DNA from: Burkholderiales bacterium
Lineage (GTDB): Bacteria; Pseudomonadota; Gammaproteobacteria; Burkholderiales; Burkholderiaceae_C
Direction: 5' to 3'
Assembly (NCBI GenBank): GCA_038326025.1
Contig: JBBQJP010000021.1
Location: 5,440-69,439 of the forward strand
Length of the DNA: 64,000 bases
In this document: piece by piece, positions 1 to 64,000 of the stretch
How positions within the stretch are numbered: the first letter of the stretch is position 1
Layout: every line of letters begins with the position of its first letter
The notes under the pieces: generated by a model
Databases searched by the model: none
What the model was told of the DNA's origin: nothing
Seen by the model: the letters and a program-made list of their open reading frames with translations, nothing else
Translations under genes and position numbers: made by a program

Positions 1-1102
1 CGCTGCTGACTGCCACCTTGCCGCGCACATAATCCAAAGTGAGCGCATGCTCTTCGGAAAGAGTATTCTCAACCCCGGGGTCGGCATCGACCAATGCTTT
101 TTTGGCGGTGCGATCATAGATCGGTCGGATATGCGATTTGCTGTTCACCACCGCCCACATCCCGCTGCGGTTGTCCAGCGTCAGGTCGACCACACCAAGA
201 TGGTCACCCCAGCGCCCCGGCATCACGGCCGCGACGCCATTGATCGTTCCGCGCGCGATATCGACCTTCGGGTATTGCTCGAACGCCTTGGACGGGAACT
301 CCGCATGCGAGTGACCAAACAGAATCACGTCGATGCCGTTGATCTGAGCCAGTCGTGACACCGCGTTCTCGGCAAACTTGCCGGTTTCACCGCGCTCGAA
401 TCCCGAGTGCGGAATCGCGACTACCAGTTGCGCGCCTTTGGCACGCATTTCCGGCACCAGTTCACTGGCCACCTCGACCATGTCACGCGTCACCACACGC
501 CCCTCGAGGTGGGTCTTGTCCCACTGCATGATCTGCGGCGGCACGAATCCGATCACACCAATCTTGATCGTGTGGGCCTGACCCTGTGCATCCTTGAACT
601 GGCGATCGAGCAGCAGATAGGGCGTAAAGGCATGGCGCTTGTTGGCGCCGTCCTTGTCATCCAGATATACGTTCGCATTGACGTAGGGGAAATTGGCGCT
701 GCCGATCGCCCGACGCAGGAAGGGCAGGCCGAAGTTGAACTCGTGGTTGCCGATGTTGCCAGCGTCGTAGGCCAGCGTATTCATGACCTTGTAGGCTGGA
801 TGCACCTGCCCATCCTTGAGCGGATGAACCTTGGCCACCAGTTCGCCCATCGGGCTGCCCTGGATCAGGTCCCCGTTGTCGAACAGCAGGCTGTTGGGAG
901 CCTCGGCACGCGCTGCCTTGATCAGCGCAATGGTGCGCGACAGCCCATATTGATCGGTCGGTTTGTCCTGGTAGTAGTCATAACTGAGCAGGTTCATGTG
1001 CAGATCGGTGGTCTCCAGGATGCGCAGCGACACCTCTGCTGCCATCGACCCCGACGCCAACAACAGACCCGCCAGCCATGTGACGAGAATTTTGCGAACC
1101 AT
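1..1102 (-). CDS. cpdB: bifunctional 2',3'-cyclic-nucleotide 2'-phosphodiesterase/3'-nucleotidase, N-terminal ~367 aa (rest of the gene lies beyond the window edge)
   Basis: Own translation of the minus strand from ATG at 1102-1100: MVRKILVTWLAGLLLASGSMAAEVSLRILETTDLHMNLLSYDYYQDKPTDQYGL...DNGDLIQGSP...GNHEFNFG. Signal peptide plus metallophosphoesterase motifs, collinear with E. coli CpdB. Absent from the ORF track because it runs off the edge. The + ORF 407..1138 is its antisense shadow. Confidence 0.85.
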   Translation of the reverse strand, partial: MVRKILVTWLAGLLLASGSMAAEVSLRILETTDLHMNLLSYDYYQDKPTDQYGLSRTIALIKAARAEAPNSLLFDNGDLIQGSPMGELVAKVHPLKDGQVHPAYKVMNTLAYDAGNIGNHEFNFGLPFLRRAIGSANFPYVNANVYLDDKDGANKRHAFTPYLLLDRQFKDAQGQAHTIKIGVIGFVPPQIMQWDKTHLEGRVVTRDMVEVASELVPEMRAKGAQLVVAIPHSGFERGETGKFAENAVSRLAQINGIDVILFGHSHAEFPSKAFEQYPKVDIARGTINGVAAVMPGRWGDHLGVVDLTLDNRSGMWAVVNSKSHIRPIYDRTAKKALVDADPGVENTLSEEHALTLDYVRGKVAVSS

Positions 1103-1150
1103 GATGCGCCCTCCGGTCTAGTTGACCGGAGGAATTAAAGCACGGCCCTG

Positions 1151-2344
1151 TTACTTGATCCAGAGCCGGATCGCATCCCAGGCACGTCCCATGATGCCAG
1201 CCTGCTGGACATCTTCCAACGCAACCAGCGGCAATTCGGCCACCATTTGCGCGCCGGCAGACACCTTCAGCGTAGCGACGTTCTGGCCTTTGGTGAACGG
1301 CGCCACCAGCGGATCGGGGCGAGCCACTTCGGTCTTGATGTCGGCCTTGCTGCCTGCCGGAACCGTGACAATCACCGCCTCGGTGCGACCGAGTTTGAGC
1401 GTGGGCGCGGTGCCCTTCCAGACGGCTGGCGACACGACTGCCTGATTGGCATCGAACAGCTTGACCGCCTCAAAGGCCGTGTACCCCCAGTTGATCAACT
1501 TCTGCGACTCATTGGCCCGTGCGTTTTCACTCGCCGCACCCAGCACGACGGACAACACACGACGTCCGCCGGTAGCAGCCGCACTGCCGGCCGCTGCGCC
1601 AGCCTGCACCAGATTCGGGAAGTCGCGCTTGGCCGTGACGATCATGCAGTAACCGGCCGCCTCGGTATAACCCGTCTTCAGGCCATCGACTGACGGGTCG
1701 CGGTACAACAGCAGGTTGCGGTTGTTTTCGTTGCTGGGCGGTGTGCCGGCATAGTGGTATTTCTTGATGGCATAGTAGCCGACGTACTCGGGGAAATCTG
1801 TCAGCAGGCGACCGGCCAAGATGGACAAATCACGCGCCGTGGTTGTGTGGCCGGACTCGGTCAGGCCTTCCGGATTGCGGTAACCCGTCGACTTCATACC
1901 CAGCGCCTTGGCCTGGTCGTTCATCAGCTTGACGAATTGCTCGACCGTTCCGCCGACACCTTCGGCCAGCGCCACGGTCGCGTCATTGCCCGACTGCACG
2001 ATCATGCCCTTGATCAGGTCCTCCACCGGAACCTGCATCTTGGGATCGATGAACATGCGCGAGCCTTCCATCTTCCAGGCGCGCACACTGACCGGCAAGG
2101 TTTGGCTCAGGCTGATTTTCTTGCTGCGCAGCGCATCAAACACCAGGTAAGCCGTCATCAGCTTGGTCAGCGAGGCCGGTTCCACGCTGGAGTCGGCATC
2201 TTTTTCGGCCAGCACCTGACCCGAGGTGATGTCGAGCAACAGATAAGAACGCGCGGCAATTTCTGGCGGCTGCGGCGCCTGGGCACCCACCGACAAGGAA
2301 AACACGAGGGCAACAATGGAGATCAGGTATTTCATCGGGTACAT
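1151..2344 (-). CDS. D-alanyl-D-alanine carboxypeptidase (low-MW PBP, PBP5/6 type)
   Basis: ORF 1151..2398. Start moved to ATG 2344 (MYPMKYLISIVALVFSLSVGAQA signal peptide). SxxK (SLTKLM), SGN (QSGND) and KTG (LKTGYT) motifs are present. Confidence 0.85.
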   Translation of the reverse strand: MYPMKYLISIVALVFSLSVGAQAPQPPEIAARSYLLLDITSGQVLAEKDADSSVEPASLTKLMTAYLVFDALRSKKISLSQTLPVSVRAWKMEGSRMFIDPKMQVPVEDLIKGMIVQSGNDATVALAEGVGGTVEQFVKLMNDQAKALGMKSTGYRNPEGLTESGHTTTARDLSILAGRLLTDFPEYVGYYAIKKYHYAGTPPSNENNRNLLLYRDPSVDGLKTGYTEAAGYCMIVTAKRDFPNLVQAGAAAGSAAATGGRRVLSVVLGAASENARANESQKLINWGYTAFEAVKLFDANQAVVSPAVWKGTAPTLKLGRTEAVIVTVPAGSKADIKTEVARPDPLVAPFTKGQNVATLKVSAGAQMVAELPLVALEDVQQAGIMGRAWDAIRLWIK

Positions 2345-2560
2345 GGATTTGGCGTCGCCGGTCTCCGGCTGCATCGGTGCAACTGAGGGGGTCAGCACAC
2401 GGGCAGCGGAACCGGCAATAAGGGTTCAAAGTCGCTGGGCGATCGCCGCCGCAGCGCGAAACCGCCCATTGTCCGTGAAAAATTGGACGGGCCCGGCGCG
2501 GCAACCGTAACAGCCTGATTTCGGTGCCGCTGCGGCAGCGGAATCACCAGGCCCGTTGGG

Positions 2561-2929
2561 TCAACGCCCCAGATGGGCCGGTGTCAGCAGACGCTGCACC
2601 ACCTTGCCGTTCTTGAGGTGGGATTCCACGATTTCGTCGATGTCATGGGCATCCACATAGGTGTACCAAACCGCCTCGGGGTACACCACGGCCACCGGAC
2701 CGGCCGCGCAACGGTCCAGGCAACCCGCCTTGTTTACCCGCACCAGGCCCGGCCCTGACAGCCCCTGCGCCTTGACCTGCTGCTTGCAGCGGTCGAATCC
2801 CGCTTGCGCCGCATGCTGGGCACAACATTCTTCGCCATTCTTGCGCTCATTCAGGCAAAAGAAGATATGCCGCTGGTAATAAGACGTTGGTACGATATCG
2901 GCAACACTGTCGGGGGAGCTTGAGTTCAT
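2561..2929 (-). CDS. thioredoxin-like (2Fe-2S) ferredoxin domain protein
   Basis: 122 aa. Cys pattern FFCLNERKNGEECC...KAGCLDRCAAGPVAVVYPE is typical of this family. 4-bp overlap with the upstream gene. Confidence 0.7.
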   Translation of the reverse strand: MNSSSPDSVADIVPTSYYQRHIFFCLNERKNGEECCAQHAAQAGFDRCKQQVKAQGLSGPGLVRVNKAGCLDRCAAGPVAVVYPEAVWYTYVDAHDIDEIVESHLKNGKVVQRLLTPAHLGR

Positions 2930-4065
2930 GGCCGGATTCTAGTTTTGGCATGCCCGAACCAGACTTGCTGCACCAGATAGACCACTGCCGCATAAGGCCA
3001 CAACCAGCCCAACCACTGCGCCAGTCCATGGAAACGGATGAAACGCCCTTGCTCCCAGGTCTGCAGCGTCTGCATTAGATAGGGGTCCTCCGGCGACTGG
3101 TTGAGCAGCCACAGGTACGCCGCCATGGCCAACAGGGCCAACGCCGCACCCACACGGTACTTGACCGGGGACAACACAACCGCCGCCACCAGCCCGAGGG
3201 CCAGCCCGACCTGCACCGGCATCTGCAACCAGTCCCATGCGTGTTCCGGGCCCCAAGTCAGGGTCGCAGTCAGGCTGGTCATGGCTACGCCCACCAGCAG
3301 GATGCCGACTGCAAACACGATGCGCCGCGGCGCCGGGCGCACGATGCAATTGGCCAGCAGGCAAGGAATAAGCAAGCCCAGCGCCACGCACAACATCTCG
3401 GAGAATGGCAACAGCGGCTGCATTTCGATCTCGCGCACGGGCAACCAAACCAGGAAAGGCGTATCGGCCAACACATCCGCCAACGTCGACTCGACCCGTT
3501 CCAGCACCTGCCCCAGCCCCAGTGGCAAGGCCGCCGGGAACAACAAGGCCAGCGGCCACAAGGCCAAAAGTACCAGTGCGCCACGGGCTTGCGCGACAAA
3601 CCAGCGCGCCCGCACACGGCTCCAGCGATCGATCGTGCCCAGGCGTTCAAGCAGGTACGCCAGCGACGCGCCGAGCCATCCGCCCAGTATGTTCGTTCCC
3701 AAGTCGACATTCGACGGAACACGCGATGGCAGATAAATCTGCAAAGTTTCCATGCAGATCGACAACACGCCGCAAACTACCGCCGCACGCGAGACGGCAT
3801 GGCGCCCGCGGCCGGTGCGCAGCGCGGTGAGCGCCAGAAAAAATCCGGCCGGCATGTAGCCGATGATGTTCGAGCCAATATCGAAACCGGTCCAGTAGCG
3901 CGGCCACGGTGCGACCAAAAAGACCCAGGGGCTGACACCCTGGTCGCGCCAATCGGAAAACGGGTACAGGCTGGCGTAGACGATCAGACCGACATAACTC
4001 AGCGCAAGGGGCCAGGCAGCGGTTTTTTGAATCAAAACGGTCTCAAAGTGTTGGAGCCAGAGCAA
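2926..4065 (-). CDS. VanZ-like polytopic membrane protein
   Basis: 379 aa, many hydrophobic spans. N-terminal LIVYASLYPFSDWR...ETLQIYLPSRVPSNVDLGTNILGGWLG resembles the VanZ family. Confidence 0.55.
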   Translation of the reverse strand: MLWLQHFETVLIQKTAAWPLALSYVGLIVYASLYPFSDWRDQGVSPWVFLVAPWPRYWTGFDIGSNIIGYMPAGFFLALTALRTGRGRHAVSRAAVVCGVLSICMETLQIYLPSRVPSNVDLGTNILGGWLGASLAYLLERLGTIDRWSRVRARWFVAQARGALVLLALWPLALLFPAALPLGLGQVLERVESTLADVLADTPFLVWLPVREIEMQPLLPFSEMLCVALGLLIPCLLANCIVRPAPRRIVFAVGILLVGVAMTSLTATLTWGPEHAWDWLQMPVQVGLALGLVAAVVLSPVKYRVGAALALLAMAAYLWLLNQSPEDPYLMQTLQTWEQGRFIRFHGLAQWLGWLWPYAAVVYLVQQVWFGHAKTRIRP

Positions 4066-4102
4066 AAATTGCTACGCAATTTTTGCTCTGGCACTCAAGG
4101 TC

Positions 4103-4543
4103 TCAAAAAGGCTTGACCACCACCAGAATCACCGCCGCCAGCAGCAATAGCACTGGAATTTCATTGAACCAGCGAAACCACACATGCCCGTGGTGCTCTG
4201 TGCCGGCCTTGAAGCGGCGCAGACGGTGGCCACAGACCTCCTGGTAGACGACGGCCAACGCGACGACGCACAACTTGGCGTACAACCATCCGCTGCCCGG
4301 CCCCTGGCCGAAGCCCGGCACACCCCACAACATGACCAGAAGCCAGATGCCCAGCAGCACCGCAGGCCAGGACAACATCGACGTGAACCGATACAACTTG
4401 GTCGCCATCAGCAGCAGGCGCTCCCGTTCTGCCGTGGACTTCCGATCCACCATCGCCAGGTTCACAAATATGCGCGGCAGATAGAACAAACCCGCGAACC
4501 AGCTCGCTACAAATACGATATGGAATGATTTGACCCAGAGCAT
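4103..4543 (-). CDS. hemJ: protoporphyrinogen IX oxidase HemJ (UPF0093/CopD-like)
   Basis: 146 aa, 4 predicted TM. MLWVKSFHIVFVASWFAGLFYLPRIFVNLA matches the HemJ family. Divergent from hemB. Confidence 0.75.
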   Translation of the reverse strand: MLWVKSFHIVFVASWFAGLFYLPRIFVNLAMVDRKSTAERERLLLMATKLYRFTSMLSWPAVLLGIWLLVMLWGVPGFGQGPGSGWLYAKLCVVALAVVYQEVCGHRLRRFKAGTEHHGHVWFRWFNEIPVLLLLAAVILVVVKPF

Positions 4544-4603
4544 GGGGCCAGTTTAGGGCATGGGTCGGCGTCGCCATCACCGAGGGAAAAGCCGCCACGC
4601 GGG

Positions 4604-4708
4604 GCAAAAAAACCCCCCAGCCTTGCGGGCTGGGGGGTTCAAGCCTTTTTTGCTGTCACACATCAAGGCCCCGCTCAGGGAGGAAAAGCGGGGAGCAGCG
4701 AACTGCCC
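4604..4708 (-). ncRNA. candidate ~105-nt sRNA or terminator-containing leader upstream of hemJ
   Basis: Minus-strand features are as follows. Possible sigma70 promoter: TTGAAA at 4743-4738, 17-nt spacer, TAGGTT at 4720-4715. Hairpin 4693-4669 with loop UUUUCCUCCCUGA. Strong intrinsic terminator: stem CCCCCCAGCC/GGCTGGGGGG at 4637-4613 followed by a run of 8 T. Confidence 0.3.
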
Positions 4709-4849
4709 AAACAGAACCTAGCAAAGAAGACGCCAGCTTTCAATAGTGATGTTACAAGTGTGTCGTTCTTGCGACAGATGTTGTCTTGGTAGGATCGTTC
4801 CTGTTCACCTTGTTGTCGCCAACGGAACCAACTTGCGCCCGGTTATTGA

Positions 4850-5881
<1,032 letters not shown>

Positions 5882-5971
5882 TTGGGTCGCGTCGCGACAA
5901 GGATCCTGTAACAACAGGTGGCAGTTCCGCCTGAGCGCAGAGCGACCGGCATCCAGCCGGCCGCAAACCGC

Positions 5972-7042
5972 TCAAGGCCGGGTCTGCAATACGTCGCCGA
6001 CGAACTGCACCTTGGTGCCAACAGCGACGCCCGGGTCGTTGTCGTAACTCACCGTGCGGCTGCTGCCGTTGTCGAGCCGCACGACGACATCGAAACGGTT
6101 GCCGGACTTCACGTTTTTCTCGATCTCGCGCCCCGCCACGGCGCCGCCGACCGCGCCCAGGACGGTGGCAGCGGACTTGCCGTCACCCTTGCCCACCTGG
6201 TTGCCCAGCGCCGCGCCAGCGACACCACCGGCGATAGCGCCGATGTAATTGGTCTTACCCTTGACCTTGACCTTGTTGACCGACGCAACCACGCCACAAG
6301 TTTCACAGGCTGGCACCGCCACCGCTGCCACAGGGGTTGGTGCCGTGGGTGCGCTGGCGCCAGGCGCCAGATTCTTTGCCACCCGAACGGTCTTGTCGGC
6401 CAATGTCAGCGTCACCACCGCAGGGGTCGTGGCGGAGAACTGGTCACGCGTCTTGACCGTGTAGCGCCCGCTATAACGGCCACTGCTTTCTTCCGCCAAC
6501 GCAAAACTGGAGGCACCGGCATCGAGTGTTACCACCATGCTGCCACCGGGCGTTGCATTGACGATGAAGCTGAGCTCATGGCCGCCGGTAAATCCGCCGG
6601 TATTACGTGTCTCGATGCGGCTGATCTGCGGCGCCGGGGGCGTTGCTGCCGCCAACAACTTGCCATGCTCTGCATCCGTCAACAGATGCTGGCCGAGTTG
6701 CGTTGATACCTGTTGCGAGCCGACTTTCAAGGTGGCCTTGACCTTGGCGTCGAACGGGATCTTGTCGCGAATGCTGATCGTATAGGCGCCGGCGTAGCTG
6801 CCCTGGCTGATCTCGGACAGCCCTAGCTGGGCGGACAGCCCATCAATATCGAGCACCAATTGACCACCCGCGGTTCCGGCCGCCCGGAAGATCAGCTCGG
6901 TACCCGGCGAGAGTCTGGGCACCTGCTCCACCGACAGGCTGCGGATCACCGGCACAACGGTCTGCGCCAAGGCTCCCGCCGCGGGCAAGAAGCCGGCAAG
7001 AAGAACGATCCAGAAGGTTCCGGAAAAACGTCGAAGATTCAT
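5972..7042 (-). CDS. secreted/outer-membrane protein with C-terminal glycine-zipper 2TM domain
   Basis: 356 aa with signal peptide MNLRRFSGTFWIVLLAGFLPAAGALAQ. C-terminal GAIAGGVAGAALGNQVGKGDGKSAATVLGAVGGAVAGREI is glycine-zipper (17-kDa antigen-like). Confidence 0.6.
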   Translation of the reverse strand: MNLRRFSGTFWIVLLAGFLPAAGALAQTVVPVIRSLSVEQVPRLSPGTELIFRAAGTAGGQLVLDIDGLSAQLGLSEISQGSYAGAYTISIRDKIPFDAKVKATLKVGSQQVSTQLGQHLLTDAEHGKLLAAATPPAPQISRIETRNTGGFTGGHELSFIVNATPGGSMVVTLDAGASSFALAEESSGRYSGRYTVKTRDQFSATTPAVVTLTLADKTVRVAKNLAPGASAPTAPTPVAAVAVPACETCGVVASVNKVKVKGKTNYIGAIAGGVAGAALGNQVGKGDGKSAATVLGAVGGAVAGREIEKNVKSGNRFDVVVRLDNGSSRTVSYDNDPGVAVGTKVQFVGDVLQTRP

Positions 7043-7228
7043 GTGTGTACCCCCTGTCAGACAACACCGTCTGCCAGAATATTATCGCGCCCGGCATGCG
7101 CGCAACGGTATCCGTCGCGCGGCCCGGCCAATGCCGCGGCCAGGGTCTGCGCAGTGAAGCAAGGCAGAATTGCATTCGGCGCGTGTCCGGATGTCGGCAC
7201 GCCCATTGCAAATAGGGTGGGAGACGGC

Positions 7229-8329
7229 ATGCGCATTTTTCAGATCGGTCCAACAGGGATTCAGGAGTCCGATCAATGGCCTGCGCAGATTGCCGGCAAT
7301 AACACCCTGTGGATATCCTGCAGCCGGGCCGAATTCGAGCTTGAACACCTGTCGATACAAGCCCGGCTGCTGGCCCTGTGCGGTGTCCAACTGGTTGACC
7401 TGCATGTCAGCGACCTGCTCAACGCACAATTGCCCTCACGCTACGACTACACCGCGCAATACGACCTGCTGGTGTTCCGGCGCTTGACGACGGCCGGTGA
7501 AGGCGTAAAGGCAAACGGCGACGCAACCCTCCCGGCGCGCCGCTCCGGCCCGCCGATCCTGCGTCGCATCGACACCAGCCCGGTGGGATTCGCCCTCTTC
7601 GACAACCTGCTGCTCAGCGTGCATCCGGACGACTGCGCAGTACGCGACGCGTATGCCGCGCGTCTGCTGGCCAACGCCACCGACACCTTGCGCGACAACG
7701 GCTCGCGCCTTCCCACCAGCGCCGCCGACCTGATGCTGCGCCTCGTGAGCCAGATCGTCGACCGCTACCTCGACATGCGACGGGAGCTGACGCGTCAGCT
7801 CGACCACTGGCAGGCAGAGTTGCTGGCGCCGAACGCGCGCTTCACCAACTGGAGTGCCTTGCTCGACGCGCGCCTGGCCTTGCATGCGCTGGACGATGTG
7901 GCCGAGGATCAGCGCACCGCGATTCAGGACTGGACGGCTGCGCTGGAAACCTGGCAACCTGCCAGCGACAGCGCAGCCCAGCGTGAACTCGAACTGCTCA
8001 AGGTGCGCAGCCGCGACCTGCTCGAACACATCGAGCGCGTGGTGCGCCATGTGCGCCGCCTCGAGCAGAACGCCGAGACCACGGTGCAGATGCATTTCAG
8101 TGCGCAGGGTCACCGCACCAACGAGATCATGCGCACGCTGACCGTGCTCACCGCGGTGTTTCTGCCGCTGAACCTGATTACCGGCTTCTTCGGCATGAAC
8201 TTCGATTTTTTGCCGCTGGTGCATCGCCAGGCCGGCATCTGGTGGGCCGTAGGCATCATGTCGCTGATGGCCGCCGGACTGGTGATCGTGTTCTGGCGCA
8301 AACGTTACCTGGCGCGCACCGCGCGCTGA
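7229..8329 (+). CDS. CorA-family divalent cation transporter
   Basis: ORF 6860..8329. Start moved to in-frame ATG 7229 (MRIFQIG). C-terminal FLPLNLITGFFGMNFDFLP carries the GMN signature followed by two TM helices. Confidence 0.8.
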   Translation: MRIFQIGPTGIQESDQWPAQIAGNNTLWISCSRAEFELEHLSIQARLLALCGVQLVDLHVSDLLNAQLPSRYDYTAQYDLLVFRRLTTAGEGVKANGDATLPARRSGPPILRRIDTSPVGFALFDNLLLSVHPDDCAVRDAYAARLLANATDTLRDNGSRLPTSAADLMLRLVSQIVDRYLDMRRELTRQLDHWQAELLAPNARFTNWSALLDARLALHALDDVAEDQRTAIQDWTAALETWQPASDSAAQRELELLKVRSRDLLEHIERVVRHVRRLEQNAETTVQMHFSAQGHRTNEIMRTLTVLTAVFLPLNLITGFFGMNFDFLPLVHRQAGIWWAVGIMSLMAAGLVIVFWRKRYLARTAR

Positions 8330-8357
8330 GCACCCGTTTCAGGTGCGCGGCGCCGTG

Positions 8358-9008
8358 TCAGATGTCGGTCAGCAGCAACCGCTCAGTGGCGAACACCCGT
8401 TGCACCGCGGGCCGCTCCAGCACGCGTCTCATATGCGGGCCCAGATGGTGCCGTTCGCGTGCCGGCGCGGCGGAAAAATTGCGCGTCCAGCGACACAACA
8501 TCAGGCAATAAGCGTCAATGATGGCGTAGTCGCTGCCCAGCAACCACGGTCCACCGTGGCGGGCCAGTTCTGCGTCGAGCTGATCGAGCAACACACCTAC
8601 CCGTTCCTGTGCATGGGCCTTGAGTTCGGCTGCGCCATCGACGTTGCCCGGGTTCATCCAGCGTTCGGGATAGAAATAGGTCAGCAGGGCGCTTTGCAAG
8701 GTGTTGGTCTGCCAGATCAGCCACTTGCAGGCATGCGCCCGCTGCGCGGTGCCCAGCGCCGGCATCAGTCCGGCCGATGGCGCGGTGTCACTCAGGTGCA
8801 GGCAGATCGCCGCCGACTCGTACAACACCAGATCGCCGTCGACAAATACCGGAATCAGCCCATTCGGGTTGAGCTTGAGGTACTGCGGCGATTTGTGCGC
8901 ACTACCTGCTCGATCCACCAGCACCAGTTCGAACGGCTGGCCGATCTCTTCGAGAGCGATATGAACCGCCATGCTGGCGTTCCCCGGAAAATAATGCAGC
9001 TGACGCAT
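8358..9008 (-). CDS. glutathione S-transferase
   Basis: 216 aa. N-terminal thioredoxin-like GST domain (LHYFPGNASMAVHIALEE...NPNGLIPVFVDGDLVLYESAAICLHL). Confidence 0.85.
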   Translation of the reverse strand: MRQLHYFPGNASMAVHIALEEIGQPFELVLVDRAGSAHKSPQYLKLNPNGLIPVFVDGDLVLYESAAICLHLSDTAPSAGLMPALGTAQRAHACKWLIWQTNTLQSALLTYFYPERWMNPGNVDGAAELKAHAQERVGVLLDQLDAELARHGGPWLLGSDYAIIDAYCLMLCRWTRNFSAAPARERHHLGPHMRRVLERPAVQRVFATERLLLTDI

Positions 9009-9117
9009 GAAAGAGGCTCCTCAAGGACACACGGCCGTGGCGCCGGACAATACAACCACCGATTCACAACAACAGCAGGCACCGTGAACCGGTATTCGTA
9101 CCGCCGCCCCGCCCGGA

Positions 9118-10068
9118 TCAGGGCAAACCGAAAATCGCGGCGGCATTACCCCACGCAATGCCACGCGCCACGTCGGGCGGCAAACCGCCAAGCCAGGTCC
9201 GGTAGCCCTGCATCAGATCGTCATAACTGCTCCAGCGCTGGTTGACCCAGGTGTCAGAGCCGATCAGGAAACGCTGCGGGTACTTCAGCATCAGGGCACG
9301 CCATTCGGCGCACAACTGACCCTGGCCACAGGTCAGACCGGGACGGTAGGACAACTCCCCCATCAACTGCGGATAACGCTGCATCAACGCGTCGACCCGC
9401 TCCGGCGGCGGCCCGCCAATGCCGGTATGGGCCCAGATCAGGCGCAGATTGCGCCCGCCGTCGGACGCATGCGCCATCAGCAGGTCGATCGCCACATCGT
9501 CGACATGGGCCAGCACCACCAGCTTGTTCTGGTCGGCAAAGCGCATCAGCTTGGCTGCCACCGGTCCGTTTGCGTTGGCGCTGTCATACAAATGGAATTC
9601 GCCAATGCCCCGGTAAGGCCCGCTGGCCGTGCCACGTGCCATTTCCGTCTGCACCATGGTGTAGATGCTCTCGTCGCGGAACCAGTTGTCGTAGTCTGCC
9701 CGGTCGCGATAAAGCCGGATGAACGGAACCACCGTCAGCTCGGCCGCCGCGCGCTGCAGCGTCTCGCCTGACGCACCACTGCGCAGCGCCGCCAGCGTAC
9801 GCGAGCCGTCGTTCGGCCGCGAATTGGCCAGCACGGCCTTGACACCGTTGCGCGCAAACCGCGCCAGCACATCGGCCGGCGGATGCGGACCGGTGCTGCC
9901 GTTCCAGGCCTCGACGTTGTAGTGCATGTGGGCGTCGAACAGCGGACCCGCATAAGCCTGCGCCGACGCTGCGATCGGCATGCAGGCGGCGGCCGTCCCG
10001 AGGGTCAGCCTGATCAAGCCCGCGCGCAGCGGCTGCGTCCACAAGCGCAATGTTGTTCTCATGGTCAT
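9118..10068 (-). CDS. amidohydrolase-family (TIM-barrel metal-dependent hydrolase) protein, secreted
   Basis: ORF 9118..10188. Start moved to ATG 10068 ([10 protein letters not shown]...AASAQA signal). LFDAHMHYN metal-binding motif. Confidence 0.65.
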
Positions 10069-10078
10069 GTAATCGCCG

Positions 10079-10768
10079 TCAAGCCAGGTGCCGCGCCAGG
10101 AAACCCAGCGTGCGCTCGCGCGCCAAAGCGGCAGAGGCCGCGTCAAAGGCGCCGCGCTGATCGCAATTGAAACCATGTTGTGCGTCATAGGTGTGAATCT
10201 CTACGTCTGGCTGCGCCTGCGCAAATACCTTCACCCCGTCCATCGGGATGGCATGGTCCTGTTCGCCGAAGTGGCACATGACAGGGCACAGGCTCTCGCG
10301 CTGCGCCTCGGCCGGCGCCGTCATGCCGCCGCCATAGTAGGCGATCGCCGCACTAAGGCCCGGCAAGGTGCAGGCACTGCGCCAGACCAGCAGGCCGCCC
10401 CAGCAATAACCGACCACGGCCACCTTGCCGCCGCCCTCACCGGCGGCGAATGCGATCGCCGCTGCGATGTCGGCCATCACGCCTGGCGCGGGCAAGGCCT
10501 CGGCTGCGGCCTTCAGCTCGCGGCCTTGTGCAACATCTTTCGCGGTGTATCCCAGCTCCACGTCCGGCGACACACGGTGAAAGGCGTGCGGCGCTATCGC
10601 CAGATAACCCTGCTCGGCGAATCCGTCGGCCACGCTGCGGATATGGCTGTTGACGCCAAAAATTTCCTGCAATACGACCACGGCACCCCGCACCTTGCCT
10701 GCGGGTCGCGCGACGTAGGCCGGGCAAGTGGACCCGTCCTGCACCTTGAGTTGAACCGTCTGCGACAT
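10079..10768 (-). CDS. dienelactone hydrolase family protein
   Basis: ORF 10079..11047. Start moved to ATG 10768 preceded by [19 protein letters not shown]...VGYCWGG nucleophile elbow. Confidence 0.85.
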
Positions 10769-10817
10769 CGCATCCTCCCTGTCTTGTATTGAGCGGCCAC
10801 CACGGGGCGCCGGCATG

Positions 10818-11420
10818 TCAGTCGCGAGCGAGTCGACGCTGCAAGAAGTCGAGCCGGTCCTGGCCCCAGAAGATTTCGCCGTCAACACAATAACTCGGCG
10901 CGCCGAACACGCCGCCATCGATCGCCGACTGGGTGTATTCGTCATACCGTGCCTGCGCCGCCGGTTCGCGCGACTGGGCCAGGCGCTTGGCCGCGAGTCC
11001 GTTTTCCTGCAGCAAAGTCGCCAGCACCGTGGTGTCGGCGATGTCACGCTGTTCGGCCCAAACCGCAGACATTACGGCGCCGGTCAGACGCAACGCCGCC
11101 GCAGCGCCATCGGCCAGGTCCACCGCGATGATCAGTCGGGATGCATCGTCACCCGACACCGGGAAGTACTTGGGCTGCACATGCATGGGCAAGCCAAGAT
11201 GATCAGCAAAGCGGCGCAACTCCAGCAGCCTGTAGGCCTGGCGCTGCGGCGCGCGTTTACCCAGTGGCAGGCCACCGGACACGGCAAACACCTTGCCAAA
11301 ATCTGCCGGCCGCACACGCACCGCACAACCCGTCTGCGCGGCAATGGCGGCAAAACGCGCGTGGCCCAGATAGGCCCACGGGCTTGGCGCCGAAAAGTAG
11401 TAATCAATTTCGGTCTTCAA
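10818..11420 (-). CDS. 2-hydroxychromene-2-carboxylate isomerase / DsbA-like thioredoxin-fold protein
   Basis: ORF 10818..11513. Likely TTG start at 11420 six nt after GGAGG (KTEIDYYFSAPSPWAYLG is the typical family N-terminus). Confidence 0.7.
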   Translation of the reverse strand: MKTEIDYYFSAPSPWAYLGHARFAAIAAQTGCAVRVRPADFGKVFAVSGGLPLGKRAPQRQAYRLLELRRFADHLGLPMHVQPKYFPVSGDDASRLIIAVDLADGAAAALRLTGAVMSAVWAEQRDIADTTVLATLLQENGLAAKRLAQSREPAAQARYDEYTQSAIDGGVFGAPSYCVDGEIFWGQDRLDFLQRRLARD

Positions 11421-11584
11421 TCTGCACCTCCAGGGAGTTATTGCCGCTGCCGCGGACCACAAGGTCTTCGATGCCGCAGGCTCGTGCCGGCACCGGAATC
11501 CGGCTTGCAGCATACAACGCGCCAGCTGCTCGTGTATCGTGCGTACAGGAATAACCCATATCAGGAACCCGTCAGGAACACGTT

Positions 11585-12331
11585 ATGAAACCCGTCGTTT
11601 TGATCACCGGTGGCTCGCGCGGCATCGGCGCCGCAACCGCGTTGCGCGCCGCACAACAAGGATTTGCGGTCGCCGTCAACTACGCCCGTGACGCCAAGGC
11701 CGCCAACGCGGTTGTGCAGCAAATCGTCAGCGCCGGTGGCACCGCTGTCGCAGTACAGGCCGATGTGGCCGACGAGGCCCAGGTGCTGGCGATGTACCAG
11801 GCGATCGACGCGCAACTGGGACCGGTCTCAGCGCTGGTCAACAACGCCGGGGTGGTGGATATCGCGGCGCGCGTCGACGAGATGAGCGTGCAACGCATCC
11901 GGCGCATGTTCGACATCAATGTGCTGGGCACCTTCATCTGTACGCGCGAAGCCTTGCAGCGCATGAGCACGCGCCATGGCGGCAAGGGTGGCAGCATCGT
12001 CAACGTATCCAGCGTCGCCGCACGGCTAGGCGGCCCGGGCCAGTACGTGGACTACGGCGCGTCCAAGGGCGCGATCGACACCTTTACTGTCGGACTGGCC
12101 AAGGAGGTGGCGACCGAAGGCGTACGGGTCAACGCCGTGCGCCCCGGCATCATCGAGACCGACATTCACGCCTCGGGCGGACAACCCGACCGGGCGCAAC
12201 AGATGGCGCCGCTGGTGCCGATGCAACGCGCGGGCAGCGCCGATGAAGTCGCCAACACCATCGTCTGGCTGCTCGGCCCCGATGCCAGTTACGTCACCGG
12301 GGCAAACATCGACGTCGCCGGCGGACGCTGA
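11585..12331 (+). CDS. SDR-family oxidoreductase
   Basis: 248 aa. TGGSRGIG cofactor motif, NNAG, and YxxxK (YGASKGA). Confidence 0.9.
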   Translation: MKPVVLITGGSRGIGAATALRAAQQGFAVAVNYARDAKAANAVVQQIVSAGGTAVAVQADVADEAQVLAMYQAIDAQLGPVSALVNNAGVVDIAARVDEMSVQRIRRMFDINVLGTFICTREALQRMSTRHGGKGGSIVNVSSVAARLGGPGQYVDYGASKGAIDTFTVGLAKEVATEGVRVNAVRPGIIETDIHASGGQPDRAQQMAPLVPMQRAGSADEVANTIVWLLGPDASYVTGANIDVAGGR

Positions 12332-12337
12332 GGCCGT

Positions 12338-12922
12338 TCAATCAGGCGAGAAGTCGGGTTCCTGGTGTTGCAACACCTTGACCAGTCGGTTGCTGGTATT
12401 GCGCAGGCGCTGCGCCAGCAGTTGCGTGAGCTTGACCAGAATCTTGGCACCGATGGCCGGATGCGCCTGGATCAGATGGGTGATCACGGCGCGTGTCAGG
12501 ATGCCCGCGCGCACATCCCCGATCGCGATACAACTGGCATAACGTGGCGCCGAGTCGAGCATCGACATCTCGCCGACCGAAGCGCCCTCCTTGACGACGG
12601 CCAGACGCGACGCCACGCCGCTGTCGGATCGTTTGATGACGTCGACCGTTCCTTCGAGCACCAGCAGCATCCACTCGCCTACTTCGCCTTGTTCAATCAC
12701 GGTCTGGCCTGCACGCGCGCGCAGTGTCGGCATCAGCGCGCCCAGGGTGTCGGCCTCTTCGGGCGTCAGATCCTCGAGCAGGGCGGCAGTCTGGCGCCAG
12801 TGTTCACCCAGGCTTGAAAGATTGTCGCAAACGCCCTCGACAAGCAGCCCGGCTCGCTCAAAATGCGCCCGCAACTGCAATTGATCCTGGGTCGGCAGGC
12901 TCACTTCAGCTCGCTCATCCAT
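12338..12922 (-). CDS. cyclic-nucleotide-binding domain protein
   Basis: 194 aa. cNMP-binding beta-barrel signature (GEVGEWMLLVLEGTVDV...GASVGEMSMLD...RYASCIA). Overlaps the upstream gene by 22 bp. Confidence 0.75.
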   Translation of the reverse strand: MDERAEVSLPTQDQLQLRAHFERAGLLVEGVCDNLSSLGEHWRQTAALLEDLTPEEADTLGALMPTLRARAGQTVIEQGEVGEWMLLVLEGTVDVIKRSDSGVASRLAVVKEGASVGEMSMLDSAPRYASCIAIGDVRAGILTRAVITHLIQAHPAIGAKILVKLTQLLAQRLRNTSNRLVKVLQHQEPDFSPD

Positions 12923-13536
12923 TGGGCGATGTCTGCCACCACCGCATCGGTCGCCGCCGTCAGTGCCCGCACCCCGCCGCCGGCGTCGGCGCTCGGTGCC
13001 GGGCGTTGCGCCACGAAGGCCCGCTGCGCCACCAGGCGCTCGCTGCCGCGCGAGACCTGCGACACCGTGGCGTGCACGCGCACTTGACCGACACTGCGCC
13101 CCGGCGCGTCGAACACGTGGCTGAATTCGTCAAGTTCGAGTCGCAGCACCAGGGGCCGCTGCGTGGCCCCATCGCCTTCGCGGGTGACAAGCGTTTCCTG
13201 CGCCAAGAATTGGCGCAGGCGCTGGCGCAGCAACTGGGCCGGAGGCATGCTCCAACGCGCCTGCGCATACGGCTGCAACTGCTGCGCGTCCGCATAAGCC
13301 AGCCGGTACAACACGGCGGTGCTGTCCAGCGCACTGGCAGCCTCGACTTCGGCCAGCGCAATCGCCTGGCGTGGCGTGGCCAAAACCGGTGCCGCCGCCG
13401 ATGGGACAGCGGGACCGAAGTCGAACACCACCGAACGTATCGGCTTGTCCAGCACGGTGCAGCCCGCCAGCAACAACGCGGCGCAAAACAGGCCTGCAAA
13501 GCGCGGTAGCCTCGCCCGCCGCTTCAATGAACTCAT
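12901..13536 (-). CDS. ABC-type transport auxiliary lipoprotein (PqiC-like, DUF330)
   Basis: 211 aa with a lipobox (LLLAGC). Position directly downstream of the MCE protein, with a 4-bp overlap. Confidence 0.65.
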   Translation of the reverse strand: MSSLKRRARLPRFAGLFCAALLLAGCTVLDKPIRSVVFDFGPAVPSAAAPVLATPRQAIALAEVEAASALDSTAVLYRLAYADAQQLQPYAQARWSMPPAQLLRQRLRQFLAQETLVTREGDGATQRPLVLRLELDEFSHVFDAPGRSVGQVRVHATVSQVSRGSERLVAQRAFVAQRPAPSADAGGGVRALTAATDAVVADIAQWMSELK

Positions 13537-14573
13537 GGTTTGCCTTTCGGAATCGCAAAGCCGGCCTCACCCGGCCCTGGGACAATCGGGCCATTGCCGA
13601 AGATCAAGGATTGCGGGTTGTCGCCCACCGCACTGACCGCGCGATTGACCTGACGTGCGGCCCGCGTCGCCTCGTCACTGGTGCGATTGAGCCGAGGCAA
13701 GGTGCCAGCATTGAGTGCCTGCCCGGCCTCGGTCAGTGCCGCGGCGCCTTCTGACAACGCCGCAGCACCTTCGGTCATGCGATCCACCGCGCCGCCTTTG
13801 GCATTGAGCTTCTCGGCCATGGCGGTGAAGGCATTGGCGGTCTTGCGAAATTCGACGACTGTCTGGTCCACCCCGACGGCGGTGGTCTGCAGACTCTTGA
13901 GCGTCAAGGTGGCGTCGTCAACGAAGCGGGGAATATTGACACGCTGCGGGCCCAGCTGGGCGTTGAGCACGGTATCCAGGTTGGCCGACAACTTCTGCAT
14001 ACGCTCGGCCATGTTCTGCACGCTGCGGGCCGATTCGCCGAACCCGACGATGGTGGCCATCATCTGCTGCTGGTTTTCTTTGGACAGCAACGTATTGACA
14101 CGTTCGCTGGTCTGCTCAAGTCGGGTTAGGATCGCCACGCCCTGGTCCGACAGCTTGGACAACAAGCTGGCACGCATCGGAATCCGCGCTGGTGACTGCT
14201 CGCTGGTGACAAGGCGGTTCTTGTCCTCGCCCGAATCATCGAGTTGCACGAAGGCCAGGCCGGTTACGCCCTGGAATCCCAGCGTGGCAAAGGTAGATCC
14301 GGTCACCGGGGCGGATTCGTCAAGCGCGATGCGCACCAGCACATTGCCGGTGGCCTTCGGGTCAAAGCCGATGTCCATCACCTTGCCCACCGGCACGCCG
14401 CGGTACCGCACCGCGGCCTGGGGCTGCAAGCCGTTGACGGCTTCCGGGCTGGAGATCTCGTAGACGTTGTGCTCGCCGGTGTCGCGCGTCAACCATACCG
14501 CCATGGCGATCAACATCGCGGACACCACCAGGACAAAGATGCCGGCGGCCAATGCATGGGCTTTGTTTTCCAT
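13533..14573 (-). CDS. MlaD/MCE-family substrate-binding protein
   Basis: 346 aa. N-terminal TM anchor then MCE domain (VRYRGVPVGKVMDIGFDP). C-terminal coiled region. Confidence 0.85.
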   Translation of the reverse strand: MENKAHALAAGIFVLVVSAMLIAMAVWLTRDTGEHNVYEISSPEAVNGLQPQAAVRYRGVPVGKVMDIGFDPKATGNVLVRIALDESAPVTGSTFATLGFQGVTGLAFVQLDDSGEDKNRLVTSEQSPARIPMRASLLSKLSDQGVAILTRLEQTSERVNTLLSKENQQQMMATIVGFGESARSVQNMAERMQKLSANLDTVLNAQLGPQRVNIPRFVDDATLTLKSLQTTAVGVDQTVVEFRKTANAFTAMAEKLNAKGGAVDRMTEGAAALSEGAAALTEAGQALNAGTLPRLNRTSDEATRAARQVNRAVSAVGDNPQSLIFGNGPIVPGPGEAGFAIPKGKP

Positions 14574-14585
14574 CTGATTGCCTTT

Positions 14586-15425
14586 CTACACTGCGAACGG
14601 GTACTCGCGCAACAACTCCATCGCCCGCTGCCCGCGCTCGCCCAGGAAGAAGTCGTGAACGAACGGATGCGGGAATGCGATCACGTCCTTGGGCGCACCG
14701 TGCACGATCACATGCTTGTCGGCCAGCACGGCCACGCGGGTACTCAGTTCGTACAGCGTGTCAAGGTCGTGTGTGACCATCACCACAGTCAACCCGAGCT
14801 CACGGTGCAAGGAGCGGATCAGCGCACAGAAAGCGTCCGCGCTGTCCGGATCAAGCCCGGCCGTGGGTTCATCCAGCAACAGCAGCGGCGGATCCATGAT
14901 CAGCGCGCGGGCCAGCGCAACTCGCTTGATCATGCCGCCGGAGAGATCCGACGGCATCTTGTGCGCGTGCACCGCATCGAGCCCCACCATCTGCAGCTTG
15001 ACCAGCGCGGCGTCGCGGATCAACGCGTCTGGCAACTGCTTGAGCTCGCGCAGCGGAAAGGCGATGTTGTCCAGCACGCTGAAAGCCGAGAACAAGGCGC
15101 CGTGCTGGAACAACATGCCGACCCGACTGGCGGCGCCGACATCCGACAACTGGTCGGCAGGCCGGCCCAGCACGCTGACGCTGCCGCGCGCGGGGGTCTC
15201 CAGCCCCAGGATGGTGCGCAGCATCACGGTCTTGCCACTGCCAGAGCCTCCGACCAGCGACATCAGTTCGCCCCGCTCGATATGCAGGTTCAGGTCCTGA
15301 TGCACGATGTTGTCGCGCCCGGCCACGCGAAATATCGACCACAGGTTGCGGATCTCGACCACACCCGGGGCTTTGGCCTCGGCATCGGTCAACACCTGCG
15401 GCAGCGGGTTGGCCGTTCCGCTCAT
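14586..15425 (-). CDS. ABC transporter ATP-binding protein (MlaF-like)
   Basis: ORF 14586..15494. ATG at 15425 is favoured. Walker A GGSGSGKT, signature LSGGMIKRVALARA, Walker B LLLLDEP. Confidence 0.9.
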   Translation of the reverse strand: MSGTANPLPQVLTDAEAKAPGVVEIRNLWSIFRVAGRDNIVHQDLNLHIERGELMSLVGGSGSGKTVMLRTILGLETPARGSVSVLGRPADQLSDVGAASRVGMLFQHGALFSAFSVLDNIAFPLRELKQLPDALIRDAALVKLQMVGLDAVHAHKMPSDLSGGMIKRVALARALIMDPPLLLLDEPTAGLDPDSADAFCALIRSLHRELGLTVVMVTHDLDTLYELSTRVAVLADKHVIVHGAPKDVIAFPHPFVHDFFLGERGQRAMELLREYPFAV

Positions 15426-15480
15426 ATGACCAGCCTTCGCGCAACGCGCTGCGGCATTCGCCTTGGGGCGGCCCGGCGGC

Positions 15481-16611
15481 TCATATGCCCACATCCTTGA
15501 ATACGACAGCGAACAAGGCGTCGACCAGGATCACGACGGTGATCGACGAGACCACCGAGGCGGTCGTGCCTTCACCCAGGCTTTCGGTGTTGGGCTTGAT
15601 GCGCAGGCCATAGTGGCAGCCCACGAGTGCAATCAACACGCCGAACACCATGGCCTTGGACATGGCCAGCGTCAGGTTGGCGACTTCGACCGTGGCTGGC
15701 AAGGCCGATACAAAATAGGCCGGCGTGATGCCCATGGACAGATCCGCCGCGAGGATGCCACCGAACAACGCGGCCAGCGTGGTCCAGACCGTGATCAGTG
15801 GCATCGCGATCGCCATGGCGATGGCGCGCGGCATCACCAGCCGGTAACCTTGGGCGATGCCCATGACCCGCATCGCGTCCAGCTCCTCTGTCACGCGCAT
15901 GACGCCGATCTGCGCGGTTATCGATGAGCCTGAGCGACCGGCGATGAGAATGGCGGCAAGCACCGGCGCAAGTTCACGGATCAGCGCGATGCCCAGCACA
16001 TCGACGATGAAGGCATCGGCACCGAACTTGCGCAACTGCTGCGACATCAGGTAGGCCAGCACGACGCCAATCAGGAACCCGACCAGCGCGGTAATCGGCA
16101 AGGCGGTCGCCCCGATGCGATACAGCTGGCCGGACACATCGCGCCAGGGACCCATCTGCGGCGCACGCAACAAGCGACCGAGATCGAGCAGCAACTGCCC
16201 GATCAGCGCCGTCATGTCGCGCGCATGGTCGACCACCTTGTAGACGACTTCGCCGAGCGCCAGAAAGCGCTGCATCGGCGTCAGGGCCCGCACCACCGGT
16301 GGCGTCACCGTATGGCGCGCGACCCGCTCGAGCATGGCGCGTTGCCCCGGTGACGCCTGCACCGAAGCCGGCCATTGCCGGCCCCAGGCATTCCACAACA
16401 CCTGCGCCCCGGTATGGTCCATGCGCTCGAGCTCGCGCAAGTCCCACTGCGCCAGGCCGCGCTCCTGCACCGAGAGAGTCTCGAGCGCCTGGGTTACCGC
16501 CTGCCATGCGCCAGGCAGTGCCAGCGCGGCTGCCGACCAGCTGCCATGCAGGATCAGCAGCCGGCCGTCCTGGCTGGCCGCGCTGCGCAGATGCGGGCTG
16601 GACTCTTGCAT
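15481..16611 (-). CDS. MlaE-family ABC permease with N-terminal STAS-like extension
   Basis: 376 aa. The C-terminal ~260 aa are typical MlaE permease (GAxxFIVDVLGIALIRELAPVLAAILIAGRSGSSITAQIG). The ~110-aa N-terminal extension is soluble. Confidence 0.85.
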   Translation of the reverse strand: MQESSPHLRSAASQDGRLLILHGSWSAAALALPGAWQAVTQALETLSVQERGLAQWDLRELERMDHTGAQVLWNAWGRQWPASVQASPGQRAMLERVARHTVTPPVVRALTPMQRFLALGEVVYKVVDHARDMTALIGQLLLDLGRLLRAPQMGPWRDVSGQLYRIGATALPITALVGFLIGVVLAYLMSQQLRKFGADAFIVDVLGIALIRELAPVLAAILIAGRSGSSITAQIGVMRVTEELDAMRVMGIAQGYRLVMPRAIAMAIAMPLITVWTTLAALFGGILAADLSMGITPAYFVSALPATVEVANLTLAMSKAMVFGVLIALVGCHYGLRIKPNTESLGEGTTASVVSSITVVILVDALFAVVFKDVGI

Positions 16612-16878
16612 GGTGCAATGAAAGGCAAAAACCTTGTAACAAGACTCAATGGGACCTTTGATCGTACCCGTAGTCGGCGAGGGGATTCGTCTGCGGGTTC
16701 GACGCCACCCACGCAGGCAATGCCGGACGCGTCCGGGGGTAAATCCCGATGTCGCATACGCGCCGGACGAAGTACAGTCTCTTCACTCGAAAGACGCCGC
16801 ACGCGGCGATCTGACTGAGGACCCTGGAGACGATGACAAAACGGTGACCGCCAACCATAAGGTGGCACCTACTGCGAA

Positions 16879-16909
16879 GGCGCTGGCAACCCCAGCGCCT
16901 TTTCTTTTC
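16879..16909 (+). terminator. intrinsic terminator, plus-strand polarity
   Basis: GGCGCTGG-CAACC-CCAGCGCC followed by TTTTCTTTTC. On the minus strand (downstream of mrdA) the hairpin lacks a U tract. Confidence 0.4.
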
Positions 16910-16926
16910 TCAGGCCTGGCCTGGCA

Positions 16927-18876
16927 TCAAGGTGAGGCGCCCGGCCAGGGCATGTCGGCGGCCTGCCGCGGCGTGCCGATCGGGGCGCCCGACTGGCTCA
17001 GGCGTGTCGCAGCAATGTCCTCTTCGCTCGGGTACTGACCCAGCAACCAGTAGTCGAACACCCGACGCGCGATGGGCGCGGCCGCCGCCGCGCCAAAACC
17101 GGCATTTTCGACAATCACCGCCACCACAATCCTGGGATTGTCGGCCGGCGCATAGGCCATGTACAAGGCATGGTCGCGCCGGCGCTCTTCCATCTTGGAC
17201 GCGTTGTACCTGGCGCCAGCGGCAATGCCCACTGCTTGCGCGGTACCGGTCTTGCCTGCGGACGTGTACGGAGTACCGGCGAAAACCCGGGTCGACGTGC
17301 CTTCGGTAGTCACTGAGGCCAGTGCGCGCTGGACCACCGCCAGATGCTCGGGTCGTATGCCGAGGTCCTGCCCTGGCGCGGCAGCCACCGGCAACCGGAT
17401 CCGGTTCACCGCCTCCTGCGTTGCAATGACGATCTGCGGTTTGTGCTTGACACCGTTATTGGCGACGATGGACGTGGCCTGGGCCAGCTGCAGCATCGTG
17501 AACGCGTTGTAACCCTGGCCGATACCCAGCGAAATGGTCTCGCCGGCATACCACTTCTGTTGGTCGGCACGTTTGTAATAACCCGCCTTCCAGGCCTTGC
17601 TCGGCAAAAGCCCGCGCGACTCGCCCTGGATGTCGATGCCGGTGACCTGGCCAAAACCCAGCGGCGCCATGAAATCATGGATCGCGTCCACGCCCATGTC
17701 ATTGGCCAGCGAATAGAAATAGACGTTGCTCGACTTGACGATCGCCACATGCATGTCGACCGGCCCCAGCCCATGGTCGCCATGGCTGCGGAACTGGTGT
17801 CCGGCAAAAGTCCAGGTGCCGTTGTCCTGGACGATGGTGCTGGCCGCGCGTTTTCCGGTGTGCAAGGCGCCCAGCGCCATGAAGGGTTTGTAGGTCGAGC
17901 CGGGCGGGTAGGTGCCACGCAAGGCGCGGTTGAGCAGCGGCTTGTCGATGGACTCGTTAAGGGCCTGCCAGCTTTCGTAGTCGATACCGTCGACGAACAG
18001 GTTGGGGTCGAAGGTGGGCTTGCTCACCAGGGCCAGCACTTCGCCGGTTTTGGGATCCATGGCAACCAGTGCGCCGCGGCGGTCGCCATACAGATCCTCG
18101 ATCATTTTCTGCAGCCGGATGTCGATCGACAAGACCACCGTATCGCCGGGAGTTGACGGGCTGCTGGAGAGCTTTCGCACCGCGCGGCCGCCGGCCGACG
18201 TTTCCACCGAATCGACACCGGTGACGCCGTGCAGCTGGTTCTCGAAACTCTGCTCCACGCCCAGCTTGCCGATGTATTCGGTGCCACGGTAGTTGGCAGC
18301 GTTCTCCGAGTCGTCCAGCTTGTCTTTTTCGGCCCTGTTGATGCGACCGATGTAACCGATCACATGACTGGCCAGCTCGCCGTACGGATAGTTGCGAAAC
18401 AGCCGGGCCTTGATCTCCACGCCGGAGAACCCGTAGCGACGGGCCACGAAACGCGCGACTTCATCGTCATTGAGTTTGGTGCGGATCGGCAAGGACTCAA
18501 AGCTGCGCGACTCCTCCTGCAGCTTCTTGAAGCGGCGCCGGTCCCGCGGCGTGATCTCGACGATCTCTGCCAGCGCGTTGATGGTCTGCTCCATATCGGG
18601 CACACGCGCAGGCGTGATCTCCAGCGTATAGGCGGAGTAATTGTTCGCCAGCACGACACCGTTGCGGTCCAGAATCTGGCCCCGGTTGGGCACCACAGGT
18701 ACCACCGCCGTGCGGTTGCTTTCCGCCTGCGCGCGCAGATCGTCGTGTCGCACCACCTGCAGCACGATCAGTCGACCCACCACCAGCAGGAAACACAGCA
18801 ACACGACGACACCGACCACGAACACGCGCAGGCGAAAGCGGGCCAGATCGGCTTCCACATTGCGCAGTTCGGTCAT
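16927..18876 (-). CDS. mrdA: penicillin-binding protein 2 (elongasome transpeptidase)
   Basis: ORF 16927..18912. ATG at 18876 (MTELRNVEADLARFRLRVF). STYKPF, KSSNVYF and KTGTAQ motifs. Sits downstream of mreBCD. Confidence 0.9.
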   Translation of the reverse strand: MTELRNVEADLARFRLRVFVVGVVVLLCFLLVVGRLIVLQVVRHDDLRAQAESNRTAVVPVVPNRGQILDRNGVVLANNYSAYTLEITPARVPDMEQTINALAEIVEITPRDRRRFKKLQEESRSFESLPIRTKLNDDEVARFVARRYGFSGVEIKARLFRNYPYGELASHVIGYIGRINRAEKDKLDDSENAANYRGTEYIGKLGVEQSFENQLHGVTGVDSVETSAGGRAVRKLSSSPSTPGDTVVLSIDIRLQKMIEDLYGDRRGALVAMDPKTGEVLALVSKPTFDPNLFVDGIDYESWQALNESIDKPLLNRALRGTYPPGSTYKPFMALGALHTGKRAASTIVQDNGTWTFAGHQFRSHGDHGLGPVDMHVAIVKSSNVYFYSLANDMGVDAIHDFMAPLGFGQVTGIDIQGESRGLLPSKAWKAGYYKRADQQKWYAGETISLGIGQGYNAFTMLQLAQATSIVANNGVKHKPQIVIATQEAVNRIRLPVAAAPGQDLGIRPEHLAVVQRALASVTTEGTSTRVFAGTPYTSAGKTGTAQAVGIAAGARYNASKMEERRRDHALYMAYAPADNPRIVVAVIVENAGFGAAAAAPIARRVFDYWLLGQYPSEEDIAATRLSQSGAPIGTPRQAADMPWPGASP

Positions 18877-18915
18877 ATCGGGGTGTCTCCGTTTTTCCGG
18901 TTCACATAGCACCGA

Positions 18916-19446
18916 TCACAAGGGCCGATTGGCATCCGGATCGGGGGCGCGGCGCTGCGGCGCCAGCAGCAGTACGCTGGCAAACGGCCAAAGGAGTGAC
19001 TCGATCAGCGGGGACAGGAACATCGACATGCCCGGAAAATCGCCGCCAGCCAGCATCTTGACGCTCAGGCTGATGACATGCGCCGCCAGGAATACGGGTA
19101 ACACCTGCACGGCCTGCGAAGGAACCGAGAACCATAACAACCGCCGATGCATGGCAATGGCGAAGAAACTCAGCACCGTATACGCGAGCGCATTTGCGCC
19201 CATCAGGCCGGCCTGGTGCACGTCCATGCAAAGACCGAAGATGAAGGCCGCACCGATACCCACGCGCAGCGGCTGGTGCACGCTCCAGAACACCAGCACC
19301 AGGGCCAGGATGTCCGGAACCCAGGCCGCACGCCCCCAGAAGCCGATGTTCTGCACCATGTTGAGCAACAAGGCGATCAGCAGAGTGCCCCAGATGAATA
19401 GCGGGTTGGCCGGCAGCAGCAACTGCTGTCCGCGGGGCATGATCAT
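18916..19446 (-). CDS. mreD: rod shape-determining protein MreD
   Basis: 176-aa polytopic membrane protein located between mreC and mrdA. Confidence 0.85.
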   Translation of the reverse strand: MIMPRGQQLLLPANPLFIWGTLLIALLLNMVQNIGFWGRAAWVPDILALVLVFWSVHQPLRVGIGAAFIFGLCMDVHQAGLMGANALAYTVLSFFAIAMHRRLLWFSVPSQAVQVLPVFLAAHVISLSVKMLAGGDFPGMSMFLSPLIESLLWPFASVLLLAPQRRAPDPDANRPL

Positions 19447-19471
19447 GGCAGGGCTCCCATCCGGATGTGTT

Positions 19472-20386
19472 TCATTTGCGCGCCGCCGGTTTGCTGGCTG
19501 CGATCGTGTCTACCGGTCGGGCCTCGATCTGACTGGCCACTGGCTGCATCACCATGACATGGCTCGTGCCGGCGACCAGCGCAATGGGTGTCAGGCTGAT
19601 ACGGGCAAACACCGACTCGCTGCGCCGCTGCACCTGATTGACCCGCGCCACCGACAGGCCGGGCGGATACACGCCGTTGACGCCGCTGGTGGACAACACG
19701 TCACCGACCTGCACATCGGTGTCAGCCGGGGTGAACCGCAACTCCAGCCCGCCGCCCGCGGCAGTGAGGTCGCCGAAAGCCACACCGCGCACGCCGGTGC
19801 GGGTGTTGAGCACCGGAATCGCCTGGTCGCCATCGGTGATCAAGGTGACTTCGCTGACCTGCCCATACACGCGGGTGACCTGGCCGAGCACACCAAAACT
19901 GTCGATCACCGGAGAGCCGGCGACGACGCCATGCATCGTACCGCGGTCAATGATGATCTTGCGACTGAAAGGATCGGCCGCGTCGTACAACACCTGGGCC
20001 GCCATCGCCGACGTCGTGATGCGCTGGCGCAATTCCAGCAACTGGCGCAGCCGCTCGTTTTCCAGCCGCAACGGTTCTGCCTCCTGCGCCTTGAGGGTCT
20101 GACGCGCCATTGTCACGCGCATGGCTTCCGTGTCAGCCTGGGCCGAAGACAGGCTCTGAAAGTAGCCCGAACCACCACGAACCCAGTCCACCGGTTGCAT
20201 CACCAGCCACTGGACCGGATACAGGATCTCGGCAATCGCCGAGCGCAAAGGCCGGACATAGCTGTACCGGACATCGGCCACCATCAGGAACAAGGCCAGC
20301 GCGCTGCAAAGCGTCAGCTTGGACAACGCCGACAGACCCTGGCGAAACAGGGGTGGCGGTGTTCTGTCGAGGGTTCCAAGCGGCAT
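19472..20386 (-). CDS. mreC: rod shape-determining protein MreC
   Basis: 304 aa. N-terminal TM, coiled coil (ENERLRQLLEL) and beta domains. Conserved position. Confidence 0.9.
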   Translation of the reverse strand: MPLGTLDRTPPPLFRQGLSALSKLTLCSALALFLMVADVRYSYVRPLRSAIAEILYPVQWLVMQPVDWVRGGSGYFQSLSSAQADTEAMRVTMARQTLKAQEAEPLRLENERLRQLLELRQRITTSAMAAQVLYDAADPFSRKIIIDRGTMHGVVAGSPVIDSFGVLGQVTRVYGQVSEVTLITDGDQAIPVLNTRTGVRGVAFGDLTAAGGGLELRFTPADTDVQVGDVLSTSGVNGVYPPGLSVARVNQVQRRSESVFARISLTPIALVAGTSHVMVMQPVASQIEARPVDTIAASKPAARK

Positions 20387-20556
20387 GGCGGCCTATTGTC
20401 TCTTGTCCGGGCCGGGTGGATCGACCGAAACCCGCAGAAGGTCGCGTAAAGGCGGGCTTTGACGTGATGCAAAGCTGCATGCGCTGGCGCGAAGGTGTCG
20501 GTCCTCGCAGCGCGTGAGCGGGATCGGCGTGTCATCCACGCCGCCGCCAGCACGAC

Positions 20557-21786
<1,230 letters not shown>

Positions 21787-21798
21787 CTAAAACCCGCC

Positions 21799-22098
21799 AT
21801 GTCCCTTACATCGTCCGATATCTCGCGCATCGCCAACCTCGCCCGCCTGGAGCTGGATCCAGGCGAAAGTGAGCGCATGCTCAGCCAACTCAACAGTTTC
21901 TTCGATGTGGTGCAGCAGATGCGCGCAGTCGACACCACCGGTGTCGTACCGCTGGAGCATCCATTTGCAACCATCCGTGACATCGCCCTGCGCCTGCGCG
22001 AAGACACGGTCAGCGAATCCAACCATCGGGAAGCGAATCAGCGCAGCGCACCGGCGGTCGAGTCCGGCCTGTTCCTGGTGCCCAAGGTGATCGAATGA
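21799..22098 (+). CDS. gatC: Asp-tRNA(Asn)/Glu-tRNA(Gln) amidotransferase subunit C
   Basis: ORF 21751..22098. Start at ATG 21799 ([19 protein letters not shown]), giving 99 aa. Confidence 0.9.
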
Positions 22099-22161
22099 AC
22101 CTGTGAGCCGATCCGACGTCCCGCCCGAAACACCCCCACCCGCGCACAGCCCAGACCCTAG

Positions 22162-23663
22162 ATGACCCGACCCGATACCGACCTGCATGACCTGAGCCTG
22201 GTGGCGCTGACCGCGTTATTACGCCAGCGCAAGGTTTCCGCCGTTGACACCGCACAACATTTCCTGGCCCGCGCCAAAGCCCACGACGCGCTGGGCGCCT
22301 TTGTGGCGCGCGACGACGCGGTGACCCTGGCCCAGGCGCGCGCCGCCGACGAGCGGCTCGCCAACGGCAGCGCCGGCGCACTCGAAGGCGTACCGCTGGC
22401 TCACAAGGACATTTTTGTGACGCGCGACTTTGTCAGCACTGCGGGCTCACGCATGTTGCGCGACTACCGCTCGCCGTTCGATGCCACCGTCGTGACCCGG
22501 CTGGCCGAGCAGGGTGCCGTGACACTGGGCAAGCTCAATTGCGACGAGTTCGCAATGGGATCGGCGAATGAAAATTCAGCCGTCGCGTCGGTGGGCCACA
22601 ACAAACCCGAACCGGTGCGCAACCCGTGGAACCTGGACCATATTCCCGGCGGCTCGTCCGGCGCCAGCGCGGTTGCCGTGGCGGCGCGCCTGATGCCCGC
22701 GAGCACCGGCACTGACACCGGTGGCTCGATCCGTCAGCCGGCCTCGTTTTGCGGTGTGACCGGAATCAAACCCACCTACGGCCGGGCATCGCGTTACGGC
22801 ATGATCGCCTTCGCGTCCAGCCTGGATCAGGCCGGCCCGATGGCGCGCAGTGCCGAGGACTGCGCCGTGCTGCTCAGCCACATGTGTGGCCCCGATCTGG
22901 ACCGCGACTCGACCTCGCTCGATGTGCCAATTGAAGACTTCACCCGTTCGCTTGGTGACTCGCTCAAGGGACTGCGCATCGGCGTGCCGGCCGAGTTCTT
23001 CGGCCCCGGCGTGTCTGACGACGTGCGCGCCGCGGTCGAAGCCGCACTGGCGCAATACGAGAAGCTGGGCGCGGTACGGGTGCCGGTGTCGCTGCCGCGC
23101 ACCGAACTGTCGATTCCGGTGTACTACATCATTGCGCCGGCCGAGGCCTCAAGCAACCTGAGCCGCTTCGACGGTGTGAAGTTCGGCCATCGCGCGGCGC
23201 AATACACAGACCTGGCCGACATGTACCGCAAGACCCGCAGCGAAGGTTTCGGCGACGAGGTCAAGCGCCGCATCATGATCGGTACCTACGTGTTGTCGCA
23301 TGGTTATTACGACGCCTACTACCTGCAGGCGCAGAAGATCCGGCGCATGTTGTCCGACGATTTCCAGCAGGCCTTCAAAGACTGCGACGTGATTGCCGGA
23401 CCGGTCGCGCCCAGCGTGGCCTGGCGCATAGGCGAAAAAAGCCAGGACCCACTGGCCAACTATCTGGCCGACATCTTCACCCTGCCGGCGTCACTGGCCG
23501 GCCTGCCCGGCATGAGTGTGCCGGCCGGCTTTGACGCCGCAGGTTTGCCGATCGGCGTGCAACTGATCGGCAACTACCTGCAGGAAAGCCGACTGCTGAA
23601 CATGGCGCACCAGTTCCAGCTGGCCACCGATTTCCATACCCGCAAGCCCCAGGGGATCCGCAC

Positions 23664-23667
<4 letters not shown>
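22162..23667 (+). CDS. gatA: Asp-tRNA(Asn)/Glu-tRNA(Gln) amidotransferase subunit A
   Basis: 501 aa. Amidase signature ([13 protein letters not shown]...[13 protein letters not shown]). Confidence 0.95.
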
Positions 23668-25145
<1,478 letters not shown>

Positions 25146-25220
25146 TGACGCGGTCGGGTGCGCAGACAGAAGTGTTGCCAGCAACATGGATCGCTGGCGC
25201 ATCGCACCCAAACCAAGCCC

Positions 25221-25322
25221 GCAGAATCAGGACGGTGCGGCGCTCGGCGTAGCGAAATAAAGAGGGAGGCCGAAGGCCGGATGACATTCGCGGAGCCGAG
25301 TGCCCCACCGTCCTGATTCCGC
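25221..25322. repeat. imperfect 28-bp inverted repeat forming a ~100-nt hairpin between convergent genes
   Basis: Left arm 25221-25248 (GCAGAATCAGGACGGTGCGGCGCTCGGC) pairs with right arm 25295-25322 at 25 of 28 positions. An inner GGCC-GAA-GGCC hairpin is present. Confidence 0.4.
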
Positions 25323-25374
25323 CACAGGCTGACGCTTATTCGCCCGAGACTTCCGATAAGAAGAGCCAGCCGCC

Positions 25375-27657
25375 TCAGTCCTGCAACACCACCGGCGCCT
25401 GCGTCGCATCCTGCGCCAGCACCGAACCGATTACGGCAGCGTATTCGTAACCCGCCGTTTGCAGCGCAGCAAGACAGTCCTGTGCCCGGTCCGCCGGCAC
25501 ACTCGCAAGCAAACCGCCGGCTGTCTGCGGATCAAACAACAGCGGATAACGCGGGTGCTGCACAAAGACCTCCTGATTGCGCAGCGCCCGGCGCAGCCGC
25601 ACATTGGACGCCTGCAACGAGCTGACGATGCCTTGCGCCACACACTCCTGCGCGCCATCGAGTAGCGGCAAAGCGGACAGGAAAATTTGCGCATTCACGC
25701 CCGACGGGCCCGTCATCTCGACCAGGTGACCCAGCAACCCGAAACCGGTCAGGTCGGTGCAGGCGCTTGCACCAAACGCCATCAGCACCTGCGCGCCGTC
25801 ACGATTCGACTGCCGCATGCTGTCCAGCGCTGCCTGCACCCAGCGCCCGCGCGCGACCATTCGGGCATGGGCAGCAAGCAAGGTGCCAGTGCCAATCGGC
25901 TTGGTCAGGATCAGCACATCGCCCGTGCGCATGCCGCTCTTGCGCATCACGCCCGCAAGCGACGCATCCACCAGGCCGTTGACGGCAAACCCCAGAGCCA
26001 GCTCGCTGCCCTCGCCGGTGTGGCCACCGACCAGCGCGCAGCCGGCCGCGTTGAGCACCTCGACGGCGCCGGTCATCATCTGTGTCAGCAGATCCTCGAC
26101 CTTGCCGTCCAGCCCAGGCGGCACCGTGGCGATCGCTGTCGCAGTCTGCGGCAACGCACCCATCGCGAAGATATCTCCCAGCGCATGATTGGCCGCGATC
26201 TGCCCGAACACGTAGGGGTCGTCGATGAAGGCACGGAAAAAGTCCACCGAGTGCACCATTGCCATGCCGGTCGGCACCGACACGATCGCCGCGTCGTCCG
26301 GTGCATGCAGGCCGATCAGCACGTCATCACGTGGCACCGGCGCCAGCGCGGACAAGGCGCGCGACAGCACCGTGGAACCGACCTTGGCGCCGCAGCCGCC
26401 ACAGCGCATCGCGACAGCGGATATGGCCTGCAGAGACTCCTGCTCCGTCAACGGCAAAGCAGTCGCTGCGGGCGCGGGCGCTGCACGCGAGGTCATGGGC
26501 GCAAACTCGGAAAAGCGGCGCATGAAGCGGCGGTCGATCCAGTCCTTCCAGCGCCAGACCCAGGCACCGGCAAACGACAACCGTCCGCGCGAGGCCACGG
26601 CATATTTGTCGCCGGTGCTGATCAGCGCCAGCCAGTGTCGTTGTGGTCGATACGCTGCCAAGGGTTGTTCGGCCAGCGCCAGGCGCAGATTGCGCGCCAG
26701 GGGCCGCGACATGCGCACGGCAAACACCCCCGCTTTCTCCAGCCGATAGTTTTCCATGCTGGCCACGTCGCCGGCGGCGAACACCCGCGCATCGGTGATC
26801 GACTGCAAGGCGTCGTTGACGCGGATGAAGCCGCGATCATCCAGCGCCAGACCGGTTGCGCCCAACCACGGGGCACCACCGGCCTGGGTGACCCAGACGA
26901 TCTCGTCCGCGTCAAATTTGCGCCCGTCTGCGGTGTGCAAGGACCCGGAAAACACTTGATCTACAGCGGCGTTCTCGTGCACCCACACGCCACGTTGGCG
27001 CAAAACATCCGCATACCGGTTTTGCACCTTGCGGTTGTGCGTGGGCAGGATCGTCGCGTCGGCCGTGACCAGTTGAAACACCAGCTGGCCCGGGTCGCGC
27101 CCGAGGTCGCGCATCAGTTGGCGCAGACGGAATTCCATGGCCAGTGTCAACTCGACGCCACCGGCACCGCCACCAACGACGGCAATGCTCATGCCGTTCG
27201 GATGTTCGCGCACGCGCTCTAGCAGGGCGAGCCAGCGCTGATTGAAACGGTGGATCGGCTTGACCGCCACCACATGCGCCTGCGCTCCCGGCACCATGTC
27301 CATCTGCGGTGTGGAGCCGATGTTGATCGACACCAGGTCATACGGAATTGGCGGGCGGTCGCGCAGCAGCAGGCGCCGCTGGGTGCGATCGATGCCGGTG
27401 ACTTCGGCGCGGATGAAGCGCGCTGCGGCGAACACGCAGAGCCGACTGAGGTCAATGTGCACCTCGTCGTATTCGTAGTGCCCCGCCACATAACCCGGCA
27501 ACATGCCCGAGTACGGGGTATGCGCGTCAGTGCAGATCAGCGTGATGCGCACACCCGGAACCGGCCGCATCGCAAAGTCGCGCAACACTCCGACATGACT
27601 GTGGCCGCCACCGACCAACACGACATCGCGCAGAACCGGTTGACGGGCGTCGTGCAC
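25375..27657 (-). CDS. selD: fusion protein: FAD/NAD(P)-binding pyridine nucleotide-disulfide oxidoreductase (N-terminal) + selenide, water dikinase SelD (C-terminal)
   Basis: 760 aa, GTG start. N-terminal VVLVGGGHSHVG Rossmann motif and a second GGGAGGVE. C-terminal half has the SelD signature MRCGGCGAKVG and AIR-synthase-like domains. Confidence 0.85.
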   Translation of the reverse strand: MHDARQPVLRDVVLVGGGHSHVGVLRDFAMRPVPGVRITLICTDAHTPYSGMLPGYVAGHYEYDEVHIDLSRLCVFAAARFIRAEVTGIDRTQRRLLLRDRPPIPYDLVSINIGSTPQMDMVPGAQAHVVAVKPIHRFNQRWLALLERVREHPNGMSIAVVGGGAGGVELTLAMEFRLRQLMRDLGRDPGQLVFQLVTADATILPTHNRKVQNRYADVLRQRGVWVHENAAVDQVFSGSLHTADGRKFDADEIVWVTQAGGAPWLGATGLALDDRGFIRVNDALQSITDARVFAAGDVASMENYRLEKAGVFAVRMSRPLARNLRLALAEQPLAAYRPQRHWLALISTGDKYAVASRGRLSFAGAWVWRWKDWIDRRFMRRFSEFAPMTSRAAPAPAATALPLTEQESLQAISAVAMRCGGCGAKVGSTVLSRALSALAPVPRDDVLIGLHAPDDAAIVSVPTGMAMVHSVDFFRAFIDDPYVFGQIAANHALGDIFAMGALPQTATAIATVPPGLDGKVEDLLTQMMTGAVEVLNAAGCALVGGHTGEGSELALGFAVNGLVDASLAGVMRKSGMRTGDVLILTKPIGTGTLLAAHARMVARGRWVQAALDSMRQSNRDGAQVLMAFGASACTDLTGFGLLGHLVEMTGPSGVNAQIFLSALPLLDGAQECVAQGIVSSLQASNVRLRRALRNQEVFVQHPRYPLLFDPQTAGGLLASVPADRAQDCLAALQTAGYEYAAVIGSVLAQDATQAPVVLQD

Positions 27658-28355
27658 TAGGGCCTGTTACCTGCGCCGGACAGGCGCTCCTGGGCCCGCC
27701 ACAGTTCGCGCAGCCGCGCCAGCTCCTCGTCAAAGCGCGCATTGATACGTTGGCGCTCGCCTTCCTGCGCCTGGATGAACCGCTCCTGCGACTCCATGTT
27801 CAGGCGCACCTGCTCGATCTGGCGGCGCAACAATGGCGGCGCCTTGTTGACGTCTCCCTGATAGAACTCCAGCTCAGCGGTGTTCTTCTTGCGTTCGCCT
27901 TGCAATGATTCGATGCGCTTGCGCGCCGCCTCCACCACATCGGCAACCTGTGCCAACGCTTGGGCCCGTTCCTTGTCGTGCACATCCCGCGACGGGTAAC
28001 GAATCAGCAATGCACGTTCGCGTCTGCGCTCGTCGAGCGCCGCCGCCTTTTCTTCTTCCTCGGCCCTGCGTTTCGCTTCTGCTTCGGCGCGCTCCTGCGC
28101 CGTCAATGTCGGGCCGACACGGGCCCGCACCGTGCCACTGGGGTTGAGCACAGTCTGCTCACGGTCGCTGCACTGCGCGATTGGACGGTCTGACCGCAGC
28201 TTGCGGCCATTGGCGTCGGTGCAGGAGTAGATACCATTGATCGGCTGCTGACCCTGCTGGGCGGCCGCATGACCCGCCGTCAGCAAGACGAGGGCGACGC
28301 ACGCGCCGATCGACAGCCATCCTGGCAGCAATCGTCGGTTCAATACGGTTTTCAT
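27657..28355 (-). CDS. DUF4124-like secreted protein with charged coiled-coil C-terminus
   Basis: ORF 27657..28487. ATG at 28355 (MKTVLNRRLLPGWLSIGACVALVLL). INGIYSCTDANGRKLRSDRPI motif. ATGA overlap with the pyrE stop. Confidence 0.55.
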   Translation of the reverse strand: MKTVLNRRLLPGWLSIGACVALVLLTAGHAAAQQGQQPINGIYSCTDANGRKLRSDRPIAQCSDREQTVLNPSGTVRARVGPTLTAQERAEAEAKRRAEEEEKAAALDERRRERALLIRYPSRDVHDKERAQALAQVADVVEAARKRIESLQGERKKNTAELEFYQGDVNKAPPLLRRQIEQVRLNMESQERFIQAQEGERQRINARFDEELARLRELWRAQERLSGAGNRP

Positions 28356-29086
28356 CGCACCACAGCCTCGTCGTTGACGCCGTAACGTTCCCGGTACGCC
28401 ATCACCCGCGCATGGTCGGCTGCCAGGCCTTCGCCGCTTTGCTGCGCCAGGTATTGCAGCAGATCCGACAAGCGGGCCACGCTGCACACCTGGAGTCCGA
28501 GTTGGTCGCGCACATATTGCACGGCACTGTGTGGGCTGTCATTGCCGTTCTCGGTGGCCATTTCCTGACGATCGAGCGCAATCGCCACCGCATGTGCAGT
28601 GGCCCCGGCAGCACGGATGATGGCGATCGACTCGCGTACCGCCGTACCGGCCGACATGACATCGTCGACGATCAGCACCCGCCCCTTGAGCGGCGCACCG
28701 ACCAGGCTGCCGCCTTCGCCGTGGTCTTTTGCTTCCTTGCGGTTATAGGCAAAGGGCACGTTGCGCCCGAGTCGCGCCAACTCGATCGCCAGGGCGGCCC
28801 CGAGCGGAATCCCCTTGTAGGCCGGCCCGAACACCATGTCGAACTCGATGCCGCTGGCCAGCAAACTGCGGGCATAGAATTGCGCCAGAAGCCCGAGCTT
28901 GGCGCCATCGTCGAACAGCCCCGCATTGAAAAAGTAGGGACTCAAACGTCCGGCCTTGGTCTTGAACTCGCCAAAACGCAACACGCCGGCCTGGACCGCG
29001 AACTGGACAAACTCCAGCGCCAGCGGATCGCGGCCCGGCAAGGCCTGCGTGCGCTGACTATCGCTTGTGCCCATTACTTCCGACAT
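28352..29086 (-). CDS. pyrE: orotate phosphoribosyltransferase
   Basis: ORF 28352..29227. ATG at 29086 preceded by AAGGAG. PRPP-binding loop VLIVDDVMSAGTA. Confidence 0.9.
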   Translation of the reverse strand: MSEVMGTSDSQRTQALPGRDPLALEFVQFAVQAGVLRFGEFKTKAGRLSPYFFNAGLFDDGAKLGLLAQFYARSLLASGIEFDMVFGPAYKGIPLGAALAIELARLGRNVPFAYNRKEAKDHGEGGSLVGAPLKGRVLIVDDVMSAGTAVRESIAIIRAAGATAHAVAIALDRQEMATENGNDSPHSAVQYVRDQLGLQVCSVARLSDLLQYLAQQSGEGLAADHARVMAYRERYGVNDEAVVR

Positions 29087-29888
29087 GGAGTCTCCTTTGT
29101 TCCAATTGACCAGCCTGAACCTCAACGGCATCCGCTCCGCCACCAGCAAAGGACTTGAATCCTGGCTGGTAAAAACCAGGCCCGATTGTATTTGCGTGCA
29201 GGAAGTCAAAGCGCAAGCATCTGACATATCCGGTAAGTTTGAGCAACTCGCCGGGTTGGACGGTCATTTCCACTTTGCCGAGAAGAAGGGATATTCCGGT
29301 GTCGGCGTCTACACCCGCAAAGAACCCAGCGACGTAGTGGTCGGTTTTGGCGCGCCGGAATTCGACGCCGAAGGCCGATATGTCGAATTGCGCTTCGATA
29401 CGCCCGCCCGCAAACTGTCGATCATCAGCTGCTACTTCCCCAGCGGTTCGTCCGGCGAGGAGCGCCAGTTGGCAAAATTCCGTTTTCTGGATCTTCTCTA
29501 TCTTTACCTGGACAAGCTCAAGAAAAAGCGCGAACTGATCCTGTGCGGCGACGTCAACATTGCGCACAAGGAAATCGACCTGAAAAATTGGAAAAGCAAC
29601 CAGAAGAACTCCGGCTTCACGCCCGAGGAACGCGCCTGGATGACCAAGTTTCTCGATCAGGCGAAGATGGTCGACGTCTACCGCCAGCTGCATCCCGAAA
29701 CGACTGGCGAGGCCTATACCTGGTGGAGCAACCGCGGCCAGGCGTATGCAAACAACGTCGGGTGGCGGCTGGACTACCACCTGGCGACGCCCGGCCTTGC
29801 GGCATTGGCAAGACGGGCGTCGATCTACAAGGACGAGAAGTTTTCGGATCATGCGCCGCTGACGATCAAGTACGACTTCAGGCTTTGA
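29085..29888 (+). CDS. xthA: exodeoxyribonuclease III
   Basis: ORF 29067..29888. TSLNLNGIRSA N-terminal motif and C-terminal SDHAPL catalytic His motif. Exact start is uncertain (ATG 29085, or TTG 29097 five nt after GGAG). Confidence 0.9.
   Translation: MESPLFQLTSLNLNGIRSATSKGLESWLVKTRPDCICVQEVKAQASDISGKFEQLAGLDGHFHFAEKKGYSGVGVYTRKEPSDVVVGFGAPEFDAEGRYVELRFDTPARKLSIISCYFPSGSSGEERQLAKFRFLDLLYLYLDKLKKKRELILCGDVNIAHKEIDLKNWKSNQKNSGFTPEERAWMTKFLDQAKMVDVYRQLHPETTGEAYTWWSNRGQAYANNVGWRLDYHLATPGLAALARRASIYKDEKFSDHAPLTIKYDFRL
29774..29888 (+). repeat. xthA 3'-terminal 115-bp repeat, copy 0 (in the intact gene; attL-like)
   Basis: CTACCACCTGG...TGA encoding YHLATPGLAALARRASIYKDEKFSDHAPLTIKYDFRL-stop. 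Four further direct copies lie downstream. Confidence 0.9.
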
Positions 29889-30337
29889 GTTTGCGTTTCG
29901 AGGGCAGGGGTTGTTTAGGTCTATGCGATACCTGCCCGCACGACACCGAGGTACGACGCATGGCGCAGGCTTGAGGGCAGGTGTTGGACAAATCTAAACA
30001 GCAGCGACATCAACGGGCCTGCAGGCGGTGTCGACAAACGCTTCAGTGTAGAGACCTCGTGCGCGGGAGCACCCCCGTGGCCGTCAGTGGCAGGTCCCAT
30101 CCGTGGCAAGACCCGGTCGCGGCGGTGGCATCCCGCATACGGCAGCGGGTCGTTTTGCAACTGCACCGAGCAGCGGTCATGGACCACCAACCCAGGGCAT
30201 CTGTCGCGGGCGCCGGATCACCACGCCGCTTGCGGCTCGATTAGCTAGCGCTCGCGGCCACCCACCACGTCCCCAAGGAGTAGCGTTTCGTCTGCCCTGG
30301 CTCTTCATCACGACGCCAACACCGAAAGCACTCTTCC

Positions 30338-30832
30338 ATGCGCAGCTACCCCCACAACAGCCCCGAAGCCGCTGCACGCATCGTCGCGCTGGTTCTCATC
30401 TCCGACGGTTATGTGTGCAGCTCAAAGTTCGACATCCTCAGGCAGATGGGTGCCGAGCGTGAGCTCGGTCTGGAGCCCTATCTCCTGCCGCACATCGTTC
30501 ACATGGTGTGCGAAGAACTGCTGCTGGGTGGGTACGAGACAGGTTGGCTCATGGGCAACGTCGATGACAGCGCCTTGGCGTCATTGATGGCCGAAATCTC
30601 AGATCCTGCGCCGCAGAGGACTGTCTTGCGTCTGTCCTTGGCCGCCGCGCGAGCAGACGGCCACCTGGCCGACGGCGAAGCCATTGTCATGGAGGCCGCC
30701 CGGCACCATTGGCAGCTGTTCGATGGTGCGAAGTCGAGCCTGCTGGCGACACGCCGCCACGCCGCTTGGCCGAATCCGCTCAAGCGCATTCAGGGGCGCG
30801 CTGCAGCCACCACCTGCAGCACCAGCGGGTGA
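30338..30832 (+). CDS. TerB-like domain protein (tentative)
   Basis: 164 aa. MRSYPHNSPEAAARIVALVLISDGYV...AAARADGHLADGEAIVME shows the two ADG-x-E repeats typical of TerB-like folds. Paralog at 61588..61998. Confidence 0.5.
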   Translation: MRSYPHNSPEAAARIVALVLISDGYVCSSKFDILRQMGAERELGLEPYLLPHIVHMVCEELLLGGYETGWLMGNVDDSALASLMAEISDPAPQRTVLRLSLAAARADGHLADGEAIVMEAARHHWQLFDGAKSSLLATRRHAAWPNPLKRIQGRAAATTCSTSG

Positions 30833-31671
30833 TGCTGCCCGCGGCGCGAGCGAATGGCGTGGATCTCTTCTCGCACACCGTCGCAAGGACCCAAAAGTCG
30901 CAGGCCTCGTATCAGCGCCACGTCCGCTGCGCCAAAGCGGCTAACCGGAAACACGCCAAGGCCTCGGGCAGCGAATACGGCAAGCAAAGCACTGTCCTCG
31001 AACTCTCCGACGATGTGCGGCCGCAGTCCCTGCGCATCGAACCAGCGGTCCAGACGGGGCCGAAGCGCCGAGTGTCCCGTAGGAAGCAGCACGGGCAGTC
31101 TTGCCAGCGACTGCGGAAACCCCGCCACTGCGGCCTTGTGCACCAGGGCCGAGGGCCCGTACCAGTCGACCGGCGACTCGACCAGCCGTTCACTCGTCAA
31201 GCGCAGATTCGGGTTGTGGGGTGCAGGTTGGCCCGCCAAAACCAGATCCAGATGATGCAGCGCCAGTTCAGCCAGCAGTTGCTCGAACTCGCCCTCATGG
31301 CAGAGCAGCCGCAGCGTCGGCGTCGCTAAGACCGGCGACAGCAGCGCGTGCGCCGCCAGCTTTGAGATTCCGTCGGACAGTCCAACTGCCAAGCGTGCGA
31401 CTTTGCCACTGGCGGCCTCGCGAACCTCTTCCGGAATGAGCTGCCCCAGCTGATAAATCTCTTCAGCCCGAGCAAAGGCGGCCTGGCCCGCCTCGGTCAT
31501 TGCAACGCCGCGGCCAGCCGGCTTGAGCAACTGGTGGCCCAACGCCTTCTCGAGTTCCCGGACCTGCGCGCTAATGGTCTGGACCGCCATGCCCAGCCGT
31601 TCAGCCGCTCGGGCGAAGCCGCCTTCTTTGGTGACGACCCAGAAATAGTAAAGATGGCGGTAGTTGAGCAT
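30790..31671 (-). CDS. LysR-family transcriptional regulator (NhaR-like)
   Basis: ORF 30790..31677. ATG at 31671 (MLNYRHLYYFWVVTKEGGFARAAERLGMAVQTISAQVRELE), an NhaR-type wHTH. Confidence 0.85.
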   Translation of the reverse strand: MLNYRHLYYFWVVTKEGGFARAAERLGMAVQTISAQVRELEKALGHQLLKPAGRGVAMTEAGQAAFARAEEIYQLGQLIPEEVREAASGKVARLAVGLSDGISKLAAHALLSPVLATPTLRLLCHEGEFEQLLAELALHHLDLVLAGQPAPHNPNLRLTSERLVESPVDWYGPSALVHKAAVAGFPQSLARLPVLLPTGHSALRPRLDRWFDAQGLRPHIVGEFEDSALLAVFAARGLGVFPVSRFGAADVALIRGLRLLGPCDGVREEIHAIRSRRGQHHPLVLQVVAAARP

Positions 31672-31783
31672 GACCACTCCACATCGGAAAAGACGAAGTA
31701 CGAGTCTTGCTGGTACTGGTTTATTCGAATCTCAAAAAGGGTAAGACTAGCATCCTTTCCTATTCACTAAAGAGGCATCGACC

Positions 31784-32200
31784 ATGTTCTACGCACTCAG
31801 CTGGTTTGTCGTGCTCGGAGTTCTGGCGCTTTGGTCGATGGGAGCCTGGGCGTTTCATGCCGTTGCCGTGTGGGCAGTCTCGAATGCCGGCTCGTTGTCA
31901 GGCGCTGCATCGGGTATTGCGGGCCTTCGTCTGCCTGATTGGCTGGCCCCCTGGGTGCCGCCGGAGTTGGTGCAGGCAGTAACTTCACTGCTTTCAGGCT
32001 TGGCGCCGGTTGTCGAGGGCCTGCTTCAGGCCGTGCCGGCCCTGGCTGGCGGTCTGAGCGTGGCGACCTGGGTGATCTGGGGCCTCGGCAGCGTACTGCT
32101 TATTCTGGTGGGTGCGGGACTGCACCTGCTCATTGCGATGGGGCGCCGTCGCGGTGGCGGCGGCACCGGTACCCAGCTGCGGCCGCCGGCGGCCGCATGA
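31784..32200 (+). CDS. hypothetical small membrane protein
   Basis: 138 aa, 3-4 hydrophobic spans. Divergent from the LysR gene. No recognisable family. Confidence 0.45.
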   Translation: MFYALSWFVVLGVLALWSMGAWAFHAVAVWAVSNAGSLSGAASGIAGLRLPDWLAPWVPPELVQAVTSLLSGLAPVVEGLLQAVPALAGGLSVATWVIWGLGSVLLILVGAGLHLLIAMGRRRGGGGTGTQLRPPAAA

Positions 32201-32402
32201 CGGGCAGCCGCGACCACGGGGCAGCACGCGAGTTGGGCCTTGTGACGGCCCCGCGGGCGGGACAGCTGCGCCCGGCGATACTGCGCCGAGTTCCTCCGCG
32301 CCCGCGTATGACGGTGAAACTGGCACTCAAGCCGACTGTTGCGTGTCCCAGTTGGCGTTGCTGTCTGCGTCGGGCAGATTTTCATCGCTGCAGTGCCCGA
32401 TC

Positions 32403-33485
32403 ATGAACATACTCATTTTTCTTGGTGGTCTGATGCTGCTGGTCATCGGGGCCAACGTGCTCGTTCGCGGCGCGTCCAAACTGGCCCTGTCGTTCGGCAT
32501 CAGCCCGCTCGTCGTCGGGCTCACCATCGTCGCTCTTGGCACCAGCGCGCCCGAGATCGCAGTGAGTGTCGGTGCCGTGCTCGACGGCAAGACCGACATC
32601 GCCATCGGCAACGTGATGGGCAGCAACATCTTCAATGTGCTGTTCATCCTGGGTCTCAGCGCGCTGATCGCGCCGCTGGTTGTCAACATCCAGCTGATCC
32701 GGCAGGAAGTGCCGATCATGATCGGTGCCAGCCTGCTGCTGCTGGCGCTGGGGCTGGACGGTCGACTGTCGTTCTTCGACGGTGGAATTCTCTTTGTGCT
32801 GCTCGTGTCGTACACGGTGTTCCTCGTCGTGCAGTCGCGCCGCGAAACACAGGCCGCCAAGGATGAGTACGCGCAAGAGATCCAGCCGGCCGAAGCAGGC
32901 GCTTGGGACGACCGGCTGCCCGTACAGCTGCTGCTCATCGGTGCCGGCCTGGCGGCTCTGGTCTTCGGGTCCGAGTACCTGGTGCAGGCCTCAGTGCACT
33001 TCGCCAGGGCGTTGGGCGTGAGCGACCTGATCATCGGCCTGACCGTCGTTGCCGCTGGTACGAGCATGCCCGAAGTCGCCACCAGCATCACCGCCGCCAT
33101 CAAGGGCGAGCGCGACATCGCGGTGGGGAACGTGGTCGGCAGCAACACCTTCAACATCCTCGGCTGCCTGGGCTTGTCGGGCCTGGTGTCGGGTGACCTC
33201 GGCCTTGCCATGGCGCCGTCGCTGCTGGCCTTCGATATCTGGGTCATGCTGGCCGTGGCGCTGGCTTGCCTGCCGGTTTTCATCACAGGCCGAGAGATTG
33301 CGCGCTGGGAAGGCGGCGTCTTTCTTGGGTACTACGTCGCGTACGTGACTTACCTGATCCTGGCCGCGCAGCAGCACGACGCTCTGCAGGCCTTCTCTGC
33401 CGTGATGCTCGGCTTCGTCGTGCCGCTGACCGTGGTGACACTGGTGGTGGTGATCCGCCGTACGGCCGCGGCCGGCGCGCCGTGA
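32403..33485 (+). CDS. calcium/sodium (CaCA family, YrbG-like) antiporter
   Basis: ORF 32112..33485. ATG at 32403 (MNILIFLGGLMLLVIGANVLVRGA). Two alpha-repeats: GLTIVALGTSAPE...GNVMGSNIFN and GLTVVAAGTSMPE...GNVVGSNTFN. Confidence 0.85.
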   Translation: MNILIFLGGLMLLVIGANVLVRGASKLALSFGISPLVVGLTIVALGTSAPEIAVSVGAVLDGKTDIAIGNVMGSNIFNVLFILGLSALIAPLVVNIQLIRQEVPIMIGASLLLLALGLDGRLSFFDGGILFVLLVSYTVFLVVQSRRETQAAKDEYAQEIQPAEAGAWDDRLPVQLLLIGAGLAALVFGSEYLVQASVHFARALGVSDLIIGLTVVAAGTSMPEVATSITAAIKGERDIAVGNVVGSNTFNILGCLGLSGLVSGDLGLAMAPSLLAFDIWVMLAVALACLPVFITGREIARWEGGVFLGYYVAYVTYLILAAQQHDALQAFSAVMLGFVVPLTVVTLVVVIRRTAAAGAP

Positions 33486-33902
33486 GTCGATGAGCGCCCC
33501 CGACAGACTGCTCGATCCCATCCGTGCCTTGCAGGCAGGCGATGGAGAGGGGTGCCCATCGCGACGTAGCAGCTGGACCGCCAAGCGCACACCCAACTCG
33601 CCGGTGAACGACCGATCCACATCGCCGCCGCGGCCGGTAGCGTTTTCGTGCCGCTTTGCAAAATGCGCGGGCAGCCCGATCTCGTCGAGGCAACATGAGA
33701 GAGTCCATCGTGCAGCGGCTGCGCGAGGCGGCTGCGACCTTGCCTTCGGAGCGGGTGTCTGTGCACGCCCTGGGGCTGTCGGAGGCGAGGCTGGCGAAGG
33801 TGGGGCTGGCGATCGGCGTCACCGCAGGCGTGATGCCGATGGCATGGGCCTGGGGCAGTGAGTGGCTCCTGGGCTGGCTTTCAATATGAACGGAATTCTC
33901 AA

Positions 33903-42557: not shown

Positions 42558-45500
42558 ATGAATGAAAGCGAGTGTATGGCCGCGGCTACCAAGGACTGTC
42601 CCCGGTGTTCCGTCGCCAATCCGGCGCAAATGCGTTTCTGCGGAAGTTGTGGTGCCGCGCTGACGCAGCAATGCGCACAGTGCGGCTTCAGCAATCCGGC
42701 GGGGTTCCGGTTCTGCGGCGGCTGTGCAGCGTCGCTGACCGGCATGGCGCCTGACGCTGCGTTAGCGCGCGCTGAAGGCGCCCCGCCGCCGTCCGGCATC
42801 GGACACGACGCGGAGCGCCGGCAGCTGACCGTCCTCTTTGTCGACCTGATCGACTCGGTCCGCCTGTCCGAGTCGCTGCTGGCCGAGGACCTGCGCGACC
42901 TGTTGCTCGCCTACCAGGGCGCGGTGGTCAAGGCCATCGAAGAGGGCGGCGGGCATGTCGCGCAGTACCTCGGCGACGGCATCCTGGCCTACTTTGGCTA
43001 CCCGGTGGCACACGAGGACGACGCCATCCAGGCGGTGCGCGCCGCGCTGCGCTGCGTCTCGGGCATGGGCAGGCTGCGTGAAGCCGGACAGGTGGCCGAC
43101 GCGATCCACATCCGCGTGGGCGTGCACACCGGCGTCGGCGTGATCGGGGAGATCGGCGCCGGAAGCCACCAGGAACGCCTGGCCATCGGCACGGCGCCGA
43201 ACATCGCGGCGCGCATCCAGTCGCTGGCCGGCACCGACGAAGTTATGGTCAGCGCGGCCACGCGCGTGCTGGCCGCCGAGATGTTCGAGTATGGGCCCGA
43301 GCAGGAGGTCACGCTCAAGGGCATTGCCAAGCCGGTGCAGGTCAGCCGGGTGCTGACTGCGAAGGACACCCAGCATCTGATCGCGCAGAACAAGAAACTG
43401 GGCGTGCGGCCGCTCATGGGAAGGGCGCAGCAACTGGCGGTGCTGCAACAGCAGTTCGATGCCGCCGCGCGCCAGCGCGGCAGCACGGTGCTTGTCAGCG
43501 GCGAGGCCGGCATCGGCAAATCGCGCCTGATCTACGCCTTTGCGTCCGGGCTGTCCAGCGATGCGCTGCAGCTCAGCGCGCGCTGCGCGCCGCATGAGCA
43601 GAATAGCCCCTTGTTGCCGCTGGTGGAGCTATTCGGGCAGATGTTCGGCATCACCTCGCAGAAGCTGGACGCGTTCGACGAGAGGCGCATTCGCCAGCTG
43701 CTGCAGCACTCGGAAGACCCGGACGCCTTTGCGCTGCTGATCGACTTCCTGTCGCTCAAGACCAGCGGCACGGTTCCCGATGCGGCGTTGTCATCGGCCA
43801 GACGCCGCGACCGCACCCTGAAGCTGCTGCGCGAGTTACTGCTGGGCGAGGCGGCTAAGCGACCGGTGGTGCTGTTCGTCGAGGACATGCACTGGATCGA
43901 TCCCTCGACGCTTGAGTTCATCGATACGCTGCTCGAAGCCGGCGCCCAGGTCGGGCTGATGCTGGTCTTCACGGCGCGGCCCGCCTTCGAAAGCCCCTGG
44001 GGCTATCGGCCCTACCTTATGAAGCTGGAGCTGGAGCGGCTGGGGGCGGCGGAAGCCGAGGCCCTGATGCGCTCGGTCACCGGCGACAAGCAGCTGCCCG
44101 ACATCGTGCTCAAGGACCTGCTGGCCCGGGCCGACGGCGTGCCGCTATACCTGGAGGAGATGACGAAGGCGGTCATCGAGTCCGGCCTGCTGCGCACCAA
44201 TGCGGGAAACTACGAGCTCAACCTGCCCTCGACGCTGCGCGACTCGCTGGCCGCGCGGCTGGACCATCTGGGCACCGCCAAGGGTGTCGCCCAGCTGGCG
44301 GCGGTGATCGGACGCAGCTTCGCCTACCGCGTGTTGGCGGCCATCTCGCCGGACGACATCCTGGTCTTGCGGCGCCACATCGACCATCTGGTGCGCGTCG
44401 AGCTGGTCCACCTGGACCCGTCGGTCGGCCTGGAAACCTATGTGTTCCGGCATGCGCTGATCCGCGATGCGGCCTACGACTCGCTGCTGCGCAAGGAGCG
44501 CGAGGAATTGCATGGCCGCGTCGCCACCGCGCTCAAGGCCATCGTCGCCGTCGAATGCGAGCAGCGGCCGGAAATCCTGGCCTGGCACTTGGAGCGCGCA
44601 GGACAACTCGACGCAGCCGTGACCAGCTGGACCGAAGCCGGCCAGAAGGCCATGGCACGCGCCGCGCACCGAGAGTCCATCGCCCACCTGAGCCATGCCA
44701 TCGAACTGCTCGAGCGCCGGCCGGACTCCGCCGTGCGCAAGCAAACCGAGCTCGGCCTGCAGCTCACGCTGGGCGGCAACTACATCGCCACGCAGGGCTG
44801 GTCGTCGCCGGGCGTCATGGGCGCCTTCAGCCGGGCCCGCGACATCTGCAACACGTTGGGCCACGGGCGTGAGGTGTTTCCGGCGCTGTGGGGGCTCTGG
44901 TCCTACCACCTCGTTACCGGCAACTTCCGTGAAGGCAAGGAGGTCGCGGCGCAATTGCAGGCCATCGCGGAACCCACCGGCGACCCGAGCCTGCTGGTTC
45001 CGCTGGGCCACGCGCGCGGCTACAACCTGATGTTCAGCGGCGAGTACCGCGCCGCGCTCGACCTGACGCGCGCCGGCAGCGCACTGTTCGACCTGGAGCT
45101 CGAACGCGCACTGGTCGGCGGCTACCAGCAGTCGTCGACGTCGGCGATGTGCAATATCGCGTCGATCTCGCTGTGGGCACTCGGATTTCCGGACCAGGCG
45201 CGGCAGATGGCGGCGCGCCAGTCCGAGATCAGCGACATGGTCCGCAACCGGGCCTGCGACGCAGTGGACATGGCCGGGCTGCAATGGGGCGTGGCGTCCT
45301 TGATCCGCGACACCGCATGGGTCAGGCAGTGCGAGGAAAAAGGGCTGGCGATCTCCGCCGAGATCGAGAACGTCTTCTGGCCGGCGCTGCTGCGTTTCTA
45401 TGGTAGCTGGGCCCGGGTCATGGACGGCGACAAACACGCGCTGGTCGACATGGAGGAGTGCCTGCAGATCTGGCGCGGCGGCGGCGCCGGGGTGCTGACC

Positions 45501-45914
45501 ACGATGTTCTATGCCTTGTACCTCGATGCCTGCCTGGCGGCGGGCGAGTTCCGCAAGGGCCTGGATTTCGCGCCCGGCAGCTTCGCCTATGTGGAGAGTT
45601 CGGGTGAACACTATTTCGAGACCGAGCTCCACCGCCTGACCGGCGAGCTGCTGGTGGCCCGCCCGGCGGACCGTGCCGACCCCGCCCTCCTCGAAAACGC
45701 GCTCGGCCATGTGGAGCGGGCCATCGAACTGGCGCGCGCAACAGGTGCCCGCTCGTTCGAGCTGCGGGCCGCCATCAGCCGGCTGCGCATCAGCCAGGGC
45801 GGCGCCCGGCAGGCGCAGGCGCAGGACGCCCTGGCCGAGCTCTACCGCGGCTTCACCGAGGGCTTCGACACGCTGGACCTGCGGGACGCCAAGGCCTTGC
45901 TCGGGTCCGACTGA
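42558..45914 (+). CDS. double zinc-ribbon / class III adenylate-guanylate cyclase / AAA(STAND) ATPase / TPR multidomain protein
   Basis: ORF 42390..45914. ATG at 42558 is favoured. CPRCS...CGSCG and CAQCG...CGGC ribbons. Cyclase core RRQLTVLFVDLIDS...GDGILAYFGYP...RVGVHTGVGVIGEIG. Walker A GEAGIGKSRL. Long helical repeat C-terminus. Confidence 0.85.
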   Translation: MNESECMAAATKDCPRCSVANPAQMRFCGSCGAALTQQCAQCGFSNPAGFRFCGGCAASLTGMAPDAALARAEGAPPPSGIGHDAERRQLTVLFVDLIDSVRLSESLLAEDLRDLLLAYQGAVVKAIEEGGGHVAQYLGDGILAYFGYPVAHEDDAIQAVRAALRCVSGMGRLREAGQVADAIHIRVGVHTGVGVIGEIGAGSHQERLAIGTAPNIAARIQSLAGTDEVMVSAATRVLAAEMFEYGPEQEVTLKGIAKPVQVSRVLTAKDTQHLIAQNKKLGVRPLMGRAQQLAVLQQQFDAAARQRGSTVLVSGEAGIGKSRLIYAFASGLSSDALQLSARCAPHEQNSPLLPLVELFGQMFGITSQKLDAFDERRIRQLLQHSEDPDAFALLIDFLSLKTSGTVPDAALSSARRRDRTLKLLRELLLGEAAKRPVVLFVEDMHWIDPSTLEFIDTLLEAGAQVGLMLVFTARPAFESPWGYRPYLMKLELERLGAAEAEALMRSVTGDKQLPDIVLKDLLARADGVPLYLEEMTKAVIESGLLRTNAGNYELNLPSTLRDSLAARLDHLGTAKGVAQLAAVIGRSFAYRVLAAISPDDILVLRRHIDHLVRVELVHLDPSVGLETYVFRHALIRDAAYDSLLRKEREELHGRVATALKAIVAVECEQRPEILAWHLERAGQLDAAVTSWTEAGQKAMARAAHRESIAHLSHAIELLERRPDSAVRKQTELGLQLTLGGNYIATQGWSSPGVMGAFSRARDICNTLGHGREVFPALWGLWSYHLVTGNFREGKEVAAQLQAIAEPTGDPSLLVPLGHARGYNLMFSGEYRAALDLTRAGSALFDLELERALVGGYQQSSTSAMCNIASISLWALGFPDQARQMAARQSEISDMVRNRACDAVDMAGLQWGVASLIRDTAWVRQCEEKGLAISAEIENVFWPALLRFYGSWARVMDGDKHALVDMEECLQIWRGGGAGVLTTMFYALYLDACLAAGEFRKGLDFAPGSFAYVESSGEHYFETELHRLTGELLVARPADRADPALLENALGHVERAIELARATGARSFELRAAISRLRISQGGARQAQAQDALAELYRGFTEGFDTLDLRDAKALLGSD

Positions 45915-45968
45915 ATCCGCCGCAGGTGCGGCCGGGGGGCGCCGGGCACAGGCCGGTGCGCGACAGGT

Positions 45969-46793
45969 TCAGCGCTCGAAGATCGGAGCATGCGGCATGC
46001 CCAGGATCCACGGCGCATTCAACTCGTAGGATCCCAGCACCGAGTCCGCGATGCCGGGCGCCCGGCCGTCGGCCGGAAGGGTTGTGGCGCCCAGGCCGGG
46101 CAGGAATTCGGCCTCGATGCGCACCGAGGTACGCAGCGGGCGCAGCGTGGCCTGGCGCCAGTCCTTGTTGAACTGCGACAACACGAAGATCGGTCCCAGT
46201 GCGGCAGGCATCTGCGACACCACGCTCTGCGCCAGCATCTCGCGCACCGGGTCGAAATGCGGGAACGCCGCCAGGGGCTGCGGCTCGCCCTCGGCCTCCC
46301 AGTCCAGCGCAATCTGGGGTGCGCCGTTCTCGGCATCGATGGCGTAGCGACCTTCACTCAACTTGAACCGCGCCAGCTTCTTGGCGTAGCCCCAGAACAT
46401 CATGCCACCCAGTGTGGCCAGCACACTGTCCAGGAACAGCCTGGGCATGTAGTAGTAAGGCCCCTGGGCCTGGCTGTCGGAGCGCCCCAGCAGCGCACCC
46501 ATGGCCCGGCCCAGTGCCCCCGGGCGCAGCATCGTGAACGGGACGCCCACCGTGAACTCCTGGTAGGTCAGGGTAGGCAATAGCGTCGGCACCGACATCA
46601 CGGCACGGAACATGGAGTTGAATGACAGGATCACCGGGTGCGTGCCCGGCGGGGTGACGCTCTGCGGGCCCAGTTCCAGCCCGGCGGGCAGCAGGCGCAG
46701 CACCTGCGCGGCGGGCATGGCCACGGTCACGCCACGCAAGGTGCCGGTGCCATACAGGTTGACCAGGTTGAACGGGTTGTTTGGGCTGCTCAT
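45969..46793 (-). CDS. hypothetical protein, acetoacetate-decarboxylase-like fold (tentative)
   Basis: Only the last 274 codons of ORF 45969..47573 are used. ATG at 46793 forms an ATGA overlap with the stop of the upstream gene. YYMPRLFLDSVLATLGGMMFWGYAKKLARFKL resembles the ADC-family core motif. Confidence 0.5.
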   Translation of the reverse strand: MSSPNNPFNLVNLYGTGTLRGVTVAMPAAQVLRLLPAGLELGPQSVTPPGTHPVILSFNSMFRAVMSVPTLLPTLTYQEFTVGVPFTMLRPGALGRAMGALLGRSDSQAQGPYYYMPRLFLDSVLATLGGMMFWGYAKKLARFKLSEGRYAIDAENGAPQIALDWEAEGEPQPLAAFPHFDPVREMLAQSVVSQMPAALGPIFVLSQFNKDWRQATLRPLRTSVRIEAEFLPGLGATTLPADGRAPGIADSVLGSYELNAPWILGMPHAPIFER

Positions 46794-49700
46794 GGTGTTT
46801 CCTTCCGGATGCGATCGGTCTCGGGTTTGATGTCGTCGAGGCGCCTGCCGTAATACCAGTCCGCGTCCCAGCTCCCGATGGCGATGAGCAGGCGCTCGCG
46901 CTCCGATCCGACGGCATCGCGTCGGATGCAGAAGTCGGGCTTTTGCCAGGCCCGCGACAGGGTGTCGAACAGATCCTGACGCTGGGCCTCGCACAGTTTG
47001 CGGGCCATCGCCACCGCCTCGCGCAGCGGCTCGGCAGCGGCCAGCACCTGCTGCAAGCCCGCCGGGCCGGCGCGCCTGGCATCGCCCGGCATGAGCCCCT
47101 TCAGCGGGTCCTTGAACAGGCCATCGAGCTTGGTCGCCAGGCCCCAGGCCTGCTGATCGAGGTAGTTGCGGCTGGCGTGCTCTGCTTCCAGAGCCAGCTC
47201 CTGGATGCTTTGCAGCGACACCAGCAACTGCGTCGTGGCCGCGAGCAGCCCGGCTTCGTCGGGCCCCTTGCCGCGACCGACGGCGGGATGCTCCGGCGCG
47301 TCCGGCAGCAGCCAGGGCGCCAGCGTGTCGAAGTGGTCCTCCATCGCCATGCAGGCCCGGGCGAACCTTTCCTGGCGCGCGATCATCAGGTCCGCGGACG
47401 CGCAGAGCCTTTCGGGAAAACCCTGTCGCGCCACCTGCTGCGCAATGAATGCGCGGTACATCGCCGCTTCGGCGTCGAGCCTGCCCGGTCCGCCGCGCGG
47501 CAGTCTGGCGGCGGCGTCCATCAAGGCGCGTTGCGCCTGGCGCCAGCGCGCCGTGGTGTCGGCATTGCCCCACTCGCGCGAGAGCATCGCGTCGATCACG
47601 ATCTGCGGGTCTATCTTCTCGATCGCGAGCCTAGCCGCTGCGACATCGATGGCGCTCGACCCGTTTTCCTTGTTGTTGATGCGTGCATTGGACATCAGCG
47701 CACCCATGCGGCAAGGGTCCGTGCGGTCCTGCTGGCGTTCCGCTTCCGGGTTCACCTCCAGCCGGGGACCGTCCTGTGCGCTACCCAACCGGCCCTTGAA
47801 GGCCACCGAAGGATCCAGCGTCCATCGCGGCGAACCGGTGCGCGTCATCAGTTGCTCGGCCAGCGACTCGACCATCGTTCCGCGCACATTGAACGGCCGT
47901 ATCGCCTGGGCGCTGTACAGGACACCGGCGCCATCGTTGTCCAGGCAGGTGGCCACCAAGCCCAGCGTCTCGACGATGGACAGGTTGGGGAAATCGTAGA
48001 TGCGCACCGCCAGCGTCTCCTCGATCTCGCAGACGTCGACCACCTCCTGCAGGTGGCGCGATACCCGCACCAGGGACTGGAAGCAGGCCTTGTCGGGGTC
48101 GGCGGCGTCGCGGAACTGCTTGAGCGAGTACATCGCCAGCGGAGCCTGGTTGCCCAGCAGTTCGAGCGCGAGCGCGCGCGCCACTTTGGCCCGTTGCGGA
48201 AACCGGGCTTTCGCGCTCTTCTTGGTGCCCTGCTCCAAGCGCAGGGCCTGCGCCCAGGCGTACGCCTTGTCCTGGGCCGCCAAATGGCCCAGGCCGGCGT
48301 TGTCCTCGTTTTGCACGATCTCGACCAGGGGTTGCACCAGGGCCTGCTGCCCGGCCTCCAACGCGGTCCACACTTCGGCGTCCATGCGCAGCAGGCTCTG
48401 GCGCGGCTTGTCCACGTCGACCCCGTCGGACAGCCAGGCGCTTGCCGGCTGGACAAAATTGGCGGTGCGCGCGCCCAGACCCTGGCCTTCGAACCGCGAT
48501 ATGGCGGCAATGTTTTCGTCGACGAAGAAATAGGCCGGCACCACGCCCACGCCTTCGGTCACCCATTCGCCGGCCGGCCCTTCGCGCTCCCAGCACACCG
48601 GAACCAGAAAGTTCAGCTCGAACCTGGCCCAGTCGCCGACATTGTTGGTCGCCGACGTGACCTCCTTGTAACTGGTGGCGGCCAGGTAGACGTAGGCATA
48701 TTGACCACCGATCGACTTGGCGCCGTCGGGCAGGAGCTGACCCTCCTCCTCCCGAACGGACTTGCCGACCGGCATTTCCGGGCGCGCCCACACCCGCAAC
48801 CGCAGCTTGTGGCATCCGTCGTCGCGATCGAGCACCGAATCCTGCAAGGCGCTGTTGATCGACTTGTCCAGGAACGCCTGCAGCTTGTCCTTCATGGCCA
48901 GCAGTGGCAGCACGCGCAGGGTGGTCCCGCTGAAGCGGAACGGCCCGGTGATGGATTCGATGGCCGACGACAGTGCAGGGTAGAACCGTGGCGCTGACGG
49001 CTCCGGTGGCGAAGTTGCTGCCGTTGCCGATGTTGCCGGCGGCACCGCGTCGGGCGGCATGGGCACGCCGCCGCCATCGCGCCAGCCGCCCTCCTGGCCG
49101 CGCCATGCCAGGTTCAGGCTGGGCTGCATGCTCACGTTCACGTCCATCCAGAACGGCAGCACCGGCTTGATCTCGGCCACCTCCACGTCACCGTCGTTCC
49201 AGCGCCGTTGCACCTCCAGCCCCAGGGTGCGGGCGATCGGCAGTGTCGAATACGCATGCAACTGGATCGTATGTCCCCCGCTGAGGTCACCCAACAGCGT
49301 GCGGTCCTCGCCCAGCAATCCGCCGCCGTTGAAGGCGTGCGTGACCATCGGGCCATTGGTCAGGGCCTGGTAACTCAGCTCCTCGGGCTTGTCGGCGCGG
49401 CGAAACTGCTTGAGATTGAGCGAGTTCGTGACCATGCCCGGCCCGCCCGGCGCCAGCGCGGGCGCCATGCGGGCCAGCATCTCCGGCAACATGGCCGGCA
49501 TCTGGCCGCCCGGCACCTGCGGAAAGATGCGCAGCGCCTGCGCCAGCCACATCGCGTCGCGGCCAAAACCGCCGAGTGCGTCGGCGACCTGCGAGGCGAT
49601 AGTCCACGGCGCGATGGGGCTGCGCGTGTCGAACGGCACGCGCAGCCCGGACATCGGTGCCTCGCGCCGGACCTCCATGAACACCCGTGACTCCAGTCGC

Positions 49701-50227
49701 CGACCGGCGTAGGCGGCCGGGAAGACATCGGTCTCGACCCGGGCCAGCGTGACCGGCGCCAGCGGGTCGCGCACCCAGTCGCTATCGACCGCGGTGACCT
49801 TGCACAAGACCTTGGGGAAGCCCGACACCGTGCGCCCCAGCGGCACCGAGTAGTTGTCGTTGACATAGATGAACGGCGTAATGGTGGCCCAGTCGTGGAA
49901 CACCCAGCGCCCGTTGACCTTGCGGTACCACTCCAGCGAGACGGCGAAGAAGACCTCCGTCTGCGCAAACCAGCCCAGGCCGCGCGCCTCGGCCACCTGG
50001 CCGTAGTCCAGCACCGACAGGAACACGTACGGCACGGAGGCCCGGAAGCGCCCCACCGACTCCGGCACGAAGTTCATGTAGCTGTTGCACAGGCGCTGCA
50101 AGGCATCCAGATTGGCGCGCAGCGGAAACACGCGCGACGACAAGCCATTGAAGACAAACGGCGGCTTGAACGGCAGCGGGTTGTTGCTGAGCGTGGGCAG
50201 TTGGCGGCTGAACTCTTCGGGCGTCAT
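46790..50227 (-). CDS. 1145-aa hypothetical protein with two acetoacetate-decarboxylase-like modules and a helical C-terminal region
   Basis: ORF 46790..50398. ATG at 50227 (MTPEEFSRQLPTLSNNPLPF), 26 nt downstream of the upstream gene's stop. Module 1 has RVFPLRANLDALQRLCNSYMN...FIYVNDNYSVPLGRTVSGFPK. Module 2 has LRVLPLLAMKDKLQAFLDKSIN...AYFFVDENIAAISRFEGQGLG. Confidence 0.6.
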   Translation of the reverse strand: MTPEEFSRQLPTLSNNPLPFKPPFVFNGLSSRVFPLRANLDALQRLCNSYMNFVPESVGRFRASVPYVFLSVLDYGQVAEARGLGWFAQTEVFFAVSLEWYRKVNGRWVFHDWATITPFIYVNDNYSVPLGRTVSGFPKVLCKVTAVDSDWVRDPLAPVTLARVETDVFPAAYAGRRLESRVFMEVRREAPMSGLRVPFDTRSPIAPWTIASQVADALGGFGRDAMWLAQALRIFPQVPGGQMPAMLPEMLARMAPALAPGGPGMVTNSLNLKQFRRADKPEELSYQALTNGPMVTHAFNGGGLLGEDRTLLGDLSGGHTIQLHAYSTLPIARTLGLEVQRRWNDGDVEVAEIKPVLPFWMDVNVSMQPSLNLAWRGQEGGWRDGGGVPMPPDAVPPATSATAATSPPEPSAPRFYPALSSAIESITGPFRFSGTTLRVLPLLAMKDKLQAFLDKSINSALQDSVLDRDDGCHKLRLRVWARPEMPVGKSVREEEGQLLPDGAKSIGGQYAYVYLAATSYKEVTSATNNVGDWARFELNFLVPVCWEREGPAGEWVTEGVGVVPAYFFVDENIAAISRFEGQGLGARTANFVQPASAWLSDGVDVDKPRQSLLRMDAEVWTALEAGQQALVQPLVEIVQNEDNAGLGHLAAQDKAYAWAQALRLEQGTKKSAKARFPQRAKVARALALELLGNQAPLAMYSLKQFRDAADPDKACFQSLVRVSRHLQEVVDVCEIEETLAVRIYDFPNLSIVETLGLVATCLDNDGAGVLYSAQAIRPFNVRGTMVESLAEQLMTRTGSPRWTLDPSVAFKGRLGSAQDGPRLEVNPEAERQQDRTDPCRMGALMSNARINNKENGSSAIDVAAARLAIEKIDPQIVIDAMLSREWGNADTTARWRQAQRALMDAAARLPRGGPGRLDAEAAMYRAFIAQQVARQGFPERLCASADLMIARQERFARACMAMEDHFDTLAPWLLPDAPEHPAVGRGKGPDEAGLLAATTQLLVSLQSIQELALEAEHASRNYLDQQAWGLATKLDGLFKDPLKGLMPGDARRAGPAGLQQVLAAAEPLREAVAMARKLCEAQRQDLFDTLSRAWQKPDFCIRRDAVGSERERLLIAIGSWDADWYYGRRLDDIKPETDRIRKETP

Positions 50228-50253
50228 GGCGGATCCTTGGTCTTCGGTGAGGC

Positions 50254-51300
50254 CTAGCTGCGTTCGATGGCCCAGACCGGCAGCGCTTCGATGAAGCGCT
50301 TGTCGGGTGAGTCGGGCAAATGGCGGTAGATCTGCGTGAACTCGTGGTGTGCCGCACCGGCCAGGCCATGCGCGACCTGGCGCGCGTAGTCGCAGCAACC
50401 ATAGCTGTTCATGCGCTCGCGCACCCAGCGCTGGTCGTCGTCGCTGCGATCGACACGCGTTTGACCCAGGAAGTCTTCTAGCCGGGCACGCTCGTCGGGT
50501 GCAGCCTGTTCGAACAAGCGGATCAGCATCAGCGTGCGCTTGCCCTCGCGGATGTCACCGCCCAACTCCTTGCCGTAGGCCTTTGCGTCGCCCTCCAGGT
50601 TGAGCAGGTCGTCCTGGATCTGGAACGCCGCACCCAGGAAGAAGCCAAAGCGGATCACGCGGTCGATATCGGCACCAGCGACACCGCCGATCAGCGAGCC
50701 GATCCGGCTCGGATGGATGGTGGCCAGCCAGCAGGTTTTCTTGAGCACCATCAACAGGTAGTCGGCTTCGGTCACGTCGCTGACGTTGTCGCGTCGCCAG
50801 CCCAGTTCCAGCGCCTGGCCCTCGGCCGATTCACGCGCCATGCGCTCGGTTTCCTCCAGAATCTGCAGCGCCAGACTGGAGCCCAGCACATGGCGGTTGT
50901 CGAGCAGGGGTTTCATCGACACCAGCGACAGCATGTCGCCGACATTGAGCGCGATCGGCAGCCCTTCGCGCACATGCAACGCCGGCTGGCCGCGGCGCTG
51001 CTCGCTCTCGTCCTCGATGTCGTCGTGGATCAGCATGGCGTTGTGCATCAACTCGATCGACACCGCGGTGCGGACCGCGGCCTCGGTGCTGGCGCCGTGC
51101 GCGCGCGCGGTGGCGATGCACAGGCTGGGGCGAAAACCCCGGCCACCGCGCCGCGGGTAGTCGGGCAGCAGGTCGTAGAGGTAGCGGCTCGGTTCACCGG
51201 TGGGCAGATAACGGAACAACAGCTCGCGCGTGATCGCCGAGTATTCCTTCAGGATCGACACCACGAGCTTTTCGTCGCGGGAGTCGGCGGCGGCTGGCAT
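50254..51300 (-). CDS. polyprenyl diphosphate synthase (GGPP-synthase-like)
   Basis: 348 aa. First Asp-rich motif LIHDDIEDESEQRRG and second FQIQDDLLNLEGD. Confidence 0.9.
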   Translation of the reverse strand: MPAAADSRDEKLVVSILKEYSAITRELLFRYLPTGEPSRYLYDLLPDYPRRGGRGFRPSLCIATARAHGASTEAAVRTAVSIELMHNAMLIHDDIEDESEQRRGQPALHVREGLPIALNVGDMLSLVSMKPLLDNRHVLGSSLALQILEETERMARESAEGQALELGWRRDNVSDVTEADYLLMVLKKTCWLATIHPSRIGSLIGGVAGADIDRVIRFGFFLGAAFQIQDDLLNLEGDAKAYGKELGGDIREGKRTLMLIRLFEQAAPDERARLEDFLGQTRVDRSDDDQRWVRERMNSYGCCDYARQVAHGLAGAAHHEFTQIYRHLPDSPDKRFIEALPVWAIERS

Positions 51301-51314
51301 GGGCGGGCCTCCAG

Positions 51315-52253
51315 TCAGGCAGCCGCCGTGCCGATGGCGTCACCAGCGCAGTCCTGCGCGATGCGCACCGACAGGCTGCCCCATTCCTGGCCCTGTCCGT
51401 CGACCAGCGCGGCCACATGGCGACCGGGAGCGGATTGTTCGCACAGGGCCAGTCGCACATGCACATGGCCTGGCTCGCTGTACACGACCACATCGCCGGG
51501 ACCGGCGGCGCCGGCTCCCTCGCACGACCATTTGGCGTGCAGCGCAGCAAGGTCGGCACCCGGCTCCAGCGACACCGCCATCTCGGCCGGCTGACGTGCA
51601 ACGCATTCGACCGTGATCTTGGCACGCGGACCCGTCGCGCTGGCGGGCGCTGCAGGCGACGCTGCAGATGGGGCTGCAGACGTCGCCGCAGATGCCGCTT
51701 CGGTGGCACCGGCCGGCGCGCCCGGCGCGGATGGCCAGCCGGCGGCCTGTCCCGCCATCGGGGCCATCGGGGCCAGGCTATCGGCCCAGGCGCGCAACAA
51801 CAGCACCCACGGCACGGCCATCGACGACGCGGCCTGTCCCAGCGGACCCGCCAGGTTCTGCGCCCACGCGCCGGCCGCGTCGGCGGCAAATCCGGGGTTG
51901 GCATATCCGGGGCCGGCAGATCCGAAGCCAGGCGGCGAAAAACGCTGCGCCGCTTCCTGGCCACGGCGCATGTACTCGTCGATCACCTGATAGGCGGTGT
52001 TGACGCCGCGCTCGACAAAACCCTGCATCGTGGCCTCGGCCGCGCCGCTCATGGCGCGACTGGTATCCAGGCTCTGGCGTACCGCAGCGCCCATACCCGA
52101 CCCCAGCGCCGCGCCGAGCGCTCCGTTCAAGGCCGCGCCCATCGAGGGTGGCAGGCCCAGCGGCGGGCGCCGCTCCGGCGCCTGCCGATGCGGTGCGGGA
52201 CGCCGGACGCGGGTACTGTCGTCGGCTTCGGTTTCAGCTTCATTCATCGGCAA
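51315..52253 (-). CDS. hypothetical protein (Ala/Gly/Pro-rich middle, small C-terminal beta-type domain)
   Basis: 312-aa ORF filling the gap between flanking operon genes on the same strand. No family recognised. Confidence 0.45.
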   Translation of the reverse strand: MPMNEAETEADDSTRVRRPAPHRQAPERRPPLGLPPSMGAALNGALGAALGSGMGAAVRQSLDTSRAMSGAAEATMQGFVERGVNTAYQVIDEYMRRGQEAAQRFSPPGFGSAGPGYANPGFAADAAGAWAQNLAGPLGQAASSMAVPWVLLLRAWADSLAPMAPMAGQAAGWPSAPGAPAGATEAASAATSAAPSAASPAAPASATGPRAKITVECVARQPAEMAVSLEPGADLAALHAKWSCEGAGAAGPGDVVVYSEPGHVHVRLALCEQSAPGRHVAALVDGQGQEWGSLSVRIAQDCAGDAIGTAAA

Positions 52254-52315
52254 TCCTCTGATGGGCCATGTGAAATGGAATCGTGTCGTACGCGGTCAAT
52301 GGACGGCCCTGCGTA

Positions 52316-54484
52316 TCATGGATGGTCGTAGCCCACGATGTCTTCGAGCGCCGGCAGGCGCGAGATCGCGTGTGCCGCCAGGCGCCCCGAGATCACTGCC
52401 GACTCGATGCAGCCGGTGTCCAGGCCGGTGGCGGTCCAGTCGCCGGCGATGGTCAGGTTGTCGAACGACATGTCCAGCGGTGACAGGCGGTAGGCCGGGC
52501 TGCCGGGAAGCGACAGCACATAGCGGTCGCTGGCATTGACATTGGCCGTCCAGTACTGGCTGTCGAAGGCGCGTTCGTCGGCCGCGGTGCGGCCGGCGTC
52601 GACGCTTGCGTCGGCCGCCACCAGCAGCTCCCACCGAAAACCGCCGTGCGCATGCCGGGCCTGGGGCCAGAGTGCGCTGACATCGCGGTCCAGAAAATGC
52701 ACCGCATTGGCCCGCACCTGCTGGTGCTGCTGCTGGTGGAACTGGCGGCCATCGGTACCGGCCCGGTCCACATCCGGCAGGACACTGCAGAAATAGGCAA
52801 TCGACTTCACCGGTTCGGCCAGGCATTCCTCGGGGATCAGGTGGCGCATGTCGGCCCAGGTGTCGAAGGGCTCGACGAAGCCCGACAGGTTGACCGCCGG
52901 ATGCGGCCAGCCCAGCGTGACCATGTCCTCGCGCATCCATACCTGAAAGGCCTGGGTCGGCACAGTCTTCACATAACTGACCATGTCGCGCCAGCGCGGC
53001 TCGCGCGCGATCAGTTCGCCGGCCACCTGCGGCAGTGCGCCGACGCTGACGCCCAGCACGACCAGGTCGAAATCGCGCGCCACGTCCATGCGCACGCTGC
53101 GCACCCGGCGCAGGTCCCAGTCGGCCTCGAAGGCTCGGCCCTCGGCGCGCAGCGCGTCGCCGTCCTGCAGTTGCGCATAGTCGGGCTGCGACGGCCAGCA
53201 TGACACGCCCTGCACATCGACCAGGGGCTGATAGGGCCGTCCGTCCAGCACCTCGGCCTGCAGGTCGAAATGCATGGACTGCACGTGCGGCACCACGCCC
53301 GCACGGGCGGGCGACACCGACAGGTCGCGCAGGCGATGGAAAAAGGAAAACTTGACGCCGCGCGCGCGCAGCACCTGGTACAGCGGCGCGAACACCACGT
53401 CGCCCATGCCCGCGCTCATGCTGTAGAACAGTGCGCCGCGGTAAGTGAAGAACATGCGCATCGCGCCGCGCAGCGCCACGCCCGCAGCCAGCCGCGGGCG
53501 CTCGACGTCGCCATCCTCGAAGGCGAATGCCAGGTCGTAGATGCCGCGCATGAAGCCCGACTGCAAGGAGGCCTCGGACGCGCCATTGGCGCGCAGCCAG
53601 TCGCGCCAGTCATGCGCGTTGATCGCGTCGAAGCCGCGCGGATCGAAGGCCAGCCCCTGCAACGTGGCGCCGCGCAGGATGGCCAGGATCAGGTCGATCA
53701 CCTGCCAAATGCGGCGCAGCTCCACATCCTCGGCAACCAGCATCTCGATGCGCTGGCGCGCAGCGCCTGCCAGCGACTCGATCACTTGCAACAGCGCCGC
53801 GCTGCCCTCACGCAGCATCTGCGGCACCCAGGCATCGACGGCCTGCAGCAGCATTTCACTGGCCTGGGCAATCGCGGCCGCGCCGGACAGGTGGCCATAA
53901 CGCAGCACGGTCTCGACGGCCGCACCGGCCGCCTGCGGTCCGCTGCGCGTCCCCGTCCCGTCAGGTGGCGCAGGCGCGGGTTGCGGCCGCTCCCGTGCGC
54001 CGGCCGAACGCACCAATTCGGTCACCAGCAGCGCCGACTGCTTCAGATAGGCCACTACCGTGAACGGGCTGCCCTGGCTGGCGGGATCGCCCGGCTCGCC
54101 AGCTCCCGGTGGAAAATGCGCGCGCCAGAAGCTCCAGTCATCGCCCATGCGATCGGCCACCGCCACATCGGCCGCCGGCTTGAACGCGTCGCGCCAGTCC
54201 TGGAAGCGCTGCTCCGGGTGCAGCGCCTGCCGCTCGGCATAACAGGCGCGCATCAGCGCAAATGCGTTCTCGTAGAAACCCATCCACAGGTGCAGGCCGT
54301 GTTCCTCGATGCGCTGCGATGCGCCCCGCCCCGAGGCGCCCTTGCCGCCGAGCCGCCAGCCCAGCTGGTAGACCGTGATGTCATAGCGCCCGCCGTGCTC
54401 GGGGCGGCTCAGTTCGAAGGCGGTGGTCAGGCTCGCGCATCCGCCACCGACCACCGCGACCCGAATCGGCTCGTCGCCGCTCAT
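52316..54484 (-). CDS. FAD-dependent oxidoreductase, phytoene-desaturase/amine-oxidase superfamily (HpnE/COG3349-like, enlarged)
   Basis: 722 aa. N-terminal RVAVVGGGCASLTTAFELS dinucleotide fold and C-terminal LTIAGDWTATGLDTGCIESAVISGRLAA. 4-bp overlap with ispH. Confidence 0.8.
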   Translation of the reverse strand: MSGDEPIRVAVVGGGCASLTTAFELSRPEHGGRYDITVYQLGWRLGGKGASGRGASQRIEEHGLHLWMGFYENAFALMRACYAERQALHPEQRFQDWRDAFKPAADVAVADRMGDDWSFWRAHFPPGAGEPGDPASQGSPFTVVAYLKQSALLVTELVRSAGARERPQPAPAPPDGTGTRSGPQAAGAAVETVLRYGHLSGAAAIAQASEMLLQAVDAWVPQMLREGSAALLQVIESLAGAARQRIEMLVAEDVELRRIWQVIDLILAILRGATLQGLAFDPRGFDAINAHDWRDWLRANGASEASLQSGFMRGIYDLAFAFEDGDVERPRLAAGVALRGAMRMFFTYRGALFYSMSAGMGDVVFAPLYQVLRARGVKFSFFHRLRDLSVSPARAGVVPHVQSMHFDLQAEVLDGRPYQPLVDVQGVSCWPSQPDYAQLQDGDALRAEGRAFEADWDLRRVRSVRMDVARDFDLVVLGVSVGALPQVAGELIAREPRWRDMVSYVKTVPTQAFQVWMREDMVTLGWPHPAVNLSGFVEPFDTWADMRHLIPEECLAEPVKSIAYFCSVLPDVDRAGTDGRQFHQQQHQQVRANAVHFLDRDVSALWPQARHAHGGFRWELLVAADASVDAGRTAADERAFDSQYWTANVNASDRYVLSLPGSPAYRLSPLDMSFDNLTIAGDWTATGLDTGCIESAVISGRLAAHAISRLPALEDIVGYDHP

Positions 54485-55494
54485 CCACGCCCCCCGACCT
54501 GCCGGCCATCGTTGATGGCTGAGCCCGGGGTTGCCAGCGTGTCAGGGGCCGGCTGACCGTCTTGGCGAAGTGGGCGGGGCAGGTTGAACACGATTTGTTC
54601 GGCCTTGCCGAAATTCTCGACATCGCTGCCCGGCCACCAGTCGCACAACTGGTCGACGACTCCCTCGACCAGCGTCTCGGGCACCGATGCGCCCGATGTC
54701 AGGCCGACCACATCGCAGCCTTCGAGCCAGTCGCGCTGCAGGTCGGCGGCCGACGCGACCCGATGCGCCGGCCGCCCGCATTGTCCGACGAGTTCGAGCA
54801 GGCGCATGGTGTTGGAACTATGCGCCGCACCCACCACCAGCACCACCTGCGAACGCCCGGCCAGTTCGCGTGCGGCAATCTGGCGGTTTTGAGTGGCGTA
54901 ACAGATGTCGTCCTGCCGGGGCCCCAGGATGGCCGGGAAGCGGCGCTGGAGCACGCTCAGGATGCGCGCGGTGTCGTCCACCGACAAGGTGGTCTGCGTC
55001 GCATAGGCCAGCTTGTCGGGGTTGCGCACGGTCACAGTCAGCGCCTCCTGCTCGGTGGAGATCAGGTGGATCTGCGCATCGCCCTGCCCCGTGAAATGGC
55101 CCAGCGTTCCGTCGATTTCGGCGTGGCCGGCGTGGCCGACCAGGATCACGCTGCGACCGGCCCGGCCATGGCGCGCGACTTCCTGGTGCACCTTGGTCAC
55201 CAGCGGACAGGTGGCATCGATCGCGCGCAGCCCGAGCAAACGGGCCTGCTCCGTCACGTCGCGCGACACGCCGTGCGCGCTGAAGATGACCCGGGCGTTG
55301 GCGGGCACATCTGCCAGTTCCTCGACAAACCGCGCGCCGCGCGCGCGCAGCCGGTCGACGACGTGGCGGTTGTGCACGATCTCGTGGCGCACGTAGACCG
55401 GCTGGCCAAACGCATCGAGGGCACGCTCGACAATCTGAACCGCGCGTTCGACGCCGGCGCAAAACCCGCGTGGATTGGCGATCACGATGTGCAT
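54481..55494 (-). CDS. ispH: 4-hydroxy-3-methylbut-2-enyl diphosphate reductase
   Basis: ORF 54481..55554. ATG at 55494 (MHIVIANPRGFCAGVERAVQIVERAL...VRHEIVHN...DATCPLVTKVH). Confidence 0.9.
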   Translation of the reverse strand: MHIVIANPRGFCAGVERAVQIVERALDAFGQPVYVRHEIVHNRHVVDRLRARGARFVEELADVPANARVIFSAHGVSRDVTEQARLLGLRAIDATCPLVTKVHQEVARHGRAGRSVILVGHAGHAEIDGTLGHFTGQGDAQIHLISTEQEALTVTVRNPDKLAYATQTTLSVDDTARILSVLQRRFPAILGPRQDDICYATQNRQIAARELAGRSQVVLVVGAAHSSNTMRLLELVGQCGRPAHRVASAADLQRDWLEGCDVVGLTSGASVPETLVEGVVDQLCDWWPGSDVENFGKAEQIVFNLPRPLRQDGQPAPDTLATPGSAINDGRQVGGRG

Positions 55495-56048
55495 GAAAGA
55501 ATCACCTCCCGACTTCGCTGTCATCTGCATGCAAGCAGCGCAGGCCACCGGCATGACTGGCGCGGCAAGCGAACGCCGGCGCGACCGGATCCTACGATCA
55601 ACTCTAACACGCGGTCAACGAATTCAGGGGGAGCAAAGCACCAACGCATGCGCCGCAAGATCGCTGCATCGTCGGAATCGCCATCGCCATCGCCGTCGCT
55701 GGCCGTACGCAATGGATCGATCGGCCATCCGAACCAGGACTTGTCTGCATCGCCATCTGCAGCAACAGACAACCATGGCATCCGGATCAGGATGCCCGTT
55801 CGCGGGTTACCGCCAGGCACGGGCCGGCGCCACGGCCACCGCGATCTTGGGACCGGTGTCGCGCCACAACCGCCGCATCCCTGGCAGCCCGGAATGCTTC
55901 TTGTCAAAGGTCGCGAGCGGCCCAGGTCGAGAACGATAAGCTGTTGCCGCCCTATCCCACGGCATACCAGACGCTCTGGGCCTGGTCGGGAACTTGCGTG
56001 CGATGGCATCGGTGAGCAGCTTGAGGTGCACCGGGTCCTGCGCAGCAT

Positions 56049-56163
56049 CTACCACCTGGCGACACCAGGGCTGGCGGCATTGGCCAAGCGGGCGTCGATC
56101 TACAAGGACGAGAAGTTCTCCGACCACGCGCCGCTGACGATCGCATATGACGTAAAGCTTTGA
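56049..56163 (+). repeat. xthA 3'-terminal 115-bp repeat, copy 3 (orphan gene end)
   Basis: Encodes YHLATPGLAALAKRASIYKDEKFSDHAPLTIAYDVKL-stop. Same boundaries as the other copies. Confidence 0.9.
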
Positions 56164-56283
56164 CGACAGGCCGGTTCGACCCATGTTCGGATACGACCTC
56201 TTCGCTCTGTCGTGGACCACCCGATGTCGGTGGAGCAATGGAGGGCGATCCGTACCGACCTGGCACGCACGATCCGCATGGAC

Positions 56284-56730
56284 CTACAGTGGCAGAGCGG
56301 CCGCGCCGGCCAGGCAACTGATGCTGGCCACCAGTGTTAGCCTGAGGCGCATCGGCAGCCAGCCGCGCAGCCGACAGCGCGGATACAGCACGCTATCCAC
56401 TGCAAAACACGCCCATAACAACGCCGCCATCAACAACAACCCGGGCGCCTGACCCAGCAGCAGGGCCGCCCAGCCAAGCAGGCCGGGCACCACGCCCCAG
56501 AGCAGAGACGTCACGGGCGGGGAAGGCCACTCGCGCATCGCCAGGCCCCAGTGCAGGGCCCCCAAGAAGCTGACGATGCTCGTCCCCTAACCTAGCAAGG
56601 CCAGGCTGACCAACGGTGCGTCACCGGGCCTTGCCACCCAAAGCACGGCTGCCAGGCCCACGCACGGAATCAATCCGCCGAAGCCCAGTCGGCTGGCCCA
56701 AGGCGACGGGCCAGTCCTGTCCGCTGTCAT
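56284..56730 (-). pseudogene. DUF3429-family membrane protein gene interrupted by one in-frame TAG
   Basis: ORFs 56587..56847 (from ATG 56730) and 56284..56565 are in the same frame. Reading across gives ...SLALLG-TAG-GTSIVSFLGALHWGLAMRE, where the family normally has a sense codon (Tyr-like position). Confidence 0.6.
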
Positions 56731-56906
56731 CGGTTTGCGTCCTCGTCCTCGGGTTCCGGCTCGGGCTCGAGTGCCTTCACTTCCGACGGGTTGCCCGCGG
56801 CGTGGAAACCCATGTCTTCGCCATTCCACTGCTGGCCACACCAGCAACGGCCGCCGGTGTCGATGATGCAGGTGCCGCTGCCGCAGCAGCGAGGGTCTTG
56901 GCTCAT
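56727..56906 (-). CDS. cysteine-rich CWC-family small protein
   Basis: 59 aa, below the track cutoff, own translation: MSQDPRCCGSGTCIIDTGGRCWCGQQWNGEDMGFHAAGNPSEVKALEPEPEPEDEDANR. ATGA overlap with the downstream DUF3429 start. Confidence 0.6.
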   Translation of the reverse strand: MSQDPRCCGSGTCIIDTGGRCWCGQQWNGEDMGFHAAGNPSEVKALEPEPEPEDEDANR

Positions 56907-57009
56907 TCGTAACTCCTGGAGATCATTTCAAGCCGATTCACGAGTGGCCATGCAGTGGTGAAGCCGCCGTCCACTGCAATCGCCGGCTCCGTCGGCGAAG
57001 GGGTTGCGA

Positions 57010-57441
57010 TCAGCGGGGCGCGCCATTGCCGGGTTTCGGGCGGCAGGGGCCAGGCCGATCCTGGCGCAAGGCCCAACGCTGCAACGCCGGACGCCAGCGC
57101 AGGAAAAGGCGGTAGGTGCGCTCCATGGCCCAGGTCGCACCCGGCAGCCGCCCGGCCCAGGCCAGCCAGCGCCAGCCGGGCAGCGCGGCCCAAAGCGCCA
57201 GAAACGCCTGCGCGCCGCTGAGCAATTCACCTTCGCGACTTCGCACGTGGAATCGCGCCAGCAATTGCGCGCGTGTAGTGCCAGGTGGCAGCGGCAGTTC
57301 GGCGTCGTTGACGTCGGCATAACACACCGGCCTGTGCGGCTGCAAGCCGCGATAGACGCCAATCTCACGCCGGCAAAGCGGGCACGCGCCGTCATACAGA
57401 ACGGTCAGGGGCGGCACTTCGTCGACGGGTTCAGTCAACAT
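57010..57441 (-). CDS. thiol-disulfide oxidoreductase DCC family (DUF393)
   Basis: 143 aa. LYDGACPLCRREI motif near the N-terminus. Confidence 0.8.
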   Translation of the reverse strand: MLTEPVDEVPPLTVLYDGACPLCRREIGVYRGLQPHRPVCYADVNDAELPLPPGTTRAQLLARFHVRSREGELLSGAQAFLALWAALPGWRWLAWAGRLPGATWAMERTYRLFLRWRPALQRWALRQDRPGPCRPKPGNGAPR

Positions 57442-57639
57442 TGCGGCACCTCATTGACCGCCGGCAAGTCGCAGAGCGTGAGAGAACCGGGCTCGAAGGC
57501 CGCGCGCGTTGGCGCAGCGCCCAAACCAAGACCACCAAAGGCCCCGCGGTTATCAGCGTCGACGAGCGCATCGAAAAAACCGAACGCCGCCGCATGAAGG
57601 TAAAGCTGGTCGACAGGCACGACGATCAATGAGCGCACA

Positions 57640-57807
57640 TCAGCCGCCTGCAAGCTTGTGGCGTCGGCAGGCATCGGAGCAGTACTTCAGCTCGGCCCAG
57701 TTCTTCGCCCAGCGCCGACGCCAGCTCATCGCAAGGCCGCAGCCCACGCAGGGCTTGCTCGGCAATGCGGCCTTGTTGCCGCGGAAACTGGCGCCAGACA
57801 GCGTCAC
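57640..57807 (-). CDS. DUF2256 small zinc-ribbon-like protein
   Basis: Tail of ORF 57640..58206. Probable GTG start at 57807. KPCVGCGLAMSWRRRWAKNWAELKYCSDACRR matches the family pattern C-x2-C...W-R-K/R-x-W...YCS-x2-CR. Confidence 0.55.
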   Translation of the reverse strand: MTLSGASFRGNKAALPSKPCVGCGLAMSWRRRWAKNWAELKYCSDACRRHKLAGG

Positions 57808-57833
57808 AACGCAGCCTGGGCCCAGCCGCGTGT

Positions 57834-58142
57834 TCACGCCTTCTTGGCCCAGGCACTGCACCAGCCCGCACCGGCCACCTGCTTGCCAGCGAACAGCGGA
57901 CAGCCGCCCGCCTTGTCGGTGGTCTTTCCCTGATAGAGAGCGCAATTTGTGCAGTTCTGGGCAGCGGTGTGTTTCGGGTACTTCTTGGTGTCGGCACGTT
58001 TGGTATCGGCGACATAACCGAGGGCGGCGGCCTGCGCGTCGGTTTCGACGACTAGGGCCTGGGCCTGCGCGCCGGTGGCAAGCGCCGCGCCGGAGGCGGC
58101 CAATGTCATGAGAAACACGCGACGGGGTAGAGGTCGTTTCAT
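57834..58142 (-). CDS. high-potential iron-sulfur protein (HiPIP), Tat-exported
   Basis: 102 aa. Tat signal RRVFLMTLAASGAALATGAQA. Cys ligand pattern CTNCALYQG...GGCPLFAGKQVAGAGWCSAW. AAGGAG RBS. Confidence 0.85.
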   Translation of the reverse strand: MKRPLPRRVFLMTLAASGAALATGAQAQALVVETDAQAAALGYVADTKRADTKKYPKHTAAQNCTNCALYQGKTTDKAGGCPLFAGKQVAGAGWCSAWAKKA

Positions 58143-58442
58143 GGGGAACTCCTTGGATGGGTGATATGAAAGGGTGATGCGTGACGTGGAAAGAGGAGCC
58201 GAACAAGTGTCAAGAGCGGGTCACGCGACCAGGCGCCGGGTGGCGCGGCAGCAGCGGCGCACGCGCATTTGCACCAACTGCAAAGCCGGCACGGCCCGCA
58301 AGATGATCGTCCGATTTCAGATTTTTGCTGGATGCCATGTGAAGGATGATACATTTTTTTGAGTCATCTTGAGTTCAATTGTATTATTTTTGCAGAGTAA
58401 GTTTTATAATACGCTTCAAATACTCTTCAAATCAGTGTCAAT

Positions 58443-59621
58443 ATGAAGAACAGCAAGCCATCGCTGCCACCAACCCGACAACCGACGGAAGTGGAGAATC
58501 CATCGTTCCTGCGCAGCGGCGCTGTTGCGCGCATGCTGCGCATGCCAGTGGCGACGCTGCGCGTCTGGGAGCGCCGCTACAGGCTGACACAGCCCGGGCT
58601 GTCGCCGAGCGGTCAGCGTCTCTACTCTGCCGACGACGTTCGGAGGCTGGTACTGCTCAAGCAGCTGACGGACCTCGGTCACGCGATAGGGAGCCTGGCG
58701 CCACTGGACATGCCGCAGCTGCAGCGCGTGGCGTCCACGCACGCGCAAGCGCGCTCAGCCACACAAAGAGTCGAGCACCCGGAGGTGGCCCAGGTGCCAC
58801 CGATTCGCGCCTGGCGGCTCGCCGTCATTGGCGCGGCGCTGGGCAGCAGGTTGCGGCGGCCGGCGCTGTTGCGCCGGCTTGGTCAGCCGGTCGTGCTGCT
58901 TGGGCCGTTCGAAGACGCAACGCAGGCCGCCGCCGCATTGCAAAGCACGGACCTGGATGCCTTGCTCGTCCACGAACCGCAGCTGCACGACGGCTGGTTG
59001 GCTTCCATCGAAGCTGCGGCGCCGGCCTTTGTGGGGGTTCCGAAAGCGGTGCTCTACGGCTTTGCTGCCGACCCCGTGTGCGACGCATTGGCAGCAGGGG
59101 GCACAGCCTTGCTGCGCGAACCGCAGCCGGATGTGGTTGTGGCGCAATGGCTGCAAAGCCTGTCCTTGGCGACCATGGCGTCGCGGCCCGCGGCGGGCAA
59201 GCCGGCGCCTTCGACCGGGCCCGTGCCGCCGCGCCGCTGGGACGATGCGGCTCTGGCCGACTTCGCGGGCCTTTCGACGACGATAGCCTGCGAGTGTCCA
59301 CGCCACGTGGCCGAGCTGCTCGTGCAGCTGTCGCACTTCGAGGCCTACAGCGCCGAGTGTGGGCACCGCAACGCAGCCGACGCCGAGCTGCACGCCTACT
59401 TGCGGCAAGTCACGGCCGCTTCGCGCGCCCGCTTCGAGGCGGCACTGGAGCATGTGGCCCTGCACGAAGGCCTGTTGTTGCCTGCATCGCCGAGGCAGAA
59501 AGACACGGCTATGGCACCAAACGCGCAGCGCGCCAAGGTCCTGGCTGCCGCGAGGCCGCGCCGTCCGCCCAGAGCCGAGGCAGAAAAAGCGCCGGATGCT
59601 GATATCGATGGCAGCCTGTGA
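58443..59621 (+). CDS. MerR-family transcriptional regulator with large C-terminal sensor region (LitR/CarH-like layout, tentative)
   Basis: 392 aa. N-terminal HTH LRSGAVARMLRMPVATLRVWERRYRL...YSADDVRRLVLLKQL. Flavodoxin-like middle domain. Cys/His-containing C-terminal helix bundle (TTIACECPRHVAELL). Confidence 0.75.
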   Translation: MKNSKPSLPPTRQPTEVENPSFLRSGAVARMLRMPVATLRVWERRYRLTQPGLSPSGQRLYSADDVRRLVLLKQLTDLGHAIGSLAPLDMPQLQRVASTHAQARSATQRVEHPEVAQVPPIRAWRLAVIGAALGSRLRRPALLRRLGQPVVLLGPFEDATQAAAALQSTDLDALLVHEPQLHDGWLASIEAAAPAFVGVPKAVLYGFAADPVCDALAAGGTALLREPQPDVVVAQWLQSLSLATMASRPAAGKPAPSTGPVPPRRWDDAALADFAGLSTTIACECPRHVAELLVQLSHFEAYSAECGHRNAADAELHAYLRQVTAASRARFEAALEHVALHEGLLLPASPRQKDTAMAPNAQRAKVLAAARPRRPPRAEAEKAPDADIDGSL

Positions 59622-59670
59622 CATCTCACCTGCCCCTGAACTACCGTACTCCTTGACCGACTCCCAGACC

Positions 59671-60276
59671 ATGCGCCATTTCCTCCTCTTTCTCACACTC
59701 GCCGCCATGCCCATGCTCAGCCACGCGATCGAAGAACCCGACTACGAGGTCATCCGGAAATTCGACAATGTGGAGTTACGCCACTATGCGCCCTACGTCG
59801 TGGCCGAGGTGGTGCTTGACACGCCGGCCGACGAAGCGGGCAGCAAGGCTTTCCCCATCCTGGCCGGCTACATCTTCGGCAAGAACAAAGGCGAGAAGAC
59901 ATTCGCGATGACGGCGCCGGTGACGCAGACCGCCGCGCCGATACGCATGGACATGACCGCTCCCGTGACCCAGGCCGCCGTGGCTGGCGGCATGCAGGTG
60001 CAGTTCGTTCTGCCCAAGGAGGTGACGCTGGCGACGGCGCCCGAGCCGATCGACCCACGCGTGCAGTTGCGCCAGGTACCCGCCGGCACCTGGGCAGTCA
60101 TCCGCTATTCGGGCACCTGGTCCCAGTCGAACTACCTCGAGCACCTGGACGCGTTGAAGGCGGCCCTGCAAGCGGCGGGTGTTGCCACGCAAGGCGAGCC
60201 CGTTTTGGCGCGCTACAACGCGCCCTTCACGCCGTGGTTCATGCGGCGCAACGAGATCTGGCTGGCATTGCGCTGA
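59671..60276 (+). CDS. SOUL heme-binding family protein, secreted
   Basis: ORF 59359..60276. ATG at 59671 (MRHFLLFLTLAAMPMLSHAIEEPDYEVIRKFDNVELRHY...AGYIFGKNKG...MTAPV). Confidence 0.8.
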   Translation: MRHFLLFLTLAAMPMLSHAIEEPDYEVIRKFDNVELRHYAPYVVAEVVLDTPADEAGSKAFPILAGYIFGKNKGEKTFAMTAPVTQTAAPIRMDMTAPVTQAAVAGGMQVQFVLPKEVTLATAPEPIDPRVQLRQVPAGTWAVIRYSGTWSQSNYLEHLDALKAALQAAGVATQGEPVLARYNAPFTPWFMRRNEIWLALR

Positions 60277-60321
60277 CTCCGCTACCGGGCATGTGCCGTG
60301 GTCACTGGCGCATAGCGGTCA

Positions 60322-60879
60322 CTACCATGCCGCGCTGCCTGGCCCGCCCTTGAACGGGCCAACCAATTCGGGCGTGATCCAGCCGCCATACAAGCCGCCG
60401 GGCTGCGGCGTGACGGCTGCGCCGTCAATACGGCAATCGAGCTCAGCCGGATAGAACGACACGCAATCGGCCAGCGCTTGGGCACCGGGCAGCGGCTGCG
60501 GGTAGCTCCAGGCAACGCGGGGCAGCCGGCGATCGACCTGCGCCAGGGTCCAGTACTGCGCCGTTCCTTTCCACTCGCAGAAAGAACTGCCGGCTGCCGG
60601 CTCCAGCAGATGCCGGGCCACGTCGGACCACGGCAGGTAGACGCTCGGCGGGTGGGCGGTCTCCAGCACGAGCACGGCGCGCCGCGTGCGCGCCACTTCG
60701 ACATCACCCCAGCGCACCACCACTTCGCGCGCATCCGACACCAGACGCGGCGGGCGCGGGAAGTCCCAGACCGACGTCTGGCCCGGCCCCGGCGCCGTGG
60801 CGAAGGGCGGGCGCACCTGGCCTTGCCAGCGCCACTGCTGGCGCGCCGCACGGATCCAGTCGGGAAGCTCGGACATCAT
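60322..60879 (-). CDS. DUF427 domain protein
   Basis: ORF 60322..60939. ATG at 60879. VWDFPRPPRL...ETAHPPSVYLPWSDV...CEWKGTAQYW family pattern. Confidence 0.7.
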   Translation of the reverse strand: MMSELPDWIRAARQQWRWQGQVRPPFATAPGPGQTSVWDFPRPPRLVSDAREVVVRWGDVEVARTRRAVLVLETAHPPSVYLPWSDVARHLLEPAAGSSFCEWKGTAQYWTLAQVDRRLPRVAWSYPQPLPGAQALADCVSFYPAELDCRIDGAAVTPQPGGLYGGWITPELVGPFKGGPGSAAW

Positions 60880-60946
60880 TTTGGCAATACGCAAGCTGGA
60901 TTGGATCGGGGGATCGGATTGCACCTCCGTTTCGAACATTGCACGA

Positions 60947-61393
60947 TCACAGTCGGGCCTGCTGTTCGAAACGGCTCTTGAATTCCTGCATCCGGGAGCG
61001 GTTTTTCCCCCAGTCGAACAAGCCGAACAACGAGCGGGACCGGAAGTCGACGCGCTGCCCCTGGGGGTCGATGCGGAAGTCGACCTGGTCCTTGAACCCT
61101 GCGGGCGTGGTGAAGATCACCTCCAGCGCCAGAGGCTCGTCGCGAACGACGGTTGCCTCGGGAAAGCTTGCGAGTGTGGCCCGCAGCATGCCCATAACCT
61201 GGGCGGGCGTGCCGGCGAACCGCAGTGGCAGCAGGTCGCCGTCGCCACGCGAGCTCACGCAATTGCTGGGCAGCGAACACGCCAGATCCGGATTGCCGGA
61301 ATCCGCAGCAGCTGTCGCAGAAGGTGTCGGCGCCGTCGCGGCACAAGCACCCAGCAGCAACGCCAATGTCAGGACCAAGAACTTGGATTTCAT
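60947..61393 (-). CDS. DUF1499-family lipoprotein
   Basis: ORF 60947..61408. ATG at 61393 (MKSKFLVLTLALLLGAC lipobox). PSNCVSS...DFRSRSLFGLFDWGKNRSRMQEF. Confidence 0.7.
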   Translation of the reverse strand: MKSKFLVLTLALLLGACAATAPTPSATAAADSGNPDLACSLPSNCVSSRGDGDLLPLRFAGTPAQVMGMLRATLASFPEATVVRDEPLALEVIFTTPAGFKDQVDFRIDPQGQRVDFRSRSLFGLFDWGKNRSRMQEFKSRFEQQARL

Positions 61394-61587
61394 TTGAACG
61401 CTTTTCAATTCAATGCCTATTCCGGCAAATCACCAGTATCGGGCGCGGGACGACACCTTGCTGGAAACAAGGTTTCAACCGAGTGCGGCGAAACCGCCCG
61501 CCAAAAACAGATGCCAACGGGCATGCCGAGGCGGCTTGGGCGATCGCCGCCATCGAAACATGCTCACCACCCGCGGCGGGGCCGACC

Positions 61588-61998
61588 TCAATCGGCTGGA
61601 CGGAAAATCTCGCGCTGCAATCCCCATTGCTCCATCGCGCTGGAAATGATGATGGACTCGGCGATGTCGACCGTGCCGTCGGAGTGCGCGATGTCGACAC
61701 ACAACCGCAGCAAGCGCTTCTGCAGTTCGGGATTGTCGATTTCGCCGACGATGTCGCGCAATGTGAACTCATCGACCGGACAGGTATTGCCCATGCTCAG
61801 TCGCGCACTCGGCGCCAGATCGTCGTATGCGTCGTGCAGCACGGTTGCCAGCGCATCACGGTCGAGTCCGAGTTGTGCGTGCACGTCGGGATGGCCGAGC
61901 AGTTCGAATTCTGCGTCGCTGATGTCTCCGTCCGCCAATACGGTCAGGGCGACGATGCGGGCAGCGGCCTGCGGGCTGTTGGTCGGGTATCTGCGCAT
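61588..61998 (-). CDS. TerB-like domain protein (tentative), paralog of 30338..30832
   Basis: ORF 61588..62163. ATG at 61998 preceded by AAGGAGAG. MRRYPTNSPQAAARIVALTVLADGDISDAEFELL...IAHSDGTVDIAESIII. Confidence 0.5.
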   Translation of the reverse strand: MRRYPTNSPQAAARIVALTVLADGDISDAEFELLGHPDVHAQLGLDRDALATVLHDAYDDLAPSARLSMGNTCPVDEFTLRDIVGEIDNPELQKRLLRLCVDIAHSDGTVDIAESIIISSAMEQWGLQREIFRPAD

Positions 61999-62299
61999 GG
62001 TTAGTCTCTCCTTGGTTGATGGTGGTTGGCTTGGTGGGCGGTCCTGCCGCAGCCTGGTCGATCCCTGGCGCATGTTGTCCGGCTGCCGAACCGGCTGCGC
62101 GAGACGGGTCCTGTCTTGGCCGCGCGCTTGCACTGCACATCCCGGACAGGCCGTCGAAGCCATGGCCCAGGCCGATCCGGATCAGCGACCGGTCGAGCGC
62201 GGCCTTGACAACGATTGCGTGCGCGCTCTGCTTCTTCGGGCCCGGCCGAGTGGGCCGGGGCTGCTACTCCCCTCGAAGAAATCGCAGTCTGGCACGAAC

Positions 62300-62425
62300 T
62301 GTGAAGGCCCCACGGCTATTGCAGAATTTGCGGCCGATGCTGTGGCTCGTCTACCCGAAGTCCAATGTGCTACCCGCGAAAGTCAGGGTCTTCATCGACT
62401 TCCTGATGGAGAAGATCGCCATCGC
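62300..62425 (+). pseudogene. orphan C-terminal remnant of a LysR-type regulator gene
   Basis: LLQNLRPMLWLVYPKSNVLPAKVRVFIDFLMEKIA is a typical LysR C-terminal tail. No N-terminal body upstream (that space is occupied by the opposite-strand TerB-like gene). Confidence 0.4.
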
Positions 62426-62480
62426 TCCAGTATGGGTCGCGCGAGGGCCTCCAGATCGTGCGGGTATTTCGTGCAAGCAA

Positions 62481-62595
62481 CTACCACCTGGCGACACCAG
62501 CCACTGCTGCACTTGCCAGACGCGTATCTATTTACAAGGACGAGCAATTTTCAGATCATGCGCCGCTGACGATCGAATACGACATGAAGCTTTGA
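62481..62595 (+). repeat. xthA 3'-terminal 115-bp repeat, copy 4 (orphan; probable ancestral gene end)
   Basis: Encodes YHLATPATAALARRVSIYKDEQFSDHAPLTIEYDMKL-stop. Followed directly by core-type genes. Confidence 0.9.
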
Positions 62596-62658
62596 CGCAG
62601 GACTTGGATGGATGAGCTCAAAAGACCTCCAATCAGGCCTATTCCTTGGAATACGGAG

Positions 62659-63204
62659 TCAGCGCCATTTGATCGAGCAACCGATGCTCGCGACTTGCTG
62701 CTTCGGACCCTTGCCCGTTAACGCAACTTGGCGCATGGCGTTGAGCAACTCGGGATCGCGTTCCCCAGCGTTGCCCATCCGAAGATCGTCCAATCGGCCC
62801 CGGTATTGCAATTCCCCGCCTTTGTCGAGACCGAAAAATTCGGGCGTGCACACAGCACCAAAGGCGCGACCCACGGTCTGATCTTCGTCCACCAGGTAGG
62901 GGAATGCAAAGCCGTGCAGCGCGGCAAAGCGCTTCATGTTCGGCGGCGAGTCCGATGGCACACGGTGGTAGTCGTTGGACATCACCGCCACCACCCGCGT
63001 TCCCTCCTCGAGCAGCGTTTGGGTGTCGGCGGCGAGGCGGGCCGCAATGGCCTGCACGTAGGGACAGTGGTTGCAGATGAACATGACCAGCAAGCCCTTG
63101 TCGCCCAGATTTTCAGACAGGGTGAAGGCGCGGCCGTCGGAGTCTTTCAGCGTGAAGTCGGGGGCCTTCCAACCAAAAACGCAAACGGGGGTGTCAAGCA
63201 ACAT
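62659..63204 (-). CDS. thioredoxin-fold (AhpC/TSA-like) protein
   Basis: ORF 62659..63393. ATG at 63204 preceded by AAGGAGAG. WKAPDFTLKDSDGRAFTL...LLVMFICNHCPYV. Confidence 0.8.
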   Translation of the reverse strand: MLLDTPVCVFGWKAPDFTLKDSDGRAFTLSENLGDKGLLVMFICNHCPYVQAIAARLAADTQTLLEEGTRVVAVMSNDYHRVPSDSPPNMKRFAALHGFAFPYLVDEDQTVGRAFGAVCTPEFFGLDKGGELQYRGRLDDLRMGNAGERDPELLNAMRQVALTGKGPKQQVASIGCSIKWR

Positions 63205-63248
63205 CGTCTCTCCTTTTCGTGTCATTGATGGTTCATCGCGGCCTTCGC

Positions 63249-63920
63249 TCAAGAGGTCGGCGCGGCTTCTACCGGCATGGCCGCCAACTGATTCAGGATG
63301 CTGGTGAAGTTCTCCACCCCTTGCGCGCCGCTCACCAGGTGGCGCCGGTTGAAAACCACCGCGGGCACGCCCTGGATGCCCTGGCCGGTCCAATACTGCT
63401 CGGCCTCACGCACCTCGGCGGCAAACCGCTGATCGGCCAGCACTGCCAGTGCCGCCGTCCGGTCCAGGCCAATTTCTGCAGCCACATCGGCCAACACGGC
63501 GTTGTCGGAGAGGTTACGTCCGTGCGTGAAGTGAGCGGCAAAAAGCGCCATTTTCAGATCGTGCATGCGGCCTTGTTGTTCGGCCCAGTGCAAAAGCTGG
63601 TGCTGATTGAAGCTGTTGTGCATGCCTTTGTCATCGGCAAAGCGGAACTCAAATCCAACTTCTGCGCCGACCTGCGTCATGTGCACGCGGCTGGCATCCG
63701 ACTGCTCCTTCGTGGAACCGTATTTTTCGGCCACATGCTCACGGATATTCTGACCTTCGGGTGGCATACCGGGGTTCAATTCAAACGGATGCCAGCGAAT
63801 TTCGTGTGGCGTACCCGTCGCCTCCAGTGCCGTGGCGAGTTGCCTATAGCCGATGACACACCAGGGGCACATTACATCCGAGACGATGTCGATCTGCAGC
63901 TTGGAGGTAGTCGATGTCAT
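63249..63920 (-). CDS. DsbA-family (FrnE-like) dithiol oxidoreductase
   Basis: 223 aa. IDIVSDVMCPWCVIGYRQL CxxC motif. Confidence 0.85.
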   Translation of the reverse strand: MTSTTSKLQIDIVSDVMCPWCVIGYRQLATALEATGTPHEIRWHPFELNPGMPPEGQNIREHVAEKYGSTKEQSDASRVHMTQVGAEVGFEFRFADDKGMHNSFNQHQLLHWAEQQGRMHDLKMALFAAHFTHGRNLSDNAVLADVAAEIGLDRTAALAVLADQRFAAEVREAEQYWTGQGIQGVPAVVFNRRHLVSGAQGVENFTSILNQLAAMPVEAAPTS

Positions 63921-64000
63921 GGTCCAGTTCCTTGTAGTTCATTGGGTGACGCCGGTCGGATTGACCAGAGGAAAGTCTGGGCAATCCGCCACGGCATCAA

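Follow-up and report, generated by a model that had tools for sequence, protein, structure and literature searches.

The DNA-repair gene xthA, for exodeoxyribonuclease III, raises an unusual question in the window analysed here (the whole stretch of 64,000 nucleotides from a Burkholderiales bacterium): why is its 3' end present five times, and what could have placed it there? The xthA body lies at 29067..29773 on the plus strand (Pfam Exo_endo_phos, E 1e-29, full-length profile), and pyrE-xthA synteny is present in 80/80 related loci. The initial annotation had read five direct copies of the gene end as the borders of four islands without an integrase. We confirmed the five copies, all on the plus strand and each exactly 115 bp, at 29774..29888 (copy 0, the end in current use), 37678..37792 (copy 1), 41360..41474 (copy 2), 56049..56163 (copy 3) and 62481..62595 (copy 4, the last in the window). 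A tblastn search with the xthA body matched 29085-29774 only, which confirms that the body is joined to copy 0 alone; the other four copies are orphan ends.

Alignment of the five copies verified the sharp left edge, shared frame, SDHAP motif and stop position described before. All begin with CTACCA and encode YHL..IYK..(K/Q)FSDHAPLT..*, with the stop codon at a common position, and a degenerate pattern built on them gave exactly 5 matches in the window versus 0 expected from shuffles. Pairwise nucleotide identity is 70-84%. Third codon positions account for 27 of the 48 variable columns, in agreement with the earlier remark that the differences are mostly synonymous or conservative. Because of this bias, and because the cargo matches genes lying directly downstream of xthA elsewhere, the copies appear, as had been suggested, to be functional gene ends that stem from different donors.

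Our results divide the array into four units of 7.9, 3.7 (2.1 without an insertion sequence), 14.7 and 6.4 kb. The island coordinates previously counted from 29889 had to be corrected: if these are insertion units, the 115-bp copy belongs to the unit that follows it, which gives 29774-37677 for unit 1, not 29889-37677, and makes copies 0 to 3 the first 115 bp of units 1 to 4. Except for the small ORF and the two unknown proteins, the following assignments are from Pfam. The cargo region of unit 1 (29889..37642), which lacks a recombinase, encodes a LysR regulator (30790-31677, minus strand), a Na/Ca exchanger (32112-33485, plus) and CopD-like (33858-34379, plus), VTT-domain (35383-36015, minus), SOUL (36179-36844, minus) and fasciclin (36856-37350, minus) proteins. 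That of unit 2 (38023..39572, plus) holds an alpha/beta-hydrolase-LuxR fusion (38023-39093, plus) and a small ORF (39234-39572, plus). Unit 3, also without a recombinase in its cargo (41475..56024), encodes a zinc-ribbon/adenylate-cyclase/AAA_16 protein (42390-45914, plus) and, on the minus strand, a 1202-aa unknown protein (46790-50398), a polyprenyl synthetase (50254-51300), a 312-aa unknown protein (51315-52253), an FAD oxidoreductase (52316-54484) and LytB/IspH (54481-55554). The recombinase-less cargo of unit 4 (56164..62455) comprises DUF3429 (56284-56565, minus), DCC1-like (57010-57441, minus), HiPIP (57834-58142, minus), MerR (58443-59621, plus), SOUL (59359-60276, plus), DUF427 (60322-60939, minus) and TerB-like (61588-62163, minus) genes.

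Sequence matches suggest where this cargo came from: each load appears to be an xthA end together with the donor's own downstream genes. The Na/Ca exchanger of unit 1 shares 72% protein identity with the gene found 95 nt beyond xthA in L065. The gene pair of unit 2 recurs in L158, where it immediately follows a single-ended xthA, and in L159, where it follows an orphan end. The orphan of L103 and its downstream DNA match the native end of L059 (78-80%), whereas the two bodies are only 68% identical. Past copy 4 the window continues with AhpC/TSA-like and DsbA-like genes, which adjoin xthA in 0/80 relatives; the usual downstream neighbours in relatives, M48 peptidase and AmpG, are absent from the window. 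Copy 4, which the initial annotation took for the ancestral xthA end with core genes resuming at 62597, may be that end or may instead open a further unit.

What truly marks this element family is a motif overlooked in the initial annotation. Directly 5' of all four orphan ends in the window lies a conserved sequence of about 30 bp, TGTRGGTTTTTTGYSGCA-N4, followed at the border by CTACCAC. At the right end of unit 1 (37643..37677, plus strand) it reads CATCCAGCATCCTTGTCGGTTTTTTGTGCGAGTTG, a putative attP-left half-site that matches the junction pattern given below and aligns in register with recombinase-linked half-sites, most closely the L167 type. The right end of unit 4 carries TCGTGCGGGTATTTCGTGCAAGCAA (62456..62480, plus). 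The motif of unit 3, GGTGCACCGGGTCCTGCGCAGCAT (56025..56048, plus), is degenerate, with CC in place of the T-run and the 3' part GCGCAGCAT kept. That of unit 2 is split by an insertion sequence into a left part, TTGGGTATTTCGCG (39720..39733, plus), and the remaining three nucleotides, CAA (41357-41359, plus). The motif was absent beside xthA in 79 single-ended loci, and no lone motif was found in 1.25 Mb from 81 loci. On these comparisons it is not native to xthA surroundings. It is also conserved between hosts with unalignable spacers.

The same junction occurs in other genomes. The pattern GGTWTTTYG-N9-CTACCAYYTGG matched 62 metagenome contigs, about 41 of which then continue into a real xthA end peptide (...FSDHAP...stop); among reference genomes the motif/xthA-end junction was found in one (L007). 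A single xthA end within 10 kb is present in 78 of 80 related reference loci, and close relatives (xthA 96% identical) diverge exactly at the junction, which supports the expectation of a variable site among relatives. Exchange is modular. A common left side is followed by differing orphans and downstream DNA in L098/L113/L119, L111/L112 and L103/L134/L129, and a common orphan is preceded by differing left sides in L105/L113 and L100/L136. Around the CTACCAC border, the nearest informative mismatches delimit an interval of about -3..+7, which places the right-hand breakpoints within ~10 bp of the core. The smallest fully bounded units between junctions measure 151 bp (36-nt spacer) and the largest 14.6 kb; the 151-bp minimal units recur with different orphans. 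These results support the view that site-specific recombination takes place in the xthA 3' end, at the point marked by the repeats, and that incoming DNA brings a surrogate end. Serial insertion is likewise supported by junction exchange and by the recombinase linkage described next; the order of events is one that we infer.

A search of homologous islands for a linked recombinase, as had been recommended, revealed a large serine recombinase (LSR) abutting the junction in five loci. The gene starts 32-33 nt from the crossover in all five, which represent four recombinase lineages (55-100% identity). The motif fills this gap between start codon and crossover, and for that reason it is probably the attP half-site of the LSR family. 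In L106, a 568-aa protein with Resolvase, Recombinase and Zn_ribbon_recom domains has its ATG 32 nt from the crossover and is followed by an ArdC-like gene; it was the only serine recombinase among the xthA-linked loci first screened. Four further homologues (100, 76, 62 and 55% identity) show the same geometry with 32-33 nt spacing. The displaced end of L163 is followed by the canonical xthA neighbours M48 peptidase, AmpG-like MFS and response regulator, and L167 holds a complete divergent xthA, inverted relative to the orphan, an arrangement that does not follow from the scheme proposed below. These LSR-bearing elements are covered from the motif/end border, and their contigs end before the border of xthA body and surrogate end. 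Relatedness of the family to PDB entries is confined to the catalytic domain (3guv), and identity to plasmid-borne relatives does not exceed 31%.

Neither an LSR gene nor a remnant of one was found in the window; the same holds for the other 40 junction loci and for 84 reference loci. No integrase or transposase was among the recurrent (top-25) families listed from PHROGs and Pfam scans of 110 ORFs. Gene adjacency in five loci (four lineages) nevertheless points to the xthA 3' end as the insertion site of a previously undescribed LSR family that is absent from the window. Since this family sits 32-33 nt from the same junction in related loci, the puzzle of the missing integrase is largely resolved. 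The earlier statement that the islands encode no recombinase holds for a dedicated LSR, but it missed an IS110-family transposase in unit 2.

We consider it probable that an LSR-driven element family uses the xthA 3' end as its attachment site and that the units in the window are recombinase-less cassettes. The chromosomal site would lie at the Asp-Tyr codons of WRLD/YHLA (...GGCTGGA/CTACCACCTGG), the left half of the attB-like site being the last ~20 nt of the xthA body, AACGTCGGGTGGCGGCTGGA. In favour of this assignment, native xthA is more palindromic around the boundary than anywhere else in the gene, with a score of 7.9/13 (background 3.5±0.9; maximum 7.2 among 699 offsets). The attP site would combine the conserved half-site on one side with, on the other, a surrogate version of the 115-bp xthA end. 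The two sides of a textbook LSR attP are expected to be palindromic; by inspection only, no obvious palindromy was seen between the motif side and the xthA side of the junction. Integration would join the xthA body to the surrogate end, so that the gene is kept intact, and would leave the motif and the old end at the far border. Because the surrogate end mimics the native one, the new body/end joint would still resemble attB and each motif/end joint attP. This resemblance would permit further entry at the same place, as well as excision, exchange and stacking of units. Catalysis of this reaction by the LSR and the exact crossover dinucleotide are points that we infer.

It is possible, but rather unlikely, that nothing in the array moves any more: in this fossil scenario, complete LSR elements entered serially and then lost their recombinase and transfer genes by deletion, and present variation stems only from homologous recombination between relatives. 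The lack of an LSR in the window is consistent with this, as is decay of some orphan ends elsewhere, where the catalytic Asp is mutated (L092, L112/L137, L127) or the stop codon is missing or displaced (L007, L041, L103). Exchange tracts of close relatives also start at variable positions inside the xthA body. However, cassette homology to LSR elements ends cleanly at the ~35-nt half-site without gene remnants, and 5/5 copies in the window are still intact. Conservation of the motif next to unalignable spacers, the recurrent 151-bp units and the divergence of close relatives exactly at the junction also argue against fossils.

Homologous recombination alone, with the orphan end as a portable right arm and the xthA body as the left arm after one ancient founding event, is improbable. 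The left limits of exchanged DNA, at -62 (L098/L119) and -88 (L098/L105), lie in conserved coding sequence within the body, which shows that ordinary homologous recombination plays a part in moving these regions too; 10/10 differences in the -87..-1 tract are synonymous. CTACCACCTGGC is moreover the longest nearly invariant run in the 115-bp end. Yet right breakpoints fell within ~10 bp of the core in at least five independent comparisons and never in the equally conserved FSDHAP stretch. To the left of the core, no homology between different units extends past ~25 nt; a crossover at that point is therefore not homologous. This explanation accounts neither for motif conservation nor for the fixed LSR spacing.

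Much less probable is a tyrosine recombinase (phage/ICE-type, or host Xer-like acting in trans as in IMEX/dif modules), with the LSR as coincidental cargo. The native site does resemble a classic core site, with 13-bp inverted arms around an 8-bp spacer, and tyrosine integrases typically target gene 3' ends and bring a surrogate end. Nevertheless, a search with a profile of lambda, P4 and P2 Int detected no tyrosine integrase in ~125 xthA-linked loci, the junction was absent from the phage, plasmid and viral collections searched, and no dif-like XerD arm was found by inspection. Moreover, 5/5 LSR homologues looked up lie next to the junction with constant spacing, as would hardly be expected of cargo.

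The least credible reading, contradicted by the data, is that the IS110-family (bridge-RNA type) transposase of unit 2 (40040-41269, plus; Pfam DEDD_Tnp_IS110 and Transposase_20) inserted the islands at a CT core in xthA. In its favour, the array has no other recombinase gene; the transposase gene stops 90 bp short of copy 2, and its insertion sequence (39734..41356, plus) stops 3 bp from a boundary beginning with CT. However, the element is a discrete 1.62-kb IS, homologous end to end with many copies whose flanks are unrelated and have no xthA fragment or motif (six of these copies are in Serpentinimonas raichei), and it occurs in 0 of ~45 other junctions. Its removal with one CTAA copy restores GGGTATTTCGCGCTAACAA/CTACC (24/27 identical to the copy-4 junction, with the correct N9 spacing). 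On this evidence the IS is a secondary insertion into the motif, unrelated to the islands.

The preferred reading, recombinase-less cassettes of an LSR-driven family, has counterparts in several known systems. Phage and ICE large serine integrases also target protein-coding genes (Bxb1 in groEL1, A118 in comK, SPβ SprA in spsM). They share the Resolvase, Recombinase and zinc ribbon domain set, an attP adjoining the int gene and an attB inside a conserved gene, but usually split the gene or have no long surrogate end; we know of no long arrays of recombinase-less cassettes among such elements. Integron gene cassettes are small recombinase-less units that each end in a recombination site and are exchanged modularly. 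The xthA arrays are similar in these respects; however, they have no adjacent IntI and no GTTRRRY boundary, their site is not of the folded attC kind (fold z-scores are inconsistent, +0.65 to -3.1) and the cassettes include a fragment of the target gene.

Cis-mobilizable elements (CIMEs) are known from streptococcal ICEs with tyrosine recombinases. Like xthA units, they are att-bounded, lack recombination and transfer genes and occupy, in tandem, the site used by an autonomous element that could mobilise them; the xthA system differs in its LSR and its gene-end surrogate. Such elements, and their tandem accretion at the attachment sites of ICEs, are the subject of a review (PMC5704250). In Prochlorococcus tycheposons, serial integration at tRNA genes pushes older material inward, and the islands contain scattered partial target-gene repeats and gather flanking DNA of other hosts as cargo (bioRxiv 10.1101/2020.12.28.424599). 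The xthA arrays share one-site serial integration, partial target repeats and foreign flanking DNA as cargo. Tycheposon targets are mostly tRNA genes and their recombinases mainly of the tyrosine type and element-borne, whereas the xthA target is protein-coding and most units are without an enzyme.

The Ccr enzymes of the staphylococcal cassette chromosome (SCC) are large serine recombinases. In staphylococci, composite islands of SCC/SCCmec elements occupy the rlmH (orfX) 3' end, and the units known as ψSCC have no recombinase (bioRxiv 10.64898/2026.03.31.715619, 10.1101/336396, PMC3900703). Both systems involve an LSR and a conserved housekeeping gene whose targeted 3' end is kept intact, and both form tandem units of varied cargo, separated by attachment-sequence repeats and in many cases without a recombinase. 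The xthA arrays differ in phylum and target gene, in a surrogate end of 115 bp rather than roughly 15-20 bp, in a single LSR 32-33 nt from the crossover and in recombinase-less units that form the large majority and are as small as 151 bp. The likeness is one of analogy, not membership. Since the units in the window keep only a surrogate end and a half-site, they resemble ψSCC or cis-mobilizable elements and, if still moving, would depend on an LSR in trans. The array is best read as an SCC/ψSCC-like composite island in Comamonadaceae, with a new target and with cassettes that lack a recombinase.

The initial annotation had described five copies of the xthA 3' end, and these were borne out at 29774, 37678, 41360, 56049 and 62481 (copies 0 to 4), each 115 bp long and on the plus strand. 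All five begin with CTACCA, carry the stop codon at the identical position and encode the peptide YHL...IYK..(K/Q)FSDHAPLT... up to that stop. Their pairwise nucleotide identity is 70-84%, and 27 of the 48 variable columns are third codon positions. A degenerate pattern search of the window gave exactly five matches, versus zero in shuffled sequences. It is also correct that only copy 0 is attached to an xthA body: the ORF running into it matches Exo_endo_phos from end to end, and the other four copies (orphans) have no upstream body. The xthA gene (29085-29888) has a G+C content of 56%, markedly below the window average of 64%. GC3 is lowest in copy 4 (0.53; 0.74-0.79 in the others). The nearest relatives of this xthA all belong to Comamonadaceae and related Burkholderiales, with protein identities of 80% or less, and similarity to the xthA ends of relatives at this distance does not discriminate the ancestral copy. 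The genes after copy 4 had been expected directly behind xthA in relatives with an empty site. This expectation failed, as they were present in 0 of 80 related loci, and they differ from the usual downstream neighbours of xthA.

To the left of xthA, the window carries unremarkable core genes (pyrE, a Pyr_redox-AIRS fusion, gatCAB, mreBCD, PBP2 and mlaE), and pyrE is the upstream neighbour of xthA in 80 of 80 loci. The fusion is a 760-aa ORF (25375-27657, minus strand) in which a pyridine nucleotide-disulphide oxidoreductase domain is joined to AIR-synthase-related (SelD-like) domains; it is missing at the corresponding position in 80 related xthA loci. The sole Rfam family detected in the window is anti-hemB (Burkholderia RNA 7) at 4606-4694 on the minus strand (57.8 bits; gathering score 49.5). 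The four intervals between the copies, each starting at its own copy (units 1 to 4), carry regulators, transporters, redox proteins, an isoprenoid-type cluster and a large cyclase/ATPase. The isoprenoid-type cluster of unit 3 comprises a polyprenyl synthetase, a 722-aa FAD oxidoreductase, LytB/IspH, and proteins of 1202 and 312 aa without a clear Pfam match, and is adjoined by a zinc-ribbon/adenylate-cyclase/AAA_16 protein of 1174 aa (within 42390-55554). A gene of the SOUL haem-binding family occurs in both unit 1 (36179-36844, minus strand) and unit 4 (59359-60276, plus strand), where it overlaps a long ORF taken for a MerR-type regulator.

Left of every orphan copy lies a conserved motif of about 30 bp, with the consensus TGTRGGTTTTTTGYSGCA-N4 immediately followed by CTACCACCTGG. 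In the window, the motif is intact at copies 1 and 4, split by an insertion sequence (IS) at copy 2 and degenerate at copy 3. When metagenome contigs were searched with the pattern GGTWTTTYG-N9-CTACCAYYTGG, 62 matches were obtained, and a genuine xthA end follows in about 41 of them. Among the 80 reference loci, a junction as in the window is found in L007 and a decayed one in L041; in the remaining loci, only one xthA end lies within 10 kb. The motif was never found next to a single-ended xthA, and a lone motif is absent across 1.25 Mb of such loci. This absence rules out that the motif is native to the DNA behind xthA or stands there alone as a pseudo-site; a match in the reference locus L059 was due to chance. 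Units bounded at both ends range from 151 bp, through 0.7-5 kb, up to the 14.6-kb unit of the window, and the 151-bp unit consists of a surrogate xthA end plus a 36-nt spacer that includes the motif.

Comparisons among related loci suggest that the junction behaves as a site-specific joint. In two sets of loci (L098/L113/L119 and L111/L112), the left sides are 99-100% identical, the orphans are only 67-78% identical and the downstream DNA is unrelated. Between the close relatives L103 and L134, identity is 96% in the body, 90% in copy 0, 79% in the spacer, 92% in the motif and 71% in the orphan, with none beyond. Conversely, identical orphans stand behind unrelated left sides (L105/L113 and L100/L136). 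The first informative mismatches on both sides bracket about -3 to +7 around the crossover preceding CTACCAC, and a crossover window of only about this extent can be inferred from the comparisons. From this reciprocal exchange of left sides and orphans, the motif can be assigned to the unit that ends at the junction and the orphan to the unit that begins there; the alternative that the motif is carried along with the following orphan is refuted. Such ownership is as would be expected of joints with attP on the left and attB on the right.

Ordinary homologous recombination is also at work around xthA. Loci L098 and L105 are 99% identical upstream of -88, 88% identical over -87 to -1 (ten differences, all synonymous) and 84% identical in copy 0, and L098 and L119 have common sequence up to -62. 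In L119, a 1156-bp contig with a coverage of 2.4, a high-G+C xthA body turns abruptly low in G+C 62 nt before the core; the low-G+C stretch is 100% identical to L098, and a third sequence follows from the core onward. The contig either is a true double recombinant or is chimeric on its left side through misassembly, and its left breakpoint was given little weight.

A serine-recombinase profile matched one ORF, in the related locus L106. The protein of 568 aa contains Resolvase (6e-19), Recombinase (2e-10) and Zn_ribbon (6e-5) domains. The ATG of its gene is on the opposite strand and separated from the crossover by 32 nt, an interval that the motif fills exactly. The next gene beyond it is ArdC-like, a hallmark of transferable elements. 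The protein collection contains about 225 members of this family of large serine recombinases (LSRs). Four more members on long contigs, in the loci L163-L167, were inspected (100, 76, 62 and 55% identity), and in all four the start codon is followed by 32-33 nt with the motif and then, past the crossover, by CTACCACC and the full xthA end. A presumed attachment site stands beside the recombinase, with the ATG 32-33 nt from CTACCAC, in L106/L163, L164/L165, L166 and L167, and the junctions of the window can be aligned to these LSR-linked ones in the same register. In L163, the displaced xthA end is followed by the M48 peptidase, AmpG-like transporter and response regulator that are the usual downstream neighbours of xthA; the element side of L166 carries RepC and a DDE transposase. 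Native xthA also has the short imperfect palindrome looked for in an attB at the crossover and is most palindromic at this boundary: in a geometry picked post hoc, the arms -18 to -6 and +4 to +16 are complementary at a mean of 7.9 of 13 positions in 79 native genes, the top of 700 offsets. Locus L167 further contains a complete divergent xthA (14581-15372, plus strand) with the core TTATCAAATCGC in place of CTACCACCTGG. It lies 3 kb past the LSR gene (10001-11590, plus strand) on the same strand, is inverted relative to the orphan (9857-9967, minus strand) and is followed by a type I restriction-modification system. This arrangement could reflect an inversion between sites or an element carrying a whole xthA.

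No member or remnant of the L106 family was detected in the window at E<=1e-3, and Pfam searches of all main window ORFs likewise gave none; apparent gene remnants beside the window motifs were noise only. The other 40 junction loci and 84 reference loci also contained no member or remnant of the family. Phage, plasmid and viral collections contained no homologue above 31% identity and no copy of the junction. Since an LSR with Resolvase, Recombinase and zinc-ribbon domains is absent from the window but present in related loci, the window units are taken to be recombinase-less derivatives or dependants of such elements rather than complete members.

The initial annotation stated that the islands encode no tyrosine or serine recombinase. 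This holds for LSRs and tyrosine integrases, but an IS110-family transposase gene at 40040-41269 had been overlooked. The gene belongs to a discrete IS of 1.62 kb (39734-41356) inside unit 2; this IS is homologous over its whole length to numerous copies at other sites, six of them in Serpentinimonas raichei. If the IS110 transposase were the island integrase, acting as a bridge recombinase, the island ends should be IS ends and the target should be common to the family, and neither was found. The flanks of the other copies have nothing in common with the xthA site, and removal of the IS with one CTAA copy restores GGGTATTTCGCGCTAACAA directly before CTACC, a sequence that agrees at 24 of 27 positions with the junction preceding copy 4. 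This generic multi-copy IS, internal to unit 2, was therefore inserted secondarily and does not provide the island recombinase. The six identical S. raichei copies (L084-L089) have no common flank sequence beyond C|TAA, an unusually loose target for the IS110 family. In the left end of the IS (39734-40039, about 300 nt of non-coding DNA), CGCTAACT matches its own left terminus and CCACGTTAA its right terminus by eye, an arrangement reminiscent of donor guides in a bridge/seek RNA.

An integron would place intI beside the array and attC hairpins at the junctions. The upstream gene is pyrE, there is no integrase, and folding of the junctions gave no consistent excess stability of attC-like hairpins. 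A recurrent neighbour acting as a hidden recombinase was also sought by clustering the ORFs around about 120 xthA ends, which yielded nothing beyond xthA, LysR and ordinary chromosomal genes. In batch scans against PHROGs and Pfam, there was no integrase or transposase among the best 25 of 89 and 107 families, where single matches could be hidden, and the codon-bias filter used for the ORF batch had left out the L106 recombinase. A tyrosine-integrase island or prophage is contradicted by searches with phmmer and an HMM from lambda, P4 and P2 Int, which found no such recombinase in or beside any xthA-linked locus (the match in L095, a locus without xthA, was a chance pattern match).

Several cargo genes match DNA that lies natively downstream of xthA elsewhere. 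In L158, whose upstream synteny is that of the window, the hydrolase-LuxR pair of unit 2 comes immediately behind a single-ended xthA; in L159 it stands behind an orphan end, in a block with 84% identity to the window. For the Na/Ca exchanger of unit 1, the counterpart is a gene 95 nt past xthA in L065 (72% identity). The orphan of L103 with the next 37 nt has 78-80% identity to L059, at the native xthA end and the DNA behind it, while the xthA bodies are only 68% identical. From these matches, the units look like an xthA end plus what came after it in some donor, which fits the third-position differences between the copies. In L156/L157 (10001-11547), a locus unrelated to xthA and without an xthA fragment, the hydrolase-LuxR gene is again accompanied by its small partner ORF, next to MarR and amidase/ABC genes; the pair thus moves as a unit in other contexts too.

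We propose that the attP of an LSR element consists of the motif joined to a surrogate xthA end. Integration into xthA would then yield the body joined to the surrogate end and, at the far side of the element, the motif joined to the old end. The resemblance of the surrogate end to the native one would leave the first joint attB-like and the second attP-like. Further units could enter at the gene-proximal joint or at the motif joints, and any interval could be excised as a circle bearing the motif and an end. Most units lack a recombinase, whether lost or never present, and would depend on one in trans. It is possible, if rather doubtful, that a serine recombinase runs the xthA site as a platform for gene capture similar to an integron, with a target mimic on every unit. 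A trans-acting enzyme could then insert, excise and shuffle cassettes down to 151 bp without a directionality factor, and could turn the xthA end of one species, with the chromosomal genes next to it, into a cassette for another.

The array shares with SCC/ψSCC composite islands the tandem units, the intact 3' end of a conserved gene, the attachment-sequence repeats and the recombinase-less units. This likeness is put forward as a functional analogy; SCC islands have Ccr-type recombinases and target rlmH, whereas the array here targets xthA. CIME accretion and the tycheposon model of island growth are further parallels to stacking at xthA. No publication was found in which xthA is connected with the integration of islands or with a serine recombinase, and the xthA 3' end is apparently an attachment site not described before.

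The family of about 225 LSRs in environmental Betaproteobacteria is the presumed cognate of the xthA site, and both attP and attB can be read straight from the sequence. Enzyme-site pairs of this kind are wanted as tools for genome engineering, and the conservation of xthA extends well past Comamonadaceae. Recombinase-less composite islands like SCC are not limited to staphylococci. The case also carries a caution, as an integrase-free island array became explicable once a conserved half-site led to complete relatives. In Comamonadaceae, part of the variable DNA behind a housekeeping gene arises by the xthA route, apparently through reuse of the xthA-adjacent genes of other species.

Follow-up and report, generated by a model that had tools for sequence, protein, structure and literature searches.

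The window, a 64,000-nucleotide stretch of a contig from a Burkholderiales bacterium, contains six tightly packed minus-strand genes at positions 45969–55494, which combine enzymes of isoprenoid synthesis with proteins resembling acetoacetate decarboxylase (ADC). The locus raises the question of what such a set of genes makes and which of its enzymes forms the scaffold of the product. The six genes, together with a neighboring regulator and the flanking elements, are organized as follows:

41360–41474, plus strand: left copy of a 115-bp imperfect direct repeat, a 3'-terminal fragment of an exonuclease-III-like gene
42558–45914, plus strand: convergent sensor/regulator with a zinc ribbon, class III nucleotide cyclase, AAA_16 STAND ATPase, and TPR-like tail
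45969–46793, minus strand: small single-domain ADC-family protein, 274 residues
46790–50227, minus strand: giant double-ADC protein, 1145 residues
50254–51300, minus strand: trans-prenyl diphosphate synthase, 348 residues
51315–52253, minus strand: Ala/Gly/Pro-rich hypothetical protein, 312 residues, with a TTG start and a conserved MPMN N-terminus
52316–54484, minus strand: FAD enzyme of the phytoene-desaturase/amine-oxidase superfamily, 722 residues
54481–55494, minus strand: ispH (HMBPP reductase), 337 residues
55589–55618, minus strand: sigma-70-like promoter candidate upstream of ispH
56049–56163, plus strand: right copy of the direct repeat, about 550 nt upstream of ispH

The cluster is a real, tightly packed operon. 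Lists of open reading frames and a check of the junctions reproduced the gene sizes, both ATGA overlaps, and the 26-nt gap given in the original prediction. The overlaps join ispH to the flavoenzyme gene, to which it is translationally coupled, and the giant gene to that of the small ADC protein. The remaining spacings are 62 nt between the genes of the flavoenzyme and the hypothetical protein, 14 nt from there to the prenyl synthase gene, and 26 nt between the prenyl synthase and giant genes. Each gene start has a purine-rich stretch resembling a ribosome-binding site, and the close spacing and ATGA overlaps are compatible with co-translated partners. The open reading frame of ispH extends to 55554; its assigned ATG has GGGAGG 9 nt upstream. 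The promoter candidate (TTGACC, 18 nt, TAGGAT) matches the consensus at 9 of 12 positions; however, it is a weak candidate, because the scan returned two sites in 12.8 kb where 1.2 were expected. None of the proteins has transmembrane segments.

The isoprenoid enzymes were recognized correctly from the sequence in the original prediction. The IspH protein exceeds the cut-off of NCBIfam model NF002188 (422.6 bits against 420), matches Pfam LYTB with an E-value of 1.7e-89, and contains all three cysteine motifs (GFCAGV, ATCPLV, and DICYAT). The prenyl synthase matches Pfam polyprenyl_synt with 185 bits (E = 1.4e-54). Its nearest solved relative is the geranylgeranyl diphosphate (GGPP) synthase of Thermus (1wmw, 2e-55), with which it shares the motifs DDIED and DDLLN. 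It is probably a GGPP (C20) synthase, a chain length suggested by this relative alone; the score against the NCBIfam GGPP synthase model is 167, which does not reach the cut-off of 500.

The assignment of the 722-residue protein as a desaturase-like FAD enzyme was likewise confirmed by Pfam domains at its two ends (NAD_binding_8, residues 11–79; Amino_oxidase, residues 634–707), and a helical insert of about 200 residues occupies positions 143–346, approximately. The AlphaFold (AF2) model, with a pLDDT of 71.6, has rice phytoene desaturase (PDS) as its best Foldseek match (5mog, E = 4e-9, TM(target) 0.65), followed by amine oxidases and L-amino-acid oxidases. Sequence and model together point strongly to a phytoene-desaturase-type flavoprotein. 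Its sequence is 62–83% identical over three phyla; however, it is only 13% identical to PDS, is about 250 residues longer, and remains far under the PDS, ZDS, and HpnE family cut-offs (63.8 bits against 283 for HpnE). The 312-residue protein encoded next to it has no match in Pfam, NCBIfam, PADLOC, or the PDB. It had been labeled as low-complexity, a description that does not fit its basic N-terminal motif, conserved helix ExGVxTAYxVIDEYMxRGxEAA, W..MRAW motif, and C-terminal beta domain of about 90 residues.

The giant protein starts at the ATG that gives the MTxEEF N-terminus conserved by its homologues. Its AF2 model (pLDDT 81, pTM 0.82) contains the two ADC-like modules that had been predicted, at residues of about 1–380 and 425–805, followed by a helical domain at about 825–1115 and an invariant terminal tail QKPDFC...W..DWYYG. 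Foldseek matches the model to the ADC structures 3c8w, 3bgt, and 3cmb (E about 1e-7 to 1e-8, probability 1.0), and hhalign aligns the two modules with each other with a probability of 99.9 (E = 4e-32). By sequence and predicted structure, the protein consists of two tandem copies of the ADC fold, which arose by internal duplication, and a helical tail. Members of the ADC superfamily, which includes true ADC, MppR, and the Sbi00515/Swit_4259 aldolase-dehydratases, use a Glu/Arg/Lys set for Schiff-base catalysis. In module 1 of the giant, the corresponding residues E91, R132, and K139 are invariant in relatives with identity as low as 26%, and K139 itself in 49 close and 43 distant relatives. 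The giant shares with the superfamily the beta-cone fold, the motif G-R-x4-[FYW]-P-K, and the upstream glutamate, and its GFPK139 aligns with GFPK122 of 4zbo, which contains the Schiff-base Lys122. This conservation strongly suggests that module 1 retains the residues for imine/enamine catalysis; module 2 has lost the lysine. By contrast, the known superfamily members each consist of one domain, are about 250 residues long, and act on small keto acids. The giant differs from them in its tandem duplication with one lysine-less module, the helical hairpin insert of about 50 residues in each module, the C-terminal domain of about 300 residues, and its genomic partners, a PDS-like flavoenzyme and an isoprenoid synthase.

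The family of the giant has 1689 representatives. For the C-terminal helical domain, Foldseek returned no structural match, and relatives have other domains in its place. In some distant members the tail is a Jacalin-like lectin, which does not obviously belong in a lipid-biosynthetic enzyme and counts against the reading preferred below. A search of the giant for Asp-rich or other recognized diphosphate-binding motifs identified none, which also counts against that reading. Its Pfam ADC score of 20.5 bits is below the cut-off of 29.8.

The small ADC protein exceeds that cut-off with 31.9 bits and has invariant R20, E79, and K138. As judged from these residues, it is a distant ADC-family member that keeps the lysine and the same Glu/Arg/Lys set as module 1 of the giant. 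Its description as a paralog of the giant's modules was overstated: BLASTP finds no match between them, and hhalign aligns them over only 63 columns surrounding the catalytic motif, with a probability of 26%. Searches of PDB sequences returned no match for either protein, and thus did not place them in a well-characterized non-isoprenoid family. Both fall outside the characterized ADC subfamilies, with the fold and catalytic motif alone in common. The small protein belongs to a family of 117 members, and all neighborhoods examined are of this cluster type.

About 120 loci with double-ADC genes, from MAGs of Burkholderiales, Acidobacteriota, and Gemmatimonadota and from metagenome contigs, were compared, and partners were counted in those flanked by 4.5 kb or more on each side (24 close and 18 distant). 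The double-ADC gene is accompanied by those of the prenyl synthase, flavoenzyme, and nucleotide-cyclase/STAND sensor in three phyla, even at 27–35% identity. The prenyl synthase is the most conserved partner, present in 23 of the 24 close and 17 of the 18 distant loci (40 of 42 overall), with identities of 71–92% and 49–72%, respectively. The flavoenzyme has the same two counts, and the sensor occurs in 22 close and 15 distant loci. On this distribution, the universal core is the prenyl synthase, double-ADC protein, flavoenzyme, and cyclase/STAND sensor. The small ADC gene (22 of 24 close loci, 1 of 18 distant) and the gene for the 312-residue protein (23 of 24 close loci, always between the flavoenzyme and prenyl synthase genes) are classed by the same comparison as subfamily-specific. 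Co-conservation was strong for the prenyl synthase, flavoenzyme, and double-ADC genes and did not extend to the six genes as a unit. The ispH gene occurs in only five of the approximately 120 loci (L005, L006, L062, L065, and L096) and, from its distribution, is a lineage-specific addition for precursor supply, outside the universal core. It stands beside the same core where the giants are 74% (L005 and L006) and 29% (L065) identical to the one studied here, and its recruitment in such divergent subfamilies speaks for isoprenoid flux as the input of the core.

The sensor gene is, by its conservation, part of the module, although the original prediction of six genes omitted it. Its open reading frame opens at 42390, with a probable start near 42558, and its product contains the Pfam domains DZR, Guanylate_cyc, and AAA_16. 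The cyclase domain is similar to CyaB (3r5g), with non-canonical Gln/Leu at the base-specifying positions. The protein shares the class III cyclase, AAA_16, and TPR architecture with Rv0386 of M. tuberculosis, for which non-canonical base-specifying residues have also been reported, and with the TIGR03903 kinase/cyclase fusions, a family tied by NCBI to natural-product (TOMM) clusters. However, its N-terminus carries a double zinc ribbon in place of a kinase or LuxR HTH domain, it scores 500 bits against TIGR03903 over the part from the cyclase to the C-terminus (cut-off 705), and its partner is an isoprenoid/ADC operon, not a TOMM cluster. Sequence comparison strongly suggests that it is the dedicated sensor of the module.

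The module appears to be horizontally mobile, as supported indirectly by its flanks. The direct repeats, 81% identical ungapped with a 42-nt core for which no chance matches are expected, bracket 14.6 kb containing the entire module. The left copy starts 90 nt past an IS110 transposase gene, and DNA synteny with loci L005–L007 begins at 42563. A plasmid search gave no match.

No annotated neighborhood of the double-ADC loci contains a terpene synthase, squalene or phytoene synthase (SQS/PSY), or cyclase domain, which extends the absence predicted for this locus, and a UbiA/ABBA prenyltransferase never accompanies the core. Therefore, the double-ADC protein is taken as the scaffold-forming enzyme. 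IspH would supply IPP and DMAPP, which the prenyl synthase would elongate, most likely to GGPP. In the most economical chemistry, Lys139 would form an enamine with a small keto acid such as acetoacetate or pyruvate. The enamine could attack the allylic diphosphate directly, a decarboxylative prenylation yielding a polyprenyl ketone or oxo-acid, or could undergo an aldol-type condensation with an oxidized prenyl aldehyde. To our knowledge, lysine-enamine prenylation has no precedent. The flavoenzyme would next desaturate or oxidize the prenyl chain, and the small ADC protein may perform a second carbonyl step in this subfamily. Carbonyl-reducing SDR/epimerase genes are embedded in the loci of many relatives, where their products may reduce the carbonyl. 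The lysine-less module 2 and variable C-terminal domain of the giant may serve substrate delivery, oligomerization, or partner binding, and the 312-residue protein could be a scaffold or lipid-binding partner.

The GGPP-synthase-like enzyme beside a PDS-fold flavoenzyme also recalls the crtE/crtI logic of carotenoid crtE-crtB-crtI clusters, and hopanoid clusters typically carry an embedded ispH, as found here with a flavoenzyme weakly similar to HpnE. The giant or its helical tail might then replace CrtB or HpnCD by joining a pair of GGPP molecules head-to-head, with the flavoenzyme desaturating or dehydroxylating the C40 product to a pigment. Such a route is very unlikely. The giant has neither an Asp-rich motif nor an SQS/PSY fold, ADC being its sole fold match; its invariant Schiff-base lysine has no part in head-to-head coupling, and the helical C-terminus is the portion that lacks a structural match and is swapped in relatives. 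Furthermore, phytoene synthase and lycopene cyclase are missing, as are HpnC, HpnD, squalene-hopene cyclase, and radical-SAM HpnH of the hpn clusters (hpnC-D-E, shc); the synthase is of the C20 type rather than an FPP synthase, and few lineages have the ispH gene. The genes might also form a catabolic operon acting on acyclic isoprenoids or ketone bodies, with beta-keto acids decarboxylated by the ADC-like proteins; this would agree with the Pfam ADC assignment and with the catalytic Lys/Glu/Arg kept as in true decarboxylases. It is scarcely credible, since IspH is anabolic, as is an elongating synthase whose Asp-rich motifs are intact, and the neighborhoods show no conserved genes for a CoA ligase, carboxylase, thiolase, or beta-oxidation.

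It is unlikely that the prenyl chain is a mere carrier or anchor, and that the ADC-fold enzymes act on a non-isoprenoid substrate derived from keto acids or amino acids, as MppR and Sbi00515 do. The oxidases among the flavoenzyme's Foldseek neighbors would then indicate an amine or amino-acid oxidase producing the keto acid, in line with the small keto acids used by known ADC-superfamily enzymes. A few double-ADC genes (L024, L047) have the cyclase-STAND gene without a prenyl synthase or flavoenzyme gene within 10 kb, so a prenyl donor made at the same locus may not be an absolute requirement of the ADC enzyme. However, the near-constant presence of the prenyl synthase (49–92% identity in 40 of 42 well-flanked loci) and the repeated recruitment of ispH oppose a carrier role, and the neighborhoods have no conserved prenyltransferase or glycosyltransferase to make use of a carrier lipid. 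The STAND, cyclase, or kinase proteins that invariably adjoin the core, their domains shuffled between lineages, might instead detect a cue and control enzymes for the synthesis or destruction of a lipid messenger or toxin in a defense-type module, with targets recognized by the varying C-termini of the double-ADC protein, Jacalin-like lectins included. The apparent mobility and non-canonical cyclase residues would fit; nevertheless, such signaling or conflict is quite unlikely, because PADLOC matches none of the six proteins, the module has no plasmid match, annotated neighborhoods contain no recurring defense genes, and Cyclase-AAA_16-TPR proteins are common regulators linked to transcription or metabolism.

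On balance, the evidence leans modestly towards a horizontally transferred, self-contained, GGPP-dependent biosynthetic module for an unrecognized isoprenoid-derived lipid or metabolite, in which a lysine-enamine enzyme of the ADC fold replaces the terpene synthase. The original prediction could not match the genes to a described pathway, and searches of the literature, PDB sequences, and PADLOC also found none, either for this combination or for homologous clusters. All hosts identified are MAGs, the remaining loci come from metagenome contigs, and together they represent uncultured soil bacteria of three phyla. Because the gene set recurs in these phyla and matches no described pathway, the operon probably makes an unrecognized lipid by new chemistry.

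The operon occupies positions 45969–55494 and consists of six co-directional minus-strand genes, which encode an IspH-like protein, a 722-residue flavoenzyme, a 312-residue hypothetical protein, a prenyl synthase, a 1145-residue protein with two modules of the acetoacetate decarboxylase (ADC) fold, hereafter called double-ADC, and a 274-residue small ADC protein. ORF lists reproduce the gene sizes of the original prediction, and the ATGA start/stop overlaps at the ispH/flavoenzyme and double-ADC/small ADC junctions, as well as the 26-nucleotide gap between the prenyl synthase and double-ADC genes, are present as it described them. The remaining two junctions are gaps of 14 and 62 nucleotides. 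The proposed start codons are backed by N-termini conserved among homologues, and an RBS-like purine run precedes every start. A weak sigma-70-like promoter candidate is located about 95 nucleotides upstream of ispH. None of the operon proteins contains a transmembrane segment.

The gene set as first described was short of one conserved partner, a convergent gene next to the operon:

42390 or 42558 to 45914, plus strand, cyclase-STAND gene: zinc ribbon, class III nucleotide cyclase, AAA_16 STAND ATPase and TPR-like tail

This gene lies inside a syntenic block that the window shares with Rubrivivax metagenome-assembled genomes (MAGs). Almost everywhere, the core genes have beside them either the cyclase-STAND gene or an equivalent in which the kinase, AAA_16 and cyclase parts are shuffled, as in the related locus L048. 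The protein scores 500 bits against TIGR03903 ("TOMM system kinase/cyclase fusion protein"), which is under the cut-off of 705. Its cyclase domain (window positions 42780–43400) still has both metal-binding Asp residues as well as the Asn and Arg; however, the base-specifying positions are Gln and Leu, in place of the Lys and Asp/Thr of adenylate cyclases. Homology identifies the product as a putative cyclic-nucleotide STAND sensor beside the operon.

A word-indexed search recovers more than 230 full-length homologues of the double-ADC protein, and an exhaustive profile search recovers 1689 representatives of the family (clusters at 50% identity) at E ≤ 1e-3, of which 522 remain at 1e-30. The listed matches are mostly 900–1350 residues long, with variable C-termini. 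The members come mainly from Acidobacteriota and from other soil lineages that are abundant but poorly cultured. The one-genome-per-species GTDB contigs contain 37 loci, all from MAGs, and the hosts belong to Rubrivivax/Burkholderiales, Acidobacteriota (Bryobacteraceae, Terracidiphilus, Solibacter) and Gemmatimonadota. Partner genes were counted by tblastn of the window proteins against these 37 loci and 80 metagenome loci of a distant subfamily. The counts are restricted to loci flanked on either side by 4.5 kb or more, which are close if the double-ADC identity is at least 37% (n = 24) and distant if it is below 37% (n = 18).

Partners of the double-ADC gene in close and distant loci
Prenyl synthase: close 23/24, distant 17/18
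Flavoenzyme: close 23/24, distant 17/18
Cyclase-STAND: close 22/24, distant 15/18
Small ADC: close 22/24, distant 1/18
312-residue protein: close 23/24, distant 3/18

The identity to the window proteins in the close loci is 71–92% for the prenyl synthase and 62–83% for the flavoenzyme, and about 41–72% for both in the distant loci, an unusual degree of conservation. Homologues of the double-ADC gene nearly always travel with the prenyl synthase and the flavoenzyme, but no more than five loci have ispH. The five come from very different subfamilies (the double-ADC proteins of L005 and L006 are 74% identical to that of the window, and that of L065 is 29% identical), and repeated recruitment of a precursor-supply gene is therefore indicated. 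The exceptions L024 and L047 have a double-ADC and a cyclase-STAND gene without a prenyl synthase or flavoenzyme gene within 10 kb. L024 also includes SDR and small ADC genes, and its Solibacter MAG holds the full cluster L034 too.

The acidobacterial clusters add genes for a Ser/Thr kinase-TPR protein, a pentapeptide-repeat protein and an SDR/epimerase between the double-ADC and small ADC genes, and often a gene for a large CarboxypepD_reg outer-membrane protein. In the neighbourhoods of L001, L043, L045 and the family protein P0111, the latter is an approximately 1100-residue protein with CarboxypepD_reg and an outer-membrane beta-barrel resembling TonB receptors, once encoded between the small ADC and cyclase genes. 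It may serve product export or import, or may simply be common in acidobacterial genomes.

The ispH product scores 422.6 against the NCBIfam equivalog NF002188 (cut-off 420) and 302.9 against TIGR00216 (cut-off 187.85). It has Cys residues within the motifs GFCAGV, ATCPLV and DICYAT, which we take to be the 4Fe-4S ligands by comparison with E. coli IspH. The protein accordingly belongs to the IspH/LytB (HMBPP reductase) family. The prenyl synthase matches Pfam polyprenyl_synt with an E-value of 1.4e-54 and 185.4 bits versus a threshold of 27, and is a bona fide trans-prenyl diphosphate synthase with both Asp-rich motifs. Its closest solved relative is the GGPP synthase of Thermus thermophilus (1wmw, 2e-55), with which it has the aligned motif DDIED and the unusual motif DDLLN in common. 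Because the best solved relative with the same motifs is a GGPP synthase, a C20 (GGPP) product is suggested, although the protein is below the chain-length-specific cut-offs (167 versus 500 for NF041003 GGPP_syn and 194 versus 468 for IdsA).

The flavoenzyme has an N-terminal dinucleotide-binding motif, including GxGxxG, and a C-terminal amine-oxidase segment according to Pfam. Its AlphaFold model, calculated from an alignment of database homologues, has a pLDDT of 71.6 and includes an inserted helical region roughly 200 residues long. The structure most similar to the model in Foldseek is rice phytoene desaturase (5mog, E 4e-9); amine oxidases and protoporphyrinogen oxidases rank next. The predicted structure has the GR2-type FAD fold, and homology suggests a PDS-type flavoprotein; however, the scores against the family equivalogs are far under their cut-offs (HpnE 63.8 versus 283, ZDS 34 versus 622, PDS 18 versus 569).

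The double-ADC protein is predicted by AlphaFold (pLDDT 81, pTM 0.82) to be composed of a helical C-terminal domain and two beta modules that both contain a helical hairpin. Foldseek identifies only ADC structures (E 4e-8 to 4e-7, TM(target) 0.59–0.69), and for this reason a kinship of the ADC-like modules with barrels that act on isoprenoids, of the CrtC/AttH or tocopherol-cyclase type, was dropped. Modules 1 and 2 are homologous to each other (hhalign E 4e-32). The protein scores 20.5 against Pfam ADC, under the cut-off of 29.8. Sequence searches of solved structures with the double-ADC, small ADC and 312-residue proteins and their profiles gave nothing significant except a 42-residue motif match to Sbi00515 (4zbo), and neither ADC-fold protein otherwise matches any solved ADC at the sequence level. 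In this match, GFPK139 of module 1 is aligned with GFPK122 of Sbi00515, in which K122 is the Schiff-base lysine of the enzyme. All of 49 close and 43 distant relatives share K139, R132 and E91. Module 1 belongs to the ADC superfamily by its beta-cone fold and the Schiff-base lysine K139 in the [FY]PK motif. Module 2 keeps the fold and many other positions of module 1 but lacks the Schiff-base lysine, since Ala/Gly is positioned opposite K139 (GFPKVL versus GLGART, hhalign). The helical C-terminal domain has no fold match in Foldseek. Two distant double-ADC proteins of about 1310 residues, P0399 and P0408, end in a Jacalin-like lectin domain that replaces the helical tail; the family is therefore modular in its C-terminal domain. 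Among the long family members, the only fusions that might hint at function are such Jacalin-like tails, and the others have no extra Pfam domain.

The small ADC protein scores 31.9 bits against Pfam ADC, above the cut-off of 29.8. Its residues K138, E79 and R20 recur without exception in 26 homologues, and its motif aligns with E91...K139 of the double-ADC protein. The gathering score and the catalytic Lys/Glu place it in the ADC superfamily. It had been described as a paralogue of the double-ADC modules; sequence comparison rejects close kinship and leaves only a remote relation. The 312-residue protein is conserved in its basic N-terminus and in one helix, has a beta domain at its C-terminal end, and has no match in Pfam, NCBIfam, PADLOC or solved structures.

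The operon and the cyclase-STAND gene form a module with a GC content of 0.682, versus 0.632 for the rest of the window, and the synteny with L005–L007 is confined to positions 42563–55518. The flanking features are as follows:

39884–41269, plus strand, IS110-family transposase gene (DEDD_Tnp_IS110 and Transposase_20), directly left of the left repeat
41360–41474 and 56049–56163, imperfect direct repeat of 115 bp with 81% identity, bracketing 14.6 kb that hold the whole module

Both copies of the repeat encode only the last approximately 38 codons of an exonuclease-III-like gene (...IYKxEKFSDHAPLTxxYDxxL*). The module is plausibly a genomic island, and the high cross-phylum identity of the prenyl synthase and flavoenzyme also points to possible horizontal transfer. 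The island is plausible rather than shown because no integrase was found, neither repeat copy is attached to an intact exonuclease-III-like gene, and tblastn of the double-ADC protein against a plasmid collection gave no match. The 1.1 kb between the left repeat and the cyclase gene (41476–42560) contains only gene debris, including a GcvT/aminomethyltransferase-like fragment (ORF 41764–42156, translation judged by eye). Outside the right repeat, a 392-residue MerR-family protein (58443–59621, plus strand) has a weakly CarH-like HTH and a long C-terminal part without matches, and its gene adjoins a short DUF2256 gene (57640–58206, minus strand). Elsewhere in the window are genes for a 356-residue fusion of an alpha/beta-hydrolase with a LuxR-type (GerE) HTH upstream of the IS110 element (38023–39093, plus strand) and a 760-residue fusion of pyridine-nucleotide-disulphide oxidoreductase and AIR-synthase-related (selenophosphate-synthetase-like) domains (25375–27657, minus strand).

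The functions assigned by homology are IPP/DMAPP supply, prenyl elongation, a probable PDS-type flavoprotein and two ADC-fold proteins with intact Schiff-base residues. The original prediction had noted that the operon has no terpene synthase, squalene or phytoene synthase or cyclase, and this is borne out: class I/II terpene synthases, squalene/phytoene synthases, cyclases and UbiA/ABBA prenyltransferases are absent from the six proteins and from the Pfam-annotated neighbourhoods of 13 related loci. The cluster thus lacks the scaffold-forming enzyme of a canonical terpene biosynthetic gene cluster. Because no such enzyme is ever present and the double-ADC protein is the invariant partner of the prenyl synthase and flavoenzyme, the double-ADC enzyme is likely to take the scaffold-forming step. 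Enzymes of the ADC superfamily work through an imine or enamine that a lysine forms with a carbonyl substrate. In the simplest link to the prenyl chain, such an enamine, formed from a small keto acid, would attack the allylic prenyl diphosphate, or an oxidised prenyl aldehyde; the resulting polyprenyl ketone or oxo-acid would then be desaturated or oxidised by the flavoenzyme. The embedded SDR genes, frequent in relatives, fit a carbonyl-bearing intermediate. This specific keto-acid-enamine and prenyl chemistry is speculative and rather improbable.

We slightly favour the reading that the genes encode a prenyl-dependent pathway not recognised so far, whose core enzyme has the ADC fold. A head-to-head C40 route is a rival that also draws on a prenyl synthase and a PDS-type flavoprotein, and the synthases of such a route are among the enzymes missing from the neighbourhoods. 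Less probably, the gene set could belong to a keto-acid pathway that is not isoprenoid and needs the prenyl chain only as a carrier, or, very improbably, to catabolism; both would leave a place for the ADC-fold proteins, but the retention of the prenyl synthase in close and distant loci alike speaks against the carrier reading. A STAND-controlled signalling or conflict module would account for the cyclase-STAND partner; against it, the anti-phage defence models of PADLOC-DB match none of the six proteins at E ≤ 0.01. Known superfamilies supply all components of the prenyl-dependent pathway (IspH, trans-IPPS, PDS/amine oxidase, ADC and cyclase-STAND); however, nothing in the literature searched or in PADLOC corresponds to the tandem-ADC architecture, to the family that has it or to this combination of genes. 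Literature searches on Sbi00515, ADC Schiff-base chemistry and MppR returned nothing useful. The gene set is best regarded as an isoprenoid biosynthetic cluster, with a realistic chance of new enzymology.

Terpenoid pathways are normally recognised by a terpene synthase, cyclase or head-to-head synthase. Genome-mining rules keyed to these enzymes are likely to miss the core of prenyl synthase, double-ADC, flavoenzyme and cyclase-STAND genes, because it contains none of them. It is conceivable, although unlikely, that the tandem ADC-fold protein founds a new class of isoprenoid scaffold-forming enzymes, in which a lysine enamine made from a keto acid captures an allylic prenyl diphosphate by decarboxylative prenylation. 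The lipids formed, polyprenyl ketones or oxo-acids, would then be widespread among Acidobacteriota, Gemmatimonadota and Burkholderiales of soils, and the cyclic-nucleotide STAND sensor would gate their production. If a lysine-Schiff-base module does act on a prenyl substrate, it would represent a new catalytic logic for isoprenoids and a new function of the ADC fold. Since a cyclase/STAND protein is its constant partner, the core is also a tractable case of a metabolite pathway coupled to cyclic-nucleotide signals. Since the family is large and concentrated in abundant soil lineages, the product of the double-ADC enzyme could be a lipid, pigment or signal that is common in soils but has escaped recognition.
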